Below are positions 1-62,718 of a stretch of 62,718 nt of DNA, piece after piece. Source of the DNA: a bacterium (GTDB lineage: Bacteria; CG2-30-53-67; CG2-30-70-394); NCBI GenBank assembly GCA_036393335.1, contig DASWHD010000093.1, positions 1 to 62,718 of the forward strand. The letters are read 5' to 3'. How positions within the stretch are numbered: position 1 is the stretch's first letter; the number at the start of each line of letters is the position of its first letter. The notes under the pieces are model-generated. The model saw nothing but the letters and a program-made list of their open reading frames with translations. It was not told where the DNA came from and did no database searches. The position numbers and the translations under genes were made by a program.

Positions 1-188
1 GCAAGCTCCTGCGCGCGCCCGCACGGCAGTGAGGATAGATGCGTGGCTGCACCTGGCAACGGGGCCACGAGCCAGGCGATCGCCGTGGCCACACCGAACA
101 GGTCTTCGCCGTCCTTATGGAGCGGTGGCGGAGTCGCGCCATCGGCTCATCGAGAGCTACACGCTCCCGTGTGGCCAAACTGGACGTC

Positions 189-394
189 TAACCCGCATTT
201 CTCACCATGAATCTGCTGCGACCGCGCAACCCCCCGCATCTCCTGGCCGGGTCCTCGTCCGGGGTAGGAGCCGAATCCCTTCGGCGATCTGCCACATGGG
301 GTCGCCGATATAATCGGCTCCTACCGCGGGCCAGCCAGGATCTACGGTCATTCGTGCGCGCTCGCGACGAATCCTGGTGAGAAACGCGGGCTAA
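189..394. mobile_element. MITE-like palindromic repeat, copy A (about 205 bp)
   Basis: Terminal inverted repeats CCCGCATTTCTCACCA / TGGTGAGAAACGCGGG. Central GTAGGAGCCG...CGGCTCCTAC hairpin. CTAA on both flanks. The same architecture recurs 7 more times in the window. Confidence 0.8.
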
Positions 395-414
395 ACCTCA
401 AGGGATTGTGATTC

Positions 415-1716
415 ATGGAGACAAATGTTCAGGAAGTGAGCCCGTGTCGCTGGCAGGTTCGGGTCACCCTGGCGGCAGAAGAAACCGTCCCGCACTTCGA
501 CAAGGCGTACCGGGCGTTGCAGCGCACCGCGCGCATCCCGGGCTTCCGGCCGGGCAAGGTGCCGCTGTCGGTGATTCGCAAGCGGTTTGGCGACGCGGTG
601 CGCGAGGACGTGGGCAACGCGTTGCTCAAGGAGACCTTTCCCCGGGCCCTCGAGGAGCACGCCTTGCGGGCGATCGGCCCGCCGGCCCTGGAGGAGATCG
701 ACCTGCAGGAGGGAAGCCCCTTCACCTATATGGCCCAGGTGGATGTGCTGCCGGAGGTCGCGTTGGGCGAGGTGACCGGGATACAGCTCACCCGCCGCGA
801 CGTGGTGGTCCCGGACGAGATGATCGAGTCCACCCTGGAGCGGATGCGCCAGGAGAACGCCCAGATCCGCACCGTGGAGGACGCAAACGCCGCGCTGGCC
901 CAGGGACAGATCGGCGTGATCGATTTCCAGGGTCGCATCGCCGGAGAGCCGTTCGACGGCGGCCGCGGCGAGCGGTATCCGGTGGAGTTGGGTGCGGGCC
1001 TGCTGTTTCGCGATTTCGAGGCGGGCATCGCAGGCATGACCCGTGGGGAGACGCGCGAGATCACCGTCACCTTCCCGGACGACTACCGTGAGGAGTACGC
1101 CGGCAAGCAGGCGGATTTCACCGTCACCCTGCACGAGATCCAGGAAAAGGTGCTGCCCGAGGTGGACGACGAGTTTGCCAAGGACTTGGACTTTGCCGAT
1201 CTCGCGGCCCTGCAGGCGGAGATCCATGCCAAGCTGACGGAACGCATCGCGGCCAGCCAGCGGCGCGCCCACCATCAAGAGATCGCCGATCGGCTCCTGG
1301 AGATGCACTCCCTGGAGGTCCCTCCGACCCTGTTCGAGGGGCAGCTCGACCTCATGGTCCGGAATCGACTCGTCGGGCTGGTGCAGCAGGGGGTGCCGAT
1401 CGAGGAGGCCGAGCAGCAGCGTGCCACCCTGCGCGAGGAGTTGCGGCCCGATGCCCGGAAACGCGCGCAGCTCACGTTGATCCTCGACAAGATTGCCGAG
1501 CTCAACGGCCTGCAGGTGGAGGACGCGGCGGTCGAGGCGCGGCTGAAGAAGGAAGCGCTGGACGCCTCGGTGGCAGCCGACGTCATGCGCCGCTATTACG
1601 AGTCGCAGTTCGGCTCGCTAGACCCGATCCACGATCAACTGCGCGAGGAGGCGGCCCTGGACTATGTCCTGGGACAAGCGGTGTTTGTTGAGCCGCAGGC
1701 CAGCGCCGGCGCATAA
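415..1716 (+). CDS. tig: Trigger factor (ribosome-associated chaperone / PPIase)
   Basis: 433-aa ORF with a trigger-factor N-terminus ([11 protein letters not shown] motif). Sits directly upstream of clpP-clpX in the classic tig-clpP-clpX order. Confidence 0.93.
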
Positions 1717-1801
1717 ACCACTACAACCTTTCATTCCAAATTTTGCCAACGGTGATCCTCCTCCTGGAGTGGCGTCCACCTTGGCCGTTCAGGAGAGCAC
1801 C

Positions 1802-2461
1802 ATGGCCCGTTCCCCCTTCGGACCGTCCCGTGACGGTATGCCGCCGCAAGTCTACAACAACCTCGTGCCGATGGTGGTCGAGCAGACCCCACGAGGCGAG
1901 CGTGCCTACGACATCTACTCTCGGCTCCTCAAGGACCGGATCGTTTTCCTCGGCACCCCGATCGACGACTACATGGCCAACGCCGTCATGGCCCAGCTCC
2001 TGTTCTTGGAGGCGGATGACCCGGCCAAGGACATCAGCCTGTACATCAACTCCCCCGGTGGGCTGGTCAGCGCAGGTTTGGCGGTCTATGACACCATGCA
2101 GTACATACAGCCGGATGTCTCGACGATCTGCATCGGCCAGGCGGCGAGCATGGGGGCCGTGCTGCTGTGCGCCGGCGCGCCGGGCAAGCGCTTCGTTCTG
2201 CCCCACTCGCGGGTGATGATCCATCAGCCCCTCGGCGGCTTTCAGGGCCAGGCGACCGACGTGGAGATCCACGCCAAGGAGATCCTCAAGACCCGCGAAA
2301 TCCTGAACGAGATCATCGCCAAGCACACCGGCCAGAAGTCCAAGACGATCGAGAAGGATACCGAGCGCGACAATTTCATGTCCGCGGAGGAGGCGGTCGC
2401 CTACGGCCTGGTCGACCACGTGGTGACGCGCAACCCGAAGGTGGAACCGTCGGAGAAGTGA
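1802..2461 (+). CDS. clpP: ATP-dependent Clp protease proteolytic subunit
   Basis: ClpP signatures ([37 protein letters not shown]). Start moved to the internal ATG at 1802 (MARSPFG...), because the upstream ORF extension overlaps the tig 3' end. Confidence 0.93.
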
Positions 2462-2549
2462 GTTCTGACTAAATTTGTGGGAGATTTTCCATTAAGGTCG
2501 CTACACTGACGCCCCGCCGTCGACAGCCCCCAGATCGGGAGTCCCCGGA

Positions 2550-3800
<1,251 letters not shown>

Positions 3801-3807
3801 GGTAGGT

Positions 3808-3849
3808 GTTAGCCATTAGCCATTAGCTATTGGCGGTCAGCGATCGGCT
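3808..3849. repeat. Heptamer repeat, (TTAGCCA)x3 followed by GGCGGTCAGCGATCGGC
   Basis: Read directly just after the clpX stop. The GGTCAGC part is complementary to the downstream (GCTGACC)n tract. Confidence 0.8.
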
Positions 3850-3972
3850 CTCTGCTTGCACCCCGCGAGCAGTCTCGCTGAGACCAGGCGATGATGGGGC
3901 GTCCACGGTTGCACGCGTAACGCCTCGGTGGGGCCCCTTGACGCACACCCACTACGCACCAACGCTTTGTTG

Positions 3973-4063
<91 letters not shown>

Positions 4064-6283
4064 ATGTCCCGTTCCTACAAGCGACCGCGCTTTTCGCCCC
4101 AGCGCATCGCGGTGCTGGTGCTCCTCGCCCTGCTCTCGGTCGGGGTGCTGGTGCTGGTCGACCAAGTGCGCCGCGGCGGTCTCGAGCTGCCGATCGCGGA
4201 CAACGTCGCCTTGGTCATCCTGATCAACCTCGACGTCCTGATCATCCTGCTGCTGCTGTTCGTCCTGCTGCGGGCCTTGATCACCTACTACTTCGAGCGC
4301 CGCCAGAGCCTCGCCGGATCGAATCTCAAGACTCGTTTTCTCCTCGCCTTTCTAGTCCTGTCGGTGCTCCCTTCCCTGGCCTTGTTCGGCGTCGGCAGCC
4401 TGCTGCTTACGCGCAGCATCGACAACTACTTCTCGTACAACATCCAGGCGCCCTACAAGACCAAGTCGCGCGACTTGAAGCGGACCCTGGAGCGGGTCCG
4501 GGTAGTGCTCGACAGTTACCTGACAACCAGTCGCGACAAGGTCGAGGCGGCGGCCCGGACCATCGCCCAGGTGCCGGATCTGCCCACCACCGTCGACGGC
4601 GTGCGTGCCCTGTTGCCGACCTGGCTCGCACAGTTCGGTCTCAGCGGCGTGCGCTTGGTGAATGGTACCGATCAGGTGGTGGGCAGGGCCACGACCGATC
4701 CGTGGTACTCGGCACGAAGCCGCCCCCTGCCGCCGGAGGCGACGCTGCAGCTCGCACGGCAGGGCCGGATCGCCGTGTGGACCATCGATGACGAGCGGAT
4801 CTGGGGCAGCGGCGCGGCCTTCGGATTGCCCCGGGTCGCCGACGAGGAATCCGTCGTGCTGCTGCTCGACCACCTCCTGCCCGGCGACCTGGTCCGGACC
4901 CACCGAGGGATCGATGACGCGGTCAGCGGCATCGCCAAGGTGGAAGGGTTTCGCGGCCTGGTACGTGGCACCTACTTGCTGAATCTCGGAGTCGCCACCC
5001 TCCTAGTGACCTTTGCCGCCGTATGGTTGGCCTTCTACCTCGCGGGCCGGATCACCAACCCGATCCTCCACCTGACGGAGGCGACCGAACGAGTCGCAGA
5101 CGGCGATCTCACCTTCGACGACGATGCCCCCGCGGGCGGCGAGATCGGGCGACTGGTGCGCTCGTTCTCCAAGATGGTGGAGGACCTGAAACGCTCCCGG
5201 GCGGCGACCCAGGCGGCCCACGCGGAGCTCGCCGAGAGCCTCCGGGCCCTCGAGCAGCGCAAGGAGTTCATCGAGACCATCCTCGCCAACATCGGCTCCG
5301 GGGTGATCTCCCTGGATGCGAACGGTGGCCTGCTCACCATGAACCCGGCGGCGCGGGAGATGCTCGGCGTGGCGCCGGAGGAGGTCCCGGAAGGGGAAGA
5401 ATGCCGCCAGGCGCTGCGTTTCCCATCGTTGGTGGAGATCGTGGCGCGGGTGAATCGTGACCACCAGCCCTCCCACGAAGGCCACGTCACCCTCGATACG
5501 GCGGCAGGCGAGCGCCGCCTGCGGGTCACTGCCCGGGCCCTACACGACGAGGACGGCAGCCACCTGGGGGCGGTGGTGGTGCTCGACGACTACACGGAGA
5601 TCGTGCGCGCGCAGAAGATGGCGGCGTGGCGCGAGGTGGCGCGGCGCATCGCCCACGAGATCAAGAACCCCCTCACGCCGATTCGCCTGGGCACCGAGCG
5701 GCTACGGCGCAAGCTGGCGCGGGGCGACGAGGATTTCCCACGGGTCTTCGATGAGGCATCGCGCATCATCCTGGAGGAGGTCACCGGCCTGGAGCGGCTA
5801 GTGAGCGAGTTCTCGGACTTCGCGCGCATGGCCGAGGCGAGCCTCGCCCCGACCAACCTGCACCGCACCATCCGCGATGCGATCAATCTCGTGAAGATCG
5901 AGCCGGGGATCCTGGTGCGTGAGGACTTCGATCCGACCATGCCCGAGGTGCGGGTCGATGCCGCTCAGCTCCGGCGGGTGGTCGTCAACTTGCTGAAGAA
6001 CGCCGTCGAGGCCATGGAGGACGGCGGCGTGGTCACCATCACGACCCGCTACGAGCCGCATGCCGACACCTTTCGCCTGGCGGTGGCCGACACCGGCCCG
6101 GGGATTCAGGCCGCCGATCGCGACGATCTCTTCCTGCCCTACTACACCACCAAGGAGAGCGGTACCGGCCTCGGCCTGGCGATCGTCAAGCACGTGGTCA
6201 CCGACCATCGCGGTTATATCCGGGTGTACGACAACCATCCCCACGGCACCATCTTCGAGTGCGAGATCCCGGCGCAGGGCTGA
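4064..6283 (+). CDS. NtrY-like membrane sensor histidine kinase (TM region, HAMP, PAS, HisKA, HATPase)
   Basis: 739 aa with N-terminal hydrophobic helices, an H-box IAHEIKNPLTPIRL typical of NtrY/NtrB-type kinases, and C-terminal N/G boxes (NLLKNAVEA, DTGPGI, GTGLGLAIV). No response-regulator gene follows it. Confidence 0.85.
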   Translation: MSRSYKRPRFSPQRIAVLVLLALLSVGVLVLVDQVRRGGLELPIADNVALVILINLDVLIILLLLFVLLRALITYYFERRQSLAGSNLKTRFLLAFLVLSVLPSLALFGVGSLLLTRSIDNYFSYNIQAPYKTKSRDLKRTLERVRVVLDSYLTTSRDKVEAAARTIAQVPDLPTTVDGVRALLPTWLAQFGLSGVRLVNGTDQVVGRATTDPWYSARSRPLPPEATLQLARQGRIAVWTIDDERIWGSGAAFGLPRVADEESVVLLLDHLLPGDLVRTHRGIDDAVSGIAKVEGFRGLVRGTYLLNLGVATLLVTFAAVWLAFYLAGRITNPILHLTEATERVADGDLTFDDDAPAGGEIGRLVRSFSKMVEDLKRSRAATQAAHAELAESLRALEQRKEFIETILANIGSGVISLDANGGLLTMNPAAREMLGVAPEEVPEGEECRQALRFPSLVEIVARVNRDHQPSHEGHVTLDTAAGERRLRVTARALHDEDGSHLGAVVVLDDYTEIVRAQKMAAWREVARRIAHEIKNPLTPIRLGTERLRRKLARGDEDFPRVFDEASRIILEEVTGLERLVSEFSDFARMAEASLAPTNLHRTIRDAINLVKIEPGILVREDFDPTMPEVRVDAAQLRRVVVNLLKNAVEAMEDGGVVTITTRYEPHADTFRLAVADTGPGIQAADRDDLFLPYYTTKESGTGLGLAIVKHVVTDHRGYIRVYDNHPHGTIFECEIPAQG

Positions 6284-6292
6284 CCGGCGGGT

Positions 6293-6523
6293 CTAGCCCG
6301 CATTTCTCACCACGACTCTGCTGCACCCGCGCCACTGCCCGCATCTCCTGGCCGGGTCCTCGTCCGGGGTAGGAGCCGGTTGCACCGGCGACCCGCGCCG
6401 CCAGGCGCGGCCGGCCCCCTCGGGCCGAAATCGCCGCAGGGATTCGGCTCCTACCGCGGGCCGGCCAGGATTTAGGCCATTTGCGCGGTCTCGCGACGAT
6501 CCGTGGTGAGAAATGCGGGCTAG
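6293..6523. mobile_element. MITE-like palindromic repeat, copy B (231 bp)
   Basis: CTAG-CCCGCATTTCTCACCA ... TGGTGAGAAATGCGGG-CTAG with a central GTAGGAGCCG/CGGCTCCTAC hairpin. Same orientation as copy A. Confidence 0.85.
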
Positions 6524-6667
6524 CGTGGGGCCGCGGCCGGTGCTCGCGGCCGAGCCGTGAACCTCCCGCGCGTAGGAGTCACGGCAGGCCGTGCCCCCCT
6601 GCCTGTCCTCACCAGCGAGCTTGTTGTGTGACAGAGCTCACCGCTGACGCGGCTCGCGCGGAGCGAT

Positions 6668-7036
6668 CTACGGGGCGATGGAATTCGCCACGTGCACGAT
6701 CATCTCGACCGTACGGATCTGCTGGACCACCTTGCGGCTCAGGGCCTCCACTTCCGCGAGGGAGGCGGCGGCGGCGGTGGGGTTGCCGGCCTCCTTGGCG
6801 CGGATTGTCGCGAGCACCGCCTCGTGCATGTCCCGATGGGTCTTGGCCAGGTCGAGCATCTCCTTGAGATGGCCGAACTGCGCCCGGCCCTCGGAGTGGA
6901 TCCACTTGCCCAGAGCGCAGTCGCGATGGGTGCCGGCCTGCTCGATGGTGAGGTTCTCCTGATTCTTCAGGAACTTGTTCAGGCGAATCCGCCACTGGGC
7001 ATGTTTGGTGCGGATCTCATTGAAGTCGACGTCCAT
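6668..7036 (-). CDS. CZB (chemoreceptor zinc-binding) domain protein
   Basis: HAQWRIRL ... HRDCALGKWIH ... H motifs typical of CZB domains. Start placed at ATG 7036, which is preceded by GAGGAG. Confidence 0.75.
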   Translation of the reverse strand: MDVDFNEIRTKHAQWRIRLNKFLKNQENLTIEQAGTHRDCALGKWIHSEGRAQFGHLKEMLDLAKTHRDMHEAVLATIRAKEAGNPTAAAASLAEVEALSRKVVQQIRTVEMIVHVANSIAP

Positions 7037-7208
7037 GGGCACTCCTCACGGGGTACGGGGTGTGTCCACCCTGTTTCGGAATGACCGGCGTGATCTTGAC
7101 CGAGTTGCGGCAGCAACGTTTTTGCCGGCGACCTACTGGCCCCATCTGAGGCAAACGCTCCGTGTCAGGCGGCCCGCCCGGGGCGGGCTAGCGACGGAGA
7201 GGGTGGGG

Positions 7209-8225
7209 TCAGAACCGATCGCCCATCACCGCGTCACCGAGGGTGCCGAGGAGCGACCCCTCGCCTTTCCGGCTCCCGCCGGTACGCGGCAGCGCCGCGA
7301 GGATCCGCCCGGCGAGGCGGCTGAAGGGCAGCGACTGGAGCCACACCCGGCCGGGGCCGGTGAGGGTCGTGAAGAACAGCCCCTCGCCGCCGAACAAGGC
7401 GGTCTTGATGCCGGCCACGAACTGGATGTCGTAGGCGATTTGGGGCTGCATCGCCACCAGACAGCCGGTGTCGATGCGCAGGGTCTCGCCCACCGCAAGC
7501 TCGCGCTCCAGCACCGTGCCGCCGGCGTGGATGAAGGCGTAGCCGTCGCCACGCAGCCGCTCGAGGATGAATCCCTCGCCAGCGAACAGCCCCACCCCGA
7601 GCCTGCGCTGGAAGGCGATGCCGATGGAGACCCCCTTGGCGGCGCACAGGAATGCCTCCTTCTGGCAGATCAGCTCGCCGCCCAGGGTGGGGAGGTCCAT
7701 GGCGAGGATCTTGCCGGGGTAGGGGGCGCTGAAGGCGACCCGCTGCTTGCCGGCACCGGCGTTGGTGAAGGCGGTCATGAACAGCGACTCGCCGGTGAGG
7801 ATGCGCTTGCCGGCGCCGAAGAGCTTGGCCATGACCCCTTCCGACTCCTGGCTGCCGTCGCCGAAGAGGGTCTCCATCTGGATGCCCGGGTCGATGTACA
7901 GCATCGCACCGGCCTCGGCGATCGCCGTCTCGCCGGGATCGAGCTCTACCTCCACGTACTGCATGTCGTCGCCGGAGATCGCGAAGTCGATCTCGTGGGC
8001 CCGGGCGAATCCGGTACCCGCCGGCGGTGCCAGGCGGAATCCCTGGCGCCTCAGGAAGGTGAGGAACTCGTCGAACTTCGCGGCCGGGATGTCGTACCGA
8101 GCGCACAGCTCCGCGCGCGCGACGCCCCGGTTATAGTCGTCGACGAATCGGCGGTACCGTTCCTTGGCCGGGCTGGGCTCCATGACGAGGCATTCGGTTG
8201 GGTAGGGAGGCGCCGGGTCGTTCAA
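7209..8225 (-). CDS. AIM24 / TIGR00266-family protein with an N-terminal extension
   Basis: The C-terminal 260 aa or so match the AIM24 pattern ([38 protein letters not shown]). The start is uncertain: TTG at 8225 overlapping the upstream stop, or ATG at 8183. Confidence 0.7.
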
Positions 8226-8908
8226 CCGTTATCGACGCCTGCTCGCCGGGGAAATAGGGCGAGCAGGTCGCCCGGCGCGGCGATCAATGCATCGGGCCCC
8301 GCGTGGCGCAGCTCTTGTTCGCTGCGGAAGCCGTACAGGCAGCCGCAGGTGCGCACCCCGGCCGCCCTGCCGGCCGTGATGTCGGTGGCACCATCGCCGA
8401 TCATCCACGTGTGCGACCGCCGCGCCCCATGAGCCGCCACGCAGTGCTGAACCGGCCCGGGATGGGGCTTGCACTCAGGGAACGAGTCGCGCGTCAGCAG
8501 CGGCCGGAAGCGCTGCGCCACCCCGAGGCCCTCGATGATCGGTCGAGTAAAGCGCATCGACTTGTTGGTGATCAGGGCGAGGGGGATGTCGCGAAAGTAA
8601 TGCAGGACCTCCGCCATGCCATCGTAGAGGCGGGTGTGCTCCAGCAATCGCCGATCGTAGACCGTCATAAAGTGGCTCAGCGCACCGTCCACGTCGCCGC
8701 CGCCAGTGGCATGCACGGCGCGTTCGATCAGGTTGTACACGCCGTTCCCAACGTAGGAGTAGATCTCCTCGCGCTCCAGCTCCTTCAGGCCGCGTTCTCG
8801 CAGGGCCTGGTTGAGGGAATTGGCGAGGTCTTCCTTGGAGTCGATGAGCGTCCCATCGAGGTCGAAGATCAGCAGGTCGGGCCAGGGGAAGGGTAGGGAG
8901 GTCATCAC
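8222..8908 (-). CDS. HAD-superfamily hydrolase, phosphoglycolate phosphatase-like
   Basis: HAD motif I ([12 protein letters not shown]), plus motifs II/III (ITNK, GDGATD). Confidence 0.8.
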
Positions 8909-9196
8909 CGAAGGGTACGCCGCCTCCGTTCCTCAGCAGAAATCGGTCGTGGGGTCATCGTTCCCCGCAGTGGCGCGCCGCATTCCTCTGGGTTTCGGCG
9001 CGCGTGAGGCCAGCAGCGGCCAGACGGCGGTGGGTCGGTCGATCATGCAGAGTGCAACCGGGGGCGGCACGCGCCGCGCAGGGTTGCTAGCCGGACGGGA
9101 GGCGTAAGGAGCGCGTGCCCCCATCCTGTCTGGGACTTGCGGGATACGACCCCGGAACCCGACCCTGCCGCCGGATTCCGGGGTTCGGTATCGGGA

Positions 9197-9679
9197 CTAC
9201 TCCCCGCGGGGCTTGTCCAGGGTGTGGGCGATCTCCGCCTGACGCTCCGCGAAGTCGAAGGGCTTGAAGGTGGGGCTCTTCTCGTTGTGGCACCCCTTGC
9301 AGGTCTCTTCGGTCGGCATGACCATGCCCGCGGCGACCGCCTTCTCGGTGGTGTACTCCTTCTTCTTCATCATCACCTTGCGGTAGTCGGAGCCGGGGCC
9401 GTGGCATGCCTCGCACTGGACGTTCTTCATCTCCTCGGCCACCGGACCGGAGCCGGGATAACCGGTGGCGTGACAGGCGATACACTCGGGGTTCTCCGCA
9501 TCGGCGCCCTGGAGCACGGAGAAGGCCTGGGCGTGTTTGGTGGTCTCCCACTTCTCATGGGCCTTCTTGTGGCACATCTTGCACTTGCCGGCGCCCACGT
9601 AGTCGGCGGCGTTCGCTTGGGTCGGAACGACCACACAGACCATCACCAGGCAGGCGGCAATCGACACGAGCAATTTCAT
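9197..9679 (-). CDS. Tetrahaem c-type cytochrome (secreted)
   Basis: 4 CXXCH motifs (CKMCH, CIACH, CEACH, CKGCH). Signal peptide MKLLVSIAACLVMVCVVVPTQANA. ATG 9679 is preceded by GGAGGAG. Confidence 0.85.
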   Translation of the reverse strand: MKLLVSIAACLVMVCVVVPTQANAADYVGAGKCKMCHKKAHEKWETTKHAQAFSVLQGADAENPECIACHATGYPGSGPVAEEMKNVQCEACHGPGSDYRKVMMKKKEYTTEKAVAAGMVMPTEETCKGCHNEKSPTFKPFDFAERQAEIAHTLDKPRGE

Positions 9680-9850
9680 ACGGGGCTCCTCCAGTGGTTG
9701 TGGCGCTGGGCGCCGAATGGGTGCATTCCCTGGGTATGGTCGGTGGTTGGGCAAGGCCACCCCGAGGAAGAAGAACGTGCCATTAAATTGGAAACGCCCT
9801 GCTCACGCAACGGGTTGCTCGTTTGCAGAGTTCCCCAATTTACTCAGGAA

Positions 9851-10333
9851 TTATCGGGGAATGGCGTCGGTGATCCGGCACACGGTGCGGTAATACGTTT
9901 CCCAGTCGAGGCCTAGGGCGGCGGCGCCGAACGCCTCCCCCACCTCGCCGGTGGCAGCCTCACCGTAGTTGACCACCACCAACGCGTAGAGGATGGCGGC
10001 CGTCGCGTCGTCGGGACGCCGCTCCAGGTGGGGGTGGACATACATGGTGAAGCCATGGGTGGGATCGCCCTCCACCGGCAGGGGGTAGGCGAGCTCCTCG
10101 CCTTGTAACGGCTGTGCGTCGAACACCACATGCACCGGAAACCGCACCACGTCCGGGTCCTCCAGCAGCGCGAGCAGGCGCGGATAATCGAGCCGCCCCC
10201 CGGCACGATCGTGGAGCGCAGTCCCGGTGGCGGCCGCGTGGGCGAGCAGCGCCTGCCGGGCAGTCTCCGCGCTGACCGGCGGTTCCTCGGGGACGGTGCC
10301 GCACGGGCAGGTGGGGCAGGGATCTTGGCTCAT
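9851..10333 (-). CDS. Hypothetical protein with a Cys/Pro-rich N-terminus (CPTCPCG)
   Basis: ORF in the same strand run, between the NrfD-like gene and the tetrahaem gene. No family recognised. Start set at MSQD to avoid overlap with the upstream gene. Confidence 0.45.
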   Translation of the reverse strand: MSQDPCPTCPCGTVPEEPPVSAETARQALLAHAAATGTALHDRAGGRLDYPRLLALLEDPDVVRFPVHVVFDAQPLQGEELAYPLPVEGDPTHGFTMYVHPHLERRPDDATAAILYALVVVNYGEAATGEVGEAFGAAALGLDWETYYRTVCRITDAIPR

Positions 10334-10367
10334 GGTGGACACGGGCGCGCTGCTCGTCGGATGGTTC

Positions 10368-11600
10368 TCAGCCGTGCGGCTTGTAGGTGACACCGCCGAC
10401 CTCGATCTGGATGGCGATCTTGGCCAGCATGGTGAAGATCAACGCGCCGAGGGCCCAGATGGCGATCGAGATCACCACCTCGGGGTTCGACGGCCAGTAC
10501 TCGAAGACCTCCCCCAGGGAACTGGGGATGAAGGCCGGAAGGACCAACCCCATGCCCTTTTCCGTCCAGATGCCGGCGAACAGCAACATGCACGCGATGT
10601 TCAGGGTCACCAGGTTTTTCCGCGTGCGCGGGATCATCAGTAGGACCGTCGCGATGACCATCGCCATCAGGGCGAGCCAGATATAGGGGCGCAGGAGGGC
10701 ATGGCCATGCAGACCGAAGTAGAGGTATTGCAGCGGCGCCTGGTGCGCCGAGGCGGAGTAGAAGACGGTAAAGATCTCCGATGCCGTGAAGAACAGGGAG
10801 ATGAGCATCGCCACCAGGATGATGTTGGCGATGCGGAACAGGGTCTCGTCCCGGATCTCAAACTCGTCGCCCGGGCTACCGTACGGGGTGTAGCGGCGTA
10901 CGATCTGCACGATGATGATGATCAGCGCCGGGCCGGCGGCGAAGGCCGTGGTGAGAAACCGCGGCGCCATCAAGGCAGTATTCCAGAACGGACGGGAGAC
11001 CATGCCGCAATAGATGAAGGCGGTCACCGTATGGATGCTCACCGCCCACGGGATCGACAGGTAAGTAAAGGGCAGCAGGACCTTCTTGTTCGGTTCTTTA
11101 TGATGGAAACGGCTGTAGAGCATGTAGCCGGGGATGAACATGTTGATGAACAGATAGCCGCTGAGCACCAGCACGTCCCAGGTGAGCAGCGACCCGGGAA
11201 AGTTCGGCCAGCCGATGACCGGCAGCAGGTGCCACACCCGATCCGGCCGGCCCATGTCCACCATGACGTAGATGATGCACATGATCAGGGCGGAGCTGGC
11301 GAGCATCTCCCCCAACAGGGTGACCGGCTTGAAGTCCTTGTACCCGTAGAGATACGCCGGGATGACGATCATCACCGCCGCGGCCGCCACACCCACCAGG
11401 AAGGTGAAGTTGGCGATGTAGGAGCCCCACACCACCTGGTCGCGCAGGCCGGTCACGATCAGGCCGTAGCGGAGCTGGTAGAGGTAGTAGTAGCCGCCTA
11501 CCATCGTGATCGAGAGCAGGGCGAGCAGCCAGGCGTAGTACCGGCGGCTGCCCGTAAGGGCGATCTTCACGGAGGCGAGGAGGAAGGTCAGTAGTTTCAT
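10368..11600 (-). CDS. NrfD/PsrC-family integral membrane quinone-interacting subunit (410 aa)
   Basis: Highly hydrophobic polytopic protein immediately downstream of a Tat-signal FeS subunit. Its size matches the DsrP/HmcC/ActC-type NrfD proteins. Confidence 0.8.
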   Translation of the reverse strand: MKLLTFLLASVKIALTGSRRYYAWLLALLSITMVGGYYYLYQLRYGLIVTGLRDQVVWGSYIANFTFLVGVAAAAVMIVIPAYLYGYKDFKPVTLLGEMLASSALIMCIIYVMVDMGRPDRVWHLLPVIGWPNFPGSLLTWDVLVLSGYLFINMFIPGYMLYSRFHHKEPNKKVLLPFTYLSIPWAVSIHTVTAFIYCGMVSRPFWNTALMAPRFLTTAFAAGPALIIIIVQIVRRYTPYGSPGDEFEIRDETLFRIANIILVAMLISLFFTASEIFTVFYSASAHQAPLQYLYFGLHGHALLRPYIWLALMAMVIATVLLMIPRTRKNLVTLNIACMLLFAGIWTEKGMGLVLPAFIPSSLGEVFEYWPSNPEVVISIAIWALGALIFTMLAKIAIQIEVGGVTYKPHG

Positions 11601-11608
11601 GGCGTCTG

Positions 11609-12577
11609 CTAGTCGATGAAGTAGAAGAACTTCGGGTGGGTCCCTAGCTCTTCCTTCAGACGGAAGACCCGTTTGGTGGCGATCAGCTTGCGGATCTCGC
11701 TCTCCGGGTCCAGGAGGTTGCCGAATTTCCGCGCCCCCACTGGACACGACTCGACGCACGCGGGGTAACGGCCGGTGCGGCTGCGTTGAATGCAGAAGGT
11801 GCACTTCTCCATGGTCCCCTTGAATCGCGGCCGGTTACCGATGTAGTGCATGTCGGGATTAATTCCTCCAGCGTGATAGGTGGGGGTGGTCCAGTTGAAG
11901 CGGCGCGCGAAGTACGGGCAGGCGGCGAGGCAGAAGCGACAGCCGATGCACCAGTTGTAGTCGACCACGACGATCCCGTCCTTTTCCTGCCAGGTGGCGT
12001 GGGTCGGACACACCTTGACGCACGGCGGGTTCTCGCATTGTTGGCACTGCACCGGCATGTAGTAGTACGCCGGGTCCGGGACCTTCTCGTGCTCGTAGTA
12101 GTGGTGGCTACCCTCGATCTCCATCGAGCCTTTCTCGATCTCCAGCACCCGAATCCACTCCATCATGGGATCGCGCGACTGGTTGTTCTCACCGACGCAC
12201 GCCTTCACGCACCTCCGGCAGCCGACACATTTACCAATGTTCAGGGCGTAGGCCCACAGCACCCCCTCCGGCGCCGGCACGGTGGAGATGGTGATGCGGT
12301 CGTCGTGGAATCGTTCGCGATAGAGCTTCTCCAGATAGGCGACGCGCTGTTCGACCTCGGCGGGGCTCATCTCCACAAAGTGGTGCAGGCAAAAGTCCTC
12401 CTTGGAGAAGATCTGCGGGACGTGCAGGAGGTCCTTGGGCAGCAAGGTCAGTGCCGCCAGGGCGGCGGTGCCCTGCCCCGTGCGGCGCAGGAAATCACGG
12501 CGCGAGACCCGCTCCTGCGGCGGCCGCAGCTCGATGGGCTGTGGCTCGGCGCAGCGGGGCTGCCTGGGCTCAGGCAT
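11609..12577 (-). CDS. Tat-exported 4Fe-4S ferredoxin-type subunit (NrfC/DsrO/HmcB-like)
   Basis: Twin-arginine signal SRRDFLRR. Multiple CxxCxxCxxxCP clusters (CVGCRRCVKAC, CQQCENPPCVKVCP, CIGCRFCLAACP, CTFC). Its ATG overlaps the upstream stop (ATGA). Confidence 0.85.
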   Translation of the reverse strand: MPEPRQPRCAEPQPIELRPPQERVSRRDFLRRTGQGTAALAALTLLPKDLLHVPQIFSKEDFCLHHFVEMSPAEVEQRVAYLEKLYRERFHDDRITISTVPAPEGVLWAYALNIGKCVGCRRCVKACVGENNQSRDPMMEWIRVLEIEKGSMEIEGSHHYYEHEKVPDPAYYYMPVQCQQCENPPCVKVCPTHATWQEKDGIVVVDYNWCIGCRFCLAACPYFARRFNWTTPTYHAGGINPDMHYIGNRPRFKGTMEKCTFCIQRSRTGRYPACVESCPVGARKFGNLLDPESEIRKLIATKRVFRLKEELGTHPKFFYFID

Positions 12578-13320
12578 CAGTCTCTCCTCCCGAAGGCCGC
12601 ATAGGCGGCGAGACCCACGAAGGCGAAGACGCCGAGGGCGACGACGAATGGCAGGTCCGGGGCCGCGGGGGGCGCGGCCGGATAATCTTCCGCCGGCTCC
12701 AGCGGCACCAGCTTGAACTGCGGATCGTGGGGGTTGTGGCAGCCGGTACAGATGCGCGCCGGTTTGGGCTCGCTCAACGTACCCACCCAGCGGCCGTGGA
12801 GACGGTTCTGCCAGTCGCGATAGATCGGCCCGTGGCATTGGCCGCACAGGCGTGGGGCCTCACCCCAAGGGATCTGTTCGCCATTGAAGAGCTGCAGCAC
12901 GTTGCGTTTGTTCGCGCTGTGGCAAGTGAGGCACCAGAAGGCGCCCTTGCCGTGCTTGAGGTCCTTGTCATCGTGCGGGTCCTCCAGCTTGCGCGGTGTC
13001 GGATCGACCTCCCACGTCTCGTCGTGGCAATCGGTGCAGGTTCCCTCTTCGAAGCGGAACGGCTCCTGGAAATCGCCCTCCAGCCACCCGTCGAGGGTGC
13101 CGTTCTCCTGGTAGTAGAGACCGGCCGGGCCCGGCACACGGATATCCTCGGGATGGCAGACCACACAGCCCTGGCCGGTCTTCTCCGCCATGGCGACGGT
13201 GGCGTGCGCCTGGCCTCCCGCCAGCAGGAGCAAGGAGATGCACAGGGTGGAGTGGAGCACGACGCGGGCACGGCGCGCTGATCGTGGAGGGAGAGGCAAG
13301 GGCGCGCGGGGCAGGTTCAT
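12577..13320 (-). CDS. Pentahaem c-type cytochrome with a C-terminal membrane anchor
   Basis: 5 CXXCH motifs (CVVCH, CTDCH, CLTCH, CGQCH, CTGCH). N-terminal signal and a C-terminal hydrophobic helix (FVVALGVFAFVGLAAYAAF). Confidence 0.85.
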   Translation of the reverse strand: MNLPRAPLPLPPRSARRARVVLHSTLCISLLLLAGGQAHATVAMAEKTGQGCVVCHPEDIRVPGPAGLYYQENGTLDGWLEGDFQEPFRFEEGTCTDCHDETWEVDPTPRKLEDPHDDKDLKHGKGAFWCLTCHSANKRNVLQLFNGEQIPWGEAPRLCGQCHGPIYRDWQNRLHGRWVGTLSEPKPARICTGCHNPHDPQFKLVPLEPAEDYPAAPPAAPDLPFVVALGVFAFVGLAAYAAFGRRD

Positions 13321-13340
13321 GGGGGAAACGGTGGCTTGGC

Positions 13341-14153
13341 TCACTCGGTCTTCTTCTGCAGGGACTCGCGATGCGCCCGTCTCTTCTCCTCCAGCTTGGC
13401 CTGCTCGATCTCCCGCTCCTTTTGCCGGAGGCGGTTGAGGATCGCGTCCGAGGTGTCCTGCGCCTGGTCGAGGTTGAAGGTGTGCCAGGCGATGCGCTGG
13501 TTCTTCACCTGCTCGTAGAAGGGCACCATCTCCTGCGGCTGGCCAATCGACTCGTAGTACGCTCCAACCCACTTCAGGTAGCTGCTGATTATCATGTTGT
13601 GGCGGCGGATCTGGCGTGCTTTCTCGGGAAAGCCGGGGTGGTTCCCGGTCTCCTCGTTGTGGCAGCGCTCACACACCGTGGCGATCTTCGACGGGGTAAG
13701 GACCGTCGTGTTGAGGGAACCGTGACAGGTGACGCAGTTCGGGCCGACGCCCTGCTCGGTGAGACGGCGGTAGTGCTTGCTCTGGGTGAAGCTATCGTAG
13801 ATCTCGGCGTGGCACCGGCCGCACACCTTGGGGATGTTCTTGTAGAAGACCTGGCTTCCGGGTAGCCCGGCTTCCAGCGCCTTACCGTGGGCCTGGTCCT
13901 TGTCGGCCGCCTGCGGGTCGCCTCCGTGGCAGTCGGAGCAGGTGACCCCATTGGCCGCGTGGCTGGAAGCGCTCCACTTCTGGAAGTAATCGAACAGCTT
14001 CTTGTTGCGTACCGCAAACGACGGGTCGCCGTGGCAGGTGACGCAACGATCCTCGGCGGCGGCCGCCACCGGGGCCGGGACTATCAGCACGGGCAAAACG
14101 ATCGCCGCCCACAGCGTCAGACCCAGGCGCGCTACTCGTCCGCTCACATCCAT
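13341..14153 (-). CDS. Pentahaem c-type cytochrome (secreted), first gene of the minus-strand operon
   Basis: 5 CXXCH motifs (CVTCH, CSDCH, CGRCH, CVTCH, CERCH). N-terminal signal-like hydrophobic segment. Confidence 0.85.
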   Translation of the reverse strand: MDVSGRVARLGLTLWAAIVLPVLIVPAPVAAAAEDRCVTCHGDPSFAVRNKKLFDYFQKWSASSHAANGVTCSDCHGGDPQAADKDQAHGKALEAGLPGSQVFYKNIPKVCGRCHAEIYDSFTQSKHYRRLTEQGVGPNCVTCHGSLNTTVLTPSKIATVCERCHNEETGNHPGFPEKARQIRRHNMIISSYLKWVGAYYESIGQPQEMVPFYEQVKNQRIAWHTFNLDQAQDTSDAILNRLRQKEREIEQAKLEEKRRAHRESLQKKTE

Positions 14154-14234
14154 AGTTGTGCCCTTTCTCCGGTCGTGCGCCGGTCTGTCCCGGGGCGCAC
14201 GCGCTCCCCTCCGAGCCGGGAATAATAAATTTCT

Positions 14235-14249
14235 GCAAATGCCTTGCCA
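14235..14249 (-). promoter_or_regulatory. Sigma-54-type -24/-12 promoter candidate (TGGCAA-N5-TTGC)
   Basis: The minus strand reads ccTGGCAAGGCATTTGCag. GG-N10-GC spacing is correct, with one mismatch to TGGCAC-N5-TTGC. It lies about 80 nt upstream of the ATG at 14153. Confidence 0.45.
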
Positions 14250-14675
14250 GGTCGGGGCGACGCGCGGCGCCTGATGTCGGTTCTGGGCAAAGACGGGCAG
14301 GCAGGTTGCGCCCCGCGCGCCGAGGGGCGAATTTGCCCGGTTGCGTTCCGTTATTGGGGCGCTATCGTGCGACGCGGGCGGGAGGGCGCAGGGGCGATGC
14401 GCGATCCCCCCGTTGGATGGCGGGCGCGGAGTACCGGTGCCGCGAGCGGGCGACCGACTCGCCTGGGGCAGAAAAGCCCATCATCTTACTAGAGGTTGGG
14501 GAATTCCGTCCCGGTTCGACTGCGTCGCCGGACGTCCCTGGCCGTGCCGCCATCGGTAGATCGCGTTGCTGATGGACCCACGACCATGATCCGCGCCCTG
14601 GTGAGGCACGGCAGCCGCCTCCGGAGCACAGGATCGGAGAGATTGCAGCCGCCACCTCCGGGGACATGACAGGGT

Positions 14676-14690
14676 TGGCACATGCTTTGC
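14676..14690 (+). promoter_or_regulatory. Sigma-54-type -24/-12 promoter candidate (TGGCAC-N5-TTGC)
   Basis: The plus strand reads gtTGGCACATGCTTTGCg, an exact match to the core consensus. It lies about 100 nt upstream of GTG 14788 and about 365 nt upstream of ATG 15056. Confidence 0.55.
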
Positions 14691-14787
14691 GTCAGCTCCT
14701 TGGTCGTCGCCGGTCGAGGGGGCCGCGCGGCGGTGCGGGGCGTTTGCGCCACGGCTCACTCAATGGCAAACGGATTGGAGGTACGCG

Positions 14788-15015
14788 GTGATTACCCTCA
14801 AGGTCGTGGTCCTCGCGCTGGTCCATATCGCGCTGCTGGTCGTCATGGGCGGGACCCTGGTGAGCATCATGAGCAGCGACGTGAGGTTCACCGACGAAGC
14901 CGGTTTGACCTGGCACAAGGGCGCGGCTAGCCGGGCAGCGGTGAAGGCGACGATCTGTTTCCTCGCCTTCTGCGCCTACCTCTTCATGATCATCAACTTC
15001 AAGTTCGTCGGGTAG
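14788..15015 (+). CDS. Possible small two-helix membrane protein (75 aa, GTG start)
   Basis: Hydrophobic ORF preceded by GGAGG, lying between the sigma-54-like element and the FeS gene. No family recognised. Confidence 0.3.
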   Translation: MITLKVVVLALVHIALLVVMGGTLVSIMSSDVRFTDEAGLTWHKGAASRAAVKATICFLAFCAYLFMIINFKFVG

Positions 15016-15055
15016 CCGCGCCCCGGTACCGGCGGCCCCACCGGGAGTCAACCGC

Positions 15056-15706
15056 ATGGCCTTTGAGGTGAACAACGGCGCGCGCAACGGCGCGCGCAAA
15101 GTCCGGTACGGGATGCTGGTGGACCTGCGTCGCTGCGTCGGCTGCCAGTCGTGCTCCGTGGCCTGCAAGAGCGAAAACGAGGTGCCGCTCGGTAAGTTCC
15201 GTACCTGGGTGAAGGTAATCGAGAAGGGCCGTTATCCGGACGTCAGCCGGCAGTTCCTGCCGATCATGTGCAACCAGTGCGAGAAGCCGATCTGCAACCG
15301 CAACTGCCCGGTCAAGGCGACCTACGTGCGCGACGACGGCATCGTCGAGGTCAACCCCCATCGCTGCATCGGCTGCATGTACTGCATGGCGTCGTGCCCG
15401 TACGACGTGCGCTACATCAACCCGCTGCGCAAGATCGTACAGAAGTGCAATTGGTGCGCGCACCGCCTCGATGCGGGGTTGTTGCCGGCCTGCGTCGAGA
15501 CCTGTCTGGGCCGTGCCCTGGTGTTCGGCGACATCAACGACCCGAACAGCGAGATCTCGCAGCTCCTGGCGACCAATCCGGTGGTTACCCTGAAGGCGGC
15601 TCTCGGGACCGAACCACACTGCTTTTACATCGGGGCGGACGCGGACGCCATGGATCCCACCAAGGGCGTGGACATCAACCACCTGCACTTCCACGAGCCG
15701 TATTAG
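15056..15706 (+). CDS. 4Fe-4S ferredoxin-type subunit (PsrB/TtrB/NrfC-like, no own signal peptide)
   Basis: CVGCQSCSVACK, CNQCEKPICNRNCP, CIGCMYCMASCP and CNWC...C cluster motifs; 216 aa. Confidence 0.9.
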   Translation: MAFEVNNGARNGARKVRYGMLVDLRRCVGCQSCSVACKSENEVPLGKFRTWVKVIEKGRYPDVSRQFLPIMCNQCEKPICNRNCPVKATYVRDDGIVEVNPHRCIGCMYCMASCPYDVRYINPLRKIVQKCNWCAHRLDAGLLPACVETCLGRALVFGDINDPNSEISQLLATNPVVTLKAALGTEPHCFYIGADADAMDPTKGVDINHLHFHEPY

Positions 15707-15707
15707 T

Positions 15708-15810
15708 GAGAGCCGTCAGCTTTCAGCGGTTAGCTGTCAGCTCGTGGAATCCCGAAATGAAAGACTTCCGATCAAGCTGACCGCTGAAGGCTGATCGCTG
15801 AGAGCTAACC
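15708..15810. repeat. Heptamer-periodic hairpin repeat ((NNTCAGC)x4 ... (GCTGANN)x5)
   Basis: Read directly. It fills the 105-nt gap between the FeS gene and the NrfD-like gene of one operon. Confidence 0.8.
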
Positions 15811-15811
15811 C

Positions 15812-16750
15812 ATGGACGTCGGAAGCCAAGTGACGGTGCTCTACAACGCGCCGTACCAGATGCCGTTTCAGCTCCCCATCGCGCAGTACTTCTACTTCAC
15901 GGGTCTGTCGGCTGGCTCGTTCGTGGTATCGGTGATCGCGGTCCTCGGCGGCAAGACCGAATACAAGCCCCTGGGCCGGATCGGCGCGATTCTCGCGCCC
16001 CTGTGCCTGATCCTGGCGCCGATGAACCTGCTGGTGGACATGACCCAGCCGCTACGGTTCTGGCACCTGATGACCTACCTGCCGGGCTACGTGAACTTCC
16101 GCTCGCCCATCACCTACGGCGTGATGCTCCTCACCTCCTATCCCATCTCGGCGATCGTCTACGCCTATTTCGTCTATTCGGACAACCTCAAGTGGTCGAA
16201 GATCATGGCGATCATCGGCATCCCGCTGGCGATCGCCGTGCACGGGTACACCGGCTTCATCCTCGCCTTGGGGAAGGGCCGCGCCCTGTGGAACACGGCG
16301 CTGATGCCGACCCTGTTCATCGTCTCCGCGATGGTGTCGGGCATCGCCTTGATGATCATCATGGCGGTGATCCGCAACCTGTGGATGATGCGCGACGAGA
16401 CGCCGGAGGCGCGGCAAAAGGACGCCCAGCTCATCTGCGGCCTGGGCAACTTCCTCGGGGCGGCGATCGTCGCCGATCTCTTCCTCCTGTTTAACGCGGT
16501 GTTGGTGATCTTGACCTCCAGCCAAGAGGCGTTCCACGCGGCGGAGCTCCTCCTCTGGGGCCACTTCGCCCCCGAATTCATCGGCGTCGAGCTGATCATC
16601 GGCGCCCTGATCCCGCTGGTCATCGTCTTCTACCCGAAGACCAAGCGCTCGTTCGCTTGGCTGAGCCTGGCCTCGGTGATGACCATGGTCGGCATCTTCG
16701 CGATGCGTTTCACGGTAGTGGTCGGGGGACAGTCAGTACCCCTTCACTGA
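15812..16750 (+). CDS. NrfD/PsrC-family membrane anchor subunit (312 aa)
   Basis: Polytopic hydrophobic protein in a PsrC-like size class, between the FeS subunit and the molybdopterin subunit. Confidence 0.82.
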   Translation: MDVGSQVTVLYNAPYQMPFQLPIAQYFYFTGLSAGSFVVSVIAVLGGKTEYKPLGRIGAILAPLCLILAPMNLLVDMTQPLRFWHLMTYLPGYVNFRSPITYGVMLLTSYPISAIVYAYFVYSDNLKWSKIMAIIGIPLAIAVHGYTGFILALGKGRALWNTALMPTLFIVSAMVSGIALMIIMAVIRNLWMMRDETPEARQKDAQLICGLGNFLGAAIVADLFLLFNAVLVILTSSQEAFHAAELLLWGHFAPEFIGVELIIGALIPLVIVFYPKTKRSFAWLSLASVMTMVGIFAMRFTVVVGGQSVPLH

Positions 16751-16811
16751 CGGCCATCACCGAAGCGACCGGCAGAACGGTGGGGCGATCGTTGTGTAAG
16801 GAAACGTGGCG

Positions 16812-19121
16812 ATGAAATTGACGCGCAGGCAGCTCTTCAAATACTCCGCCCTGGGCGGTGCGTTGCTGGGGATGGAGCGCTCCTTCGACCACATGGCACG
16901 GGCCATGGAGCTGATCGAGGGGGGCAAGGAGGTCTCGCGCACCACGGGCAAGAACCTCAAGGCGATCCCGAGCACCTGCCTGCACTGCTACGCGCGCTGC
17001 GGCAACTTCGGCTTCACCGCCTATGGCGAGCTGCTCAAGATCGGTCCCAGCACCCAGCATCCGAATAGCCGGGGTCGTCTATGCGCCAAGGGACAGGCGG
17101 GGCTGAACCGGGTCTACGACCCGGATCGCCTGATGCTGCCGTTGAAACGCACGGGGCCGCGTGGCGAGGGCAAGTGGCGGCAGATCTCGTGGGAGGCGGC
17201 GTACCAGGAGGTGGCCGACCGTCTGAAGGCCCTGCGCCAGGCGGGCACGCCGGAGCGTTTCGTCTTCCAATCCGACCGCGACATCACCACCCAGCAGATC
17301 ACTCGCCGCTTCTGCCACGCCGTCGGCTCGCCCAACGCCCTGGTCAACCATCCGGTGGGCGGCCTCAACAAGAGCGTGGCCCAGCGGCTCACCTGGGGCG
17401 CGGATTGCGAGGTGCCGGACGTCGCCAACAGCCAGTACATCCTGATCTTCGGCTCCAATCCTTACGAGGCCCACTACCTGCGCACCAGCTTCGTGCAGCG
17501 CATCGCCGAGGCGCGCGGCGTGCGCCGCGCGGGGACCCTGCTCAAGCCCAAGGCGAAGATGGTGGTGTTCGACGTGCGCGTCACCCAGACTTCGGGGCGT
17601 GCCGACGAGTGGCACCCGATCCAGCCCGGCACCGACGGGGCCGTGGCCCTGGCGATGGCCCACGTGATCGTCGAGGAGGGGCTCTACGACGTGGAGTTCA
17701 TGGAGAACTGGACCAACTACCCGATCCGTTCCCTGCGTAACCACCTCCGCCAGTACACTCCCGAGTGGGCCGAGGGGATCAGCGGCGTGAAGGCCTCCGA
17801 TATCAAGCGCCTGGCGCGGGAGTTCGCCACGACCAAGCCGGCGACCACCGTCTCCACCGGGGGGGTGACCAAGCACGCCAATGGCGTCTATACCGAGCGC
17901 GCCGTGGCGCTGCTCAACGCCCTGACCGGGAATGTCGACGTGGAGGGTGGCTACTGTCTGCCGCGCAGCTTCGCACTAGCGGATCCGGAGCCGGTACCGC
18001 TGGTGCCGCGGGTGGCGAGCGAGCTCCTGCACCCGTCCGATTACCCCCTCGCCATGCACGAGGTGCCGTCGCGGGTGCTGCCCATGATCAAGGAAGGCCG
18101 GGCCAAGGTCGGCGTGTACATGACCTATCAGCACAACCCCGTGTACTCCCAGGCCGAGGGGCCGTCGTTGGCAAAGATCTTGGAGGACGAGGAGCTGATT
18201 CCGTACTTCGTCTGCCTCGACTCGGTGTACACCGAGACCGCCGCATACGCGGACCTGCTGCTGCCCGCCGCGACGTTCGCTGAACGCTGGGAGTTGGAGA
18301 GCCCGCCCGCCTTCGAGATGGTGCCGTTCGTCTCGTTACGCCAACCCCTCATCTTCCCCCTCGGCGAGGCGGTGGCAGTCACCGACGTGCTGATCAATCT
18401 CGCCGCGCGCCTCGGGGACGATGTGCACCGCTACTTCGACTTCACCACCCGCGAGTATCTGGAGGCACAGCTTGCCGGCGTGCCCGGCATCGAGCAGGCG
18501 GGGGGGCTGCACCACCTGATCGAGAAGGGGTTCTGGTTCGACCAGGCCGCCCAGCCGGAGTACCGCAGCTATCAGAGGCGCGGTTTCGCCACCCCCTCCG
18601 GCAAGTTCGAGATCTATTCCGGACGGATGGAGGAGGCCGGTTACTCGCCCCTGCCGGTCTATCAGCAGCTCCCGGTGGTGGAGAACCTGGAGGAAGAGGA
18701 GTTCACCCTCGTCACCTACCAGAGTCGGGTGCACACCCATGATCGCACCGCCAACTGCATGTGGCTCTCGGAGATCGACCATAACAACCCGGCGTTCATC
18801 AACACCGCCACCCTGGAGCGGCTGGGGATCGCCGATGGCAGCGAGGTGGTGCTCGCGTCCCGCGTCGGGCGGGTCCGGACCAAGGTCAAGGCGATCCAGG
18901 GGATCCACCCCAAGGTGATCGCCGTTAGCGACAACATGGGTCACTGGGAGCTTGGCCGTGTCGCCCAGGCCGTGCGCTTCGAGAGCGACGTGAAGACCAC
19001 CAAGTTGCTGTGGTGGGAGGAGCACGGGATACACCCCATGCCGATCATCGCCCTCAAGCAGGACCCGATCGGCGGCGGCGAGGCGTTGATGGATACCAAG
19101 GTCTGGATTCGCCGGGCATAA
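16812..19121 (+). CDS. Tat-exported molybdopterin (bis-MGD) oxidoreductase catalytic subunit, PsrA/PhsA/TtrA-like
   Basis: Twin-arginine signal MKLTRRQLFKYSALGG. N-terminal FeS motif CLHCYARCG...CAKG. About 770 aa with a molybdopterin-oxidoreductase layout. ATG 16812 is preceded by AAGGAA. Confidence 0.88.
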   Translation: MKLTRRQLFKYSALGGALLGMERSFDHMARAMELIEGGKEVSRTTGKNLKAIPSTCLHCYARCGNFGFTAYGELLKIGPSTQHPNSRGRLCAKGQAGLNRVYDPDRLMLPLKRTGPRGEGKWRQISWEAAYQEVADRLKALRQAGTPERFVFQSDRDITTQQITRRFCHAVGSPNALVNHPVGGLNKSVAQRLTWGADCEVPDVANSQYILIFGSNPYEAHYLRTSFVQRIAEARGVRRAGTLLKPKAKMVVFDVRVTQTSGRADEWHPIQPGTDGAVALAMAHVIVEEGLYDVEFMENWTNYPIRSLRNHLRQYTPEWAEGISGVKASDIKRLAREFATTKPATTVSTGGVTKHANGVYTERAVALLNALTGNVDVEGGYCLPRSFALADPEPVPLVPRVASELLHPSDYPLAMHEVPSRVLPMIKEGRAKVGVYMTYQHNPVYSQAEGPSLAKILEDEELIPYFVCLDSVYTETAAYADLLLPAATFAERWELESPPAFEMVPFVSLRQPLIFPLGEAVAVTDVLINLAARLGDDVHRYFDFTTREYLEAQLAGVPGIEQAGGLHHLIEKGFWFDQAAQPEYRSYQRRGFATPSGKFEIYSGRMEEAGYSPLPVYQQLPVVENLEEEEFTLVTYQSRVHTHDRTANCMWLSEIDHNNPAFINTATLERLGIADGSEVVLASRVGRVRTKVKAIQGIHPKVIAVSDNMGHWELGRVAQAVRFESDVKTTKLLWWEEHGIHPMPIIALKQDPIGGGEALMDTKVWIRRA

Positions 19122-19130
19122 GGTGGCGAT

Positions 19131-20309
19131 ATGATCCGCATCCCCAAGATACGGCTGAAGTACTTCCTGATCGCGCTGCCCTTCATCGTGTCGATTCCGA
19201 GCGTCTTCGTGTTGGCGCTGGAGCGCTTCACCACCTCCGACCAGCGCTTCTGCCTCACCTGCCATTACCAGATGTGGGGCAAGGACTTTCTCGTCGACTC
19301 GAAGGTCCACCCGCCGGAGGTACGGTGTCCCGAGTGCCACGCGACGGAGCACGTCCCGTTCTTACCACCCAAGGATTTCGCCTCCGACCCGAGTCGGGTC
19401 AACGTCAACTGCATGCGCTGCCACGGGGAGATGGTCGAGCGGTCAGACGTGGAGGGCTTCAAGTACAACGTGATGAAGATCCAGTTCCCCCACAAGCTAC
19501 ACCTCCAGGAGGTGGGGGCCCTGTGTACCGACTGCCACTACAACGTGAAGCACGACAAGCACATCCCCCAGACCAACCGGCCGCGGATGGTGGCGTGCTT
19601 CGAGTGCCACGATCAGGAGACGACGAGCTGCCTGAAGTGCCATCCCAAGGGCGAGCACCTGCTGCTCAGCCTGCTACCGCGCCACGAAACGATCGCCAAG
19701 CCGGTGTGCGAACAGTGTCACGAGGGTTTCGAGGACCGTGTGCAGGTGGAGTACGGCATCCGTTTCAAGCATGCCAAGCACCTGGAAAACGGCATCGCCT
19801 GCGGGACCTGTCACGAGAACAAGAACCAGCATGGGGTCATCACCAAGCAACGCAGCGAGTGTATGGCCTGCCATCACGGCGATGAGGCCCGCGCCTGCAC
19901 TGACTGCCACGCCACGCAGGTGGCGATGCGCTCCGGCAAGCTCCTGGGCATCCCCGGCGAACCTGACGTCATGGCGGCCGATGTCGAGTGCGACGTATGC
20001 CACGCGGAAGTGCGTGAGGGACACGACCCGCAGGCGATCCGCCAGACTTGCGCCGATTGCCACGAGGATGCCGTTCTCGCCAAGCTGGACGAGATCCAAC
20101 GGCGGGTGAGCGCCGAGCTGGCACGGATCGGCGGCCGGTTCGACGTCCTCCAGGATGGCCATTCGGCCGGCGTGGTGGTGGCCGGGGAGATCCTCGATGA
20201 CCTGCGCGGCGATGGCAGCCGTGGCTTCCACAACGCCAAGTACGCCGACATCCTGTTGCAGCGCGCGGATGAGCTGATCTCGGCGGAGGGGCGCGCCGAG
20301 GTCAAGTGA
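19131..20309 (+). CDS. Membrane-anchored dodecahaem c-type cytochrome with a NapC/NirT-like N-terminus
   Basis: 12 CXXCH motifs. N-terminal TM helix followed by FCLTCH...VH...CPECH, as in NapC/NirT/CymA-type quinol dehydrogenases. Confidence 0.85.
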   Translation: MIRIPKIRLKYFLIALPFIVSIPSVFVLALERFTTSDQRFCLTCHYQMWGKDFLVDSKVHPPEVRCPECHATEHVPFLPPKDFASDPSRVNVNCMRCHGEMVERSDVEGFKYNVMKIQFPHKLHLQEVGALCTDCHYNVKHDKHIPQTNRPRMVACFECHDQETTSCLKCHPKGEHLLLSLLPRHETIAKPVCEQCHEGFEDRVQVEYGIRFKHAKHLENGIACGTCHENKNQHGVITKQRSECMACHHGDEARACTDCHATQVAMRSGKLLGIPGEPDVMAADVECDVCHAEVREGHDPQAIRQTCADCHEDAVLAKLDEIQRRVSAELARIGGRFDVLQDGHSAGVVVAGEILDDLRGDGSRGFHNAKYADILLQRADELISAEGRAEVK

Positions 20310-20347
20310 GGGTGACCTTTCCCCAGTCTCTACCCAGGGTCTCCGCC

Positions 20348-20767
20348 ATGAACCGACACCTCCTACGGGCTGCATGCCTTGCGTTCCTCCTCCTCGGTGC
20401 CTGCTCGTCGCCGAGCCCCGAGGGGCCGCCCAACACCGACTTCGGGGGCAAGTGGAGTGGCGCCGCGTACAAGACCGGCAGTGCCAATCCGAGCTTCACC
20501 CTTGATTTGGAGCAGTCCGCCGACGCCGTGAGCGGGACGATCAGCTCCGGGGACGGAACCTTTCAGGCGGTAGCGTTAGAGGACGTGCACATCGAGGAGG
20601 ATGGCGGCCTGATCTTCCGCGCCCGGGCCAACGGCGGCTCACAGTTCAAGGACCACCTCTTTCTGTTCGACGCCCACCGCAAGGGCAACACCCTGGAGGG
20701 CACCTGGACCGACATCCTCCAGGGGGCCCAGGGGCCGTTCACCCTGTACGCCGGCGAGGGGCACTAG
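20348..20767 (+). CDS. Putative lipoprotein, unknown function
   Basis: Signal peptide with lipobox LLGAC. Last gene of the plus-strand run. Its TAG stop is the flank of MITE copy C. Confidence 0.5.
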   Translation: MNRHLLRAACLAFLLLGACSSPSPEGPPNTDFGGKWSGAAYKTGSANPSFTLDLEQSADAVSGTISSGDGTFQAVALEDVHIEEDGGLIFRARANGGSQFKDHLFLFDAHRKGNTLEGTWTDILQGAQGPFTLYAGEGH

Positions 20768-20970
20768 CCCGCATTTCTCACCACGGGTCGTCGCGAGACC
20801 GCGCAAATGGCCGTAGATCCTGGCCGGCCCGCGGTAGGAGCCGATTCTATCGGCGACCCCATGTGGCAGGTCGCCGAAGGGATTCGGCTCCTACCCCGGA
20901 CGAGGACCCGGCCAGGAGATGCGGGCAGTTGCGCGGGCGCAGCAGAGTCGTGGTGAGAAATGCGGGCTAG
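20764..20970. mobile_element. MITE-like palindromic repeat, copy C (207 bp, inverted orientation)
   Basis: CTAG-CCCGCATTTCTCACCA ... TGGTGAGAAATGCGGG-CTAG. The internal sequence is the reverse complement of copies A/B/E. Confidence 0.85.
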
Positions 20971-21222
20971 CCGCCAAGTCGACTCACCCGAGTCGACCCA
21001 CGCGGACAGAGACCAGCCACGTAGGGCGGATGCCCGCAGGGCGATCCGCCACCGTGGAATGACGATGCCGGCGGAACCGCCTGCGGCGTTTCGCCTTGAT
21101 ATGGAGGGGGACGCCACGCGCACCCCTCGCCACCCGGCGCAGGTCCGGGTGGCTTCATCCCCCGTGGAGGGCGGGCTCGTCGCCCGCCATCAGACCGTAG
21201 GTCGCGGGACGCGACCTGCGGT

Positions 21223-22392
21223 CTACGGCGTGTGGCACTTGCGACAGACGCGCTCGTTGGTGCGGTTGAAGGTGGAGTCAAACCCCGGTGGGTGGGGGTT
21301 GATGCCAAGCCCGCCGGCACCCGCATCGGCGTGACAGTTAATGCACACCGGCCGGCTGCCCTCGTGACAGCCGGCGCATTGCACGATGTTGCGGCGGATG
21401 GCGGCGATGCCCGCGGGCGAGGTGTCGTGGAAGCCCCCGGTGACCGACACCAGCGGATGATTACCACCCCACGGGTCCGGCCCTCCTTGCACCCAGCGCA
21501 CGCCAGACCGGCCGTGGCAGTCGGTGCAGGTGTTGACGCGGTGGCAGCCCAGACATTGCTGCACGTCGCGACTGGCATCGATGGGGTGGTGGCTGACGTA
21601 GTCTCCGCGGTGAATGAAGTGACGATCGGTGCGCCGGGGCCACTTGACCTCCGGCTTCACCTGATTGTCCACGCCGTTATGACAGTCGGCACAGAAGTCT
21701 TCCTGGTGGCATTGGGCGCAGGCGGTGGGATCTTGCTGCTCGGAGTGGAGCTGGTGGTTGCGCAGCCAGTCGCCGCGATGGGAGAAGTGGGCGAGCTCGG
21801 GTCTATAGCGCGGATCGCTGAGGTCGGAGTGGCACTTGGCGCAGTGCAGTTGGTCGTAATCCTCCTGATGGCAGGTCATGCACGGCGCCATCGTGGGCAG
21901 CTTCTCATCGTGGACGTGCGCCGCCTTGAGGACCCGGTCGTGGCAGACGTGGCAGTCCTCGTCCACCCGTGGCACGTGATCTTGGTGGGAGAAGATCAGC
22001 GGGTGGTCGTAGCGCACCGGCTTGGGCGGTGCTTCCTTGCGCTTGGCTTCCTCCAGGGTCTCCGCATCTCGGTGACACACCCCGCAATCCTTGTCGGCGA
22101 TCTGCTGCTCATGACACTGCTCGCACACCTCCATGGTCGGCAGGTCGCGGGTGTGCTCGTCGGCGCTGCTCTCGATCCCGCCGTGGCACTCACGGCACGG
22201 GATCTCGTTGTCCACCGCGTGGAGCTTGTGGCTAAAGTTGAAGTGCTCGGGGGGCTGGCGAAAGATGTGCAGGCAGGCGGCGAGGCCGGCGAGCAACGCT
22301 ACCGCGACAAACACTTGCAGGGCACGCACCGTCGGCGAGGAGATCGACATCTCCCGGGCCCCCGGGGGGGAGGTGGTATGTGGGGCGTTCAT
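21223..22392 (-). CDS. 13-haem c-type cytochrome, probable lipoprotein
   Basis: 13 CXXCH motifs. Hydrophobic N-terminus ending in the lipobox-like LAAC. ATG 22392 is preceded by AGGAG. Starts 31 nt after the barrel gene's stop. Confidence 0.85.
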   Translation of the reverse strand: MNAPHTTSPPGAREMSISSPTVRALQVFVAVALLAGLAACLHIFRQPPEHFNFSHKLHAVDNEIPCRECHGGIESSADEHTRDLPTMEVCEQCHEQQIADKDCGVCHRDAETLEEAKRKEAPPKPVRYDHPLIFSHQDHVPRVDEDCHVCHDRVLKAAHVHDEKLPTMAPCMTCHQEDYDQLHCAKCHSDLSDPRYRPELAHFSHRGDWLRNHQLHSEQQDPTACAQCHQEDFCADCHNGVDNQVKPEVKWPRRTDRHFIHRGDYVSHHPIDASRDVQQCLGCHRVNTCTDCHGRSGVRWVQGGPDPWGGNHPLVSVTGGFHDTSPAGIAAIRRNIVQCAGCHEGSRPVCINCHADAGAGGLGINPHPPGFDSTFNRTNERVCRKCHTP

Positions 22393-22423
22393 CTCCGTGA
22401 CTCCTGTGACCGGGAGGGGGGGG

Positions 22424-23746
22424 CTAGAAGTTGTACACCAGCTTGACGGTGGCATCGACGTCTTGGCGGAAGCCGAGATCCGACTCCCGCGTGCTCGGTA
22501 CCCGGATCTCGCTGCCGCCGGCGGTAACCGTGGTGTAGTCCCGATAGTCGGGGCGCGTGCCGTAGTCGAGGCTGCCGGTGAGCTGCCAGTGATCGCCGAT
22601 GTCCGCCCCTAGGGTGGCCGTCGTGCTGTACGTGTAGTGCTGACGGTCCCCGGGGAAGATCGGGTCGTCGAAGTGGTAGAGGATGAAGTCGAGGCCGTAG
22701 AACAGCCTGGTGAGGTCCGAGCGGCTGGTGACCCATGGGTTATCGAAGGTGTAGCGCCCGTAGAGGTGGGTCCGCTTCGACTCCGGCCAATTCTCGAAGG
22801 CGGCGCCGACCTCGTTGCGCAACCCCTTGCCCCACCGGTAGTGGCCCTCGGCCCCTTCGGTCCAGTCGTCGTCGCCGTCGCTGTAGTCGTAGCGGCGCGC
22901 GTCGGCGGACAGGGTCCAGTGTCTGTCGACCCGGTAGTCGGCGCGCAGGCCGAGCTCCCGCTGCTTGTCGTCGGAGAAGATCAGATTACCGAAGATCGAC
23001 GTGTGGCTCAGGAAGAGGTTGGGGATCACCTGACCGTAGTCGGCCGAGAACAGCAGTTTGGCGGTCGCCTCCCAGGTAAGGAGGAACTGGTAGTCGAACC
23101 ACTCCTCCGAGATACGGTCCCAGAAGCCGTGGGCGTTGACCGCGACCTTGTCGATGACCTGGGCCCAGCCGTCCAGCCCGAGGCGTGCGAAGCCGGTCTG
23201 ATCGTCGTCCCGCGTCTCCATCGCGGAGGCGCCCACCTCGAAGCGCGGCTGGCGGGTGTAGAGCCGGCCGCCCCACTCCAGGTCCCCGGACCGGCCCCCG
23301 ATGTCGTCATTCACCTGCCGGCCGGCATACGCCTGGAAGCCGATGCGGTACTGGCTCAGCCAGTCACCATACACGCCGTCGAGGTACTCGCTGGCGACGC
23401 CGGCGCGGACGAATTGCCGCCCCGCGCGCACGAAGAGGTTCCGCTCCCGGTCCCGCCACTGGAGGTAGGCGTAGGTCAGCTCCCCGTCGACGTTGTGGTC
23501 GTAGGTCTGGTCACGCAGGTCGACCTTGCCGAAGCCGTCGAGATGAAAGCTCAGCGCTTCATTTCCCAGGTCGTAGGCATTCAGCGAGACAAACTGGAAG
23601 AGTGGGATCTGCTCCGTGTTGCCGTCGACGTCGAACCGCTCCTGGGTGTAGGCCAGGGTGGTAAGCCGCCCCCGTAGCTCGGCGGAGTGGGCCGAGCCGC
23701 CGATGAGGACCGCGCAGCAAGCCACGACCAAGGCACGCGTCGCCAT
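22424..23746 (-). CDS. Outer-membrane beta-barrel (porin-like) protein, 440 aa
   Basis: Cleavable signal (MATRALVVACCAVLIGGSAHSA). Alternating hydrophobic/aromatic strand pattern rich in Y, G, D and R. C-terminal ...VKLVYNF ending in Phe. No CXXCH motif. Confidence 0.65.
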   Translation of the reverse strand: MATRALVVACCAVLIGGSAHSAELRGRLTTLAYTQERFDVDGNTEQIPLFQFVSLNAYDLGNEALSFHLDGFGKVDLRDQTYDHNVDGELTYAYLQWRDRERNLFVRAGRQFVRAGVASEYLDGVYGDWLSQYRIGFQAYAGRQVNDDIGGRSGDLEWGGRLYTRQPRFEVGASAMETRDDDQTGFARLGLDGWAQVIDKVAVNAHGFWDRISEEWFDYQFLLTWEATAKLLFSADYGQVIPNLFLSHTSIFGNLIFSDDKQRELGLRADYRVDRHWTLSADARRYDYSDGDDDWTEGAEGHYRWGKGLRNEVGAAFENWPESKRTHLYGRYTFDNPWVTSRSDLTRLFYGLDFILYHFDDPIFPGDRQHYTYSTTATLGADIGDHWQLTGSLDYGTRPDYRDYTTVTAGGSEIRVPSTRESDLGFRQDVDATVKLVYNF

Positions 23747-24080
23747 GGGGAACTCCTTGAGGGATGGGGTCGGTTAACGTGGGACGGAGCGGTGGCTGGG
23801 GACACCGAGGTAGGAAACTTCGCACCTCCCAAAGCGAAGGCCGCTCCGCCAACCTGGAGCAATAGCCCACGACAATCTCGCGCCACACTTAACCCGATCC
23901 TCAGTGGCGAGGTCAAGGTCGTGACCGTACTTCGGAGCTCGGCCCCCCTGCGGGCACCTCATCACCGTGAGGCCGCCGATGGCACTGGGCCGGCAACACT
24001 GGACGCCGGCCGCAACGACGTGGCTATAAGGCGCGACAACTCTCCCCAAGCGGTATTCCCGTGCCAGGACCGGGGAGGTT

Positions 24081-25031
24081 CTACTGCGCCAGTGAGACCT
24101 TCAGGTGGGGTAGGTAGAAGGGCTCGGGTGAGAGCGGCTCGTGACAGTTGCCGCAGGTCTCCTCGATCTCCGCAACGGTGAACCGCCAGTGGTGGGCCCT
24201 GTGGCAGTCAGTGCAATTTCCCACCGCATCCAGGTGGAGGGCATGGACCTCGTGCTCGCCGATCGGCTTGTGGCAGCCCAGACAAACCTCCGGCTTGGGC
24301 TTGGTGAGTTCCGGATCGTGCGGCTTGTGACAGACCGTGCATTGCAGGTGCATCAACTCTTGTTGTTCGTCCGGGTCTGGCCCGAACTGCTGGTGGCAGG
24401 CGAGGCAGGTGCGGCGGTCCGGTTTGATGTCGCGGGTCTTGTCCGTGTGGCAGCTCAGACAGCGCACCACCGGCTCACCCGCGACGCTGCCGTGTAGATA
24501 GTCGACCTGCCCTTCGTGGCAATTCAGGCACAGGTCCATGGCCGGTGGAAATACATGGAGGCTCTGGCCGGCGTGGCACTGGGCACACTCGATCTCCTGG
24601 ACATACACGTGCAACGCGTGCCCCATGGATTGGTTGATCTTCGGGGCGTTGGGGTAGTCGGGATTCTTGCGCCAGTGGCACTTGACGCAGTACTCGAAGG
24701 GTACATTCACCGTCCCCTTGGTCTTTACGTAGGGATCGGTGACCTTCTCCGGTGCGAGGAAGATGGTCTGGAGCAGCATCTTGTTTTTTGCGGCGGTGGT
24801 GGCGTGGTGGCACTCGTGGCAGTTGATCCCCCGGTGCACGCTCTGCTTCCACGCCTCGAATGCACTCTCCATCACGTGGCACTGATTGCAGAAGGTCGGA
24901 TCGTTCTCCATGTAGTCCTGCGCGAAGTAGTTGGCCGTGAGACCCACCCCACCCGAGGCGAGCAAGATGACCACCAGGAGCAGCGGGCGGCGGGCGAGAA
25001 ACAGCCACGCATACCGCACGAATCTCAGCAT
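24081..25031 (-). CDS. Membrane-anchored undecahaem c-type cytochrome with a NapC/NirT-like N-terminus
   Basis: 11 CXXCH motifs. N-terminal TM helix followed by FCNQCH...SVH...CHECH. Confidence 0.85.
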   Translation of the reverse strand: MLRFVRYAWLFLARRPLLLVVILLASGGVGLTANYFAQDYMENDPTFCNQCHVMESAFEAWKQSVHRGINCHECHHATTAAKNKMLLQTIFLAPEKVTDPYVKTKGTVNVPFEYCVKCHWRKNPDYPNAPKINQSMGHALHVYVQEIECAQCHAGQSLHVFPPAMDLCLNCHEGQVDYLHGSVAGEPVVRCLSCHTDKTRDIKPDRRTCLACHQQFGPDPDEQQELMHLQCTVCHKPHDPELTKPKPEVCLGCHKPIGEHEVHALHLDAVGNCTDCHRAHHWRFTVAEIEETCGNCHEPLSPEPFYLPHLKVSLAQ

Positions 25032-25270
25032 GGTGCACTACCTCCTGGTGGCGCGGTGATCGGTACGGGATAAGGTGATCCCGCTGGTGTTGCCTTCGGT
25101 AGATAAGGGGACGGCCATGATGCACCCGAGGACCCTCGTCCTTGCGTGTCGGCCCGTGACTGGAGCCGTGACGGTAACGCAAGATTTCATAGTCAGGAAC
25201 GGCGCGATGGGCGCACGCCGTGTATAGCACACAGGATATCCATCCCGAAGCGTGTAGGAATTCCTCCGCG

Positions 25271-25312
25271 GGGAAGAGAAAATGGCCGCCCGGTCATGAT
25301 CGGGCGGCCATT
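25271..25312 (-). terminator. Rho-independent terminator candidate
   Basis: Perfect 12-bp stem AATGGCCGCCCG / CGGGCGGCCATT with an 8-nt loop. On the minus strand it is followed by a U-rich tail (TTTTCTCTT). About 100 nt downstream of the stop at 25415. Confidence 0.5.
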
Positions 25313-25414
25313 GGTATGGCGATGTGTGTCGGGGCCGGTGGTCGCCGGCCGTGCTGGACGGGGATGGGCGAGTCGCCCAACGGTCCGAGCATACGCCAAC
25401 GTCGGACGGCTGGC

Positions 25415-25954
25415 CTATTGCGCGCGACCGCTCAATAGGCTCCCGGCGAGCACCAGCAGCTCTTCGGATGACGATCGCATCTGTATGTCGATCCAGAGAT
25501 CTCCCTCCATGAAGGTGATTTTGCTGCACGGCTCGCCATCGTCGCAGAATCCGCTCTCGACGACCGATTCCCGCCCCTTCAGGTTGACCGACGAAGCCTG
25601 CCTGACGCGCTTGAGGCGGATCTGTGGCCGCTGCTGCAACCGTCGAGACGACGTCTGGGTGATAACCAGCGCGACCTCCTGAGAATCCACGCGATGGAAC
25701 TCCATGACCACCGCAGCAAAGGGTTTGCTCTGCGCCAGCACGCGTGATGGAGGCCACACGAGCGTCTTCGGGAAATAGGCCGGCACGTAGATCTTTGCGA
25801 TCCCGAGCGTTGCCTGAGCCTCGGCGATGCTGGCATAGCGACGGACTGTCCCCGGTTGAAAAGCGCCCGGAAGCCAGTCGATGAGCTTCAGGGCGACGAT
25901 CAGCACAACGGTAAAAAAAAGGAAGGTCGGAAGCGAAATGGCATGCCGGCGCAT
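25415..25954 (-). CDS. Hypothetical membrane-anchored protein (179 aa)
   Basis: N-terminal TM helix. Starts 22 nt downstream of the M56-like peptidase gene. Lies in the lower-GC patch. No family recognised. Confidence 0.5.
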   Translation of the reverse strand: MRRHAISLPTFLFFTVVLIVALKLIDWLPGAFQPGTVRRYASIAEAQATLGIAKIYVPAYFPKTLVWPPSRVLAQSKPFAAVVMEFHRVDSQEVALVITQTSSRRLQQRPQIRLKRVRQASSVNLKGRESVVESGFCDDGEPCSKITFMEGDLWIDIQMRSSSEELLVLAGSLLSGRAQ

Positions 25955-25975
25955 GACACCTCCAAGCAGGCGGTT

Positions 25976-27007
25976 TCACATCACGTAATAGTTGATAGCA
26001 AGGATCACCACCACCACGATGACCCAGACCAATGGCCATTCTCCTTCACGTTCGTTATCGACGTGCCGGAGGCGCCTGATCCTTTCCGCAATGTGTAGCC
26101 TATGGCTGTGTGCTTCGAGTGCCGATCGTAGATCGGAAAGTCGTTCTACGTGAAATGATTCGGGCACTTCGTGCTCCTGAAGGAGCCTCTGTAACGCCAC
26201 GGCGAGGGCCTCGGGCTTCTTGGTCCACGAGACCGCGACATCGTCGCAGATATCCTCCTCCGCATGGACAATCTTGCGAAACTCGATCAGAGTGATCGGA
26301 TTGAAGAACATAAGGACTCGGAGAAGAAATAGCATCACCAGCGCAGAGCTCTGGCTCCTCCTGATATGTGCTAGCTCGTGCGTGATGGCCGCTTGCAGCT
26401 CGTCGTGAGTCAGCAGTGCTTGGATCCCTCGGGATACGTAGATCGTTGCTCCCGATCCCGTCGTGGAAAAGATCAATGGCTCGTCGGCCTCGAGCAGTGC
26501 GATGTGTGGTTTCTCACCAGGTATCCCCTGTAACACATCGCTCATGACGCTGCCTTCCACTGGGGAAATCCGTCGGTATCCGGCCGTGGCCGATCCGAGC
26601 AGGTGGCGCACGATCGGAATCAGCTCCTGGACAAAAAAAATCACTGCCGTGAAGGCCAGCAGTAGGAAAAACAACGCATAGAGTGGGACGCCCTGACAGA
26701 GATCGAGGTATAGCCAGTCGTCGGTATTCAAGAGGGCGTCGAGGCGGGATGACATCGTTCCGCGGTGGGGGTCGATGAGCTGGTAGGCTGGGAAGGCAAG
26801 AACCGGGAGGAGGATCACGAGCGTCCGGAGTCGCTGCTGAACGATGGGCTGGTCGATCCCCCACGCCCGCAGGGCGCTCTCCACCACGATCGCGGCGGTC
26901 AAGGAGTGACACACCGACTGAATCAGGTATCTTCCGGGCAGGGTGAGGAGGAGATCGGAGAGGGACATTTTCTTTTCCGGATTCTCAGGAGGCCGCTGGG
27001 TTGCCAT
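25976..27007 (-). CDS. M56/M48-type (BlaR1-like) membrane zinc metallopeptidase
   Basis: Several TM helices and a HELAH (HEXXH) zinc motif in the BlaR1-like context ...LQAAITHELAHIRR. Confidence 0.72.
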   Translation of the reverse strand: MATQRPPENPEKKMSLSDLLLTLPGRYLIQSVCHSLTAAIVVESALRAWGIDQPIVQQRLRTLVILLPVLAFPAYQLIDPHRGTMSSRLDALLNTDDWLYLDLCQGVPLYALFFLLLAFTAVIFFVQELIPIVRHLLGSATAGYRRISPVEGSVMSDVLQGIPGEKPHIALLEADEPLIFSTTGSGATIYVSRGIQALLTHDELQAAITHELAHIRRSQSSALVMLFLLRVLMFFNPITLIEFRKIVHAEEDICDDVAVSWTKKPEALAVALQRLLQEHEVPESFHVERLSDLRSALEAHSHRLHIAERIRRLRHVDNEREGEWPLVWVIVVVVILAINYYVM

Positions 27008-27096
27008 GCCATGCGCGACCGCGCCGGTGATGTTTCCGCCAGAAATGTCCAGTAAACTCCGACTCGCTCTCCGTGTGCTAAGGGATGTTGTGGCGG

Positions 27097-27216
27097 CTTA
27101 TTAACGGGAGCGGAAAATGTTTGAAGCCTTCATAGAGGGAATTGCTGACAATCTCGCCGCTCCAGTGTCTCTCTTGGCGATGGCGCCATAAAACATTTTC
27201 CGCTCGGGTTAATAAG
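27097..27216. repeat. 26-bp inverted repeat (2 mismatches) flanking 68 bp
   Basis: CTTATTAACGGGAGCGGAAAATGTTT at 27097-27122 and its near reverse complement at 27191-27216. Lies in the divergent region between the peptidase gene and the kinase gene. Confidence 0.7.
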
Positions 27217-27357
27217 AAGAGTACGACGGATATGGAGTTCGGATTCCCGAAACTCGATGATGCCCGTGATGCCTCAATAGTTGTGAACCGAACCATGACC
27301 CACGCTGACGACCTTCGCGGATACCGGAAGACGCGCTAGCAGTCGGGCCGCTAAGCC

Positions 27358-29193
27358 ATGCAAAAACGGATCATGCTCATCGTCGTCATGAGCATGCTTA
27401 TCATATTTGTCGGCCTCGGTGTGGTCAGCTATCTCAGCGTACGCCTCAGTATCAAGAGCTCGTTAGATGCGCGTCTAACCCTCGCAGAAATCATCAGCGA
27501 ATATTTCGATCATGTGGTCGAAAGCAACCTTACCAGGCTCTACGACATGTCGATCACTGGTAAGTTCGATCTGCGAGACAACGACTCGGATCCAGAGTTG
27601 AGCGCTGTTAGAACGGCATACGAGTACTCCATATTCACCGATGGAATCTTTGTGCTCGATCGTCGCGGTACGCTGATTCTCGGCTATCCCTATCGGGAGG
27701 AGCCAGGGCTCAGCTTCCTGAGCATGCCGTACGTGAGCCGGGCCATCGCGGAGGGGAAGCCGGTCATCTCGGACGTCTACACGGAGGAAATGACGCGGAA
27801 AAAGTTGATCTATGCGTTGGTTCCTTTGCGGGACAAGGACGGGGAGACCATCGGACTCGCAGGGGGCGAGATCAGTCCGACCAACTATGCGTTTTCCCGG
27901 GTCATCCAGGCGATACCTCTGCAGCCGTCGCGCCTCATCGAACTGATCGACAGTCACGGCATCGTCATCGCGTCGAGTGATGCCCGCCGGGTCCTTACCC
28001 GCACGGATCACAACGAGTTCCTCGGCAATCTGATCCATCAGAAGAAGAGTATCGTTGGTACGTGCCATCGCTGTCACGAGGAGGAAGCGACGGGAGCGCA
28101 TCGGACGGAAGATACGCTCGCCTTCGCGCCCCTGTCTTTAGCGCCGTGGGGAGTTGCAGTCCGCGAGCGACGGGCGATCGTCTTCGCGCCATCGACCGAC
28201 CTGAAGATGTGGTTCGCCATCCTCGGTCTCATATCGCTGGCCACGGCGTTGTTGCTGTCCATCGGGCTGAGCCGCAGCATCGTACGTCCCGTACGGGAGC
28301 TCGCCTGGGCGACCAAGAGGATCGGGGAGGGCAATCTTTCGCAGCCAGTCGCGGTGGAGAGCACGGACGAACTCGGATCGCTTGCGCGTAGCGTCGACGA
28401 GATGAGGGTCAGACTGGCCGACTCCCTGCAGAGTATCCAGCGCCAGAACTTGGTGCTCGAACAGCGGGTCGCCGAGCGGACACGGGACTTGGCAGCGAGC
28501 CGCGAGAAGCTTTGCCAGTTGCTCAAGAGGGTATTCACGGCGGAGGAAGAGGAGCGAAAGCGGGTCGCCAGGGAGCTCCACGACGACACGAGTCAGGCGC
28601 TGAACGGCATCCTGATGTCACTCGATGCGGTGCGGTTCGCCGTCTCTCCGGACGACCCAGTGCAGGTGCGCCTCGCCACGATCCGGGAACACAGTCTGGC
28701 GACCCTGCAGGGACTCCATCGGTTGATTCGGGACCTTCGTCCGCCGGTGCTCGACGATCTCGGGCTCGAGTCGGCGATCCGCTGGGTTCTGGAGAGCCGC
28801 CTCCGGGACCGGGGTATCGACTACGGCCTGGAGGTGGATGCCAGCTGGCAAGAACACGCGGCCCGCTCGGACCTGGGCCTGGGGCGCGCAGAGCTCGAGG
28901 TACTGCTGTTCCGTGTCATTCAGGAAGCGGTTACCAACATCGTCAAACACGCGCACGCGACGCACGTGCGGGTGACCCTTCGTCTGGAGGGTGCTCTCTG
29001 GGTACTGCGAATCCAGGATGACGGTGTTGGATTTGATACGGATAGCCTGGCCCGCGATGCCGGCGACGGCGCGGACCTGGCCGGTTACGGAATCCTTGGT
29101 ATGCAGGAGCGCGTGGCACTCGTCGATGGCGAGATGACCATCCGATCGGGCCCCGGAGCGGGGACAGAGATCACGGTCGTGGTGCCGGTTTAG
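27358..29193 (+). CDS. Sensor histidine kinase (periplasmic Cache-like domain with a CXXCH motif, HAMP, HisKA_3, HATPase)
   Basis: Two TM helices bracket a domain of about 255 aa that contains CHRCH (nt 28063-28077). H-box ELHDDTSQAL is typical of NarX/DegS-type HisKA_3 kinases. C-terminal ATPase boxes are present. Confidence 0.85.
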   Translation: MQKRIMLIVVMSMLIIFVGLGVVSYLSVRLSIKSSLDARLTLAEIISEYFDHVVESNLTRLYDMSITGKFDLRDNDSDPELSAVRTAYEYSIFTDGIFVLDRRGTLILGYPYREEPGLSFLSMPYVSRAIAEGKPVISDVYTEEMTRKKLIYALVPLRDKDGETIGLAGGEISPTNYAFSRVIQAIPLQPSRLIELIDSHGIVIASSDARRVLTRTDHNEFLGNLIHQKKSIVGTCHRCHEEEATGAHRTEDTLAFAPLSLAPWGVAVRERRAIVFAPSTDLKMWFAILGLISLATALLLSIGLSRSIVRPVRELAWATKRIGEGNLSQPVAVESTDELGSLARSVDEMRVRLADSLQSIQRQNLVLEQRVAERTRDLAASREKLCQLLKRVFTAEEEERKRVARELHDDTSQALNGILMSLDAVRFAVSPDDPVQVRLATIREHSLATLQGLHRLIRDLRPPVLDDLGLESAIRWVLESRLRDRGIDYGLEVDASWQEHAARSDLGLGRAELEVLLFRVIQEAVTNIVKHAHATHVRVTLRLEGALWVLRIQDDGVGFDTDSLARDAGDGADLAGYGILGMQERVALVDGEMTIRSGPGAGTEITVVVPV

Positions 29194-29469
29194 CCCGAAT
29201 CGATTCCCGTCCCTCGGCTGCGCTCGCGCCATCGGCGCACGTCTGATGGACCTGTCCTCGACGCGGGCCAGCAGCGAGAGGCCGGGGACGAGGAGTGACC
29301 GTCAGCCCGTGGGCTGGTCTCTGCAGCGCTTCCTTACCATGGCGCGACCCGTCCCTCTCCCCTGCCCAGTGTGCCTGCGGGCATGGCCTTACGAGCCGGC
29401 CATGGCGGCCGGCTGGTGCTCACGGCGAGTCGCGGTCACGATGCGGGCGACTGTGAAGCGGGAGCCGCA

Positions 29470-30111
29470 ATGATCAAGATCCTTATCGCGGACGACCACG
29501 CCCTGGTCAGGGAGGGCATCATCGCCCTGTTGAGTCCCCATAATCAGATTCAGATCGTCGGCACCGCCGCCAGCGGGCAGGAGGCAATCGAAAAGGCGGG
29601 CAAGCTCCACCCGGACATCATCCTGATGGACATCGCCATGCCCGGACTGGGGGGGCTCGAGGCGACGCTCGAGATCCGCAAGACACACCCAGAAATCAAG
29701 ATCCTGGTCCTCAGCCAGTACGACGACAAAGAGTACGTCAGTCGTCTGTTCAAGGCGGGGGTCTCAGGTTACATCCTGAAACATGCGGTAGGCACCGATC
29801 TAGTCTCCGCCATCCGCGCCGTATACCGCGGGGAGTGTTACCTCTATCCGGCGATCGCCGCGGGGGTCGTCGATGGCTACCTCGGCCGCAGCACGATCGA
29901 CGTCGACGACCCTTACGAGAGCCTGAGCGACCGCGAAAAACAGGTGCTCAAGCTGATCGCGGAGGGGTGCAGCCATAAGGAGATCGCGACATTGCTCGAT
30001 ATCAGCGCCAAAACCGTAATGGCGCACCAGACCAATCTCTCCGAGAAGCTGGGCCTCCGATCGCGTGCGGCGCTCATCCGATTCGCCATCCACAAGGGCA
30101 TCGTCAAATAG
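29470..30111 (+). CDS. NarL/FixJ-family response regulator (REC + LuxR-type HTH)
   Basis: MIKILIADDH...DIILMDIAMPG receiver motifs and a C-terminal LSDREKQVLKLIAEGCSHKEIA HTH. Start moved to ATG 29470. Confidence 0.9.
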   Translation: MIKILIADDHALVREGIIALLSPHNQIQIVGTAASGQEAIEKAGKLHPDIILMDIAMPGLGGLEATLEIRKTHPEIKILVLSQYDDKEYVSRLFKAGVSGYILKHAVGTDLVSAIRAVYRGECYLYPAIAAGVVDGYLGRSTIDVDDPYESLSDREKQVLKLIAEGCSHKEIATLLDISAKTVMAHQTNLSEKLGLRSRAALIRFAIHKGIVK

Positions 30112-30123
30112 ACGGTGCTCCTG

Positions 30124-30888
30124 TCAACCCTGCGGAAGGTGCGGCGGCTCGTCATCCACGGTGGCGTGACCGCTGTCGTGGTGGGCGCCGAGGAGCTCTG
30201 TGAGGGATTTCCCTTCGATCCGTGCGAGCTCGACGGGGTGCTCGTGGAGCATCCGCTTGCGGGAAATCTTGCCGGTGAAGATCACCGTGTCGATCGGGAA
30301 GACCTCGGGACTGAAGACGGCGTTGTAGATGTGCCAGACGACGATGACCAGCAACGCGAGGAGTGCCTCGTTGGTGTGAAGGGCCTTGGCGATCGGGATG
30401 ACCTCGCCGGGCAGGAAGCGGACGACGAGGGTCGGAAACCACAGGGACAGGCCGGTTCCCGCCATCAGCATGCTGCCGATCACCACCCCCCAGTACTCGA
30501 ACTTCTGCTTGTAGTCATAACGGTCGCACAGGGCCGCATGGTTGGTAAGACCAAGGTAGTACTCGAGGTTGTCAATGACGTCCGCGAAGTCCTTCTTGTG
30601 GATGATCATGGTCGGCTGCCACCGCCGGACCAGGACGCCGTATACGGCGGTCAAGACGTGCACCGAGGTCAAGATGATGAGGGCGAAACCGGTGATACGG
30701 TGGATGATCCGAACGGAGTCGATTCCTCCGAGAATCTCGATCAGCCACTGGGATGTCGCGGCGTCATGGAACTTCTGCGATAGGCCGGTCACGACCAACA
30801 CCACGAACACCGTGGCGTTCAACCAATGCTCGGTGATGCGCAGCGGCCCGAGCCGCCGGAGATAGGTGGTGTTGTTTGTCCGGTTCAC
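30124..30888 (-). CDS. Dihaem b-type cytochrome, FdnI/HydC/PhsC family membrane subunit
   Basis: Four or more TM helices with conserved His positions (ITEHWLNA, IHRITGF, HTNEALLAL, WHIYNAVF). Immediately downstream of a 13-haem cytochrome gene. Confidence 0.78.
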   Translation of the reverse strand: MNRTNNTTYLRRLGPLRITEHWLNATVFVVLVVTGLSQKFHDAATSQWLIEILGGIDSVRIIHRITGFALIILTSVHVLTAVYGVLVRRWQPTMIIHKKDFADVIDNLEYYLGLTNHAALCDRYDYKQKFEYWGVVIGSMLMAGTGLSLWFPTLVVRFLPGEVIPIAKALHTNEALLALLVIVVWHIYNAVFSPEVFPIDTVIFTGKISRKRMLHEHPVELARIEGKSLTELLGAHHDSGHATVDDEPPHLPQG

Positions 30889-30901
30889 GGTTCCTCCCCG
30901 G

Positions 30902-32281
30902 TCATCTGTTGATGGCGTACCGCCAGATGTGGAGCAGAATCTGAAGCCCCAGCCCGATGACCATGAACGGAATGAAGATCTTGTAGGCCAGGTTTACCAG
31001 GAACACGCCCGGTGCCTTGTCGAAGCTCGCCTCGTAGTGAGAGACCCAGCTATCGGGGAAGTTGGCCGTGGCATCGGGATGGCATTTCTGGCAACGCTTG
31101 ACAAGGTTCGCCTTGACTGCCGGTGATCCGGGAGCGGTGATCTTTGCGATGTCGTGGATGCCGTGGCAGTCGGTGCAGGTCGCGATCGGACGCAGGTCCC
31201 CCTCTTTCTTGTAGAAGCGGAGGGTGACGCCGTGGAAGTCCTGGACATAGCTCTCCACCACTTGTGTGGAGAGGCCGTACTTTCCGGCGATGCGGCTATT
31301 GGAGTGACAGTTCCCGCAGATCTCCGGGATCGTGAGGTGGAACTCGGCGGTTGTCGGGTCCGGGATGTCGTGAGCGCGATGGCAGTCGGAACACACCGGC
31401 ACATCCTCGTTGTGCTCCGAGAGCATTGCGGCGCCATGGACACTCTCTTTGTACACCACGTAGATGTCCTCATGGCATTGCGCGCAACGCCGGGCGTTCA
31501 CCACCTTCTCCAGGCGTCCCGTCGCGATGGCATGGGCACCGTGGCAATCCACGCACACGGGGGCATCCTGGCGCCCCGAAGAGAGCAGCTCGTAATGGAT
31601 ACTCTCTAGAGTGCGGGTGTATTTGTCGAAGTGGCATCGCCGGCACGTCTCCGCTGACGCCAACGTATGGTCCCGCGGCGAGCGAAAGCTCCGCTCCGGG
31701 TGTTCCTTGGCGGTGAAGCCGAAGTGACAATCGCGACAGCTCAGACGTTGATGGACGGAGTTGGCGAGATCCGCGGGGTTCATCTGCAGGGAGATCCGGC
31801 TGCCATCCCGCGTCGCCAGGTGCAGGGGTTGGCCGTGGCAACCGATACAGTAGAGCGTGTCGTGGAATGCGACGGCGACCGGTTGCACGGCGTGCGCGGT
31901 GTGGCAGTCAGTGCACACCACACGCCTACCCTCCTGTTCCAACAGGGTCCGGTGGATGCCCTGGAATTCGGAGTGGCAGCTTTCGCAAACCCGTGACCAG
32001 AACTGCGAGTGCGCGCTCCGGTCGGGGAACACCTGCGTGGGATGGTCGTCCCCGGTGAAGGACGTATGGCAATCCTGACAGTCCAGGGTGGCGTGGACCG
32101 ACCCTTCAAGCTGGTGGCGATCGACAAAGAGGGAGAGTGTCGCGCCGTTCGCGAACGCGGTGCTCAGGTCGTCGCTGCCATGGCAATCGAGGCACTGATC
32201 CGCCGCGGATGCATATCCGCCGCTGACCAACGCCCAGAGGCTGAGACTCAGTGCCGTGAGGATGATCTTGGGATGCTTCAC
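30902..32281 (-). CDS. 13-haem c-type cytochrome with a C-terminal membrane helix
   Basis: 13 CXXCH motifs. Signal peptide after GTG 32281, which is preceded by GGGAGGG. C-terminal helix FIPFMVIGLGLQILLHIW. The longer ORF to 32368 starts inside MITE copy D. Confidence 0.85.
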   Translation of the reverse strand: MKHPKIILTALSLSLWALVSGGYASAADQCLDCHGSDDLSTAFANGATLSLFVDRHQLEGSVHATLDCQDCHTSFTGDDHPTQVFPDRSAHSQFWSRVCESCHSEFQGIHRTLLEQEGRRVVCTDCHTAHAVQPVAVAFHDTLYCIGCHGQPLHLATRDGSRISLQMNPADLANSVHQRLSCRDCHFGFTAKEHPERSFRSPRDHTLASAETCRRCHFDKYTRTLESIHYELLSSGRQDAPVCVDCHGAHAIATGRLEKVVNARRCAQCHEDIYVVYKESVHGAAMLSEHNEDVPVCSDCHRAHDIPDPTTAEFHLTIPEICGNCHSNSRIAGKYGLSTQVVESYVQDFHGVTLRFYKKEGDLRPIATCTDCHGIHDIAKITAPGSPAVKANLVKRCQKCHPDATANFPDSWVSHYEASFDKAPGVFLVNLAYKIFIPFMVIGLGLQILLHIWRYAINR

Positions 32282-32357
32282 GGAGCTCCCTCCCTGTCGT
32301 TTCCGGCCGCGAGGAGGCTCGCGCACCGCGGCTTCGGGTCTGACACCGCGGTGCGCC

Positions 32358-32619
32358 TTAGCCCGCATTTCTCCCCCGGGATCGTCGCGAGCCCGCGCCC
32401 GGGCATGGGGCCAGGTGAAGCTGGCCGCCCATGGCCTGGCCGTAGATTCTGGCCGGCACTTGGTAGGAGCCGAATCCCTTCGGCGACCCGGCCCGCAGGG
32501 CCTGCCGCGCGGATGGTGCGGGTCGCCGCTGCCACCGGCTCCTACCCTCGACGAGGTGGGCCAGGAGATGCGGGCAGTTGCGCGGGCGCGGCAGAGTCAT
32601 GGTGAGAAATGCGAGCTAG
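32358..32619. mobile_element. MITE-like palindromic repeat, copy D (262 bp, inverted orientation)
   Basis: TTAG-CCCGCATTTCTC ... TGGTGAGAAATGCGAG-CTAG with an enlarged central GTAGGAGCCG/CGGCTCCTAC hairpin. Confidence 0.85.
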
Positions 32620-32644
32620 CTCCCGCTGTCTGGCGCGGTCGCCG

Positions 32645-32986
32645 TCAATTCCGTTTCCCCGTGGGCTTCTTGCCGGTGAGATAGGCCATGCTCGGGTGCC
32701 ATCGGAAGCCGGCCTCCCTGGCGAGATGTGCGCCCAGGGCGGTCAGCAGCTTAGAGGTGATCGTATGGGCGATCATGGCGAACCCGATGAAGGGAAGGAA
32801 GAGGACAAAAGCCAGGCCGAGGATCGGTCCCAGGAGGAGGAGGGCGGCAGGATGGACCTTAAGATAGGTCATCCGCTCGCCGGGGAGTATTTCGGTCGCT
32901 GCGTCGCAGTGGACCAACTCGCCGGTGGCGACGTTCCAATAGGCCCCTCGGGTTACGGCTTCGCCATTCTGGTAGATGAGCTTCAT
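32645..32986 (-). CDS. Small membrane protein, paralogue 1 (113 aa), unknown family
   Basis: ATG 32986 is preceded by GAGGGAGAA. Shares G.YW, LPG, YL.VHP, a central TM stretch and W.P..AYL.GK with the adjacent ORF. Confidence 0.6.
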   Translation of the reverse strand: MKLIYQNGEAVTRGAYWNVATGELVHCDAATEILPGERMTYLKVHPAALLLLGPILGLAFVLFLPFIGFAMIAHTITSKLLTALGAHLAREAGFRWHPSMAYLTGKKPTGKRN

Positions 32987-33045
32987 GATGGTTCTCCCTC
33001 TGTCGTGGTACGACACGGTGCTGGAAATGCGCGGAACCCGCGCGG

Positions 33046-33408
33046 TCAGTGTGATTCCTTGGGATTGGTGCCTTGCCCCTTGTCCTTCCGGCCTTTGCCG
33101 GCCAGGTACGCCTCATTGGGCCGCCACTCGAAGTAGGCGAGGGCGCCGAGCGAGTGGGCCAGCTCCCGCGCAATCCGCGTGAGGACGGCGGCGGCGGCAA
33201 AGACGATGGCGATCAGCGGCAAGGTCAGGAAATAGGCCAGGCCGATTGCCGGCGCGAGGAGGAACATCGCAACCGGGTGGACCCGTAGATACACCGTATC
33301 GTGAGCCCCGGGGAGGAGGTGCTCCCGACCGCCGTCGACCCACGACCCGTTTGCCGGAGCCCAGTAATGGCCCTTAGCGACGTGATTCCCACCTCTGAAG
33401 AACAACAT
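33046..33408 (-). CDS. Small membrane protein, paralogue 2 (120 aa), unknown family
   Basis: ATG 33408 is preceded by AAGGAGA. Collinear similarity to 32645..32986, roughly one third identical by eye. Confidence 0.6.
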   Translation of the reverse strand: MLFFRGGNHVAKGHYWAPANGSWVDGGREHLLPGAHDTVYLRVHPVAMFLLAPAIGLAYFLTLPLIAIVFAAAAVLTRIARELAHSLGALAYFEWRPNEAYLAGKGRKDKGQGTNPKESH

Positions 33409-33775
33409 GTCCGCTCTCCTTTTCATGGGGTACCCATTGCACCCCTGCTCTTACGGTTAAGTATCGCGGGGATCGCAAGGGCGACAATTGGGAGAAAGTC
33501 GTAATTGTGAGGGAAAAATGCCGTAAAGATGTCGGGTACACGGACGAACGCCGTGGGGGACGCCGGGCCATTCCCTGCGGATGGGTGCGCGGCCTGCCGG
33601 CGTTGGCCGGACAACGTTTCCGGCGCTACTCCACCGGGGGAACCGAACCTCCCGCAGCGCACCAGGCCGCGGCTTTTGCCCGGGTCTCCCGCCCCAGACG
33701 TAGTTGTTTCACCGCGCGTCGCGGCCGGCGGATCTCGTCACGCTCCACGCTCGGACGGCAACGTCCGACGGACTG

Positions 33776-34651
33776 CTAATCCCGGAATCGCCGGACGAGA
33801 TCGGTATAGGCGTCGATGCGGCGGTCGCGGAGGAAGGGCCAGAGGCGCCGCACCTCCTCGCCGCGCCGGCGATCGACGTCGACCACCAAGATCTGCGCGG
33901 TGTCCGGACCAGCCAGGCCGAGGACCTCGCCCTGGGGACCGGCGACGAAGCTCGACCCCCAGAAGTGGATGCCGCCGGTGGTACCCGAGGGATCGCCCTC
34001 GTGGCCGGTGCGGTTGCACGCCACGACCGGGACGCCGTTGGCCACGGCGTGGGCGCGCTGGACGGTGAGCCATGCCTCGCGCTGGCGCGCCTGCTCGGCT
34101 GGGTCGTCCGCTTCGCACCAGCCGATGGCGGTGGGATAGAGCAACAGCTCGGCGCCGGCGAGGGCCATGAGGCGCGCGGCCTCCGGGTACCATTGGTCCC
34201 AGCACACCAGCACGCCGAGCCGTCCCACCGCCGTGTTGATCGGCTGGAAGCCGAGGTCGCCAGGGGTGAAATAAAATTTTTCGTAGTACCCCGGATCGTC
34301 GGGAATGTGCATCTTGCGGTAGCGCCCGGCGATCGAGCCGTCCGCGTCGAGGACCACGGCGGTGTTGTGGTAGAGGCCCGCGGCGCGGCGCTCGAAGATC
34401 GACGCGACCACCACGACGCCCAGCTCCCCGGCCAGCGCACCAATCTGCTCGCTGGTAGGGCCGGGGATCGGCTCGGCGAGATCGAATGCGCCGGGATCCT
34501 CCCTCTGGCAGAAGTACAGACCCGCGTGCAGCTCGGGAAGACAGACGAGGTCGGCGCCGCGGGCCACGGCGGTGCGGATCCCGTCGAGGCTCGCGGCGAC
34601 GTTACGATCACGGTCCGCTGTGCAGCCTTGCTGCACGAGCCCAACCTTCAT
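33776..34651 (-). CDS. aguB: N-carbamoylputrescine amidase (carbon-nitrogen hydrolase family)
   Basis: Nitrilase-superfamily layout (LPELH, WDQWYPE, catalytic-Cys region). Directly downstream of agmatine deiminase. Confidence 0.88.
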   Translation of the reverse strand: MKVGLVQQGCTADRDRNVAASLDGIRTAVARGADLVCLPELHAGLYFCQREDPGAFDLAEPIPGPTSEQIGALAGELGVVVVASIFERRAAGLYHNTAVVLDADGSIAGRYRKMHIPDDPGYYEKFYFTPGDLGFQPINTAVGRLGVLVCWDQWYPEAARLMALAGAELLLYPTAIGWCEADDPAEQARQREAWLTVQRAHAVANGVPVVACNRTGHEGDPSGTTGGIHFWGSSFVAGPQGEVLGLAGPDTAQILVVDVDRRRGEEVRRLWPFLRDRRIDAYTDLVRRFRD

Positions 34652-34676
34652 GTGCCGACCTCGTGCTGACGTACGC

Positions 34677-35738
34677 TCAATGCCCGTGCTCCGGCGCCGT
34701 CACGGCGCCGGCGGGGAGCTGCATGGTGACACAGTGGAGACTGCCGAAACCACGGATCAGGGGCCGACAGTCGATGGAGACGACCTCGCGGCCGGGAAAG
34801 CAGCGGCCAAGCACCCGCCGCGCCTCCGCGTCCGCGGGGTCACCATACGCCGGCACCAGGACCGCGCCATTGACGATCAGGAAGTTCGCATAGGTCGCGG
34901 GCAGGCGCCGGCCCGTCACCGGGTCGTAGGCGGGTCGCGGCCACGGCAGGGCGACGAGCCGATAGGGGTGGCCATCGACGTCGCGCAGTTCCGCCAGCTC
35001 CGCGCCCATCGTGCGCAGGACCGCGAAGTGAGAATCGCCCCGATCGTCGCACGCCTGGTAGAGGATGGTGTGGCCATCGCAGAACCGCGCCAGGGTGTCC
35101 ACGTGGCCGTCGGTATCGTCGCCTTCCAGGGCGCCGTGCTCCAGCCATAGCACCCGCTCGACCCCCAGGTGGGTGCGCAGGGCGACCTCCATCGCGGCCC
35201 GGTCGTGGCCCGGATTGCGCGTCGGCGCGAGCAGACAGCTCGCCGTCGTGAGCAGCGCGCCGCGGCCGTCCACGTCGAGGCTCCCGCCCTCGAGGACCAG
35301 GTCGATGGACTCGAGGGGGACGCCGGCGAAGGCGCCGCCCGCGTGAATGGTGCGAGTGATCCGGTCGTCGAGGTCGGCGGGGTACTTGCCACCCCAGCCG
35401 TTGAAGCGGAAGTCGAGGAGCCGCAGCGTGCCGCTGCGCCGCACGGCGATCGGCCCGTGATCCCGCGCCCACGTGTCGTTGGACGGTGCGACTGCGCACG
35501 CCAGGCGACCGGGGTCGCCGCCCGCCGCGACGACCCGCCCGCGCACGTGCTCGACGTGCGCCGCGTCGCGGCACACGGCCAGGAGGGTCTCGCGCCGCGT
35601 TACCTCGGCGGCGATGTGGGCGAAGCAGGCGTCGACCTGCGGGAGGTCATCGCGCCAGTCCGTCTGGTCGTGCGGCCAGGTGACCATCACGCCTTCCTGG
35701 GGCGCCCACTCGGGGATCATGCCATCGCGTTCGCTCAC
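34677..35738 (-). CDS. aguA: Agmatine deiminase
   Basis: PAD_porph-type signatures (WPH...DW, DTWARD, GSLHCVTMQ catalytic-Cys motif). Confidence 0.9.
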   Translation of the reverse strand: MSERDGMIPEWAPQEGVMVTWPHDQTDWRDDLPQVDACFAHIAAEVTRRETLLAVCRDAAHVEHVRGRVVAAGGDPGRLACAVAPSNDTWARDHGPIAVRRSGTLRLLDFRFNGWGGKYPADLDDRITRTIHAGGAFAGVPLESIDLVLEGGSLDVDGRGALLTTASCLLAPTRNPGHDRAAMEVALRTHLGVERVLWLEHGALEGDDTDGHVDTLARFCDGHTILYQACDDRGDSHFAVLRTMGAELAELRDVDGHPYRLVALPWPRPAYDPVTGRRLPATYANFLIVNGAVLVPAYGDPADAEARRVLGRCFPGREVVSIDCRPLIRGFGSLHCVTMQLPAGAVTAPEHGH

Positions 35739-35840
35739 CAGATTCCCGTCGTAGAAAAACGGGCGGTAGGCTGGCGCGGTCGTTCCCGTCGCGCAAGGCC
35801 GCGGCCCCGTCGATAATCCTAGGCTGACGGAAAGTAGATC

Positions 35841-35914
35841 AACGCGGGAAGCCAGGAAGCCAGAAGAACAACTCCTCTGACATCTCTCTTCTTGGCTTCC
35901 TGGCTTCCCGCGTT
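35841..35914. repeat. Long near-perfect hairpin (AACGCGGGAAGCCAGGAAGCCA... stem)
   Basis: A stem of about 23 bp read directly. A related hairpin with the same ACGCGGGAAGCC start is at 45742..45813. Confidence 0.85.
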
Positions 35915-35975
35915 CTACAAACTACAAAAGGAGGTGTCCCATGTTGGATCACAAAACTACAAAAGGAGGTGTCCC

Positions 35976-36083
35976 ATGTTGGATCACATCGGTCTCACAG
36001 TCCGCGACGGGGCGTTCGTCTTCGATCCGGACGGCAACAACATCGAAGCCGTGTGTCACGCGGCGGAGGGAGCGGATCATTGA
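35976..36083 (+). pseudogene. Remnant of a VOC/glyoxalase-family gene (35 codons)
   Basis: MLDHIGLTV.D (N-terminal VOC motif) is fused directly to FVFDPDGNNIEA (C-terminal VOC motif). It is preceded by a 34/35-bp tandem duplication of the RBS plus ATG. Confidence 0.45.
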
Positions 36084-36103
36084 CTTCTGAGAACGGATGA
36101 CCC

Positions 36104-36991
36104 TTACGACAACAGCGTCAGCGGCGAGGCGGTGAGGGTGCGGCTGAGGAAGACGGCGCCCCAGCCCTTTTCCTCCAGTAGGGTCTCCTCCGCCTGCTGG
36201 GCGATCTGTGCGCTGGCAAAGAGGCCAAAGACCGCCGAGCCGCTCCCCGACATCAGGGCGCCCACCGCTCCCAGGGCGAGGAGTCGCTCTTTCACCTCGC
36301 GGATGCGGGGGTGGACGGGCAGTGCCACCGATTCGAGGTCGTTGTCCAGGTGGGCGCCGATCGCCGCCACGTCGCGTTCGTGCAGGGCGTGCAGCAGCTC
36401 CTTGTTGTAGGTGCACGACGAGCCCGGCTGATCCGGGAAGTTCTCGTATGCCCAGTGGGTGGAAATCGCGATCTCGGGGAAGACCACCACCAGGGGGATC
36501 GGCTCCAGCGCGGGCAGGGGGGTGAGATCGTCGCCGGTGCCTTCGCCGCGGCACAGAGGGGCGGTGAAAAAGAACGGCACGTCGGCACCCAGGGCGCGAC
36601 CGTGCTCGATCAACTCGGCGTCGGACACCGGCAGGGCGAAATAGTGGCGCAGCCCGGCCAGGGCTGCGGCCGAGTCGCTGGAGCCGCCGCCAAGCCCGGC
36701 CGCGATCGGGATGTGCTTCTCCAGGTGGATGCGCAGGCCGACCTGGTCGCCGATCACGGGCCGCAGGCGCACGAACGCCTTCACCACCAGGTTGTCGATG
36801 CCGGTGGGGAGGGTGGCGTCGCTGCACGTAAAGAGGAGGCCGGGGCTGCGCGCCGGCTCGAAGCGCAGGGTGTCACACAGGTCGATCATCGCCAGCACCG
36901 TGCGTAGGCGATGCAGGCCGTCCCGGCGGCGACTGTGGACGCGCAGCGACAGGTTGATCTTCGCAGGGGCCTGGACGGTGAGGGTCTTCAT
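36104..36991 (-). CDS. ispE: 4-diphosphocytidyl-2-C-methyl-D-erythritol kinase
   Basis: GHMP-kinase signatures (APAKINLSL, PIAAGLGGGSSDAAA). Confidence 0.92.
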   Translation of the reverse strand: MKTLTVQAPAKINLSLRVHSRRRDGLHRLRTVLAMIDLCDTLRFEPARSPGLLFTCSDATLPTGIDNLVVKAFVRLRPVIGDQVGLRIHLEKHIPIAAGLGGGSSDSAAALAGLRHYFALPVSDAELIEHGRALGADVPFFFTAPLCRGEGTGDDLTPLPALEPIPLVVVFPEIAISTHWAYENFPDQPGSSCTYNKELLHALHERDVAAIGAHLDNDLESVALPVHPRIREVKERLLALGAVGALMSGSGSAVFGLFASAQIAQQAEETLLEEKGWGAVFLSRTLTASPLTLLS

Positions 36992-37791
36992 GGACGCTCC
37001 ATGGAGGGGCCGGTGGCCGGGGCGGTCTCTGGCTGCCGGAGGCGAAAGAGGTCGGGCGGAAACTCACGATCGAAGCGGAACTGCTGCCAGCGCACGGAGA
37101 GGCTACGCCCCTCTCCCAGGTCTACATCGAGGTCGCGGGGGTGTAGCCCGTTTCCCCGGTCCGCGTCCAGGTAAGAGATCCGCAACGGTGGCAGGCGTGC
37201 GCCCGCCACCTGCTGGCGCTGCGGGTCCCATTGCCATTCGGGCGTGCCATGGCCACAGCGTAACAAAACCATCGGTTTGCCGGTGTTCTTCGACGATGAA
37301 GCGCACTCGGGAGCGGCGCACGGCAGGGCCAGGAGCAAACGCGGCAGGTGCGGCCAGGTAGCTGCAGGGAGGGGCAGGGCGGCGAGCACCGGGACGCCGT
37401 TCAACCAGCCGTCGCGCACCGTCCAGAAGGCAAGCGCATCGCCGCTCACCAGGGCGAGGAGCTGAGTCTGGCCGAGGTCGTCGCTCACCTCGATGCGCAG
37501 TCGATTCGGCGGCACGGTGGCGATGGTGGCGATTGCCCGATCTCGCAACAGACCATCACGCGCGGTGATCTGCACGATCCCCGCCAGCCGCCGCCCCTCC
37601 CAGATGGCAGACAGGCGCGCCGCCTCGGCCTGGGCTGCCGCACAGTCTGCGGGGCTCACCAGGGCCGGGCGGTGGGCGCAGGCCAGAGCGAGGCCGGCCG
37701 GCAACACGAGCCGCAGGACGACGGCAGAGAGGCTACGCCATTTTTCAGGCCCACCCGTCACCCCCACACCATCTGTGCTGCGACCACGCAT
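36988..37791 (-). CDS. Outer-membrane lipoprotein, LolB/DUF4292-like (by position and lipobox)
   Basis: Lipobox LALAC. Sits between a TPR lipoprotein gene and ispE, as lolB does in many proteobacteria. Start set at ATG 37791, outside MITE copy E. Sequence similarity was not verified. Confidence 0.5.
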   Translation of the reverse strand: MRGRSTDGVGVTGGPEKWRSLSAVVLRLVLPAGLALACAHRPALVSPADCAAAQAEAARLSAIWEGRRLAGIVQITARDGLLRDRAIATIATVPPNRLRIEVSDDLGQTQLLALVSGDALAFWTVRDGWLNGVPVLAALPLPAATWPHLPRLLLALPCAAPECASSSKNTGKPMVLLRCGHGTPEWQWDPQRQQVAGARLPPLRISYLDADRGNGLHPRDLDVDLGEGRSLSVRWQQFRFDREFPPDLFRLRQPETAPATGPSMERP

Positions 37792-37808
37792 CTGCCTCCA
37801 CCTTGCCG

Positions 37809-38017
37809 CTAGCCTGCATTTCTCACCATGACTCTGCTGCGCCCGCGCAACTGCCCGCATCTCCTGGCCCTGTCCTCGTCCGTGGTAGGAGCCGATTCTA
37901 TTCGGCGACCCCAATGTGGCAGATCGCCGAAGGGATTCGGCTCCTACCGCGGGCCAGACAGGATCTACGGCCATTGGCACGGGCTCGCAACGATTTCTGG
38001 TGAGAAATGCGGGCTAG
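37809..38017. mobile_element. MITE-like palindromic repeat, copy E (209 bp)
   Basis: CTAG-CCTGCATTTCTCACCA ... TGGTGAGAAATGCGGG-CTAG with the central hairpin. Confidence 0.85.
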
Positions 38018-38154
38018 CCGTCCACCGCCCCGATGCCGCGCGGCCGCACACCATCCCTTTTCGACCCCGCGCCTGCCATGATCTGCGACGAGCCACTTGG
38101 CGCGATGCGGTCGCAGGACGACATGCCGATGCGCCGCGGCAACGGGCGTGAACA

Positions 38155-39909
38155 CTACGGCTGCGCAGGCTTTCCGCCGTGCTCCTGCCGGTGGCGGGTG
38201 ATCTTCTCCGCCAGGCCCGGCACGGTGTCCCCATCCAGCTCCAGGGCGCGGTTCCATTGCTGGAACGAGTCCTCGGTGCGCCCCAGTGCCCAGTACACGT
38301 CACCCAGGTGGTCGCGGATGATCGCGTCGTCCGGGACCAGTTGGATCGCCCGCTCCAGGGCGGCTCGTGCCTCGTTCAGCTCACCGCGCCGGAAATGGAC
38401 CCAGCCGAGGGAGTCGACGATGTAGCCGTCGTCCGGGCGGATCTTCACCGCGCGGTTGATGAGATCGAGGCTTTCGTCGAGGTGGATGTTCTGCTCGGCG
38501 TACATGTAGCCGAGGTAGTTGAGGGCGTGGGCCTGGTCCGGGTCGAGCTCGATGGACCGTTCCAGGGCATCGTAAGCCTCTGGATAGCGCTTCATCTTCT
38601 CGTACAAGGCGCCGAGCTGAAAGTAGAGGCGGGCGTCCTCGGGGTAGAGCCGCACCCCCTCGCGGAACACCTCCTCCGCCTGGGTGAGTCCCTCCATGCG
38701 CACCAGCGCCCCGCCCAGATAGGCGATCAGGTCGGGGGACATCGGATCGGCGGCGATGCGTGCCTGGGCGAAGATCTCCATTAGCGGCGCCGGATCGCCG
38801 AGGGACTCCAGGTTTACGATCAGGTGTTGCGCCACCTCCGGGTTGGTCGGCTCCGCCGCGTAGAGCTGCTGGAAGTGTTGCGCGGCCTCGGCGTGCTGGT
38901 CGGTCTGCTCGTAGGCGAGGGCGAGGAAGAACTCCACCCGGTCGTTGTTCGGCCAGCGCTGGTGAATGCGCTGCAGGCGGTCGAGGGCGCGCGCCAGCTC
39001 CTTTTGGTCGAAGAGCAGGAGGGCGAGGCGCAGCTGCGAGTGCAGGTCCTCCGGATTGTCCGCGATGAGCTTCTCGTACGCGGTGATCGCCTGGGTCAGC
39101 TTGTCGGTGGTGACCAGGAGTTGGGCGACCCGCTTCGACAGGGCGCGGTTGTAGGGATTGAGGTCCAGGGCGCGCTGGTACGCCTCGATCGCGCCGTCGA
39201 GGTCGCTGCCCTGCTCCAGGGCCGCACCCAGGTTGACCCAGCCCCGCTCCACGTCCGGTCGCTCCTCCGTGCAGCGGCGGAAGTGCTCCGCCGCCTTGTC
39301 GAACTGTTCGATGGCGCCGTAGATCCGGCCGAGGTGGAAGTGCGCGACCACCGAAGCGGGGTGGTCCTTAAGATACCCCTCCAGGACCGCGATCGCATCG
39401 TCGCTGCGGCCGGTCTCCAGGTAGAGCTGGGCCAGTTGTGCCAGGCGCTGGGTGTCTTCCGGGTCCAGCTCGTAGAGGTGCTCGAGATACGGCAGGGCCT
39501 TGTCGTACTCCTGGGCATGGGTGTGGACCTCATACAGGATCTGCAACGCCTCCACCTGGTCCGGCGCATGCTTCAGGGCGTCCCGTGCCGCCACCTGGGC
39601 CATCTCCATCTGTCCCGTACGGCGATAGGCGGTGGCCAGGGCGGTGAGCAGATCCGGTGCAGCGGGGTCGAGGCGCAAGGCGGCCTTGAAGCTGTCGATG
39701 GCGCCGGGGTCGCCGTGGCGGCTCTGGTAGTCGCCGATCAGGAAGAGCTCGCTCGCCGAGGGCGCGCCAGCGGGGCGTGGCGCGCGATGTGCGGTCGAGA
39801 CCGCCTCCGGCCCGGGCAGGGTCGCGCAAGCGAGGTGACTCAGGGCCGCTGCCAGGCACAGGGTGAGGAAGCGGAGGGCGTGTCGTGTCGGGGCAAGAGA
39901 ACGTAGCAT
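38155..39909 (-). CDS. TPR-repeat protein (probable lipoprotein), 584 aa
   Basis: Repeated TPR-like A/L/Y-rich 34-mers. Signal or lipobox-like N-terminus (LTLCLAAALSHLAC). The ORF-track extension to 40986 is antisense to rluD and is rejected. Confidence 0.8.
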   Translation of the reverse strand: MLRSLAPTRHALRFLTLCLAAALSHLACATLPGPEAVSTAHRAPRPAGAPSASELFLIGDYQSRHGDPGAIDSFKAALRLDPAAPDLLTALATAYRRTGQMEMAQVAARDALKHAPDQVEALQILYEVHTHAQEYDKALPYLEHLYELDPEDTQRLAQLAQLYLETGRSDDAIAVLEGYLKDHPASVVAHFHLGRIYGAIEQFDKAAEHFRRCTEERPDVERGWVNLGAALEQGSDLDGAIEAYQRALDLNPYNRALSKRVAQLLVTTDKLTQAITAYEKLIADNPEDLHSQLRLALLLFDQKELARALDRLQRIHQRWPNNDRVEFFLALAYEQTDQHAEAAQHFQQLYAAEPTNPEVAQHLIVNLESLGDPAPLMEIFAQARIAADPMSPDLIAYLGGALVRMEGLTQAEEVFREGVRLYPEDARLYFQLGALYEKMKRYPEAYDALERSIELDPDQAHALNYLGYMYAEQNIHLDESLDLINRAVKIRPDDGYIVDSLGWVHFRRGELNEARAALERAIQLVPDDAIIRDHLGDVYWALGRTEDSFQQWNRALELDGDTVPGLAEKITRHRQEHGGKPAQP

Positions 39910-39963
39910 CGGTCGGGGAAAAAGATGATCCAGGGTAGTAAAAACCATAACTAAGACAGGAAG

Positions 39964-41019
39964 ATGCAGCAATCCAGGGGTTGCTCTCTCTTCGGCACGG
40001 GCGGGGATGGCACTATGGGCGAGCCGCAGGGACGCGGGGTCGAGGCTGGCGAGACGACGGTGACGGAGCTGCCGGTGCCCGTGGGGGTGGCACCGCAGCG
40101 CATCGACCGTTGGCTGGCCACCACCCGCCTCGGGTTGACCCGCAGTCAGATCGGGCGCTTGTGCACCAACGGGGCGGTGTTGGTGGACGGCCGGCCGGTG
40201 CGGGCGTCGGCACGGGTGATGCCCGGCCAACGTGTGCAAGTGCGGGTCCCTCCGCCGGCCCTGGCGCGTCATGAGCCCGAGTCCCTGCCCCTCACCGTGG
40301 TCTACGAGGACGACGATCTCTTGGTCCTCGACAAGGCGGCGGGCATGGTCGTCCATCCGGCGCCGGGACATGCCCGGGGCACCCTGGTCAACGCCCTGCT
40401 CGCCCGCTGTCCCGACCTGGTCAACGTGGGCGGCGAGACGCGGCCCGGCCTGGTCCACCGACTCGACAAGGAGACCAGCGGCCTGATGGTGGTGGCGAAG
40501 AACGACCGCGCCCATGCGAGGCTCGCGGCGGCGTGGCTGGTGCACGATATCGAGCGTCGTTACCTCGCCCTCGCCAAGGGTTGTCTTGGCGAGGCGCTGC
40601 GGATCGACGTGGCGATCGGCCGCGACCGCCGCGATCGCAAGCGGATCTCGCCGCGGACCGACCACCCCCGGGCGGCATGCACCGCGTTGCAGCCAGTGCG
40701 CTGGTTCGGCGCGGAGGCAACCCTTGTCGCGGCACGCTTGGAGACCGGGCGCACCCACCAGGTGCGGGTCCACCTCGCCCAGATCGGCCATCCGGTGCTC
40801 GGCGACGCCCTCTACGGGAGGGGTGTGCGCAGCCTGCGCGTAGGCAACCTGGTACACCGGTTTTCCCGCCAGATGCTGCACGCCGCGGTGCTCGGTTTTC
40901 GCCACCCGGTGAGCGGCGCGGCCTTGCACTTCGAGAGCCCGCTTCCGGAGGACATGGCCGCGGCGGTGCGGTTTCTGACTGACCAACTGGGCGCCGTGGA
41001 GGCCGGAAATGAAGGGTAG
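39964..41019 (+). CDS. rluD: RluA-family 23S rRNA pseudouridine synthase (RluD-like, S4 domain + catalytic domain)
   Basis: RIDRWL S4-like N-terminus and HRLDKETSGLMVVAKN catalytic motif. The start could instead be ATG 40015. The TAG stop lies inside the GTAGGAGCC repeat core. Confidence 0.85.
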   Translation: MQQSRGCSLFGTGGDGTMGEPQGRGVEAGETTVTELPVPVGVAPQRIDRWLATTRLGLTRSQIGRLCTNGAVLVDGRPVRASARVMPGQRVQVRVPPPALARHEPESLPLTVVYEDDDLLVLDKAAGMVVHPAPGHARGTLVNALLARCPDLVNVGGETRPGLVHRLDKETSGLMVVAKNDRAHARLAAAWLVHDIERRYLALAKGCLGEALRIDVAIGRDRRDRKRISPRTDHPRAACTALQPVRWFGAEATLVAARLETGRTHQVRVHLAQIGHPVLGDALYGRGVRSLRVGNLVHRFSRQMLHAAVLGFRHPVSGAALHFESPLPEDMAAAVRFLTDQLGAVEAGNEG

Positions 41020-41105
41020 GAGCCGGTTGTACCGGCGATCTGGGCCTGGGGAGCAGCCGGCTTTACGGGCCAGGTCGCCGAAGGGATTCGGCTCCTACCG
41101 CGGGG
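41016..41105. repeat. Solo central hairpin of the MITE family (GTAGGAGCCG ... CGGCTCCTAC)
   Basis: Only the inner palindrome is present; the CCCGCATTTCTCACCA termini are absent. Confidence 0.75.
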
Positions 41106-41116
41106 CCGGGTTCCAG

Positions 41117-41686
41117 CTACAACAGCGCCTCGACGTCCCGTGCGATCACCTTGGCATCGACATAGCCGATGTACCGCTGGGCGATGTTGCCGTTGCGGTC
41201 GACGATGAAGGTGGTCGGCAGGCCATAGATGCCGCCGAAGGCGCTCGACACCTCGGCGTTGGCCACCACCACCGGATAGTTGATGCCATAGTGCTCCACG
41301 AACGGCGGAACGACCCGGGCCGGGTTCTCGTCCATGGAGATGCCGACGATGTCGAAGCCCTGGGGTCCGTACTTCTTCTTCATGGCGATCAGCTCCGGGA
41401 TCGCCTCGCGGCACGGCGGGCACCAGGTCGCCCAGAAATCGATCACCAGCACCTTGCCCTTGAACTGGGCGAGCTCGACCCGGTTGCCCGCCAGATCGGG
41501 CAGGGAGAAGGAGGGCGCGGGGATGGTTGTGGTGGTCGAGCCGCTGGCCGCATCCGCGGCGAGCGGGGTGCCCCCTTTCTCTGCCGTGTCCTTGGCCGAC
41601 TTACACGCCGGCGCCATGGCTACCGCGAGTACCACGGTGAGGGGAAGGGTCACGGCGGCGATCAGGCCGCGGGTCTTCGGGGACAT
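41117..41686 (-). CDS. TlpA/ResA-like periplasmic thiol:disulfide oxidoreductase
   Basis: Thioredoxin-fold motif WATWCPPC and a signal or lipoprotein-like N-terminus. Confidence 0.85.
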   Translation of the reverse strand: MSPKTRGLIAAVTLPLTVVLAVAMAPACKSAKDTAEKGGTPLAADAASGSTTTTIPAPSFSLPDLAGNRVELAQFKGKVLVIDFWATWCPPCREAIPELIAMKKKYGPQGFDIVGISMDENPARVVPPFVEHYGINYPVVVANAEVSSAFGGIYGLPTTFIVDRNGNIAQRYIGYVDAKVIARDVEALL

Positions 41687-41700
41687 CGAATCTCCTTTGG

Positions 41701-41786
41701 TAGCGGTCAGCAATCGGCTGTCAGCGATCTGCTTGATTTGGATTTGAACACCGGTCCTTTGGTCACGAGCTGAAGGCTGACCGCTT
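41701..41786. repeat. Heptamer-periodic hairpin repeat
   Basis: GCGGTCAGC AATCGGC TGTCAGC GATCTGC ... GAGCTGA AGGCTGA CCGCTTC, read directly between two same-strand genes. Confidence 0.7.
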
Positions 41787-42422
41787 CTACACGCCGGTGC
41801 GAGCCGGGTCCCACACGTATTTGTGGAGCTGGAGCTGGAGGCGGAGGGGCAGGCCGCTCGCCAGGATCCACGCGGCCGTGTCCTCAGGGGAGAGGACGTC
41901 GTGGACCGGCGAGATCAACACCGGCCAGCGCTCGATCAGGTGGTGCTTGCGGATCACGTCGATCCCCCACTCGAAGTCGTGGTGGTCGCCGATCACCAAC
42001 TTGATCTGGCCGCGGTCGTCGAGGCGGGCGAGGTTTGCCCAGCGATTGGCGTCTGCCTCCCCGGAGGAGGGGGTCTTGATGTCGAGAATGACGTGCACCC
42101 CCGCCGGGACCGCGTCGATGGGCAGGGAGCCGCCGGTCTCCAGGAGCACGGTGTGGCCCCGTGCCAGCAGCGCCGCCATCAGGTCTATCGACTCCGCCTG
42201 CAGCAGGGGCTCGCCGCCGGTGACCTCGACCAGCCTCGTGCCCAGGGCCACGACCTCGGCCAGCACCTCGTCCACCGACATCTCGCTGCCGCCGTGGAAG
42301 GCGTAGGCCGTATCACAGTACCCGCACCGCAGGTTGCAGCCGGTGGTGCGCACTAAGATGCACGGCAGGCCGGCGAAGGTCGACTCCCCCTGCAGGGAGC
42401 GGAAGATCTCGGTGATGCGCAT
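41787..42422 (-). CDS. queE: 7-carboxy-7-deazaguanine synthase (radical SAM)
   Basis: MRITEIFRSLQGES... and the CNLRCGYCDT radical-SAM cluster motif. Confidence 0.9.
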   Translation of the reverse strand: MRITEIFRSLQGESTFAGLPCILVRTTGCNLRCGYCDTAYAFHGGSEMSVDEVLAEVVALGTRLVEVTGGEPLLQAESIDLMAALLARGHTVLLETGGSLPIDAVPAGVHVILDIKTPSSGEADANRWANLARLDDRGQIKLVIGDHHDFEWGIDVIRKHHLIERWPVLISPVHDVLSPEDTAAWILASGLPLRLQLQLHKYVWDPARTGV

Positions 42423-42546
42423 CGGGGAAGTGTACGGTCCGCGCGGGGGTTGCTCAAACGGCGGTGGGGCGTTCGTGACAGGGTGCCGTGGAGTCGTGGC
42501 TTGCTCCGTGGCCCGCCGCTAGACTGCCGAAAAAGGAGCCCGTTTC

Positions 42547-42852
42547 ATGCCTCACATCACCTTCTTGCCCTGTGGATTGGAGGGCAACGTTCCGCTGGGC
42601 ACCTCGATCATCGACGCCTCCGAAGAGCTCGGCCTGCTCGAGCATGCGGGTCTGGAGATTCCGGATGGCTGTACGCGGCAATGCGAATGCTGCACTTGCA
42701 AGGTCCTCATCAAAGAGGGGTGGGAGAACCTCTCGGAGATGAGCGACGAGGAGAACGATTTGCTGGCCGACAACGGCGCCGACGACGACGAGCGCCTGTC
42801 GTGCCAGACCCAGATTCTGGGTGACGTGGTGGTCTGGTTCGACGGTTCCTAG
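42547..42852 (+). CDS. Small Cys-rich ferredoxin-like protein (probably 2Fe-2S)
   Basis: 101 aa with a beta-grasp-like N-terminus (ITFLP), the cysteine cluster CTRQCECCTC and a distal C (LSCQT). Confidence 0.6.
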   Translation: MPHITFLPCGLEGNVPLGTSIIDASEELGLLEHAGLEIPDGCTRQCECCTCKVLIKEGWENLSEMSDEENDLLADNGADDDERLSCQTQILGDVVVWFDGS

Positions 42853-43034
42853 GCGGAGAGGGTGGCACGGGCGTGCGGTAGACACATTCATGACCGCTCC
42901 GCCCGGGGGAACCGAGGCTGGGGTGAGTCGTCTCGAATTGATATTCAGGCGGCCGGTCGGTAGTGTAAAAATCCTGAGTATTCACAGGATTATAAGCTGT
43001 TGCGTCAGGAACCTTGCCCCCGCCACCCCCCTCC

Positions 43035-44210
43035 GTGATCCAGCCCGTCTACATTCAGTCGATCGCGGCCCTGCTGCCCGGACCACCGATCTCCAACGCC
43101 CGGATCGAGGGAGTCATGGGCCAGATCGGAGAGCAGCGCTCCCGGGCGCGGCCCATCGTCCTGCGCAGCAACCGGATCAAGTCGCGCCACTACTGCTTCG
43201 ATCCCGAGACCCGAGCGTGGCATTACACCGGCGCGAGCCTCGCCGCCGCCTGTGGCCGGGAGGCGGTGGCGAGGGCGGGGCTCACCCTCGATCAGGTTGC
43301 CTTTCTGTGCTGCGCCACGACCACTCCCGACCAGGTCCTGCCGCCCCACGCGGCCATGGTGCAAGGCGAGTTGGGGATCGCACGCACGGCGATCGGCACG
43401 GTCCACGGGGTGTGTAGCTCGTCTGCCGGCGCCTTTGACTGGGCCTATCTCCAGGTTGCCAGCGGCCGCTACCCCAACGCCCTGGTGATCGCCAGCGAGC
43501 GCGCCTCTCAGGGGCTGCGCCGCGAGCACTACGAGTTCGGCCCGCGTTTCAAGGCGTTCTTGGGCGAGCTGTGCGAGCAACTCGGGCGGGAGGTGAGCCC
43601 AGCGGAGATCGACGCGGTGCTGGCGGCGCGACAGCGGCCCCTGGAGTTCGACGAGGACTTCCTGCGCTGGATGCTCTCCGACGGCGCCGGCGCCGTGGTC
43701 CTGGGTCCGGAGCGACGCCCGGGTGCACTGGAGGTGGTGCACGTCGAAATGGAGTCGCGCGCCGGGGAGCTGCCGTCGTGCATGACCGGCGGTATCGAGT
43801 GGTGTGACAACGTCCTCGATGCGGCGATCTCGGGGGGCCTCAACCTGCGCCAGGACATCGACCTCCTCAACGAGCACATCGTCGCGGTGACCATCGACTG
43901 CGTGCGTCATTGCTTTGCCAACGCCGGCCTCGATCCGGCCGAGGTGGACGTGGTCATCCCCCATCTCTCCAGCGAGTACTTCATCGACGGCACCGTCGCC
44001 CACCTCGCGGCGGTGGGTCTGGAGCTGCCGCGGGAGCGATGGTTCACCAACTTGACGCGGGTGGGCAACGTCGGCACCGCCTCGATCTGGATCGCCCTGG
44101 AGGAGGCGATCCGCAGCGGGGTGATCCGGCCCGGCCAGACGGTGTTGCTGGTGGTGCCGGAGTCGTCGCGGTTCAACACGGTGTGTGTGATGTTGCGCAT
44201 GGTGGAGTGA
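43035..44210 (+). CDS. Beta-ketoacyl-ACP synthase III (FabH)-family condensing enzyme
   Basis: Active-site Cys context HGVCSSSAGAF and a C-terminal GNVGTASIWIAL motif. Start uncertain: GTG 43035 or TTG 43014. Confidence 0.72.
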   Translation: MIQPVYIQSIAALLPGPPISNARIEGVMGQIGEQRSRARPIVLRSNRIKSRHYCFDPETRAWHYTGASLAAACGREAVARAGLTLDQVAFLCCATTTPDQVLPPHAAMVQGELGIARTAIGTVHGVCSSSAGAFDWAYLQVASGRYPNALVIASERASQGLRREHYEFGPRFKAFLGELCEQLGREVSPAEIDAVLAARQRPLEFDEDFLRWMLSDGAGAVVLGPERRPGALEVVHVEMESRAGELPSCMTGGIEWCDNVLDAAISGGLNLRQDIDLLNEHIVAVTIDCVRHCFANAGLDPAEVDVVIPHLSSEYFIDGTVAHLAAVGLELPRERWFTNLTRVGNVGTASIWIALEEAIRSGVIRPGQTVLLVVPESSRFNTVCVMLRMVE

Positions 44211-44294
44211 CGCGCCGTAGGCGCCTCGCCGCAGCCGTTGCGCAGCGGAGCGGGGGACAGGTCAACGGGGGAGGCCAAAGAGAAAATCCCGTGC

Positions 44295-44322
44295 GTAGGG
44301 GCACGGCATGCCGTGCCCCTAC
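44295..44322. repeat. Perfect 28-bp palindrome GTAGGGGCACGGCATGCCGTGCCCCTAC
   Basis: Read directly in the 278-bp intergenic region. Confidence 0.9.
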
Positions 44323-44488
44323 TGCATTCATGTGGCTGCGTCAGACTTCCCTGGGTTCTCGCGTCGATCCACTGCCGGTGTGCCATTGCTGTCGGGTGAC
44401 GGCCAGTGGCCTGGGAGGGAGACAACCCTTTTGCTACCATCCGCCCCCCTTTCCGGAGGGGCGGGGTCTCTCGGCGTGGGAGTAAGCG

Positions 44489-45607
44489 ATGGAAATTTAT
44501 CTGGAGGACAACTTCGATCTCAGCCGCACCGGTGAGGTGTGTGACCAGATCGAGGCGGTGGCCAAGGAGTGTGGGGTCAAGATCGACTCGATGAACCTGG
44601 ACCGGGGTTCCACCGGCCTGGCGAAGATCGAGATCAAGGCGCGGGACACCCACCGCATCCCCATCGACCGGGTGGAGAACCTGCCGTTCGTGGCGCGGGT
44701 GGCGCGGCTGCTGCCGTCGTACAAGCTGATCAGCCGCAAATTCAACCCCGACCCGCTGGAGATCCACATCCACGGCGACTCGCGCATCGGTGCCGGCCAC
44801 TTCCTGTGGACGGTCGGGCCGTGTGCGGTGGAGGAGGAGGGCCTCTACCACGAGATCATCGACGCGATCATGGGGGTGCCCTTCCCGGCGGAGGCCAACA
44901 TGCACGTGGCCTTCCGCGGCTTCGTAGACAAGAACCGCACCTCGGTCTACTCCTGGGAGGGGATTCGTGACGCCGGCATCCCGTGGGTCCGGGCGATGAA
45001 GGACAAGTACCACTGTGCGGCGGCCAACGAGATCATGTCGATCGTGGATATCGACAAGTACCGGCAAGACGGCACCTTCGACATCCTCCAGGTCGGCACC
45101 CGTTCCGCCGAGTTCGCGCGCCTCTTCGACGCCCTCGGCAGGACCGAGTTTACGATCTATCTCAAGAACGGCCGCGGCAACACCATCGACGAGTTCCTCA
45201 ACTATGCGGAGCGCATCGTCGCCGGCGGCAATCCCAAGGTGGTGCTGGTGGTGCGCGGTACCCAGACCACTAATCCCAAGTATCTGCGCAACGCGGCGGC
45301 CTTGGAGTGGGGACCGGTGTTGCGCGGCCTGACTCGCCAGCCGGTGGTCTTCGACTGCTCCCACTCGGTGGGCCAGCGCGAGCTGGTGGTCGACGCCATG
45401 ATGGCGGCGGTCGCAGCCGGCTTCGATGGGCTGGAGACCGACGTGCACGCGGCGCCGGAGCGGGCCAAGGTGGACGGCCGCCAGGCCCTGCTCCCGGAGA
45501 TCTACGAGACTATGGCCAAGTACGTGATGGAGGCGCGTCTCGCCTATCTGGAGCGCCACCGCGCGTTTACGGAACGCGGTTACATGGGCCACTTCATGAA
45601 TCCGTAA
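44489..45607 (+). CDS. DAHP synthase family protein (type I-beta with an N-terminal ferredoxin-like regulatory domain), divergent
   Basis: Collinear with Thermotoga-type DAHPS motifs: YKLISR.F, GPCAVE, K.RTS (here KNRTS), QVGTR, DCSHS, DVH..PE.A..DG.Q. Confidence 0.68.
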   Translation: MEIYLEDNFDLSRTGEVCDQIEAVAKECGVKIDSMNLDRGSTGLAKIEIKARDTHRIPIDRVENLPFVARVARLLPSYKLISRKFNPDPLEIHIHGDSRIGAGHFLWTVGPCAVEEEGLYHEIIDAIMGVPFPAEANMHVAFRGFVDKNRTSVYSWEGIRDAGIPWVRAMKDKYHCAAANEIMSIVDIDKYRQDGTFDILQVGTRSAEFARLFDALGRTEFTIYLKNGRGNTIDEFLNYAERIVAGGNPKVVLVVRGTQTTNPKYLRNAAALEWGPVLRGLTRQPVVFDCSHSVGQRELVVDAMMAAVAAGFDGLETDVHAAPERAKVDGRQALLPEIYETMAKYVMEARLAYLERHRAFTERGYMGHFMNP

Positions 45608-45655
45608 ATCTGGTCGTTAGCGCTGAGCCTGGGTGGCGCCCCGGCGGGGATCCAT

Positions 45656-45960
45656 CTAAGGAAGGCAGGAGAGGGGGCAGGAAGGGCGAATGCTCGGGCA
45701 GATCGGCGCAACACGGGCTTTGCGGCGAACCTTAGATTTTGACGCGGGAAGCCCGGAAACCAGGAAAGACGCCTGCCGCAAGTCTCCCCTCCTGGTTTCT
45801 TGGCTTCCCGCGTTCCGAATCTTACTGGGTGAGTAGGCCGGGCTTGGCCAGGCATGGGGGCATGCCTCTAAGGAAGGCAGGAAATACAGGAAGGGGAGGA
45901 GAGCACCGTAGCTGCGGCATGACGTTTCTGCCTTCCTGCCCCCTTTCCTGCATTCCTTAG
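45656..45960. repeat. Nested inverted-repeat element (about 305 bp)
   Basis: 35-bp terminal inverted repeats, CTAAGGAAGGCAGGAGAGGGGGCAGGAAGG.. at 45656-45690 and its complement at 45926-45960. There is an extra direct partial copy at 45868. The ACGCGGGAAGCC hairpin lies inside it at 45742-45813. Confidence 0.75.
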
Positions 45961-45983
45961 AGGTGTTGTTGGTCCGGGTGCCC

Positions 45984-46760
45984 CTATGCCTGGGGCTGGC
46001 CGGTGTCGCCGCCGCCGCCGAGCCTCTCGAGGAGGTTCAGGGGGATGGGCAGGACCACGGAGGTGCGCTCGCCGGTGATATCGACCAGGGTCTGGAGGTA
46101 GCGCAGCTGCAACGCCGCCGGTTCCTGCATGATGATCGCGGCGGCCTGCGCCAGGCGAGTCGCGGCCTGGAACTCACCCTCGGCGTTGATCACCTTGGCG
46201 CGCCGCTCGCGCTCCGCCTCGGCCTGCTTGGCGATCGCGCGCTGCATCTCCTGGGGTAGGTCGACGTGCTTGATCTCCACCAGGGACACCTTGATGCCCC
46301 AGGCGTCGGATTGCGCGTCGAGGATCGTCTGGAGCTTCTCGTTGATCTGTTCGCGCTCCGACAGGAGCTGGTCGAGCTCCACCTCGCCGAGCACCGAGCG
46401 CAGGGTGGTCTGGGCGAGCTGGCTGGTGGCGTAGAGGAAGTCCTCCACCTCGACGATCGCTCGCTCCGGGTCCATGACGCGGAAGTAGAGCACCGCGTTG
46501 ACCTTCACCGAGACGTTGTCGCGAGTGATCACGTCCTGCGGCGGCACGTCCATGGCGATGGTGCGCAGGGAGACCTTCACCATCTTGTCGACTACCGGGA
46601 TGAGGATGATCAGGCCCGGCCCCTTGGCGCGCAGCAGGCGACCGAGGCGGAACACCACGCCACGCTCGTACTCGCGCAGGATCTTGATCGCCGAGGCGAG
46701 GATGGCCAGCAGGGCGCCGAACAGCAGGACGTAGGGGACCACATCGATCTCAGGAATCAT
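45984..46760 (-). CDS. SPFH/band-7 (stomatin-like) membrane protein
   Basis: [12 protein letters not shown]...[20 protein letters not shown] motifs. Start overlaps the nfeD stop. Confidence 0.9.
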
Positions 46761-48114
46761 GGGGGCCACTCCTTTCAGGCACGACAGGTTCGACACTGAG
46801 CTCCATGCCACGGACGGCCACCACCCGTACCGGCTCGCCGACCGCGATGGGCCCACTGGCGCGGGCGTTCCAGATCTCGCCGTGCAGAAAGACCTTGCCC
46901 GCGGGGGCGAGCTCGGTGCGCGCCCGCCCGACCTCCCCCACCAATCCCCCTTGCCCGGTGACGGCGCGGCGTCGTTGCGCCTTCAGGCCCAGCCCCACGG
47001 CGAAGATGAAGAACGCCGCGGTCGTTGCTGTGGCGGGGATCAGGACCTGCCAGGCGATGCCGAAGTCCATCGCCTCCGGGACGTCGAACAGCATGATCGA
47101 GCCGATGGTGAACGCGATGATGCCACCGGTCGTCAGGATCCCGTGAGTGGGCACGAAGAGGTCGATGACGAACAGGGCGATGGCGAGGACGATCAGGGCG
47201 ACGCCCGCGGCGTTGAATGGCAGCATGCCGAGGGCGAAGGCGGCCAGGACGAGGGAGATGGCACCCGCGACGCCGGGGAAGATGGCGCCCGGGTTGGACA
47301 GCTCGAAGATCAGGCCGTACACCCCGAGGAGCATCAACAGGTAGGCGGTGTTGGGATTGGCCAACCAGCCGAGGAAGCGGTACTTGAAGGGCGTGGCCAG
47401 GGGAATCACCGCCGCGCCTTTGGTGTGCAGGATCGTGGGACCGGACGGCAGGTCGACGGTGCGGCCGTCGCAGGCGTCCAGCAGCGCCGGTAGGTCGGCG
47501 GCGATCAGGTCGATCACCCCTTCCTTCAGGGCCTCGTTCTCGGTGATCGAGAGTGACTCCCGCACCGCGCCCTCGGCCCACGTCGCATTGCGGCCGCGTC
47601 GCTCGGCGATGGAGCGGGCGAAGGCGGCGGCATCGTTGGTCACCTTCGCCTCCATCGTCTCACCCATCCCCTCACCGCCGCCGGGGGTGGAGATGGCCAC
47701 CGGGTGGGCGGCACCGATGTTGGTCCCGGGTGCCATCGCGGCCACGTGCGATGCGAGGGTGATGAACACCCCCGCAGAGCCGGCCCGTGCGCCACTGGGT
47801 GCGACGTAGATGATCACCGGCACCGGACTGGCGAAGATCGCCTGGACGATCTCGCGGGTCGAGGTGAGCAATCCGCCAGGGGTATCCATCTCGACCACCA
47901 GTGCCGCCGCGCGGCGCTGGCCCGCCTCCTCGATCGCTTCCTGGATGCGACGGCTCGCCACCGGGTCGATCGCGGCGGCCAGCGACAGGTGGAGCACGGT
48001 GCGTGGTTCCGTCGTTTCCCCTTCTTGACCCTTGGCACCACTAGGCGCCAGGAGGCTGAAGAGCAGCAGCGTGACGATCCGGGCTCGGCTCACACGGCTC
48101 ACAATGGTTCCCAT
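46750..48114 (-). CDS. NfeD-family membrane-bound ClpP-class serine protease
   Basis: ClpP-like N-terminal domain, TM block and C-terminal NfeD OB-fold (GEIWNARA). Canonical pairing with the SPFH gene. Confidence 0.85.
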
Positions 48115-48266
48115 GTCGCCAAGTCTAACCGGTATTGCTCGGGATGACCCCACAGCGATCGCCCGCCGCGCTGGCACGGGGAGCCGCCGCTCCACTTGAC
48201 CGCGTCGCAGGCCACAGGGAAACTACGTTGAGTCGTTATCACAGTTTTTTGAGGGAGGTTGCCGCG

Positions 48267-48668
48267 ATGACTGATCTATTTTCCCCTGATTGGATGAAGG
48301 CCTTTGGTGAGGAGTGGAACAAGGAGCCCGCTCTCAGCGACGCCCTGAGCAAGATCGGGTTCAACTCCAAGATTGCCTATGGGTTCGACGACGAGATCGA
48401 GCCCGCCGGCGAGCTCGTGATCGAGAACGGCAAGGTCGTGTATGCGGGCCCGGTCCGTGATGGCGACGAGCTCAACTGGGACCTGCGCGCCAAGAAGAAG
48501 AACTGGGAGAAGTGGTGTGAGAAGCCGCCGGGAATGGCCGGCCTGGGCATGGCCTACACCACGCGCAAGCTCAAGTTCGAGATCGGCGATTACGGCGCGA
48601 TGATCAAGGATCCCCGCATGGCGCCGCCGTTCATCAAGAGCTTCGAGGTGATGGGGCGGGTGTCGTAG
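48267..48668 (+). CDS. SCP2 (sterol-carrier)-like domain protein
   Basis: 133 aa with an SCP2-like pattern (W...F...N.......G....F; KLKFEIGD). ATG is preceded by GAGGGAGG. Confidence 0.55.
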   Translation: MTDLFSPDWMKAFGEEWNKEPALSDALSKIGFNSKIAYGFDDEIEPAGELVIENGKVVYAGPVRDGDELNWDLRAKKKNWEKWCEKPPGMAGLGMAYTTRKLKFEIGDYGAMIKDPRMAPPFIKSFEVMGRVS

Positions 48669-48700
48669 AGAGCTGTCAGCTTTTAGCGGTCAGCGATTCG
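48669..48700. repeat. Heptamer repeat (TGTCAGC TTTTAGC GGTCAGC GATTCGC)
   Basis: Read directly after the stop at 48668. Confidence 0.7.
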
Positions 48701-48762
48701 CTTCGGGTCGGGAGGGGGGCGTGGGTTGCCCCTCCCCGTTTTTTGTGCCGGGAACTGATCGG

Positions 48763-49614
48763 ATGGATCTCGCCGCGGCCCTCGGCAAGGCGGCCCGCGA
48801 GCGAGTGGGGCGGGTGAGCCCGCCGGAGGGTGCGGAGCGCGTCTTTCACGGCGACAGTGAGGGAGCGCCGGGTGTGCGCCTCGATCGCTACGGGCCGCAC
48901 CTGCGGCTAGAGCTGTTCGAGCCCCTGCCCGCTGCCCAGCGGGAGGCGGTGTTGGACGGAGTCGCAGGGCAGCTACCCGACGATGGCACCCTATTCCTCG
49001 TGGAGCGGTTCGCAAGCCACGGGGGCGCCATGGCCGTGCGCGGTCCGGCCAGCGACGGCGTGGTAGAGGTGCGTGAGGGGCGCGTGCGGTTTCGGGTGGA
49101 GCTGTGCCGCGGTCGCAACACCGGCCTGTTTCTCGACGGCCGCGCCGCGCGGCGCTGGGTGGCGGAGCTGGCGATCGCCGGCCCGGTGCTCAACCTCTTC
49201 GCCTATACCTGTGCCTTTGGGGTGGTCGCCGCGCTGGCCGGGGCGGCGACCACGGTCAACGTCGACATTGCCCCCGCCACCCTGGAGCGAGGGCGGGTCA
49301 ACTATCGGCTCAACGGCCTCACCACCCCGAGCCGCACCTTTCTGCGTGGCGATATCCGCAAGCGGCTGCAGTGGTTGGCCAGGCGCGGCGAGCGGTTTGA
49401 CCTGATCGTCGTCGACCCGCCACCGACCGCACCGCGACCGGCCGCCGATCGCCTGCGCGCAATCCTCGCACCGGGGGGGCGCCTGCTGTGGCTGCATCAC
49501 GGGGCCGGAGAGCCGGTCCTGGCCGGCGGCTTCGCGGTGCTGGAGGAGCGACCACCGGATCCAGACTTCCCTGGCCCGCCCTCCACCCGCGCCTTTCTCC
49601 TCGCCGCTCGCTAA
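48763..49614 (+). CDS. Class I SAM-dependent methyltransferase (RlmI/RlmK-like core)
   Basis: Motif I-like VLNLFAYTCAFGV and motif IV-like FDLIVVDPP. Start uncertain: ATG 48763 or GTG 48721. Confidence 0.68.
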   Translation: MDLAAALGKAARERVGRVSPPEGAERVFHGDSEGAPGVRLDRYGPHLRLELFEPLPAAQREAVLDGVAGQLPDDGTLFLVERFASHGGAMAVRGPASDGVVEVREGRVRFRVELCRGRNTGLFLDGRAARRWVAELAIAGPVLNLFAYTCAFGVVAALAGAATTVNVDIAPATLERGRVNYRLNGLTTPSRTFLRGDIRKRLQWLARRGERFDLIVVDPPPTAPRPAADRLRAILAPGGRLLWLHHGAGEPVLAGGFAVLEERPPDPDFPGPPSTRAFLLAAR

Positions 49615-49645
49615 CTGTGCCCGGCGGCGCCCCGCGGCGTGGCGG

Positions 49646-51025
49646 CTATCCGCCGCCGACCCGCGGCAGGAGGGTGGAGAGCAGGCCGACCGCGCCGCAG
49701 GCGCCGATCACCGGCACGATGCCGACCTTGAACCGGGTCAGGGCGAGGAAGGCGGCGACCGTCATCACGGCCGAGGGCCATTGGAAGCCATGCAGGACAC
49801 GGTGTGGGTCGAGGCCGCCGGGCCACAGGACGTGGTAGGCGAAGAACAGCGCCAGGTTCAGGACGACTCCCACGACGGCGGCGGTGATACCGGTGAGGGG
49901 CGCGGTGAACTTCACCTCGTGGCGGGTCGCCTCCACCGCCGGCGCCCCCAGGAGGATGAAGAGAAATGAGGGCAGGAACGTGAACAAGGTCGCCACCGCC
50001 GCCCCGCCGGCGCCGGCCGCTGCCAGGGCGTGGGTGCCGAAGACCGCATGGCTCCAGCCACCGACGAAACCGACAAACGCGACCACCATGATCAGCGGCC
50101 CCGGCGTCGTCTCCCCCAGCGCCAGGCCGTCGATCATCTGCAGGGCGGTGAGCCAGTGATACTGCTCGACGCCGCCCTGGTAGACGTACGGCAGCACCGC
50201 GTAGGCACCGCCGAAGGTGACCAGCGCCGCCTTGGTGAAGAACCATGCCATGCGCGTCAGGGTGCCTTGCCAACCGAACAGGGCGGCGAGCAGGCCCATC
50301 GCCACCAGCCAGAGGGCGATGCCTGTGGCGGCATAGCTCATCACCCTTCCCCAGGAGAAGCGAGCGTGGACCGGCAGGGGGGTGTCGTCGTCGATGAGCG
50401 CCGGCCCGAAGCTCCCTCTACCATCGCCGTGGTGGCCTCCGATCTGGAACGTCTCCGGGGCGAGGCGACCGCCCACAGCGCCCACCAGGCCGGCACCGAG
50501 GACGATGTAAGGGAACGGGACGTGGAGGGCGAAGATGGCGACGAAGGCCACCGCCGCCATCGTCCACAAGACGCGGTTCTGCAACGCCCGCGAGCCGATG
50601 CGGTAGGCGGCGAAGACCACGATCGCCGTCACCGCCGGTTTGATCCCGTACAGCACCCCGGCCACCGCCGGCACGTTGCCGTGGACGAGGTAGATCCAGG
50701 TGAGGGCGATCAGGATGAACAGCGACGGCAGGACAAAGAGGGTGCCGGCGATCAGGCCGCCGGCCGTGCCGTGCAGCAGCCAGCCGATATACGTGGCAAG
50801 CTGCTGCGCCTCCGGTCCAGGGAGAACCATGGTGTAGTTGAGGGCATGCAGGAAGCGCTGCTCCGAGATCCAGCGGCGCCGCTCCACCAGCTCCTGGTGC
50901 ATCATGCTGATTTGTCCCGCAGGGCCACCGAAGCCGATAAATCCCAGCTTCAGCCAGTAGCGCACCGCCTCGCGCAGGGTGATGGGGGACGGCGGTCCCT
51001 GGGGTGGGGAGGGGCTAGCCCGCAT
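49646..51025 (-). CDS. chrA: Chromate ion transporter (CHR family, two-domain ChrA)
   Basis: Duplicated CHR domains (GFGGPAGQI..., TFGGAYAVLPY...) and a polytopic topology. The only upstream in-frame ATG lies inside MITE copy G. Confidence 0.88.
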   Translation of the reverse strand: MRASPSPPQGPPSPITLREAVRYWLKLGFIGFGGPAGQISMMHQELVERRRWISEQRFLHALNYTMVLPGPEAQQLATYIGWLLHGTAGGLIAGTLFVLPSLFILIALTWIYLVHGNVPAVAGVLYGIKPAVTAIVVFAAYRIGSRALQNRVLWTMAAVAFVAIFALHVPFPYIVLGAGLVGAVGGRLAPETFQIGGHHGDGRGSFGPALIDDDTPLPVHARFSWGRVMSYAATGIALWLVAMGLLAALFGWQGTLTRMAWFFTKAALVTFGGAYAVLPYVYQGGVEQYHWLTALQMIDGLALGETTPGPLIMVVAFVGFVGGWSHAVFGTHALAAAGAGGAAVATLFTFLPSFLFILLGAPAVEATRHEVKFTAPLTGITAAVVGVVLNLALFFAYHVLWPGGLDPHRVLHGFQWPSAVMTVAAFLALTRFKVGIVPVIGACGAVGLLSTLLPRVGGG

Positions 51026-51245
51026 TTCTCACCAGGGATCGAGGCGAGACCGTGCAAACGCGCGGAGATCCTGGCTGGCCCGCGGTAGGAGCCGAATCCC
51101 TGCGGCGACCCAGGCCCGCAGGGCCTGGTGCGCGGATCGCCGGTGAAACCGGCTCCTACCCCTGGCGCGGACTCGTACGAGGTGGGCCAGGAGATGCGAG
51201 CGGTTGCGCGGTCGCAGCAGATTCATGGTGAAAAATGCGGGCTAG
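51015..51245. mobile_element. MITE-like palindromic repeat, copy G (231 bp, inverted orientation)
   Basis: CTAG-CCCGCATTTCTCACCA ... TGGTGAAAAATGCGGG-CTAG. Sits exactly between the chrB stop and the chrA start. Confidence 0.85.
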
Positions 51246-51864
51246 CCACCGGATGAGGTCCCAGGGGGCGGAGCGTCGGTATAGGCGCGGTAGAGGTGGT
51301 CGAGGATCGGCCCGGCCTGCGCGAGCAGCGCGTCGTCGTCCGTGGCAGCGGCCTTCAGCCCGGTGAGGATTGCGCCGAGGCCGGCGGCCTCCGCCACCGG
51401 GATCCCCCCGGCGTCCAGGTAGTGGACCAGGGCCCCGAGGCGCACCAGGGCCGGGTCCGACTCCAGGCCGAAGCTTGCCCGGAGGACCTCGAAGGTGACC
51501 CGCGGGCCGACATGGGTGAAGGTGGCGCCGTCGAAGTCGAACCCCAGGGCGTCGCTCGGACAGGCGCCGGGATCCGCCAGCCAGAGGAAGGTGGCGCGGG
51601 GATCGATGTGGCGGTGGATCAGCCAGGCAGAGGCGATCCGATCAACCCACAAGCCACGGCGGGTCGCCCACCGCCGGCCTCGGTCACCTCGTCGGCCTGA
51701 TGGCGCAGGGCATCGGTCGTCGCCGTGCTGCGTGGCAGGAGGTAGACCCCGTCCCGCAGGACCACCGCGCCCAGGGCCTTGACGGCGCGCCACACCCGCA
51801 TCCGCGGGGTGGCACTCTGAGCCGGAAGGGTGAGGATAAAGAGGAGCCACGGCTTGGCGCTCAT
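51242..51864 (-). pseudogene. chrB: chrB (chromate resistance regulator) with an internal deletion and frameshift
   Basis: The ChrB N-terminal motif (WLLFILTLPAQSATPRMRVWRAVKALGAVVLRDGVYLLP...EVTEAGG) is in one frame. The ChrB C-terminal domain (WVDRIASAWLIHRHIDPRATFLW...) is in another frame. The total is only about 207 codons, against my recollection of about 300+ for typical ChrB. Confidence 0.6.
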
Positions 51865-51965
51865 GAAGCATATGCTACATACATACAAGTAACACATCCT
51901 ACAAAAGAGCCGGTCTCGGGGGTGCAACGCCGGCGCCGAGCTTCTGCACTGCGCGAGCGGGCCCT

Positions 51966-52757
51966 ATGGTCTACCATCGTTTACTAGTGCCGCCGGTGAC
52001 GGGTCTGTCACCGGTGGCTGCTGCACCATCTCCCGTGCTGGATCACGTTCTCGACCTCTACCTCACCACGCCGTCGCCGTGCGGCTATGTGCCGGGCCGG
52101 GAGAGCGCCGCCGTGGTCGCCGACCCGGGGCGGATGATCGATTCGCCACTCTACGGGGTGCTCCTCGATCGCGGATTTCGCCGCAGTGGGCGGGCGTTCT
52201 ACCGGCCGCAATGCCCGGGATGCATGGCGTGTGTGCCGGTGCGGGTGCCGGTCGACCAGTTCGCTCCGTCACGTTCGCAGCGCCGGGTATGGCGCGCCAA
52301 CGAGGCGCTCCACGTGGTGGCCCGGGAGCCCGCATTCGACGAGGTCCACTACCAGCTCTTTCGCCGCTACCAGCGGGACCACCACGGAGACACCATGCAG
52401 CTCGTCCACGAGGGGGAGGACCTCCGGACGGGTTACTCCCGCTTCCTGGTGGAGTCGCCGGTGGCCACCCGGTTCTACGAATACCACCTAGGTGAGCGGC
52501 TCGTGGGCGTCGGCGTGGTGGACCACCTGCCCCAGGGCCTGTCCACGGTCTACTTCTTCTTCGATCCCGCGGAACGGAGGCGGAGCCTCGGTACCTACTC
52601 GGTCCTGTGGGAGATCGCGGAGACCCGTCACCTGGGGCTGCCCTACTACTACCTCGGGTATTGGATCCACGAGTGCCGCAAGATGGCGTACAAGGCGACC
52701 TTCCGACCACTGGAGTACCTGGTCGACGGCCAGTGGCAGGCGGAGCCACCGGGGTAG
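51966..52757 (+). CDS. bpt: Arginyl/leucyl-tRNA--protein transferase (Ate/Bpt family)
   Basis: CGYVPGRE, GFRRSG..FYRP.C..C..C and YYYLGYWI motifs. Confidence 0.85.
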   Translation: MVYHRLLVPPVTGLSPVAAAPSPVLDHVLDLYLTTPSPCGYVPGRESAAVVADPGRMIDSPLYGVLLDRGFRRSGRAFYRPQCPGCMACVPVRVPVDQFAPSRSQRRVWRANEALHVVAREPAFDEVHYQLFRRYQRDHHGDTMQLVHEGEDLRTGYSRFLVESPVATRFYEYHLGERLVGVGVVDHLPQGLSTVYFFFDPAERRRSLGTYSVLWEIAETRHLGLPYYYLGYWIHECRKMAYKATFRPLEYLVDGQWQAEPPG

Positions 52758-52838
52758 CTGTCAGCTCTCAGCGCTCAGCTTTCAGCTTGCGACAACCTCC
52801 TCGCTGGCCCTTCTTCTTGTAAGCTGACCGCTGACCGC
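52757..52838. repeat. Heptamer-periodic hairpin repeat
   Basis: TGTCAGC TCTCAGC GCTCAGC TTTCAGC ... AGCTGAC CGCTGAC CGC, filling the bpt-cobW gap. Confidence 0.75.
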
Positions 52839-52842
52839 CCCC

Positions 52843-53751
52843 ATGGAACCCATTCCCGCCACCGTCATCTCCGGCTTCCTCGGGAGCGGCAAGACGACCC
52901 TGCTCAACCGGTTGCTCGCGGCGCCGCACGGGCGGCGGATGGCGGTGATCGTCAACGAGTTCGGGGAGATTGGCATTGACGGGTCGCTGGTGGCCGGCGG
53001 AGAGCGCTTCGTGGAGCTCGACAACGGTTGTCTGTGCTGTGTGCTGAATGCAGATCTCGTGGAGCTGCTCGGGCAGTTGGGCAGCCGGACCGACATCGAC
53101 CAGGTGCTGGTGGAGACCACCGGGGTGGCGGATCCGCTGCCGGTAGGTTGGGCCTTTAGCCGGCCGCAACTCGCGGGGCGCTTTCGCCTCGACGCCCTGG
53201 TGACCGTGGCCGACTGCCTCAACCTGGAGGCCGCGGCGGACGGCTCACCCGAGGGACGGAGGCAGTTGCAGCGAGCCGATCTCCTGCTGATGAGCAAGGC
53301 CGACTTGGCGGACCCGGCGAGGGAGGCCACGGTGCGGGATCGGCTAGCCGCGCTCAATCCGCAGGCCAAGGTCTTCCGTACCACTGATCCGGCCGGCCTG
53401 GACCTTCTGCTGGAGACCGAGCTACGCGGTGAGTTTGCGGCGGCAGCGGCCGCCAGCGGCCAGATCCACAACCATCACGGCTTCGAGAGCGTCGCGGTCG
53501 AAGTGGGGAAACGGCGCGCCGACCGGGATGCCCTGGAGGACTTCCTGGAGACGTTGCCGGCTGCCGTGTACCGGTCCAAGGGGATCGTCCGGGTGGCGGG
53601 GGAGGAAGAGTGGCTCGTCTTCCACTCCGTGGCGTCCCGCCTCGATATCGATTTTCTCCCCCGCCATGACGGCGCCGGCGCCTTGGTCTTCATCGGCCAA
53701 GGGCTCGACCGGAAGGCCCTGCGAGAGCAGGTGGAGAGGTTGTTCCCCTAG
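52843..53751 (+). CDS. CobW/G3E-family GTPase (metallochaperone-type)
   Basis: P-loop [16 protein letters not shown] motif (GCLCC), and a C-terminal CobW_C-like domain. The TAG stop is the flank of MITE copy H. Confidence 0.85.
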
Positions 53752-53831
53752 CCCGCATTTCTCACCATGAATCTGCTACGCCCTCGCCACCCGGCCGGCC
53801 AGCAGGGATCCGTGGTGAGAAATGCGGGCTA
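53748..53831. mobile_element. Internally deleted MITE-like repeat, copy H (84 bp)
   Basis: Both termini are present (CTAG-CCCGCATTTCTCACCA ... TGGTGAGAAATGCGGG-CTAc) but the central GTAGGAGCC hairpin is missing. Confidence 0.8.
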
Positions 53832-53896
53832 CGGGAGAAGACCCGGCCGTATCCCCGCGCCCTGCGCAGAGTGGAGGTCGGGGACCGCCCCGGGGC

Positions 53897-56515
53897 ATGA
53901 TCGCCGCCATGGACGAGCCCCTCTTTCGCCAGATCGAGGCGGGTGCGGTGGTGGTCACCGCCACCCGCCGCCTCGCCCGGGAGATCGGCGCTGCCTACGA
54001 TGCGTGGCAGCGTGGCCGGGGCCGGGAGGCGTGGGCCGCAGGCGACGTGCTGCCCCTGGGGGCGTGGCTGCGCCGGGCGTGGCAGCAGAGCTGGCCCGAG
54101 ATCACCCTCCCCGCCGACACCCAGGCCGACGCCCTGTGGCAGACGGTGATCGAGGATGACCTCGGGGGCCGCCAGGGAACCGCGCTGCTGGAGGCCGCGC
54201 GCCTCGCCCCGGTGGCGGCGGAGGCGGGGCGGCTGGTGGCCGCCTACCGTATGCCCGCGGAGGGTTGGACCGAGGAGGAGCGCGCCTTCCTCCGCTGGCA
54301 TGGGCGCTTCCGGCGGCGCTGCGCGGAGCTCGGCTGGGTCGATCCCGCGACCCTCGCCGACCGGGTGGCGGAGACCCTCGCCGGGCAGGCCTGGCGGCCG
54401 CCGGTGACGGTGGTGGTCGCGGGTTTCGATCGCCTCACCCCGGCAGAGCAGGCCCTCCTGTCGGCCCTGGCGGAGGCGGGGACCTCGATCGACACGTGGG
54501 CGCCGCGGCGCCGCCCGGGCCGGGCGGTGCGGGTGGCCGCCCCCGACCCGGAGGGGGAGTTGGTGGCGTGCGCCCGCTGGCTGCGCCAGCAATGGCGTCC
54601 CGGCGTGCGCCTGGCCGTGGTGGTCCCCGACCTGGGCGAGCGCCGCACGGCGATCGAGCGCCTGTTCACCGCGGAGCTTGCCCCGGCGGCGGTCCTCCCC
54701 GGGGCGCCACGCCAGCGCGCCTTCGACCTCTCCCTCGGGCCACCGCTCGCCCACCATCCCCTGGTGGCCGCGGCCCTCGCGGCCCTGCACGCCACCACGG
54801 GCCCCCAGCCCTTCGCCAGGGCCGCCGCGCTCCTCACCAGCCCCTTCCTGGGGGAAGACGAGGCGGTGGCCCGCGCCCGGGGTGAGCTGGCCCTGCGGCG
54901 CCGTGGCACCGCGGCGACGCTCACGGACGTGGCGGCGTGCGCCGCCGCCGGCGGGGCCGCGGCCACCGCCGCGCGACTGCGCCGTCTCGCCCGGGCATTG
55001 CCGGCACCCGCCGCCGCGCCGCCAGGCCACTGGGCGGCCGCCTTCATCACCGCCCTGGAGGCGGCCGGCTGGCCGGGAGCGCGTACCCTGGACGGTGCGG
55101 AGGTCCAGGCCCGCGCCGCGTTCTACGAGGCCGTGGCCGCCTTCGCCGCCCTCGCCCCGGCGGTGCCGCGCCTCTCCCTGGCGGCGGCCATCGACCGCCT
55201 GGCTGGCCTGTGCGCGCACCCCTTCCAGCCGGAGGGGGGTGAGGCACCGGTCCAGGTGCTCGGCCCGCTGGAGGCGGCCGGCCTCGCCTTCGACGGGGCA
55301 TGGCTCATGGGGATGGACTCCCACACCCTCCCCGCGCCGCCGCGCCTCCACCCCCTCCTCCCGGCCAGCCTGCAGCAACGCCTCGATCTCCCCCACGCCA
55401 CCGCGCACGGGGAGCTGGCCTTCGCCCGCCACCTGATGGAGCGCCTCCTCGCCCTGGCCCCGGAGGTCGTGGCCAGCCATCCCTGCCGCGTGGGCGACGC
55501 GCCCCGCGCCGCCTCGCCCTTGATCCTGCCCCTGCCGGTCGGGACCCTGCCAGACGGCCCCGGCGCCTCCCTGTTGGTCGCCACCCTGGGACGGGGCGCG
55601 GTGGAGGAAGTGGCGGAGGTCACGCCCCCGCCGCTCGCGGCCGGGACGGCCGTGCGGGGCGGCGCCCGGGTCCTGGAGGATCAGGCCCTCTGTCCGTTCC
55701 GGGCGTGTGCTGCCCACCGCCTCGCCGCGCAGGTACTGGAGGCCGTGGAGGAGGAGCCGTCGCCGCGGACCCGTGGCACCCTGGTCCACCGCTGCCTGGA
55801 GCGGCTGTGGGCGGAGTGGGCCGACCAGGCGGGCCTCCTCCCCCTGACGGCGGAGCAGCGCGGCGAGCTGTGCCGGGCGATCGCCCGGGACGAGGTCGGG
55901 GGCAGTCGCCTGCCCCGCGCCCGTCGTCCGGTGGCCGTGGCCCGCCTCGCCACCCTCCTGGAGGAGTGGCTCGTGGTCGAGACCCACCGTTCCCCGTTCA
56001 CGGTGATCGCTCACGAGCGTGAGGTGGTCGCCGACATCGGGGGGTTGCACCTCGACCTGCGGGTCGACCGCCTCGACCGGCTACCCGACGGCCGCCTGGT
56101 GGTGATCGACTACAAGACCGGTGAGGTGCGCCGCGGCGACTGGTGGGGTGAGCGGCCCGCGGGACCGCAGCTCCCGCTCTACGCCGCCACCGTCGGCCCG
56201 GCCGTGGCGGCAGTGGCCTTCGGCCGCCTGCGGCCCGGAAAGTGCGCCCTGGTGGGGGTGGGCGAGGGGGAGGTCGGCCCCGACGTGGTGGCGCTGGACA
56301 AGGCGAGCGGCTGCCCGGCGGGGAGCTGGGCCGAGCTCCTCGGCCAGTGGCGCGCGGCGGTGGAGGGCCTCGCCGCCGCCTTCGCCCGCGGCGTCGCGGC
56401 GGTGGACCCCCTGCGCGACGCGGGCGGCCGGCCCGTGGCGTGCCGCCACTGCGATCTGCCCCTCCTGTGCCGCATCCACGAGACGGCGCCGGCCACCGAC
56501 CCGGAGGCCGGATGA
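53897..56515 (+). CDS. AddB-like PD-(D/E)XK nuclease / probable DNA repair protein with a C-terminal Fe-S cysteine motif
   Basis: About 870 aa with an inactivated-helicase-like N-terminal part. The C-terminal nuclease region (DLRVDRLD, VIDYKTG) ends in C-x2-C-x5-C (CRHCDLPLLC), with an upstream Cys. The ORF-track start at 53822 is inside MITE copy H. Confidence 0.72.
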   Translation: MIAAMDEPLFRQIEAGAVVVTATRRLAREIGAAYDAWQRGRGREAWAAGDVLPLGAWLRRAWQQSWPEITLPADTQADALWQTVIEDDLGGRQGTALLEAARLAPVAAEAGRLVAAYRMPAEGWTEEERAFLRWHGRFRRRCAELGWVDPATLADRVAETLAGQAWRPPVTVVVAGFDRLTPAEQALLSALAEAGTSIDTWAPRRRPGRAVRVAAPDPEGELVACARWLRQQWRPGVRLAVVVPDLGERRTAIERLFTAELAPAAVLPGAPRQRAFDLSLGPPLAHHPLVAAALAALHATTGPQPFARAAALLTSPFLGEDEAVARARGELALRRRGTAATLTDVAACAAAGGAAATAARLRRLARALPAPAAAPPGHWAAAFITALEAAGWPGARTLDGAEVQARAAFYEAVAAFAALAPAVPRLSLAAAIDRLAGLCAHPFQPEGGEAPVQVLGPLEAAGLAFDGAWLMGMDSHTLPAPPRLHPLLPASLQQRLDLPHATAHGELAFARHLMERLLALAPEVVASHPCRVGDAPRAASPLILPLPVGTLPDGPGASLLVATLGRGAVEEVAEVTPPPLAAGTAVRGGARVLEDQALCPFRACAAHRLAAQVLEAVEEEPSPRTRGTLVHRCLERLWAEWADQAGLLPLTAEQRGELCRAIARDEVGGSRLPRARRPVAVARLATLLEEWLVVETHRSPFTVIAHEREVVADIGGLHLDLRVDRLDRLPDGRLVVIDYKTGEVRRGDWWGERPAGPQLPLYAATVGPAVAAVAFGRLRPGKCALVGVGEGEVGPDVVALDKASGCPAGSWAELLGQWRAAVEGLAAAFARGVAAVDPLRDAGGRPVACRHCDLPLLCRIHETAPATDPEAG

Positions 56516-56626
56516 CTTGGCCTTATTTCTGACACCGCTCGATCGGCGGGTGGCGACCCGATGAACAACCGTGCGGTAGGTGCGAATTCATTCGCACGAC
56601 GCCGGAAGGTCCGGGGACACGGCGGC

Positions 56627-56644
56627 GGCCGAAAAAATTCGGCC
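56627..56644. terminator. Short hairpin between convergent genes (GGCCGAA-AAAA-TTCGGCC)
   Basis: 7-bp stem with A/T-rich surroundings in the 203-bp convergent gap. Possible bidirectional terminator. Confidence 0.35.
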
Positions 56645-56718
56645 CTACGACTGGGCTGCCTCGCCTCCCGCCAATGTGCCAGATTCATGGTCAGCATTCG
56701 GGCCAGCGGCGCACCGCC

Positions 56719-57957
56719 TCACACCCAGCGCCGCACCGGGTAGACGGCGAGCCGCTTGACCTTCAGGGCGAGCGGCAGCGACGGGAGGAGGGTACGGTCC
56801 ACGGGGCGGTTTGCCGGATCGGCCGCGAGACCCTCCACGACTGCGACGAGCTCCGCCACGATCGCCGGCTCGTCGGTGATGACCATGACCTCGGCCAGGC
56901 GGTCGTGGGCCGCGTGCTCCAGGTTGTAGGTGCCGACCGCCGCCCACCGCTCGTCGGCGACGACGATCTTCGAGTGCTCGCCACGCAGGTTCTCAAACAC
57001 CCGGATGCCGAGATCCAGGCAGCGCCGGTAGTAGAAGGTGGCCGCCAGCCACGGTGCCACCGACTCCGGCAAGGCGTCGCGATGGGAGTGGTAGATCTCG
57101 ACCTGCACCCCGCGCCGCGCCGCCCGCTCCAGGGCGTCGAAGAGCTCCGGCACCGGCTTGAAGTAAAAGCTGGTGATGCGCAGCGTGCGCTGGGCGGCGT
57201 CGATGAGTCGCACCAGCTCCCGGGTCACAGGGTTCGGCCGGGCCTGCACGATCGGGCTGAGCGGCGAGGGGTCGGCCGCCGGGTGGCCGGCGACACAATA
57301 GGTGGTGGGCGACGGCGGGGGTCCCGCCGCCGGGTACGCCCGGGCACGCAACCGGGTGAGGTGGGAGCGCACCGGCCGCTCGATGAACGCCATCAGGAGG
57401 TCGAGCAATTGCGCCGCGATCGGCCCGCGCAGCGCCACGGCGTACTCGTTCCACCGCGCGAACGAGGTGGCGGAGATGTTGCCGCTGGACAGGATCGTCT
57501 CCCCCGCCTCGGAGACCTGTACCTTGATGTGCAGGCCGCCGCCCATGAGCCGTTGCAGCCGGGTCGGGGCGCGGTAGAGGACCAGGTGCACGCCGGCGGC
57601 GCGCAGGGTGGTGAACAGCGCGCCGAGGCGTTGCCACTCCGCCGTGCTCATCAGGGCGCGGGCGATGCGCTGGCCGAAACCATCGATGATCAGCCACGTG
57701 TCCACGCCGCGGCGCGCCGCCGCGATCAGCTCGCCGGCGTATTCCCGGCCGTAGCGATCGTAATGGTAGAAGTAGCTGGAGGTGTAGAGGAACTCCCGGG
57801 CGCACCGCACCATGGCGATGCGCCGCTGCCACTCGGCGCGCCGGCGGACGAGGGAGGTGAAGGGGGTGGCCGGTAGCGCCAGGCGCGAGGGCCGTGCCGC
57901 ATCCCGCAGTCGTGGCGGCGAGTCGCTGGCGAGGATCGGGGCCGGAGCGGGGGGCAT
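56719..57957 (-). CDS. Phospholipase D-superfamily protein with two HKD motifs
   Basis: LHIKVQVSEAGETILSSGNIS and HSKIVVADERWAAVGTYNLE. The start is uncertain; the ORF is open up to 58347. Confidence 0.72.
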   Translation of the reverse strand: MPPAPAPILASDSPPRLRDAARPSRLALPATPFTSLVRRRAEWQRRIAMVRCAREFLYTSSYFYHYDRYGREYAGELIAAARRGVDTWLIIDGFGQRIARALMSTAEWQRLGALFTTLRAAGVHLVLYRAPTRLQRLMGGGLHIKVQVSEAGETILSSGNISATSFARWNEYAVALRGPIAAQLLDLLMAFIERPVRSHLTRLRARAYPAAGPPPSPTTYCVAGHPAADPSPLSPIVQARPNPVTRELVRLIDAAQRTLRITSFYFKPVPELFDALERAARRGVQVEIYHSHRDALPESVAPWLAATFYYRRCLDLGIRVFENLRGEHSKIVVADERWAAVGTYNLEHAAHDRLAEVMVITDEPAIVAELVAVVEGLAADPANRPVDRTLLPSLPLALKVKRLAVYPVRRWV

Positions 57958-58425
57958 GGGTTCGCAGGCTCGGTCGCCGCGGCGCGTCACCGCCGTCGGC
58001 TCCTCTCCTCCAGCATAGTAGGCCCCGGCAAGATGGGCAGCGTGCGATCCGATCGTCGTCGGCTCACCAGAGGTCGGTCCACGCGGGTGCGTCGAGAACG
58101 CCATCGTGTAGTCGCATCGTCCACTCTCGTTTGTGGCCTGCATGAACGACGGTGCCCGGCCCGGTGCAGGTGGCCGGGGGTTCCCTGCCGGTCGTGAGCC
58201 GAACAGGTAGGCACCGGATCGTGGCGGTGGCGGGTGCAGCGGGTGGCCAGAGATCCGGCTACAGCAGTCAGCAGGGGCTACCTCGATGGTCCAATCAGGG
58301 CCATGATCCTCTCGACTGAACAACGCCGCGCCAAGCAATACGGTCAACTCCGTTGATGGCGGGTGGGCACGAAGTTCAAGGCGTGGCGGGATCCGCGGCC
58401 GTGTGGGGGAGGAGGGTAGTCAGGC

Positions 58426-61400
58426 GTGGCCAATCCATTCTTCGACCATCCCATCCTCAACTCGCCTTACGCGTACCCGGCGCGCCACTGGGAGCTGGAT
58501 GAGACCGGCCAGCCGACCCAGCGGATCATCGACCGCCGCCGCCGCGCCGAGTTCATCTCTCCGATCCCGAAACCGCGCAAGCGCCGCGGAGTGGCCACTC
58601 AGGAGCGACTGGTCCTCGACGAGGGCGAGGGCCTCTCCACCCAGGCGCAGCAGTACGACACGACGGCGGTCATCAACGCCGTTCGCCAGCAGGTCGACCG
58701 CTGGCGCGCGCTGCCCAACCCCAGCGACTGGCACGTCACCCCCGAGACCGCCCGTCTCCTCACCCACTGGCGCCACCATCGGTTCAGCTCCATCCGCCCC
58801 TTCTTCTGCCAGGTCGAGGCGGTGGAGACCGCCATCTGGCTCACCGAGGTCGCCCCGGAAGCGGGCAAGGCGGGCAAGGAGATCCTCGCGCACCTAGCCA
58901 ACGCCAACCACGACGCCAACCCGGAGATCCTGCGCCTCGCCCTGAAGCTCGCGACCGGCGCCGGCAAGACCACGGTGATGGCGATGCTGATCGCTTGGCA
59001 GACCGTCAACGCGGTCCGCCGGCCCGGCAGCAAGAAATTCACCTGCGGCTTCCTGGTCGTCACCCCCGGCCTGACCATCAAGGACCGACTGCGGGTGCTC
59101 CAGCCCAACGACCCGGACAGCTACTACGCCCGCCGCGAGCTGATCCCCGCCGACATGGTCGGCGACCTGAACGAGCGCGCCAAGATCGTCATCACCAACT
59201 ACCACGCCTTCAAGCTGCGTGAGCGGATGGCGCTGTCCAAGGGGGGCCGCTCCCTCCTCCAGGGCCGTGGCGAGCCCCTCACCACCGTGGAGAGCGAGGG
59301 GCAGATGCTCCAGCGGGTGATGCCCAGCCTCATGGGGATGAAGCACATCCTGGTCCTCAACGACGAGGCCCACCACTGCTACCGCGAAAAGCCGGGCGAA
59401 GCAGACGAGGGCGACCTCAAGGGCGACGATCGCAAGGAGGCCGAGCACAACCGCGAGGCCGCCCGTCTCTGGATCTCCGGCATCGAGGCGGTCAACCGCA
59501 AGCTCGGCGTGGCGCGGGTCCTCGACCTCTCGGCGACGCCGTTCTTCCTGCGCGGCTCCGGCTACGCGGAGGGCACCCTCTTCCCCTGGACCCTGAGCGA
59601 CTTCTCGCTCATGGACGCCATCGAGTGCGGCATCGTCAAACTGCCGCGGGTGCCGGTGGCCGACAACGTCCCGGGCGAGGAGATGCCCAAGTTCCGCAAC
59701 CTCTGGGAGCACATCCGCACGCGGATGCCCAAGAAGGGCCGCGGCAAGGCCAAGACCCTCGATCCCCTCGCCATCCCCGTCGAGCTACAGACCGCCCTCG
59801 AAGCCCTCTATGGCCACTACGCGAAGACCTTCCACCTCTGGGACAAGGCGGGGATCCGCGTACCCCCCTGCTTCATCATCGTCTGCAACAACACCTCCAC
59901 CTCCAAGCTCGTGTACGACTACCTCTCGGGCTTCCACCGCGAGAACGACGACGGCACCACCACCTTCGAAAACGGCCGCCTCGCCCTGTTCCGCAACTTC
60001 GACGACCACGGCAACCCGCTCGCCCGCCCCCGCACCCTGCTCATCGACAGCGAGCAGCTCGAATCCGGCGACGCCCTGGACCAGAACTTCCGCGCCATGG
60101 CCGCCGACGAGATCGACCGCTTCCGCCGCGAGATCGTCGAGCGTACCGGCGATATTCGCCAGGCCGAGAACCTCACCGACCAGGACCTCCTGCGGGAGGT
60201 CATGAACACCGTCGGCAAGGAGGGCCGCCTGGGCGACTCCATCCGCTGCGTCGTCTCCGTCTCCATGCTCACCGAGGGATGGGACGCCAACACCGTCACC
60301 CACGTCCTCGGCGTGCGCGCCTTCGGCACCCAGCTCCTCTGCGAGCAGGTGATCGGCCGCGCCCTGCGCCGCCAGTCCTACGACCTCAACGACGACGGCC
60401 CGGACCAGGGCCTATTCGGCGTCGAGTACGCCGACGTCCTCGGCATCCCCTTCGACTTCACCGCCAAGCCCGTCGTCGCGCCGCCGCAGCCCCCGCGCGA
60501 GACCGTCCAGGTCAAGGCGATCCGCCCCGAGCGCGACGCCCTCGAGATCCGCTTCCCCCGCGTCGCCGGCTACCGCGTCGAGCTGCCGGAAGAGCGCCTC
60601 ACTGCCGAGTTCAATGAAGACTCGGTTCTGGAACTGACCCCCGACCTGGTCGGCCCCTCCATCACCCACAACCAGGGCATCATCGGCGAGGGCGTCGACC
60701 TCACGCTGGTACATACGGGTGATCTGCGTCGTTCAACGCTGCTGTTCCACCTCACCCAGCGCCTGATCTACACCCAGTGGCGCGACCCCGGCGAGGAGCC
60801 CAAGCTCTATCTCTTCGGCCAGCTCAAACGCATCACCCGCCAGTGGCTCGACACCTGCCTGGCGTGCAAGGGCGGGACCTTCCCGGCCCAGCTCATGTAC
60901 CTTTCCCTGGCCGACATGGCCTGCGGCCGCATCACCGCCGCCATCACCCGCGCCGAGGAGGGCAAGCGCCCCATCCAGGCCCTTCTCGACCCCTACAACC
61001 CCACCGGCTCCACCGCCCACGTCAACTTCACCACCGCGAAGACCGACCGCTACGAGACCGACGCCCGGCGCTGCCACATCAACTGGGTGATCCTCGACTC
61101 CGACTGGGAGGCCGAGTTCTGCCGCGTCGCCGAGGCCCATCCCCGGGTCCGGGCCTACGTGAAGAACCACAGCCTGGGCTTCGAGGTCCCGTACCGCTAC
61201 GGCTCCGAGAGCCGCATGTACCGCCCCGACTTCATCGTCATGGTGGACGACGGCCACGGCCTCGACGACCCCCTCCACCTGATCGTCGAGATCAAGGGCT
61301 ACCGCCGCGAGGACGCCAAGGAAAAGAAGGCCACCATGGAGACCTACTGGGTGCCCGGCGTGAACCACCTCAAACAATACGGCCGCTGGGCCTTCGCCGA

Positions 61401-61509
61401 GTTCACCGATGTCTACGCCATGGAGGCGGACTTCGCGGCCAAGGTCGAGACGGCGTTCAACGCGATGATCGACGGTGCGCTGGGCAAGCGGCCGGAATCT
61501 GCGCCATGA
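58426..61509 (+). CDS. Type III restriction-like Res subunit (SF2 DEAD/DEAH helicase-nuclease), 1027 aa
   Basis: Walker A LATGAGKTTVM, DEAH box (LNDEAHHC), helicase motif VI-like QVIGRALRR. The N-terminus MANPFFDHPILNSPY is typical of a widespread Res-like family. A Mod methylase gene follows. Confidence 0.85.
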   Translation: MANPFFDHPILNSPYAYPARHWELDETGQPTQRIIDRRRRAEFISPIPKPRKRRGVATQERLVLDEGEGLSTQAQQYDTTAVINAVRQQVDRWRALPNPSDWHVTPETARLLTHWRHHRFSSIRPFFCQVEAVETAIWLTEVAPEAGKAGKEILAHLANANHDANPEILRLALKLATGAGKTTVMAMLIAWQTVNAVRRPGSKKFTCGFLVVTPGLTIKDRLRVLQPNDPDSYYARRELIPADMVGDLNERAKIVITNYHAFKLRERMALSKGGRSLLQGRGEPLTTVESEGQMLQRVMPSLMGMKHILVLNDEAHHCYREKPGEADEGDLKGDDRKEAEHNREAARLWISGIEAVNRKLGVARVLDLSATPFFLRGSGYAEGTLFPWTLSDFSLMDAIECGIVKLPRVPVADNVPGEEMPKFRNLWEHIRTRMPKKGRGKAKTLDPLAIPVELQTALEALYGHYAKTFHLWDKAGIRVPPCFIIVCNNTSTSKLVYDYLSGFHRENDDGTTTFENGRLALFRNFDDHGNPLARPRTLLIDSEQLESGDALDQNFRAMAADEIDRFRREIVERTGDIRQAENLTDQDLLREVMNTVGKEGRLGDSIRCVVSVSMLTEGWDANTVTHVLGVRAFGTQLLCEQVIGRALRRQSYDLNDDGPDQGLFGVEYADVLGIPFDFTAKPVVAPPQPPRETVQVKAIRPERDALEIRFPRVAGYRVELPEERLTAEFNEDSVLELTPDLVGPSITHNQGIIGEGVDLTLVHTGDLRRSTLLFHLTQRLIYTQWRDPGEEPKLYLFGQLKRITRQWLDTCLACKGGTFPAQLMYLSLADMACGRITAAITRAEEGKRPIQALLDPYNPTGSTAHVNFTTAKTDRYETDARRCHINWVILDSDWEAEFCRVAEAHPRVRAYVKNHSLGFEVPYRYGSESRMYRPDFIVMVDDGHGLDDPLHLIVEIKGYRREDAKEKKATMETYWVPGVNHLKQYGRWAFAEFTDVYAMEADFAAKVETAFNAMIDGALGKRPESAP

Positions 61510-61570
61510 TGGAACGACGCTGTCAGGTGAAGCGGATTACGCGCCATCGATCAGCCATTGAGGTGACACC

Positions 61571-61789
61571 ATGCCGATTTCGCTCCCGCTGAAAGAGATG
61601 ACCCTCGAGGAAAAACTCCAGGCCATGGAGTCGATCTGGGATGACCTCTGCGCCCACGCGGAGCGGATGCCGTCCCCCGACTGGCACGGTGAAGTCCTGG
61701 CCGGGCGGGAGGCCGCGATCGAACGCGGCGAAGAGCGATTCGAGGACTGGGACACGGCCAGGCGGAAGATCGACCAAGACCTCCAGTGA
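61571..61789 (+). CDS. Type II antitoxin (putative addiction-module component family)
   Basis: 72 aa; acidic helical protein with ...EKLQAMESIWDDL...SPDWH...L..R motifs. Has a 4-nt GTGA overlap with the downstream toxin gene. Confidence 0.72.
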   Translation: MPISLPLKEMTLEEKLQAMESIWDDLCAHAERMPSPDWHGEVLAGREAAIERGEERFEDWDTARRKIDQDLQ

Positions 61790-62082
61790 AGATCCGGCTC
61801 CTGACCGCGGCGCGCCGTGACCTGTTCGACGGCTTCCGGTTCTATGAAAAACAGGCCGAGGGAATTGGCCGCTACTTTCTGGACTCCCTGTACTCGGACA
61901 TCGAGTCCCTGCTGATCGACGCCGGCGTCCATCCCCTGCACTTCGGCAAATATCACCGGCTGTTATCCAAGCGCTTTCCCTTCGCGGTCTACTACCGCGT
62001 GGAGAATGACACCATCCTGGTGTACGCCGTACTGGACTGCCGGCGCAATCCGGCCTGGATCCGAGACCGTCTGGGCCGCTGA
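61786..62082 (+). CDS. RelE/ParE-family type II toxin
   Basis: 98 aa with DL...F.FY, FPFAVYYRVENDTILVYAVLDCRRNP, typical of ParE/RelE-fold toxins. Confidence 0.8.
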   Translation: MKIRLLTAARRDLFDGFRFYEKQAEGIGRYFLDSLYSDIESLLIDAGVHPLHFGKYHRLLSKRFPFAVYYRVENDTILVYAVLDCRRNPAWIRDRLGR

Positions 62083-62130
62083 CAGGCAAGGCAACGCCGC
62101 CAGCACGCACACTGGAAGAATCAGGAACGC

Positions 62131-62718
62131 ATGGCCAAGAAGAAGACCGCGAAATCCGTCGAGGCATTGACCCACGACGAGGCCACGCGCAAGAACATCC
62201 CCACCGCCGAGTACCAGGCGGTGATGCGCCAGGAGGAGCAGAGCCCGGTCCGGGTCGCCTACGCGCGCCGCAACCGCGACCTCGATCCGCAACTGGTCTG
62301 GCGCGGCAAGGACGAGCAGGACGGGTCCGACCTCGTGGTCCACGCCCCGCCCCTCTACATCCAGGAGAAGGTCCACCCCAAGGTGTTGATTGACGACTTG
62401 CGTCGTCAATCAGTGGCTAGTGATCAGTGGTTAGTGGCTAGTGAAAGGAAGGGCGAGCGCAGCGAGCACAACCCACTAGCCACTGATCACAACCCACTAG
62501 CCACTGATCACAAACCACTAGCCACTCAACTCGACCTCTTCGCCGACTTCAACGGCATCCCCGAGGGCGTGGACAGGACCGAGTTCTACCAGCACGACGC
62601 CAACTGGTCGAACCGCATGATCCTCGGCGACAGCCTACAGGTGATGGCCTCCCTCGCCGAGCGCGAAGGCCTGCGCGGTCAGGTCCAGTGCATCTACCTC
62701 GACCCGCCCTACGGCATC
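62131..62718 (+). CDS. Type III-like Mod DNA methyltransferase, 5' partial (runs off the window)
   Basis: Own translation from ATG 62131: MAKKKTAKSVEALTHDEATRKNIPTAEY...LVWRGKDEQ...MILGDSLQVM...IYLDPPYGI. The DPPY motif IV sits at the last codons. The ORF is not in the track because it has no stop within the window. Confidence 0.85.
   Translation, partial: MAKKKTAKSVEALTHDEATRKNIPTAEYQAVMRQEEQSPVRVAYARRNRDLDPQLVWRGKDEQDGSDLVVHAPPLYIQEKVHPKVLIDDLRRQSVASDQWLVASERKGERSEHNPLATDHNPLATDHKPLATQLDLFADFNGIPEGVDRTEFYQHDANWSNRMILGDSLQVMASLAEREGLRGQVQCIYLDPPYGI
62411..62527 (+). repeat. In-frame heptamer/21-bp repeat hairpin inside the mod coding sequence
   Basis: Left arm CAGTGGCTAGTGATCAGTGGTTAGTGGCTAGTGA. 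The right arm is three tandem 21-bp units, CACAACCCACTAGCCACTGAT x2 plus a variant, encoding HNPLATD HNPLATD HKPLATQ. The arms are largely complementary. Confidence 0.85.

Follow-up and report, generated by a model that had tools for sequence, protein, structure and literature searches.

Seven genes for multihaem cytochromes c are gathered in a 23-kb block of the window, the whole stretch of 62,718 nucleotides that was analysed. Together they hold 63 CXXCH motifs (4, 5, 5, 12, 13, 11 and 13), exactly as counted in an earlier note on this DNA. Given the Cys and His frequencies of the window, chance alone would produce 0.07-0.2 such motifs in about 17,000 residues. Besides the seven cytochromes, the real genes contain only one more, in a histidine kinase. 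The cytochromes lie among iron-sulfur, membrane and molybdopterin-family subunits, an outer-membrane barrel and a two-component system (Table 1).

Table 1. Genes and promoter elements of the block, with positions in the window.
Feature	Position	Strand	Description
A6	9197..9682	-	Soluble periplasmic 4-haem cytochrome, c554-like; signal peptide, ...QANA/AD cleavage site; motifs counted over ORF 9197-9760(-)
A5	9851..10333	-	Conserved hypothetical protein; Cys-rich N-terminus, no transmembrane segment
A4	10368..11600	-	NrfD-family membrane subunit, long (~410 aa) DsrP-like type; Pfam NrfD 122 bits
A3	11609..12577	-	TAT-exported four-cluster FeS protein, DsrO/NrfC-like; SRRDFLR twin-arginine motif; Fer4_11
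A2	12577..13320	-	5-haem cytochrome c, hydrophobic C-terminal transmembrane anchor; 247 aa as called in sister contigs; 5 CXXCH counted over ORF 12577-13572(-)
A1	13341..14153	-	Periplasmic 5-haem cytochrome c, signal peptide; first gene of operon A; Pfam Cytochrome_C7/c3_2
Operon A promoter	14235..14249	-	Sigma-54-like -24/-12 element, TGGCAAGGCATTTGC; one mismatch; 82 nt upstream of A1 start codon
Operon B promoter	14676..14690	+	Sigma-54 -24/-12 promoter, TGGCACatgctTTGC; exact consensus; ~100 nt upstream of B1
B1	14788..15015	+	75-aa membrane protein, two predicted hydrophobic helices
B2	15056..15706	+	Four-cluster FeS subunit, PsrB/TtrB-like, no signal peptide of its own; Fer4_11 84 bits
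B3	15812..16750	+	NrfD/PsrC-type membrane subunit, 8 predicted helices; Pfam NrfD 160 bits
B4	16812..19121	+	TAT-exported Psr-like Mo/W-bisPGD-family subunit; Molybdop_Fe4S4, Molybdopterin and Molydop_binding domains
B5	19131..20309	+	12-haem cytochrome c, N-terminal membrane helix; 12 CXXCH
B6	20348..20767	+	Small lipoprotein, LLGAC lipobox
C3	21223..22392	-	13-haem lipoprotein cytochrome, LAAC lipobox; 13 CXXCH (ORF 21223-22455)
C2	22424..23746	-	Outer-membrane beta-barrel, ~22-24 strands; signal peptide; C-terminus ...VYNF
C1	24081..25031	-	11-haem cytochrome; N-terminal membrane helix, NrfH/NapC-type tetrahaem quinol-dehydrogenase domain and 7 further haems
x179 and M56	25415..27007	-	Membrane-anchored periplasmic protein (x179) and M56/BlaR1-like membrane metalloprotease; Pfam Peptidase_M56 43.8 bits
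Sensor histidine kinase	27358..29193	+	dCache-HAMP-HisKA_3; CXXCH in periplasmic sensor domain
Response regulator	29470..30111	+	NarL/LuxR type; Response_reg and GerE domains
D2	30124..30888	-	FdnI/HydC-type b-type cytochrome membrane subunit; Pfam Ni_hydr_CYTB 55.7 bits
D1	30902..32281	-	13-haem cytochrome c, signal peptide, C-terminal membrane helix with conserved His; 13 CXXCH counted over ORF 30902-32368(-)
Two small paralogous genes	32645..33408	-	Single-helix membrane proteins upstream of D1; mutual identity 39%

The block belongs to an uncultivated Nitrospirota lineage, in which it forms a conserved neighbourhood of respiratory genes. A gammaproteobacterial or betaproteobacterial host, as the earlier note supposed, was rejected: ClpX, IspE and DAHP synthase, like the genes of the block, group with a Nitrospirota MAG at identities of at least 90%, and all genomic relatives are Nitrospirota. 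The gene order PGP-A-B-C-x179-M56-HK-(RR-D) is retained in the relatives L007/L034, L026 and L027 with 60-97% amino-acid identity; the species-level relatives that share it number at least three. Operons A-D use codons as the host does, with codon distances of 0.05-0.09 for the cytochrome operons. The earlier note had named unconserved haem motifs as evidence against its reading; instead, all CXXCH positions are kept among orthologues, down to 31% identity. Conservation by position extends to six of six relatives for the 11 motifs of C1 (one of them a Chloroflexi), nine of nine for B5, and three of three for the 13 motifs of C3, including an orthologue from the L018 lineage at 51% identity.

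Domain searches bore out most of the remaining inventory, namely two FeS/NrfD pairs (A3 with A4, B2 with B3), one FdnI/HydC-type cytochrome b, one molybdopterin-family subunit, and a kinase and regulator with dCache-HAMP-HisKA_3 and LuxR/NarL domains. The barrel is confirmed by its signal peptide, its C-terminal residues and the strands of an AlphaFold model.

In operon A, the first of the two FeS/NrfD pairs accompanies two pentahaem cytochromes. The orthologue of A1 in L007 is 90% identical and likewise has five motifs. On the NCBIfam models, A4 scores 402.7 bits for DsrP, over the 350-bit cut-off, and A3 scores 180.8 bits for DsrO, under the 200-bit cut-off. Similar pairings of multihaem cytochromes with an FeS/NrfD dimer, containing a 10-helix NrfD protein, can be found in DsrMKJOP, NhcABCD and HmcABC. 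However, the present block lacks DsrM, DsrK and the trihaem DsrJ, and its FeS/NrfD dimer is partnered by two pentahaem cytochromes together with a c554-like tetrahaem protein. The latter, A6, reaches 48.3 bits on Pfam Cytochrome_C554 (cut-off 20.8) and 20.7 bits on Cytochrom_NNT (below 24.1). With its cleavable signal peptide and c554-like sequence, A6 was rejected as a NapC anchor; it is a candidate periplasmic shuttle. A5 gave no match in Pfam or NCBIfam, and its counterpart at the same position in L007 is 72% identical.

Module B resembles the PsrABC, PhsABC and TtrBCA enzymes. The closest solved structure to B4 is Thermus thermophilus PsrA (237 bits), B3 is of the 8-helix PsrC type, and the genes follow the FeS-membrane-catalytic order of ttrBCA. 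NCBIfam scores are under the cut-offs for B2 (TtrB, 230.7 bits against 416) and for B4 (PhsA, 340 against 694; TtrA, 119 against 1750). Unlike these enzymes, B4 has Gly-Gly where PsrA Cys173, the ArrA Cys and the PcrA Asp align, so that the canonical Mo ligand is absent, and the residue at this position varies across the B4 clade. A second difference is the dedicated 12-haem cytochrome, which is the constant fourth subunit of module B across phyla. The N-terminal domain of B5 is weakly NrfH-like and its middle is ActA-like (PDB sequence matches to ACIII ActA, E 2e-6, and NrfH, E 6e-4). Of the two small proteins, B1 is kept upstream of the FeS gene in L007-L010 (50-86% identity) and B6 after B5 in L007-L009, L026 and L027.

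Alternatively, module B may be a cytochrome c:quinone oxidoreductase of the Qrc/ACIII kind, with B4 as a cofactor-less scaffold like QrcB and ActB. The subunit set is that of Qrc, with a membrane-anchored multihaem cytochrome, a ligand-less Mo-bisPGD-like protein, a four-cluster FeS protein and an NrfD subunit. ActA-like haem domains are found in B5 and also in C3, and operon B contains no gene for a TorD/NarJ-type chaperone. Nevertheless, B4 keeps the pattern of a cofactor-binding active site. Among 118 homologues of its clade, the FS0 cysteines are present in all, the D and R of the D..R motif in 117 and 118, and G-T-D in at least 94%. The Lys after the fourth Cys is almost invariant, and the two residues of an Asn-Lys pair beside the ligand position are conserved in 112 and 104 homologues. 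These cysteines, residues and near-invariant pterin-binding motifs form a conservation pattern comparable to that of the ligand-less arsenite oxidase. Furthermore, the 8-helix type of B3 accompanies catalytic Mo enzymes, whereas the Qrc/Act type has 10 helices, and every Qrc NCBIfam model scores far under its cut-off. The Mo-like and FeS parts are unfused, and ActD, ActE and ActF are absent; the gene order B-C-A-cytochrome also differs from that of Qrc/Act. The scaffold explanation is accordingly regarded as rather doubtful.

Judged from its sequence, C1 is the block's clear NrfH/NapC-type anchor. It matches the NCBIfam NrfH model over positions 11-134 of 138 (51.6 bits), its top PDB match is NrfH (2J7A_C, E 2.6e-7), and its first haem site is a conserved CXXCHXM motif (CNQCHVM). 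Two such anchors had been proposed; the 11-haem protein is clearly NrfH-like and the 12-haem B5 weakly so, and the 4-haem A6 does not qualify. An inner-membrane-anchored chain of 11 haems is unlikely to reach the outer membrane by itself. For this membrane, C2 is the predicted porin of a porin-cytochrome pair and C3 its predicted outer-membrane partner. The AlphaFold model of C2 (pLDDT 80, pTM 0.70) has about 22-24 strands, and C3 matches ActA and the Geobacter dodecahaem cytochrome GSU1996 in the PDB.

C2 may instead serve as an ordinary channel for diffusion or export, with C3 as a periplasmic lipoprotein cytochrome, in which case the system would be purely periplasmic, with no electron transfer across the outer membrane. 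The top Foldseek matches of C2 are 24-strand ushers and general porins, not MtrB. Searches of Pfam and NCBIfam gave no MtrB/PioB match for the block's proteins, with decahaem models far under their cut-offs, and lipoproteins face the periplasm by default. Yet multihaem cytochrome genes adjoin the barrel gene at every homologous locus examined (at least 11). Some members of the C2 family are fused to cytochrome c domains, with a monohaem cytochrome in remote members. In addition, a lumen of 22-24 strands is wide enough for a haem chain. The ordinary-channel explanation is therefore considered quite improbable, and the porin-cytochrome prediction is preferred.

Several known systems share parts of this predicted layout. 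A porin with a multihaem lipoprotein is the arrangement of Geobacter Pcc/Ext, and the two-component unit of barrel and cytochrome resembles MtoAB and PioAB of Fe(II) oxidisers. Shewanella CymA/MtrCAB also combines a NapC/NirT/NrfH-type quinol dehydrogenase with a barrel and a multihaem cytochrome. However, CymA has 4 haems, whereas C1 adds 7 to its tetrahaem domain for a total of 11. C2 is about 440 aa long and has 22-24 strands, whereas the Mtr/Mto/Pio-type barrel has about 700 aa and 26 strands, and C3 differs from its MtrCAB, MtoAB and PioAB counterparts in having 13 haems and a lipobox.

The x179/M56 pair forms a transcription unit of its own, with a strong terminator-like hairpin at 25312-25281. 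Its composition is atypical, with a GC3 of 0.70-0.75 and a codon distance of 0.14-0.16, compared with a codon distance of 0.05-0.09 in the cytochrome operons. The pair is retained in L007, L026 and L027.

Module D consists of D1 and D2. The N-terminal part of D1 is DmsE/MtrA-like (69.6 bits against a 192-bit cut-off; PDB match MtrA, 6R2Q_A), and its C-terminal QILLH[IMV]WRY is kept in L033 and L034, each also with 13 motifs. Five histidines of D2 (His21, 63, 77, 171 and 186) show little or no variation, each being present in 121-123 of 123 sequences. The two small paralogues upstream of D1 gave no match in family searches; they occupy the same position in L034 and possibly belong to operon D. 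The neighbouring kinase carries CHRCH at residues 236-240, between two transmembrane helices, and the motif is kept in L007 and in a Thermodesulfovibrio orthologue. With this CXXCH in its periplasmic part, the kinase may be a redox sensor that relies on haem.

The two-component system had been called dedicated to the block, a description that holds for one module at most: its ancestral link is to the cytochrome c/b module (D) only. Sigma-54 promoters cannot be served by a NarL-type regulator, and operons A and B have such promoters. The operon B promoter is conserved with unchanged spacing in L007, L008 and L010 (G+C 44-64%), which makes four genomes in all, and an equivalent of the operon A element exists in L007. 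A sigma-70-like element is conserved upstream of C1. No upstream motif common to the block's operons was found, and there are at least two regulatory regimes. Operons A and B would be expressed via a sigma-54 activator encoded elsewhere, and D would follow its ancestral pairing with the kinase and NarL-type regulator.

In all, four, arguably five, putative types of quinone-interacting module (the DsrOP-like and PsrBC-like FeS/NrfD pairs, the NrfH-like tetrahaem domain and the FdnI-like cytochrome b) adjoin multihaem cytochromes and an outer-membrane barrel, in agreement with the four side-by-side quinone-coupling modules proposed earlier. None of the modules could be assigned to an ordinary nrf, ttr, psr, qrc or dsr system. 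Judging by the genes, it is fairly probable that the block encodes an extracellular electron-transfer network of the porin-cytochrome type, which several quinone modules of the inner membrane would feed. Quinone exchange would occur at module A through its pentahaem cytochromes, TAT-exported FeS protein and DsrP-like NrfD subunit, and at module B through a PsrBC-type FeS/NrfD pair with a Psr-like Mo/W-pterin subunit and the membrane-anchored 12-haem cytochrome. It would also occur at C1, through an NrfH/CymA-like quinol-dehydrogenase domain whose four haems are extended to 11, and at module D, where a C-terminally anchored 13-haem cytochrome c stands beside an FdnI-like cytochrome b. Any one of these modules could transfer electrons between quinol and the haems of the periplasmic network. 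C1, A1, A6 and B5 would then carry them across the periplasm, and C3, seated in C2, across the outer membrane. Such a route would parallel those from CymA to MtrAB in Shewanella and from Cbc/ImcH to Pcc in Geobacter.

A different explanation is that functionally independent respiratory systems are mere neighbours without a common pathway. B could, for example, be a periplasmic Mo/W enzyme that respires or oxidises soluble sulfur, arsenic or selenium species, A a Nhc/Hmc/DsrOP-type cytochrome:quinone oxidoreductase, D a separate quinol:cytochrome module with its own two-component system, and C a stand-alone porin-cytochrome. Every module is known alone in other lineages. Module B is found by itself in Chloroflexi, Armatimonadota, Nitrospinae and Brocadiia, Thermodesulfovibrio has module D and the two-component system without the rest, and the L018 lineage has C2-C3 without A, B and D. 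Because each occurs separately elsewhere, the modules are separable and may serve different substrates. Promoter types also differ among them, and a MITE/IS insertion site between operons B and C indicates that this junction tolerates disruption. On the other hand, at least three other species-level relatives preserve all modules side by side in the same order, at 60-90% identity, and C1-like NrfH-type cytochromes accompany module B in distant Nitrospirota and Chloroflexi. Periplasmic multihaem cytochromes are also promiscuous, which makes a separation of pathways unlikely. Independence of the modules is thus judged unlikely, and a common network remains the preferred reading.

The likeness to the modular network of Geobacter, as first proposed, stands as an architectural parallel with Cbc4, CbcBA and Pcc, not as demonstrated membership. 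The potential tuning proposed along with it is conjectural. Geobacter sulfurreducens likewise has several alternative quinone-module types (Cbc4 CbcSTU, CbcBA, CbcL and ImcH, with Pcc/Ext) beside multihaem cytochromes. Module A has the layout of Cbc4 (a cytochrome, a 4x[4Fe-4S] protein and an integral-membrane subunit). Module D fits the description of CbcBA, a c-type subunit whose C-terminal helix has a His and a four-helix b-type subunit, and cbcBA also has a sigma-54 promoter, as operons A and B do here. The differences are the phylum, the haem numbers (13 in D1 against 7 in CbcA; 5+5 in A against 4 in CbcS) and the regulator, which is a NarL-type two-component system for D and a BccR-type sigma-54 activator for CbcBA. 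The modules are also dispersed in Geobacter but united here within 23 kb.

Within the host's own phylum, the porin-cytochrome clusters of 'Candidatus Manganitrophus' and other Nitrospirota have been proposed to take up electrons from Mn(II)/Fe(II) (PMC9040806). The block can be likened, by description, to the porin-dodecahaem (PCC)/Cyc2 systems of 'Candidatus Manganitrophus'. Compared with that PCC, it has four quinone modules in addition, as well as a Mo/W-pterin subunit, and C2, with no haem motif of its own, is not a Cyc2-type fusion. In this Nitrospirota lineage, electrons could leave the cell for minerals, or they could be taken up from Fe(II), from sulfide minerals or from partner cells.

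The block at 9197-32281, bounded by the end of A6, a soluble 4-haem cytochrome, and the called start of D1, a 13-haem cytochrome, is best read as a network of the extracellular-electron-transfer type. Its anatomy is visible in the genes, which form four operons, A to D; the flow of electrons is inferred. Several quinone gates in the inner membrane would feed, or be fed by, a periplasmic haem pool, and this pool would connect with an outer-membrane porin-cytochrome.

Open reading frames were taken from a six-frame scan filtered by GC3. Seven of them carry 4, 5, 5, 12, 13, 11 and 13 CXXCH motifs, exactly the counts and the total of 63 given in the earlier note. This amounts to one motif per 36 residues; with the Cys and His content of the window's proteins, chance alone would give 0.07-0.2 motifs in about 17,000 residues. 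Besides the seven cytochromes, only the sensor kinase (HK) has a CXXCH among the real genes of the window. Searches with Pfam and NCBIfam confirmed further parts of the block: two FeS/NrfD pairs, a cytochrome b (Ni_hydr_CYTB/FdnI-type, first described as FdnI/HydC-type), one molybdopterin-family subunit with a TAT signal, and an embedded two-component system consisting of a dCache-HAMP-HisKA_3 kinase and a NarL/LuxR regulator. The M56 protease gene and its 179-aa neighbour form their own transcription unit, which is terminated by a strong hairpin. No RNA family from Rfam was found in the window.

Features of the block and its surroundings, with genes in order of transcription within each operon
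Feature	Coordinates	Strand	Content
HAD gene	8222-8908		phosphoglycolate-phosphatase-like, flanking operon A
Operon A (A1-A6)	14153 to 9197	minus	5-haem cytochrome; 5-haem cytochrome with C-terminal anchor; TAT FeS protein; long NrfD; hypothetical protein; soluble 4-haem c554-like cytochrome (A6, 9197-9682)
Operon B (B1-B6)	14788 to 20767	plus	75-aa membrane protein; FeS protein; 8-helix NrfD; pterin-family subunit; 12-haem cytochrome with N-terminal helix; lipoprotein
Operon C (C1-C3)	25031 to 21223	minus	11-haem NrfH-like anchored cytochrome; barrel (C2, 22424-23746); 13-haem lipoprotein
Between C and D			M56 protease and 179-aa membrane protein, then kinase and regulator (27358-30111)
Operon D		minus	possibly two small membrane proteins; 13-haem cytochrome with C-terminal helix (D1); cytochrome b (D2)
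112-bp insertion	27101-27212		M56/kinase intergenic region
MITE-like copies	189-393; 6294-6522; 20765-20969; 32359-32618; 37810-38016; 51016-51244; 53749-53831		seven copies of one family
TPR protein and redoxin	38155-41713		CcmH/CycH-like TPR domain; AhpC/TSA-type
897-aa ORF	53822-56515		PD-(D/E)XK nuclease similarity

The host, which had been thought to resemble gamma- or betaproteobacteria in its housekeeping genes, belongs elsewhere. One NCBI metagenome-assembled genome (MAG) labelled Nitrospirota shares 90%-identity clusters with ClpX, IspE, a DAHP synthase and the porin. Housekeeping and block proteins thus side with Nitrospirota, and the proteobacterial origin is rejected. A genome scan with the pterin subunit B4 returned eight loci, every one in a Nitrospirota/Nitrospirae MAG, and the genomic relatives are all Nitrospirota. 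The cytochrome b has hundreds of relatives at 60-70% identity, and those named by organism are likewise all Nitrospirota, including Thermodesulfovibrio. The window itself is a metagenome contig, present in several ENA and JGI assemblies.

Two comparisons proposed in the earlier note, of codon usage between block and flanks and of gene order between relatives, bear on whether the block is conserved or island-like. The codon usage of operons A to D is indistinguishable from that of the flanks; the only compositional outliers in the block are the run from the 179-aa and M56 genes through kinase and regulator, and the pair of small genes preceding D1. The full order recurs in the nearest species, at L007 and L034, with 70-97% amino-acid identity: it begins with the flanking phosphoglycolate-phosphatase-like gene and continues with A, B, C, the 179-aa protein, M56, kinase, regulator and D. 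Two other lineages (L026 and L027) retain the series HK-M56-x179-C1-C2-C3-B6-B5-B4, where x179 is the 179-aa protein, with porin identity of about 70%. Because operons A to D have flank-like codons and relatives carry the block in the same order beside the same left flank, the block is native and conserved, and a recent horizontal island is unsupported.

Haem motifs are conserved in orthologues not only in number but in position, wherever C1, B5 and C3 were compared: 11 of 11 motifs in all six orthologues of C1, 12 of 12 in all nine of B5, and 13 of 13 in all three of C3. This was a further point that had been marked for checking.

The main rival to a single network would treat the modules as respiratory systems independent of one another, kept side by side only by history. 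It draws on the fact that the modules are separable in other lineages. Module B alone (FeS-NrfD-pterin subunit-cytochrome) occurs in Nitrospinae, Armatimonadota, Chloroflexi, Brocadiia and an unassigned 4.7-Mb genome; C2 and C3 have another partner, an 8-haem lipoprotein, in L018, whose lineage is labelled Deltaproteobacteria; and module D lies with kinase and regulator, co-directionally, in Thermodesulfovibrio. However, the adjacency of the modules is conserved across species, and C1-like cytochromes repeatedly co-occur with module B, both of which count against independence.

In L018, a homologue of the window's HAD gene (66% identical, at 13133-13804) immediately follows the genes for the porin and the 13-haem cytochrome. 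The arrangement hints at an insertion, or a loss, of operons A and B in the interval from C3 to the HAD gene.

Regulation is split as well, which also favours independent systems. Operon B is preceded by a sigma-54 -24/-12 element that fits the consensus exactly, about 100 nt before B1, and four genomes spanning 44 to 64% G+C keep it at this spacing. Ahead of A1 there is an element with one mismatch, which L007 shares; none was seen upstream of operon D. Neither a sigma-54 activator nor a GAFTGA motif was found in the window. The kinase and NarL-type regulator are ancestrally linked to D. With sigma-54 elements at A and B and a NarL-type pair tied to D, the block has at least two regulatory regimes. 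The two-component system described as dedicated is present in the block, but its ancestral link is to D, and A and B carry elements of another kind. A k-mer comparison of the regions upstream of A, B, C, D and the kinase gene yielded no convincing common regulator motif, and sigma-70 consensus sites occurred at background frequency (5 found, 3.9 expected).

The kinase, encoded at 27358-29193, carries the 64th CXXCH. Residues 236-240 (CHRCH) lie in its periplasmic dCache domain and are kept in L007 and in the Thermodesulfovibrio orthologue, which suggests a redox sensor with covalently bound haem c.

The outer-membrane end of the proposed network is the pair C2-C3. C2, the barrel that had been predicted, has 440 residues, a signal peptide and the C-terminus VYNF. 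AlphaFold gives it about 22-24 strands (pLDDT 80, pTM 0.70), and its best structural matches in Foldseek are outer-membrane barrels, namely 24-strand ushers and porins. No Pfam or NCBIfam family matched it. A profile search found 303 representative clusters at E<=1e-30 and 1147 at E<=1e-3, most of them 400-450 aa, and metagenomes were scanned for barrel relatives with an alignment of 9 closer sequences. In every genomic context examined, multihaem cytochrome genes adjoin the barrel gene, and some members of the family are fused to an N-terminal monohaem class I cytochrome or to C-terminal multihaem domains. C3 has an LAAC lipobox and 13 haems, which are kept at 51% identity.

Association and architecture thus support a porin-cytochrome function for C2-C3. 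As in Pcc-type conduits, a barrel of at least about 20 strands is encoded beside multihaem cytochromes, a lipoprotein cytochrome (C3) and a periplasmic partner (C1, with 11 haems on the periplasmic side and an anchor in the inner membrane). C2 has no match to the MtrB/PioB barrels (Pfam PF11854, TIGR03509), and against the MtrA/DmsE decahaem model (TIGR03508, cut-off 192 bits) C1 scores 32.1 and D1 69.6 bits, with no match for C3; judged by these models, C2-C3 belongs to neither the MtrB/PioB nor the MtrA/DmsE family. In Cyc2 the barrel protein carries a single N-terminal haem motif of its own; C2 has no CXXCH.

Two remote barrel relatives, P0333 and P0335, begin with a monohaem class I cytochrome c, a fused cytochrome-porin architecture like that of Cyc2. 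About 6 kb from the block, a large TPR protein is paired with a redoxin; such a pair is also found near the porin-cytochrome genes of L018 (19805-21326). The two proteins may be helpers of cytochrome c maturation.

Two NapC/NirT-like anchors had been proposed, of which one is clear. C1 has a membrane helix at residues 17-35 followed by CNQCHVM at residues 48-54, the NrfH-type CXXCHXM at haem 1. Its helix and first four haems align to positions 11-134 of the 138 in the NrfH model, giving the N-terminal helix and tetrahaem domain of an NrfH-type protein. The CXXCHXM is kept in L008, L010 and L023, relatives at 31-38% identity, one of them from Chloroflexi. The closest solved relative is NrfH (best PDB match, E 2.6e-7). 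Since C1 scores below curated cut-offs (Pfam Cytochrom_NNT 19.5 against 24.1 bits; NCBIfam NrfH 51.6 against 134.2), its likeness to NapC/NirT/NrfH is at the level of the superfamily only. The 12-haem B5 is weakly NrfH-like. The 4-haem A6 was rejected as a NapC-type anchor: its signal peptide is cleavable, it matches the cytochrome c554 family (48 bits) and it scores under the NapC/NirT cut-off, all of which make it a soluble carrier.

A further match of A6 is to the NCBIfam model 'UshA-like (seleno)protein' (E 5.5e-25), in the C-terminal 117 residues of the model; A6 and that family therefore have a c554-like tetrahaem domain in common.

Two further quinone gates would be provided by modules A and D. 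The NrfD protein A4 exceeds the DsrP cut-off (402.7 against 350 bits), and the FeS protein A3 falls just under that of DsrO (180.8 against 200). Domain and family searches found no DsrM (cytochrome b), DsrK (HdrD-like) or trihaem DsrJ in operon A. Thus, module A is a cytochrome-FeS-NrfD module of the DsrOP/Nhc/Cbc4 type and not a Dsr complex.

Module D has the layout described for Geobacter CbcBA, in which a multihaem cytochrome c with a His-bearing C-terminal helix is joined by a b-type subunit. The D1 helix QILLHIWRY (QILLH[IMV]WRY) is conserved in L033 and L034, and in Thermodesulfovibrio both the helix motif and the 13 haems are kept. The transmembrane histidines of D2 (His21, 63, 77, 171 and 186) are each present in 121-123 of 123 sequences.

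The most novel element of the locus is the ligand-less pterin enzyme/cytochrome module B, together with its coupling to the outer-membrane conduit. The closest solved structure to the pterin subunit B4 is T. thermophilus PsrA. Like the catalytic subunits of Psr, Phs and Ttr, B4 has an FS0 motif, pterin-binding motifs and a TAT signal (RRQLFK), but the Cys ligand to Mo is absent. By three independent references (PsrA Cys173, the Cys of ArrA and the Asp of PcrA), the ligand position in B4 is Gly-Gly, and in 118 homologues this column holds G, S, Y or T. Around it, the same 118 sequences are highly conserved. An Asn-Lys pair 3-4 residues past the ligand position, the FS0 cysteines (C-x2-C-x3-C...C) and a Lys after the fourth cysteine are near-invariant, and the D..R and G-T-D pterin-binding motifs and the FS0 motif are at least 94% conserved.

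Equivalog models for Phs, Ttr, Arr and Qrc all score module B proteins far under their cut-offs (PhsA 340/694, TtrA 119/1750, TtrB 231/416, TtrC 48/314; QrcA 19.5/180, QrcB 176/440, QrcC 123/400, QrcD 27.9/570 bits). Qrc nevertheless has the same four-subunit composition: a multihaem cytochrome, a ligand-less Mo-like protein, an FeS protein and an NrfD, here B5, B4, B2 and B3. Apart from the scores, the two differ in that QrcD has 10 helices, whereas B3 has 8, the type found with catalytic subunits, and in that QrcB is without cofactor, whereas the cofactor motifs of B4 are conserved. Judging from its residues, B4 looks like a cofactor-binding enzyme with non-canonical metal coordination, as in arsenite oxidase. 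Despite the Qrc composition, it does not look like a decayed scaffold of the QrcB or ActB kind.

The four-gene unit is found in at least six phyla (Nitrospirota, Nitrospinota, Chloroflexota, Armatimonadota, Planctomycetota as Brocadiia, and one unassigned genome), often accompanied by an 11-12-haem NrfH-like cytochrome. No description of a ligand-less Psr-like clade was found in the literature searched. The Mo-oxidoreductase/NrfD cluster described in PMC10732223 is ordinary ACIII. A bolder and rather doubtful proposal is that module B represents an uncharacterised family of ligand-less Mo/W-bisPGD enzymes, plugged in this lineage into an outer-membrane porin-cytochrome. If true, a substrate would be turned over with electrons exchanged both with quinone and with an extracellular partner, and the module would be a new respiratory enzyme class, not another Psr, Qrc or ACIII.

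The window also holds a MITE-like family in seven copies of about 80-260 bp, with 18-bp inverted termini TAGCCCGCATTTCTCACC...GGTGAGAAATGCGGGCTA (14 termini observed, 0.01 expected). The block contains two of the copies, one where B6 meets C3 and one close upstream of D1. Because the terminus includes an ATG, D1 and the ORFs at 51025 and 53822 acquire spurious long starts ('MRA...'); the ORF at 53822, of 897 aa, lies in a stretch of 74-79% G+C (window mean about 66%). The exact 18-bp terminus was not found in the loci of any other species. In L003, a 99.7%-identical strain variant, the stretch 12778-15148 departs from the window exactly at a MITE terminus, at window position 20952, and has genes for a DDE transposase (473 aa) and a BrnT toxin in its place. 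Probably this is the autonomous IS that gave rise to the family, with the B/C junction as an insertion hotspot. The 112-bp insertion, with imperfect inverted termini of about 25 bp (TTATTAACGGGAGCGGAAAATGTTT ... AAACATTTTCCGCTCGGGTTAATAA), is a second, unrelated MITE-like element; it is present in the window and L001 and absent in L002, L003 and L005.

For Nitrospirota from subsurface and hydrothermal habitats, a life based on minerals has repeatedly been inferred. To our knowledge, Cyc2 and a few PCC predictions are all that is known of the wiring. Within one 23-kb block, the locus offers a candidate route from quinone to the cell surface that is compact, conserved and open to testing, and it is unusual in that the porin pair is encoded directly beside an NrfH-type 11-haem anchor. 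The literature searches turned up no account of the cluster. Multi-module quinone networks are known from Geobacter. Porin-cytochrome clusters have already been predicted in Nitrospirota (PMC9040806).

The locus exposes a widespread four-subunit complex of pterin enzyme and cytochrome, and a sensor kinase with probable covalent haem. If confirmed, it would provide marker genes for metagenomic surveys and would extend to another phylum the Geobacter-style concept of several quinone gates and one conduit.

Follow-up and report, generated by a model that had tools for sequence, protein, structure and literature searches.

Positions 14788 to 20767 of a 62,718-nucleotide stretch of bacterial DNA (henceforth the window) may form a single operon for a periplasm-facing membrane complex that links quinones to a multihaem network and belongs to an unnamed, widespread protein family of uncultured anaerobes; judging from sequence features and gene neighbourhoods, we give this reading an even chance. 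By way of subunits C (an NrfD/PsrC site) and B (four [4Fe-4S] clusters), electrons would move between the menaquinone pool and the multihaem network of the periplasm and outer membrane that neighbouring genes encode; the NrfH-like head of a cytochrome, which would continue as a c7-type haem wire, may provide a further quinone route. By analogy, this would be the same kind of job as that of Qrc and alternative complex III (ACIII), done with the same four kinds of module. The remaining subunit, A, could contribute in either of two ways: if it keeps a ligand-free Mo/W-bis-pterin, its metal site would be a third electron terminal; alternatively, it may act as a scaffold and Tat carrier for B.

Operon layout and encoded subunits

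The features on which the analysis rests are the following (coordinates are those of the window; residue numbers of A refer to the 769-aa protein):

14788..15015, + strand: small protein of 75 aa with two predicted TM helices (GTG start, GGAGG 6 nt upstream)
15056..15706, + strand: B subunit, 216 aa, ferredoxin-type 4x[4Fe-4S] electron-transfer protein (16 Cys, four ferredoxin motifs)
15711..15806, no strand assigned: between B and C, an imperfect inverted repeat of 32 nt (repeat search)
15812..16750, + strand: C subunit, 312 aa, NrfD/PsrC-type integral membrane quinone-site subunit (Pfam NrfD, 160 bits)
16812..19121, + strand: A subunit, 769 aa, predicted Tat-exported member of the MopB/DMSO-reductase family (PF04879, PF00384 and PF01568 above cut-offs)
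16977..17084, + strand: FS0 [4Fe-4S] motif of A, C56-x2-C59-x3-C63-x27-C91 followed by K93 (from sequence)
17358..17360, + strand: Gly183 of A, in the Mo-ligand column (HMMER and MAFFT alignments)
19131..20309, + strand: dodecahaem cytochrome c, 392 aa, inner-membrane-anchored (12 CxxCH, TM helix at residues 12-30)
19164..19610, + strand: conserved head of the cytochrome, comprising the TM helix, (Y/F)TT(S/T)xxxFCxxCH, S.VHP and five CxxCH (17 invariant columns, 18 distant loci)
20348..20767, + strand: lipoprotein, 139 aa, lipobox LLGAC (the ORF opens at 20306; the ATG at 20348 is the probable start)
20764..20970, no strand assigned: 207-nt palindromic element or hairpin beginning at the lipoprotein stop codon (inverted repeat and RNA fold)

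The order on the + strand (FeS protein of 216 aa, NrfD/PsrC anchor of 312 aa, Tat-signal MopB subunit, a 9-nt gap, 12-haem cytochrome, lipoprotein) is as the earlier note described it, with A at 769 aa (771 aa from an alternative GTG start at 16806). The note makes no mention of the 75-aa ORF, of the terminal hairpin or of the missing Mo ligand in A. The 9 nt separate the A stop codon from the cytochrome gene, and a Shine-Dalgarno-like AAGGTGG spans that stop codon. A search of the + strand for promoter-like and terminator-like sites found none between these two genes; the only match on that strand was promoter-like, weak, and located where A begins. At the far end, the 207-nt element has 22-nt terminal arms that are 100% complementary and an RNA fold energy of -157.6 kcal/mol (z = -14.6), and copies of its 22-nt arm occur 13 times in the window versus 0 expected; it likely closes the operon, as a bidirectional terminator or a REP/MITE-like element. 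The short gap with its ribosome-binding-like site, the lack of a + strand promoter or terminator at that junction and the terminal hairpin together argue for one operon.

The outer genes are restricted in range. The 75-aa ORF is the operon's first gene in this Nitrospirota clade, as homologues lie 5' of B on the same strand in loci L001-L004 and L006 (phmmer E 1e-39 to 1e-17) and, in L005, about 2.4 kb further upstream of B; a Pfam scan gave no match to it. The lipoprotein, which has homologues 3' of the cytochrome gene in L001, L002, L003 and L006 and matched nothing in Pfam or NCBIfam, is a clade-specific accessory gene. Multihaem cytochrome genes are abundant on both sides of the operon: downstream lie two cytochromes, one with 13 haems and a NapC-like one with 11, and a candidate beta-barrel, and the opposite strand of the window carries a second NrfCD-cytochrome module, a type of module proposed elsewhere to act as a quinol:cytochrome reductase (PMC9386147). 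We found no TorD gene in the operon or anywhere in the 62.7 kb, no Moco biosynthesis genes nearby in the window and, in a dedicated search, no Moco riboswitch.

Subunit B matches Pfam Fer4_11 (84 bits); its best NCBIfam scores were to TtrB (231 bits, cut-off 416) and DsrO (196 bits, cut-off 200), and no model passed. It has no signal peptide of its own and is probably exported by hitch-hiking on A. For subunit C, the NCBIfam models NrfD, DsrP, TtrC and QrcD all scored far under their cut-offs. Its hydrophobic segments predict eight TM helices, which places it in the 8-helix NrfD class; this class accompanies true Mo enzymes, while QrcD and ActC form the 10-helix class (PMC6303296).

The cytochrome has 12 CxxCH motifs; shuffles of the same protein average 0.1 and never exceed 2. 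Its three regions are a head resembling NrfH/NapC-NirT, haem modules of the c7 type and a helical domain at the C terminus; Pfam matches are to Cytochrome_C7 and c3_2, and profile matches to NrfH (2J7A_C), GSU1996 (3OV0), 6I5B, MccA and, weakly, ActA. The label "NapC/NirT-like", which the earlier note gave to the whole protein, is justified for its N-terminal head, whose family profile finds NrfH (2J7A_C) over positions 16-148 (E = 3.7e-10), and PF03264, although not matched by the window cytochrome at E <= 0.01 (gathering score 24.1 bits), is above cut-off in three orthologues (L055, 29.3 bits; L072, 27.8 bits; L030, 26.2 bits). The haem-1 CxxCHxM motif of the NrfH quinol site is not conserved (the window protein has CLTCHYQM, with Met one residue later, and other lineages lack the Met), which makes a second quinol site in the head doubtful.

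Pairing of A with a multihaem cytochrome

We surveyed 77 related loci whose A subunit lacks the ligand cysteine, all from MAGs and spanning at least 12 phyla, of which 72 could be judged, together with four Cys-bearing Bacillota loci. An adjacent, same-strand multihaem cytochrome gene was present in 72/72 informative non-Cys loci, with a TM-anchored head in 71, while it was found in 0/3 of the Cys-bearing Bacillota loci and was not found beside the cultured Azoarcus plasmid copy; Cys loss and cytochrome presence thus correlate perfectly among the surveyed loci. In nearly all loci of the family the partner cytochrome has this head, which is kept across phyla while haem number ranges from 5 to 21. 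Distances between A subunits and between cytochrome heads are correlated (Mantel r = 0.76, a value reached by 0/999 permutations); A and the head have co-diverged. These gene neighbourhoods show the cytochrome to be an obligate, co-inherited subunit, and the pairing is the family's defining feature.

Thirteen non-Cys loci, drawn from two distant lineages, have a translationally coupled TorD/NarJ-family gene (PF02613 above cut-off) between A and the cytochrome gene; in sister loci it overlaps each of these two by 4 nt (coordinates in L057: A end 11355, TorD 11359-12042, cytochrome 12039-13259). The Cys-bearing operon of Azoarcus KH32C, by comparison, adjoins ars genes and looks conventional, as do the Bacillota sisters.

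These results bear on several claims of the earlier note. Its view that the cytochrome is a genuine partner in the operon is borne out by the 9-nt gap with AAGGTGG, the junction free of + strand promoters and terminators, and the Mantel correlation. A PsrC/NrfD anchor combined with a NapC/NirT-like multihaem cytochrome is indeed unlike every characterised Psr/Phs/Ttr/Arr/Tor system, so "atypical" is apt against characterised enzymes; within the family it is not, as the neighbourhood survey proposed there found the pairing to be the rule. The note had also named two outcomes that would undo its reading, and we found neither a characterised clade for A whose members carry such a cytochrome nor an unrelated cytochrome gene with its own promoter.

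The A subunit and its missing ligand

A carries the Tat motif TRRQLFK, and its AF2 model (pLDDT 86, pTM 0.88) aligned in Foldseek with ArrA (6CZ7, TMq 0.80) and PsrA (2VPW, TMq 0.80, TMt 0.84); as modelled, the fold is Psr/Arr-like and intact. Membership of the MopB/DMSO-reductase superfamily follows from the three Pfam models and, for the four-domain fold, the TM-scores of 0.80-0.84 to ArrA/PsrA, and the FS0 motif in A, the four-cluster B and the membrane anchor, encoded together, make up a CISM architecture. The four FS0 cysteines are invariant in A1, with 0.99-1.00 retention over the 72 full-length non-Cys sequences analysed. By contrast, the Cys ligand after the GSPN motif, the "chalcophile" mark of Psr/Phs, Arr/Arx and Ttr/Srd, is replaced by Gly183. 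That column holds Cys in PsrA, ArrA, PhsA and FdhF and Ser in DmsA: in HMMER alignments the family Gly falls on the Cys of four solved enzymes (2VPW, 6CZ7, 2E7Z, 9VAP), and with MAFFT the ligand residues of the five references share one column. Across 81 loci its composition is G33 Y9 E9 S5 C4 F4 T3 L3 R3 N2 H2 K2 A1 Q1. The alignments therefore show that the canonical Mo ligand is absent from A and that the position is unconstrained across the family.

Other polar residues of the active-site-equivalent loops are retained, N357 and H711 being invariant and N186, K187, H355 and C382 near-invariant. Cys382 (GGxCLPR) would be a candidate for binding a metal in place of the canonical residue, but eight of the non-Cys loci lack it, as do L038 and L042, both Cys-bearing. 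The family also has its own GGxxVSRTTG insert N-terminal to FS0 and a conserved C-terminal WW...DPIGGG extension.

No curated model claims the family. The best match of A, NCBIfam PhsA (NF012032), gave 340.6 bits against a cut-off of 694, and a scan of 33 family members reached at best E 2.8e-136, again with PhsA, implying a score well under the same cut-off. The ArrA, TtrA and DmsA models scored A far below PhsA (TtrA 119 bits, cut-off 1750), and the arsenite-oxidase model was matched at all by only 2 of the 33 members. The QrcA, QrcB, QrcC and QrcD models gave 19.5 bits (cut-off 180), 176 (440), 123 (400) and 28 (570), respectively; canonical, Cys-bearing sisters score as high with QrcB as the family does, so the family has no special affinity to Qrc. 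Among solved structures, the family profile matched PsrA best (356 bits, full length), with ActB at 37-52 bits. In a neighbour-joining tree with a few references (PsrA, PhsA, ArrA, DmsA, FdhF; TtrA, SrrA, ArxA, SrdA, QrcB and ActB were compared by HMM scores only) the family was monophyletic and apart from all five, with a bootstrap of 99/100. By these comparisons the family is distinct and falls in no characterised clade.

Does A keep a cofactor? We lean slightly towards the view that it still receives a Mo/W-bis-pterin, held without the canonical residue. The TorD genes of the 13 sister operons suggest as much, and the invariant FS0 cysteines and the intact fold point the same way. Of the 32 positions universal in canonical enzymes the family keeps 29, equal to the Cys-bearing sisters, in a test that discriminates poorly, as the cofactor-less control NuoG keeps 21. 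Since NuoG also retains a cluster homologous to FS0, retention of FS0 is no proof of a pterin, and the bulky residues found in the ligand column (Tyr, Phe, Arg, Glu) may be easier to reconcile with an empty site than with a bound metal. Ligand-free Mo-bisPGD has been described in MopB enzymes only for arsenite oxidase and iodate reductase (PMC10100899).

An alternative that we consider possible, though not probable, is that the operon encodes purely a Qrc/ACIII-type complex, in which A has no pterin and is the structural partner and Tat carrier of B, FS0 is structural or a side relay, and quinone-to-cytochrome transfer is the only activity. QrcB and ActB are precedents for cofactor-less homologues among the same modules (PMC6303296, PMC13059093, PMC10100899), yet QrcB lacks cofactors altogether and ActB has lost its cluster, whereas the FS0 cysteines are invariant here over at least 12 phyla. 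Similarly, the lost ligand in an unconstrained column and its perfect tracking of cytochrome presence agree with a pure electron-transfer role, but the (near-)invariance of N186, K187, H355, C382, N357 and H711 does not. The missing signal peptide of B and the absence of TorD and Moco genes from the window must be set against the coupled TorD-family genes of the 13 non-Cys loci, and both the full-length match to PsrA, far above that to ActB, and the 8-helix class of C, as opposed to the 10-helix QrcD/ActC (PMC6303296), point away from this explanation.

Quite unlikely, in our judgement, is an ordinary Psr/Phs/Ttr/Arr-type quinol:substrate reductase for S, As or Se compounds with a dispensable cytochrome or one that is an alternative donor, as the usual KEGG/COG annotation would have it. 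The earlier note's expectation of an ordinary bis-MGD catalytic subunit for S, As or Se oxyanions is not supported: inspection of the Mo ligand, as suggested there, shows that the defining Mo-coordinating Cys/Ser has become Gly. PhsA is the best curated model, but at half its cut-off and with ArrA, TtrA and DmsA far lower; PsrA is the closest by sequence, and ArrA then PsrA by fold, but the tree separates the family from PsrA, PhsA and ArrA at 99/100. The B-C-A order is that of ttrBCA and the Cys-bearing sister operons (Azoarcus KH32C, Bacillota) look conventional, but every non-Cys locus that could be judged has the cytochrome, which disfavours a dispensable accessory. Members have been labelled phsA in MAG studies, including that of Ca. 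Scalindua sediminis (L067; PMC9325076). Given the lost metal-binding Cys and the constant multihaem partner, routine "thiosulfate/polysulfide reductase" annotations of the family are probably wrong.

A further reading would assign the cytochrome gene, under a promoter of its own and unrelated to BCA, to the surrounding cytochrome island, which is so rich that adjacency in a single genome could be chance. It is effectively refuted by the 9-nt gap with a ribosome-binding site over the A stop codon, the junction free of promoter-like sites, the 72/72 adjacency over at least 12 phyla with co-divergence of A and head, and the TorD overlaps that bridge the two genes in sister loci.

Returning to a complex that links quinones to the multihaem network, we tentatively extend it to a so far unrecognised and phylogenetically widespread class of respiratory complexes in which a ligand-less Mo/W-bis-pterin subunit would be wired to both an NrfD quinone site and an NrfH-headed haem wire, although we regard this fuller version as somewhat doubtful. 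If true, Aio/Idr would be joined by only one other lineage that coordinates Mo without a protein ligand, and the complex would be an inner-membrane gate at which, in uncultured anaerobes, the quinone pool, a periplasmic substrate and conduits for extracellular electron transfer meet. It would also be an extant intermediate, with catalytic CISM enzymes on one side and the cofactor-less complexes Qrc and ACIII on the other.

Relation to known systems

PsrABC (Thermus thermophilus, 2VPW) and PhsABC are built on the same three-subunit chassis as the family, in which a MopB subunit that is exported by Tat and carries FS0 is combined with a four-cluster ferredoxin and an NrfD/PsrC anchor of eight helices; no solved structure matches the family better in sequence than PsrA, which also ranks at the top by fold, and PhsA is the best curated HMM. 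The family differs in its B-C-A order, its extra NrfH-headed multihaem subunit, its Gly where PsrA has Cys173, its insert and C-terminal extension, and its separate clade.

Qrc (QrcABCD) of sulfate reducers likewise combines a TM-anchored multihaem cytochrome, a ligand-less, Tat-exported MopB-like subunit, a ferredoxin and an NrfD-type subunit. All its redox subunits are periplasmic, and it connects menaquinone to cytochromes c (PMC6303296, PMC13059093); we count the periplasmic location, predicted for the window complex, as a further likeness. However, QrcB is devoid of redox cofactors, unlike the family's A with its invariant FS0, and QrcD has 10 helices against eight predicted in the 312 aa of C (PMC13059093, PMC6303296). 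Its gene order is not B-C-A-cytochrome, and it is restricted to Deltaproteobacteria (PMC8076601), while the family's taxonomic range is far wider. In ACIII (ActABCDEF; 6F0K, 6LOD, 8K9E, 6BTM) the multihaem cytochrome is ActA, likewise anchored by a TM segment, and it is accompanied by a MopB-like/ferredoxin subunit and a quinol site of the NrfD type, but ActB is a fusion that has lost pterin and FS0 (PMC10100899), whereas A and B are separate genes here and the operon has no ActD, ActE or ActF genes.

TorCAD/DorCAD and Shewanella ArrAB-CymA resemble the family in that a MopB enzyme is served by a membrane-anchored NapC/NirT-family multihaem cytochrome. Shewanella ArrAB depends on CymA, and ArrA, as the top fold match of A, provides a link to these systems. 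TorC is both anchor and donor (PMC11727998), and torCAD carries a TorD chaperone gene, as do the sister operons (B-C-A-TorD-cytochrome). These systems lack the NrfD/ferredoxin pair, whereas the family has both routes; their cytochromes have 4-5 haems against 5-21, and the ligand is Ser in TorA and Cys in ArrA. AioAB/IdrAB set the precedent for catalysis at a Mo site without a protein ligand (PMC10100899), but they belong to a different clade and pair a [3Fe-4S] FS0 with a Rieske partner, with neither NrfD nor ferredoxin, in place of the four-Cys FS0 and four-cluster ferredoxin found here. TtrBCA shares the B-C-A order, and TtrB is the best curated match of B, but TtrA has about 1020 aa and a Cys ligand, unlike the 769-aa A with Gly183. 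Across these comparisons, the family is a Qrc/ACIII module set on a Psr/Arr-type chassis.

Operon layout and the ligand site of the A subunit

Six closely packed genes with GC3 of the coding type (0.86-0.92) occupy 14788-20767 of the + strand; the five from B onwards had been described accurately in the earlier note:

14788-15015, + strand: 75-aa two-helix protein, GGAGG 6 nt 5' of its start
15056-15706, + strand: B, FeS subunit, 216 aa, sixteen cysteines and four ferredoxin motifs, without signal peptide
15812-16750, + strand: C, NrfD/PsrC anchor, 312 aa, Pfam NrfD 160 bits, eight predicted helices
16812-19121, + strand: A, molybdopterin-family (MopB) subunit, 769 aa, Tat motif TRRQLFK; PF04879, PF00384 and PF01568 each above cut-off
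19131-20309, + strand: dodecahaem cytochrome, 392 aa, one N-terminal transmembrane (TM) helix, 12 CxxCH motifs
20348-20767, + strand: lipoprotein, last gene of the operon

The cytochrome gene follows A after 9 nt, with AAGGTGG spanning the A stop codon, and it has 12 CxxCH motifs where shuffled versions average 0.1 and never exceed 2. A consensus scan, uninformative for a high-GC organism, returned no promoter-like or terminator-like match on the + strand of the A-cytochrome interval; its sole + strand match in the operon was weak, promoter-like and located where A begins. A 207-nt hairpin (-157.6 kcal/mol, z = -14.6) starting at the lipoprotein stop codon closes the operon, and the 105-nt B-C spacer is mostly occupied by an imperfect 32-nt inverted repeat (15711-15806), which may act in the processing or stability of the mRNA. 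Neither a Moco riboswitch nor any Rfam family was detected in the window. Near-identical DNA to the operon region is present in many soil and sediment metagenomes. A search for RNA-seq support of co-transcription returned no RNA run containing the region.

Palindromic intergenic elements of one family also occur in the window; most are ~185-230 nt long, their terminal arm is CTAGCCCGCATTTCTCACCACG, and they look REP/MITE-like:

188-394, 6293-6523, 20764-20970, 32598-32619, 37809-38017, 51015-51245, 53748-53832: palindromic elements

The arm occurs 13 times in the window against 0 expected, and none of the 85 fetched loci has it, not even the 92%-identical L001. Several elements begin on a stop codon or right beside one, and the CTAG of the elements at 20764 and 53748 includes the gene's TAG stop. 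Separately, G+C reaches 0.79 at 54001-56000 and 0.73 at 56001-58000 (about 0.65 elsewhere), and the GC3 filter listed no ORF at 54001-58000.

The earlier note had assumed a catalytic molybdenum (Mo) site in A; by the alignments, this site is not canonical. In phmmer and profile alignments, the metal-binding Cys of polysulfide reductase (2VPW), arsenate reductase (6CZ7), acetylene hydratase (2E7Z) and a formate dehydrogenase (9VAP) falls in all four cases on the first Gly of 'HPVGGLNK'. Likewise, the five ligands (four Cys, one Ser) of PsrA, ArrA, E. coli plasmid PhsA, Klebsiella DmsA and haloarchaeal FdhF share one MAFFT column, where the window has Gly183. Across 81 loci the residues in this column are so varied (G33 Y9 E9 S5 C4 F4 T3 L3 R3 N2 H2 K2 A1 Q1) that it is unconstrained. 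Judged from these alignments, the canonical Mo ligand is absent from A.

By contrast with this column (see the residue counts), the four cysteines of the [4Fe-4S] cluster site FS0 are all invariant. Near-invariant are Asn186 and Lys187, shortly past the ligand position, and a 'GNxDxxGGxCLPR' loop equivalent to the formate dehydrogenase loop with the catalytic Arg; conservation extends to a 'GGxxVSRTTG' insert peculiar to the family and to the 'WW...DPIGGG' tail at the C-terminus. The AF2 model of A is confident (pLDDT 86.2, pTM 0.88) and superposes with ArrA and PsrA at TM 0.80-0.84. We considered Cys382, near-invariant in the GGxCLPR loop, as a replacement ligand. A clean swap is not supported: Azoarcus, L029 and L034 possess both cysteines, and Cys382 is missing in eight loci without the ligand Cys (L045, L049, L058, L060, L065, L075, L076 and others by shift).

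Spread of the family and pairing with a multihaem cytochrome

The best 120 database homologues (45-100% identity) are metagenome-derived and carry generic names only; MAG studies routinely label them 'selenocysteine-containing dehydrogenase' or thiosulfate/polysulfide reductase (phsA/psrA). A GTDB scan with each species represented by one genome gave 80 loci (L001-L080), all from metagenome-derived bins (79 of the 80 have MAG in the record title), whose contexts were taken from six-frame ORFs and phmmer. They span Nitrospirota, Nitrospinota, Armatimonadota, Chloroflexota, Thermodesulfobacteriota, syntroph lineages, Scalindua-type anammox Planctomycetota, Methylomirabilota, Actinomycetota (Thermoleophilia), Bacillota, Gemmatimonadota, Cytophagia and KSB1. 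L001, a Nitrospirota MAG with a 92% identical A, is syntenic with the window throughout. The gene order is B-C-A at every locus whose contig reaches B and C.

Seventy-seven loci have no Cys at the ligand column (non-Cys loci), 72 of them with flanks long enough for a judgement. In every one of the 72 a multihaem cytochrome is encoded on the same strand, straight after A, after A-TorD, or straight before B, with a TM helix right before the first haem in 71; no neighbouring cytochrome was seen at the four canonical-Cys loci, all from Bacillota (L029, L034, L038, L042). Over 62 loci, A-subunit distances correlate with cytochrome-head distances (Mantel Spearman r = 0.76, reached by 0 of 999 permutations), so the genes for A and the cytochrome have been co-inherited. 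As far as gene neighbourhoods tell, the cytochrome is an obligate partner in the family. The pairing noticed in the earlier note thus recurs at every judged non-Cys locus, and the combination it called atypical is not an oddity of this genome: it marks an undescribed family of the NrfCD/CISM kind, and no characterised clade explains the pairing.

Haem number in the partner cytochromes ranges from 5 to 21, and the first ~160 residues are conserved across all phyla. This head consists of a TM helix, '(Y/F)TT(S/T)xxxFCxxCH', 'S.VHP' and five CxxCH motifs; its profile matches the quinol dehydrogenase NrfH (2J7A chain C) over the whole length (E = 3.7e-10), and the NrfH haem-1 motif CxxCHxM is unconserved in it. 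PF03264 (NapC/NirT N-terminal region) exceeds its gathering score in three orthologues and was undetected by Pfam search in the window's own cytochrome. The middle part resembles the c7-type modules of Geobacter dodecahaem GSU1996 (3OV0), and the C-terminal helical part resembles 6I5B and MccA, with a weak match to ActA of alternative complex III (ACIII). Extra large cytochromes with 14, 15, 16 or 24 CxxCH motifs lie in the same operon at L010, L012, L018, L039, L080 and others. The NrfH-headed cytochrome stands 5' of B instead of 3' of A in the Chloroflexota loci L037, L041 and L047.

The nearest cultured homologue of A (37.8% identity) is encoded on plasmid pAZKH of Azoarcus sp. KH32C (L081); it has 'SVCESSK' with Cys, in the order B-nrfD-A-TorD without a cytochrome:

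NC_020548, 59931-68244: sister operon with ferredoxin, nrfD, 879-aa A, TorD, three hypotheticals, 369-aa FeS protein and one hypothetical

No curated family cut-off was passed by this operon. Its A has Asp in place of the third FS0 cysteine (CHVCNIQDG), and it adjoins arsA/ACR3 genes and a PhnD-like binding protein/histidine kinase/sigma-54 regulator set that resembles aioXSR/arxXSR-type control. Among anammox MAGs, L067 (Ca. Scalindua sediminis), L030, L031 and L026 carry a non-Cys B-C-A plus 11-haem cytochrome module. 'phsA' in the Ca. Scalindua sediminis MAG has been taken as evidence of thiosulfate reduction (PMC9325076), which is doubtful if the published phsA is the L067 gene.

Placement among known families and a possible pterin cofactor

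The best NCBIfam model for the window's A is PhsA, at 340.6 bits against a cut-off of 694, and PhsA also gives the best E-value among 33 members tested (2.8e-136); the ArrA, DmsA, TtrA and QrcB models score far lower, and A reaches no cut-off. In a neighbour-joining tree (751 columns, 100 bootstraps), family, Azoarcus and Bacillota sequences are monophyletic in 99 of 100 replicates, with the small reference set of PsrA, PhsA, ArrA, DmsA and FdhF outside. The Cys-bearing sequences group with L077 at a support of 93. The non-Cys sequences come out as monophyletic at only 20, which leaves the position of the root inside the family uncertain.

Two assignments were rejected. The first, that the Cys-bearing Bacillota sisters are SrdBCA selenate reductases, matches their B-C-A order; SrdA groups with TtrA (PMC10100899), yet the TtrA model gives these sisters only 135-151 bits. 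The second took the QrcB-model score (176 bits for the window's A) as a mark of affinity to the quinone reductase complex (Qrc), but canonical Cys-bearing sisters score equally (154-191 bits), so no special affinity is indicated. The family profile, for its part, gives ActB of ACIII only 37-52 bits versus 356 bits for PsrA.

A pterin cofactor in A without the canonical ligand would have few precedents: a cofactor held without an amino-acid ligand has been described for AioA and IdrA only, and ActB has no cofactor (PMC10100899). Counted in favour are FS0 invariance, TorD genes and the kept universal positions. Specifically, 13 non-Cys loci of two distant lineages, Nitrospirota (L005, L007-L009, L032, L057) and Thermoleophilia/Actinomycetes (L052-L056, L059, L071), have a TorD/DmsD/NarJ-family gene (PF02613, 71-97 bits, cut-off 22.2) separating A from the cytochrome; at L057 the TorD gene starts 4 nt past A and overlaps the cytochrome gene by 4 nt. 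The family, like its Cys-bearing sisters, keeps 29 of the 32 positions identical in five canonical enzymes, including ones lost in cofactor-less NuoG (e.g., Asp of 'AD..LP'). As a test on its own this retention was rejected as weak, because NuoG keeps 21 of 32. Counted against a cofactor are the bulky residues tolerated at the ligand column and the absence of a TorD gene from the window's operon, from the rest of the 62.7 kb and from the operons of its own subclade. No Moco biosynthesis genes were found in the window. We lean slightly towards a retained pterin cofactor in the family, and a shade less so at this locus.

Neighbouring modules, proposed electron path and known systems

Several cytochrome modules lie near the operon, and those at 9197-14153 and 21223-25031 are possible partners for its haem wire:

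9197-14153, - strand: second NrfCD respiratory module with cytochromes, diverging from the operon
13341-14153 and 12577-13572, - strand: its two 5-haem cytochromes
11609-12847, - strand: its Tat ferredoxin, DsrO-like (181 bits)
10368-11804, - strand: its long NrfD subunit, DsrP model 403 bits (cut-off 350)
9197-9760, - strand: its 4-haem cytochrome, beside a 180-aa unknown protein
21223-25031, - strand: porin-cytochrome-like trio downstream of the operon
21223-22455, - strand: 13-haem cytochrome of the trio
22424-23746, - strand: candidate outer-membrane beta-barrel, 440 aa, signal peptide, C-terminal ...VKLVYNF, no Pfam match
24081-25031, - strand: NapC-like 11-haem cytochrome with TM helix and NapC-type FCNQCHVM motif
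30124-30888, - strand: cytochrome b561/Ni_hydr_CYTB-type membrane protein, adjoining a multihaem cytochrome
30902-32368, - strand: 488-aa multihaem cytochrome

No DsrMK genes were seen with the second module, an equivalent of which lies 3' of the lipoprotein gene on the same strand in L002, L003 and L006. Homologues of the 11-haem gene stand right upstream of B in L002, L004, L005, L008 and L057. The 30124-32368 pair is a candidate further quinol-oxidising module.

The predicted four-module complex is encoded as one unit; the cluster sites of FS0 and of the ferredoxin are intact in sequence, as is the 8-helix quinone subunit. Tat export of A would carry B along, menaquinone would exchange electrons with C and B, and the NrfH-like head would sit at the membrane beside C, like ActA and QrcA in their complexes, so that the haem wire could pass electrons to or from periplasmic and outer-membrane cytochromes. 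A metal in A, if held, would form a third terminal for a putative substrate; without metal, A would have the role known from Qrc and ACIII, a scaffold and Tat carrier. The wiring proposed in the earlier note survives as an enzyme-like module joined to a haem wire, with a Mo site that is not of the canonical kind assumed.

Since the defining Mo ligand is missing, sulfur-cycling capacity inferred from phsA/psrA-labelled proteins of this family is probably wrong. Surveys that filter for the expected ligand (PMC10100899, methods) would have dropped the family. It is a candidate inner-membrane quinone-to-cytochrome module for the many uncultured lineages with multihaem cytochromes but without CymA, ImcH or CbcL-type proteins, including Nitrospirota, Chloroflexota, syntrophs, Scalindua-type anammox bacteria, Methylomirabilota and Thermoleophilia.

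A full-text literature search, which did not extend to some key reviews, found no description of a BCA complex with an NrfH-type cytochrome, and Qrc is the sole BCA-plus-cytochrome entry in a published catalogue of NrfD complexes (PMC8076601). QrcB is without redox cofactors and QrcD has 10 helices, and true Mo enzymes pair with the 8-helix NrfD class (PMC6303296, PMC13059093). The subunit set of the family is like that of Qrc and ACIII, and its A is of a near-canonical Psr/Arr type with FS0 kept and, in some lineages, TorD; this combination makes the origin of cofactor-less MopB scaffolds testable.

Follow-up and report, generated by a model that had tools for sequence, protein, structure and literature searches.

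[quoted passage not shown] This question is raised by a 62,718-nt stretch of DNA from an uncultured Nitrospirota bacterium (referred to below as the window), for which a preliminary description had proposed that the whole trio acts as one conduit. Our analysis suggests a narrower answer. We consider it probable (roughly 0.65) that the barrel, gene (b), and the 13-haem cytochrome, gene (c), form a two-component conduit for electrons through the outer membrane, of the Geobacter-type kind (Pcc, porin-cytochrome), in which a barrel of 22-24 strands would sheathe a slim 13-haem bis-His cytochrome. The relevant features of the window are as follows.

24081-25031, minus strand: gene (a), membrane-anchored cytochrome of 316 aa with 11 CXXCH motifs
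22424-23746, minus strand: gene (b), predicted outer-membrane β-barrel of 440 aa with no haem motif
21223-22392, minus strand: gene (c), 13-haem c-type cytochrome of 389 aa with a LAAC lipobox
23887-23916, minus strand: promoter-like element TTGACC-18 nt-TTAAGT upstream of the barrel gene
23747-23886, minus strand: putative 5' leader of ~134 nt, with a ribosome-binding site (AAGGAG) at 23753-23758
25281-25312: terminator-like hairpin upstream of (a)
27358-30111, plus strand: dCache/HAMP histidine kinase and LuxR-type response regulator (domain matches)
30124-32368, minus strand: 488-aa 13-haem cytochrome with a C-terminal transmembrane helix, then a 254-aa FdnI/HydC-type cytochrome b
15056-20767, plus strand: convergent operon of a TtrB/PsrB-like FeS protein, NrfD, a 771-aa TAT molybdopterin oxidoreductase, a 392-aa 12-haem cytochrome and a 153-aa lipoprotein

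The genes had been described correctly: all three open reading frames lie on the minus strand at these positions, (a) begins with a hydrophobic helix, (b) has a signal-peptide-like N-terminus, no CXXCH and a terminal Phe (...VKLVYNF), and a gap of 334 bp (23747-24080) separates (a) from (b). The haem motifs of (a) and (c) far exceed those in residue shuffles (mean 0.13, maximum 2, and mean 0.17, maximum 3, respectively). The open frame of (c) spans 21223-22455; with the start at 22392 (MNAPH...), the spacer to the end of the barrel gene is confirmed as 31 nt, and a Shine-Dalgarno sequence (AGGAG) precedes this start by 8 nt. The MNAP start is common to the orthologues, one of which has no internal Met. 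Relatives at 63-76% identity keep the three genes in synteny.

The barrel and its putative 13-haem partner

The barrel sequence, which contains two Cys in 440 aa, has no match in Pfam, NCBIfam or the PDB. Its AF2 model (pLDDT 80.3, pTM 0.70) is all-beta with 24 DSSP strand elements, and the protein is therefore predicted to be a barrel of 22-24 strands. Foldseek searches with this model matched only generic barrels (porins, ushers and AlgE), and MtrB was absent from the top 50 matches. The highest TM scores (0.52-0.54) were obtained for 24-strand ushers, with lower values for 16-18-strand porins and AlgE. On strand number alone, (c) may be expected to fit inside (b). Besides nine close homologues, a profile search retrieved 1,147 representatives of 50%-identity clusters, mostly of ~420 aa.

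In every context with downstream sequence (L001-4, L005-L008, L009-L011, L015 and L097-98), a multihaem lipoprotein is encoded directly 3' of the barrel. The adjacency is retained between phyla, at identities of 25-30%, and the two genes frequently overlap at the stop and start codons. Two members of the barrel family (P0019 and P0024) are natural barrel-tetrahaem fusions. The 13-haem family itself sits directly 3' of such barrels in Nitrospirota and Myxococcales MAGs; in the latter, members of 345-353 aa with 13 CXXCH adjoin barrels of ~420 aa. Homologues of (c) with 30-38% identity from Myxococcales and "Deltaproteobacteria" MAGs are likewise preceded by a barrel gene whose stop codon overlaps or directly adjoins their start codon, and these barrels match the barrel profile at E values of 2.5e-55, 3.5e-21 and 1e-14, although contexts reached through (c) homologues are biased towards barrel-cytochrome pairs. 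At other loci, additional lipoproteins with 8, 18 or 26 haems are encoded upstream, and two of these contain OmcB-type CxxxxCH/CxxCH domains. Distantly related barrels are succeeded by two lipoproteins, the first with 5 haems and the second with 6-8.

Could the barrel nevertheless be an ordinary solute porin, serving for example the substrate of a Psr/Ttr-like molybdoenzyme, with an incidental cytochrome neighbour? The exclusively generic Foldseek matches and the lack of a family annotation would agree with this, as would the Psr-like operon near the window barrel and a homologue (L014) placed after FeS and TorD-like genes. We regard it as highly improbable, given the conserved adjacency, the fusions and a predicted barrel of 22-24 strands, which exceeds known solute porins in width. 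The wide modelled barrel, the lipoproteins downstream of its relatives and the fusions all favour the earlier proposal that (b) and (c) form a porin-cytochrome module.

The (c) family comprises 59 proteins, in which the number of CXXCH motifs is almost invariably 13, the lipobox Cys is kept in most members and 11 non-motif His residues are invariant or nearly so. With ~27 residues per haem, (c) combines an N-terminal half of two c7-type trihaem repeats with a C-terminal half of three paired CXXCH motifs and a single one. The family profile matches GSU1996 (3OV0) at E 2e-32 and also ActA, which the fold of (c) matches as well; the match to 6R2Q_A reaches only E 1.7e-8. In the AF2 model (pLDDT 70.6) the N-terminal half is confident and the C-terminal half poorly modelled. 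Distant members of the family have ordinary signal peptides and are predicted to be soluble periplasmic proteins.

The 11-haem cytochrome and the surrounding island

The first haem motif of (a) is of the CXXCHxM type (CNQCHVM). Residues 28-154 align to positions 11-134 of the 138 positions of the NrfH model TIGR03153 (E 9.6e-14), with a score of 51.6 bits that is under the curated cut-off of 134.2; the match to Pfam NapC/NirT (PF03264) is weak (19.5 bits, threshold 24.1), and NrfH of known structure (2J7A) is matched at E 2.6e-7. From its sequence, (a) appears to be an NrfH-like tetrahaem quinol-dehydrogenase module extended by seven further haems, and no NrfH equivalog. The count of 11 CXXCH is shared by 72 of 80 metagenomic relatives.

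The claim that (a) is integral to the conduit was not borne out. Apart from the window, it adjoins the barrel only within this lineage (L005, L017, L018 and L020); relatives whose barrels are 54-60% identical (L001, L006, L007 and L014) do not have it next to the barrel, and most loci with the barrel-13-haem module lack it. The family has its usual home in a conserved hemL/tetrahaem/FeS/NrfD operon, and within the lineage (a) is kept in synteny with the barrel no more strictly than the island as a whole. Moreover, the barrel gene seems to possess a conserved promoter-like element of its own: TTGACC-18 nt-TTAAGT is preserved without change in four orthologous intergenic regions that otherwise differ in sequence and in length (317 to ~630 nt). 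It was missed by a generic scan because its -10 hexamer matches at only 3 of 6 positions. The putative leader, which has no Rfam match, is much more conserved relative to L005 than is the distal part of the gap. We regard (a) as a candidate inner-membrane partner of the conduit.

In L017, L018 and L020, synteny with the trio extends to two further gene pairs. The 488-aa cytochrome and the 254-aa cytochrome b resemble a split CbcL-like quinol:cytochrome module (cf. PMC6295460), and both this pair and the histidine kinase with its response regulator are possibly associated with the conduit. The convergent molybdopterin oxidoreductase operon is syntenic in L005 and L020.

Relation to known conduits

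Published Pcc-type clusters contain barrels of 18-22 strands with 5-14-haem partners, and include two-gene versions of a barrel and a 12-14-haem cytochrome of 338-344 aa (PMC4245776); the ExtABCD and ExtEFG barrels of G. sulfurreducens have 18-21 strands (PMC6148476). The short barrel and the unusual haem counts, which had suggested an undescribed type of conduit, are thus already covered by published clusters. The window offers the same arrangement: a barrel of 22-24 predicted strands with a 13-haem gene 31 nt downstream, and, as the putative membrane-spanning partner, a haem-dense cytochrome with conserved distal His. The likeness to Geobacter-type Pcc, OmbB, ExtB, ExtE and Adeh_3392 is drawn at the level of strand number, haem count and gene order; no named homologue was found among the matches of the sequence searches.

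The closest parallel is provided by the two-gene Pcc clusters of Anaeromyxobacter spp. and Ca. Kuenenia (PMC4245776), which share a small barrel (18-22 predicted strands versus 22-24 here) adjoined by a haem-dense cytochrome of ~340-390 aa and do not require a surface cytochrome. A distinct outer-surface cytochrome is missing from those clusters (PMC4245776); in the window cluster the only secreted cytochrome is the lipobox-bearing (c), and related loci encode an additional large lipoprotein cytochrome. The window locus differs in its NrfH-like 11-haem neighbour and in the predicted lipid anchor of (c), whereas the partners in those clusters were classed as periplasmic by Shi et al. 2014 (PMC4245776). 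ExtABCD and ExtEFG (Otero et al. 2018, PMC6148476) also have lipoprotein cytochromes encoded directly 3' of the barrel, and the 5-haem and 6-8-haem lipoproteins of the distant barrel relatives resemble the order ExtB-ExtC-ExtD; compared by description, the Ext systems have 5- and 12-haem lipoproteins and a periplasmic dodecahaem cytochrome in place of the single 13-haem lipoprotein found here.

With MtrCAB, MtoAB and PioAB the system would share its working principle, a cytochrome threaded through a barrel, and with the latter two, which lack a surface cytochrome, also the limitation to two components; the Sideroxydans mto cluster includes a CymA-type gene (PMC6295460). At curated thresholds, the models of the MtrB/PioB, MtrC and DmsE families match none of the trio. 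An MtrB/PioB-family barrel (26-28 strands; 26 in MtrB itself) was rejected on the lack of Pfam and NCBIfam matches and on the 22-24 strands of the model. An MtrA/DmsE-family decahaem cytochrome (TIGR03508) is not matched by (c), which consists of c7-type repeats unlike MtrA, and (a) reaches 32 bits where the cut-off is 192. The fused cytochrome-porin Cyc2 combines an N-terminal monohaem CXXCH domain with a 16-strand barrel, and the window barrel has no CXXCH. PCC3 comprises extracellular and periplasmic cytochromes with ~34 and ~21 haems and a conserved 5-TM inner-membrane protein (He 2017, PMC5566968); here the two cytochromes have 13 and 11 haems, and the cluster does not encode a 5-TM protein of this kind.

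The c7-type trihaem repeats link (c) to GSU1996-type nanowire cytochromes and to ActA of alternative complex III. GSU1996, however, is a soluble periplasmic dodecahaem protein without linkage to a barrel, and (c) is set apart by a lipobox and by its 7-haem C-terminal half. Similarly, (a) shares with NrfH and CymA (NapC/NirT) a single N-terminal transmembrane helix, four haems on the NrfH model and the type of the first motif, and differs in its seven additional haems, sub-cut-off scores, lack of an NrfA partner and the conserved operon of its family.

Topology and direction of electron flow

In the mechanism that we propose, (c) would be lipid-anchored at the inner leaflet of the outer membrane, enter the barrel from the periplasm in a position like that of MtrA, MtoA or OmaB, and carry electrons across the membrane inside (b). 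Since no separate surface cytochrome is encoded at this locus, this would be a two-component version of the MtoAB/PioAB kind. The link between the menaquinone pool and the conduit may be made by the adjacent (a), which is probably transcribed separately, with the split CbcL-like pair close by as a possible helper. The topology that goes with the preliminary description, in which two cytochromes span the distance from the quinone pool to the surface, would instead place (c) at the cell surface as a terminal reductase (MtrC/OmcB-like); the barrel would be threaded from the inside, either by (a) or by a periplasmic cytochrome encoded elsewhere. The conserved lipobox of (c), as in the surface cytochromes MtrC, OmcB, ExtC and ExtD (PMC6148476), the ExtBCD-like order of two lipoproteins after distant barrels, and the position of (a) directly upstream of the barrel in this lineage are in line with that topology; the 11 and 13 haems could moreover cover roughly at least 200 Å, compared with a periplasm of ~170 Å (PMC11492766). 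It is unlikely in our view, as non-lipoprotein homologues of (c) retain the barrel (e.g. in the two-gene locus L016), the third, larger lipoprotein cytochrome of some loci suggests that this protein is the surface part, and (a) is missing from most module loci. With its inner-membrane anchor and no more than 11 haems, (a) could not reach across the outer membrane as well. A barrel-inserted, periplasm-facing (c) is more likely than a surface cap, because the distant members are non-lipoprotein, periplasmic proteins and many loci carry a larger lipoprotein cytochrome upstream. A bolder version of our reading, which we consider doubtful, is a minimal two-cytochrome wire in which the NrfH-type (a) hands electrons directly to the sheathed, lipid-anchored (c), without a soluble carrier or surface decahaem cytochrome, the barrel and 13-haem protein representing a large uncurated conduit family (more than 1,100 50%-identity clusters) with an evolutionary origin separate from that of the Mtr and Omb/Ext barrels.

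The same anatomy might alternatively serve electron uptake, with extracellular Fe(II) or Mn(II), a mineral or a partner cell being oxidised in the manner of MtoAB/PioAB and (a) acting as a quinone reductase. Two-component modules without a surface decahaem cytochrome are typical of oxidisers (PMC4245776), bidirectional working has been proposed for CymA/NapC-type proteins (PMC6295460), and among the Nitrospirota are lithotrophs oxidising Mn(II) and Fe(II) for which PCC complexes have been proposed in electron uptake (PMC9040806). Nevertheless, the metal reducer Anaeromyxobacter also carries two-gene pcc clusters, with Adeh_3392 rising on Mn(IV) (PMC4245776); the genes around the conduit are modules of the anaerobic-respiration type (Psr/Ttr-like, NrfD, cytochrome b), and the window ORFs that were scanned showed neither an oxidase nor a carbon-fixation gene. 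Uptake is a tentative and somewhat less probable role.

To conclude, compared by strand number, haem count and gene order, the system fits a lineage-specific variant within the published diversity of Pcc-type conduits, and we lean slightly towards an outward flow of electrons through it, which would enable the organism to reduce an insoluble or extracellular acceptor.

The three genes and their transcription

The conduit candidate comprises three genes, all on the reverse strand:

24081-25031, reverse strand: (a), 11-haem NrfH-like membrane cytochrome; 316 aa, 11 CXXCH motifs
22424-23746, reverse strand: (b), outer-membrane barrel; 440 aa, no CXXCH, two Cys, C-terminus ...VKLVYNF
21223-22455, reverse strand: ORF of (c), 13-haem lipoprotein cytochrome; 13 CXXCH, start at 22392 (MNAPH...)

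An ORF check confirmed all that the preliminary description had reported of their positions, strand and haem counts, as well as the 31-nt spacer between (b) and (c) and the 334-bp gap between (a) and (b). The start of (c) is preceded by AGGAG 8 nt upstream and is common to the orthologues, one of which is missing the alternative internal Met. When the residues were shuffled, (a) and (c) contained on average 0.13 and 0.17 CXXCH motifs, respectively, and never more than three; both are therefore true multihaem cytochromes.

Among four relatives the (a)-(b) intergenic region ranges from 317 to ~630 nt and is mostly diverged, although the ~170 nt nearest to the (b) ATG (23747-23916) are conserved far above the distal part. 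The AAGGAG ribosome-binding site of (b) is invariant in all four, as is the following element:

23916-23887, reverse strand: promoter-like TTGACC-18 nt-TTAAGT

A generic scan of the locus yielded no promoter and only weak terminators, and an Rfam scan of 20.5-27.5 kb gave no match; apart from the proximal conservation, nothing supported a small ORF or RNA in the gap. Upstream of (a) there is a 12-bp GC-rich hairpin followed by a T-rich tail. The sequence suggests that (b) and (c) have their own putative promoter, with a leader of ~134 nt, and (a) is probably monocistronic. Read-through from (a) into (b) and (c) is a possible alternative to separate transcription.

The barrel and its cytochrome partners

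The barrel protein (b) had no matches in Pfam or NCBIfam, and its family profile retrieved no PDB sequence at E<=10. An AlphaFold2 model computed from a 12-sequence alignment was confident and all-beta (pLDDT 80.3, pTM 0.70), with 24 DSSP strand elements; because two of these are short and possibly form one hairpin, we refer to 22-24 strands. The C-alpha diameter of such a barrel would be ~40 Å, which is in the range of MtrB, the protein that sheathes MtrA. Foldseek returned generic barrels only, with the highest TM-scores (0.52-0.54) for the 24-strand ushers FimD/PapC, compared with ~0.36-0.42 for the 18-strand AlgE and OprD and 0.24-0.34 for 16-strand porins. Since the modelled fold is closest to the ushers, it argues against a narrow OmpA- or alginate-type barrel, which the preliminary description had named as a finding that would speak against a conduit. 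Residues 241-261 of (b) (22964-23026; IPNLFLSHTSIFGN...) are near-invariant in the close subfamily and were modelled as a non-strand loop with very low confidence (pLDDT ~38); this segment may contact a cytochrome or form a loop in the lumen.

Word-indexed searches identified nine close homologues of (b) at 54-70% identity, plus three at ~26%. An exhaustive profile search yielded 1,147 representatives of 50%-identity clusters at E<=1e-3 (303 at E<=1e-30), and the median length was ~425 aa for the 150 matches listed together with the earlier homologues. Judged by these sequence searches, the barrel family is large and is described by no curated library (Pfam, NCBIfam). The names of the clusters to which ten barrel relatives belong were uninformative, except for one that pointed to a Nitrospirae MAG. 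No plasmid match was found by tblastn for either (b) or (c).

In every context chosen by the barrel and possessing downstream sequence, a multihaem lipoprotein gene is located directly 3' of the barrel gene.

Cytochrome genes adjoining barrel-family genes, by locus
L001-4, L006, L007: 13-haem lipoprotein downstream; ~800-aa 8-haem lipoprotein upstream
L008: 12-haem protein, then a lipoprotein with at least 5 haems
L009, L011, L097, L098: 5-haem lipoprotein, then a 7-8-haem lipoprotein
L010: barrel, 5-haem and 6-haem genes tandemly duplicated; 10-haem MtrC-domain proteins on the flanks
L015: 367-aa cytochrome downstream

L015 (barrel 68% identical) was rejected as a case without an upstream (a), because its contig has just 294 bp upstream, less than the gap in the window. 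The same association was seen from the side of the cytochrome: in Myxococcales and 'Deltaproteobacteria' MAGs, each gene for a (c) homologue (30-38% identity) directly follows one that encodes a 420-536-aa protein without a Pfam match, the stop and start codons overlapping or abutting, and these 420-536-aa proteins matched the barrel profile with E-values of 2.5e-55, 3.5e-21 and 1e-14. Moreover, in two family representatives (P0019 and P0024) the barrel is naturally fused, by way of a Pro/Ala-rich linker and a repeated domain, to a tetrahaem c3-like domain at the C-terminus. Taken together, these contexts and fusions are strong comparative evidence for a joint function of the barrel and multihaem cytochromes. 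In another representative, P0105, the barrel is fused to a C-terminal domain that is OmpA-like by eye.

The two cytochromes

The family of (c) (59 proteins of 340-390 aa) has 13 CXXCH motifs with hardly an exception, and 11 non-motif His are invariant or nearly so, which fits bis-His electron-transfer haems. Motif spacing in (c) reveals two c7-type trihaem repeats (66/90/103 and 147/171/184), followed by three paired CXXCH and one terminal single motif. Against the PDB, the family profile matched best the c7-repeat dodecahaem GSU1996 (3OV0, E 2e-32), then ActA and Hmc, with MtrA at E 1.7e-8. The AF2 model of (c) was confident in the N-terminal half alone, and ActA was its sole fold match in Foldseek. 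GSU1996, with 12 haems, is ~12 nm long, and 13 tightly packed haems can outreach the outer membrane (~40 Å thick) several-fold. MtrA is ~100 Å long (PMC4245776). A literature search on 13-haem (tridecahaem) cytochromes produced nothing relevant.

The lipobox Cys is present in most members of the family, including (c) itself (LAAC). The most distant members have ordinary Ala-X-Ala signal peptides; one of them is encoded in a bare two-gene locus of barrel and cytochrome (L016). At many loci there is, in addition, an upstream gene for a larger lipoprotein cytochrome (8, 18 or 26 haems), and in two of these cytochromes the CxxxxCH/CxxCH domain TIGR01904 was detected. As distant non-lipoprotein members retain the barrel and larger lipoprotein cytochromes occur upstream elsewhere, we infer that (c) is the component that is inserted in the barrel and faces the periplasm, and that the locus in the window would be a version without a separate surface cytochrome.

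Residues 28-154 of the membrane cytochrome (a) cover nearly the whole NrfH model, its first haem motif (CNQCHVM) is of the NrfH type CXXCHxM, and NrfH (2J7A) is its best PDB match. Its scores are below the curated cut-offs, and we therefore consider it NrfH-like rather than an NrfH. In the C-terminal part, the seven haems are similar to ActA and c7 modules. Scanning metagenomes yielded 102 relatives, of which 80 were kept (72 with exactly 11 CXXCH). Their usual neighbours (L021-L096) are hemL upstream and, downstream, genes for a tetrahaem protein of 157 aa, a TtrB/DsrO/NrfC-like FeS protein exported by TAT and an NrfD-like membrane protein. This set has the appearance of an undescribed membrane complex that is linked to quinones and combines NrfH-type and NrfD-type modules. 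Only in the lineage of the window (loci L005, L017, L018 and L020) does a homologue of (a) adjoin those of the barrel and (c); where the barrel shares 54-60% identity, the upstream genes are different ones.

A porin-cytochrome module and its genomic setting

The most likely reading is that (b) and (c) would form an outer-membrane electron conduit, for which (a) is the obvious candidate to provide a link with the menaquinone pool. Direct contact between (a) and (c) across a periplasm of ~170 Å (PMC11492766) is speculative.

The preliminary description considered the short barrel, haem counts and gene order to be non-canonical and possibly indicative of an undescribed conduit type. Geobacter-type porin-cytochrome (Pcc) clusters include barrels of 18-22 predicted strands with partners of 5-14 haems, two-gene clusters in Anaeromyxobacter and Kuenenia consisting of a barrel and a 12-14-haem cytochrome of 338-344 aa, and clusters adjoining genes for cytoplasmic-membrane cytochromes (Shi et al., PMC4245776), while ExtABCD and ExtEFG combine 18-21-strand barrels with lipoprotein cytochromes encoded downstream (Otero et al., PMC6148476). 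The features in question are therefore within the published Pcc diversity, and the proposal of a new type is not supported. Membership of the Mtr, Cyc2 and PCC3 groups was also considered, and each failed on the features tested. Sequence-divergent porin-cytochrome clusters are regularly reported from uncultured phyla (PMC5566968; bioRxiv 10.64898/2026.05.27.727921; PMC9040806 for Nitrospirota). That (b) and (c) are a real porin-cytochrome module of an uncultured Nitrospirota lineage is well supported by gene context and modelling. Compared by description with Omb, Ext and the Anaeromyxobacter clusters, they extend the known theme and represent no categorically new conduit or principle. As a variant, the module is set apart by a 13-haem partner of c7 type with a predicted lipid anchor, a barrel of 22-24 strands whose family is uncurated, and an 11-haem NrfH-like neighbour that is specific to the lineage.

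Several further modules surround the three genes:

10368-14153, reverse strand: further respiratory module; 5-haem cytochrome (270 aa), 412-aa poly-FeS protein, 478-aa NrfD-like membrane protein
15056-20767, forward strand: Psr/Ttr/Phs-like molybdoenzyme operon; FeS protein, NrfD, 771-aa TAT catalytic subunit, extra 12-haem cytochrome, small lipoprotein
25415-27007, reverse strand: BlaR1/M56-M48-type membrane peptidase (343 aa) and Pfam-less 179-aa membrane protein, directly upstream of (a)
30124-32368, reverse strand: 488-aa 13-haem cytochrome with C-terminal TM helix, then 254-aa FdnI/HydC-type cytochrome b

The last pair has the same order of parts as the quinol oxidoreductases CbcL, MtrH and MtoC, which are fused, whereas here two genes are present (PMC6295460 for CbcL). 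The molybdoenzyme operon converges on the conduit genes, and a functional link, by analogy with Shewanella DmsEFAB, is conceivable. In locus L014 (504-3459) a barrel homologue of 60% identity follows FeS and TorD-like chaperone genes. Synteny of the peptidase and its 179-aa neighbour extends to all relatives, and the two may constitute a sensor or anti-sigma-like unit. Elsewhere, GC content reaches 0.787 at 54001-56000 (~0.65 in the rest), inside an 897-aa Ala/Leu/Arg-rich ORF (53822-56515).

The closest genome match is the Nitrospirota MAG JASFUG010000010, which is fully collinear in this region and encodes a barrel sharing 90% identity with (b); metagenome contig L017 is essentially identical to the window. 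L018 and L020 share the island at 63-88% protein identity, with 63-76% for (a), (b) and (c), 68-78% for the M56 peptidase and a 153-aa lipoprotein, and 80-88% for most other island genes. The lower values for (a), (b) and (c) suggest that envelope-exposed parts of the conduit tend to evolve faster.

If the proposed role is correct, this uncultured high-GC Nitrospirota lineage would join those organisms for which electron exchange with minerals or partner cells has been predicted, and a widespread pair of barrel and 13-haem genes would have been missed by Pfam and NCBIfam. Annotation of this pair in metagenomes could make use of profiles derived from the family alignments, A3 for the barrel and A5 for the 13-haem cytochrome. 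Being compact (~830 residues in two genes), the module could then also be an attractive part for the engineering of electron conduits.
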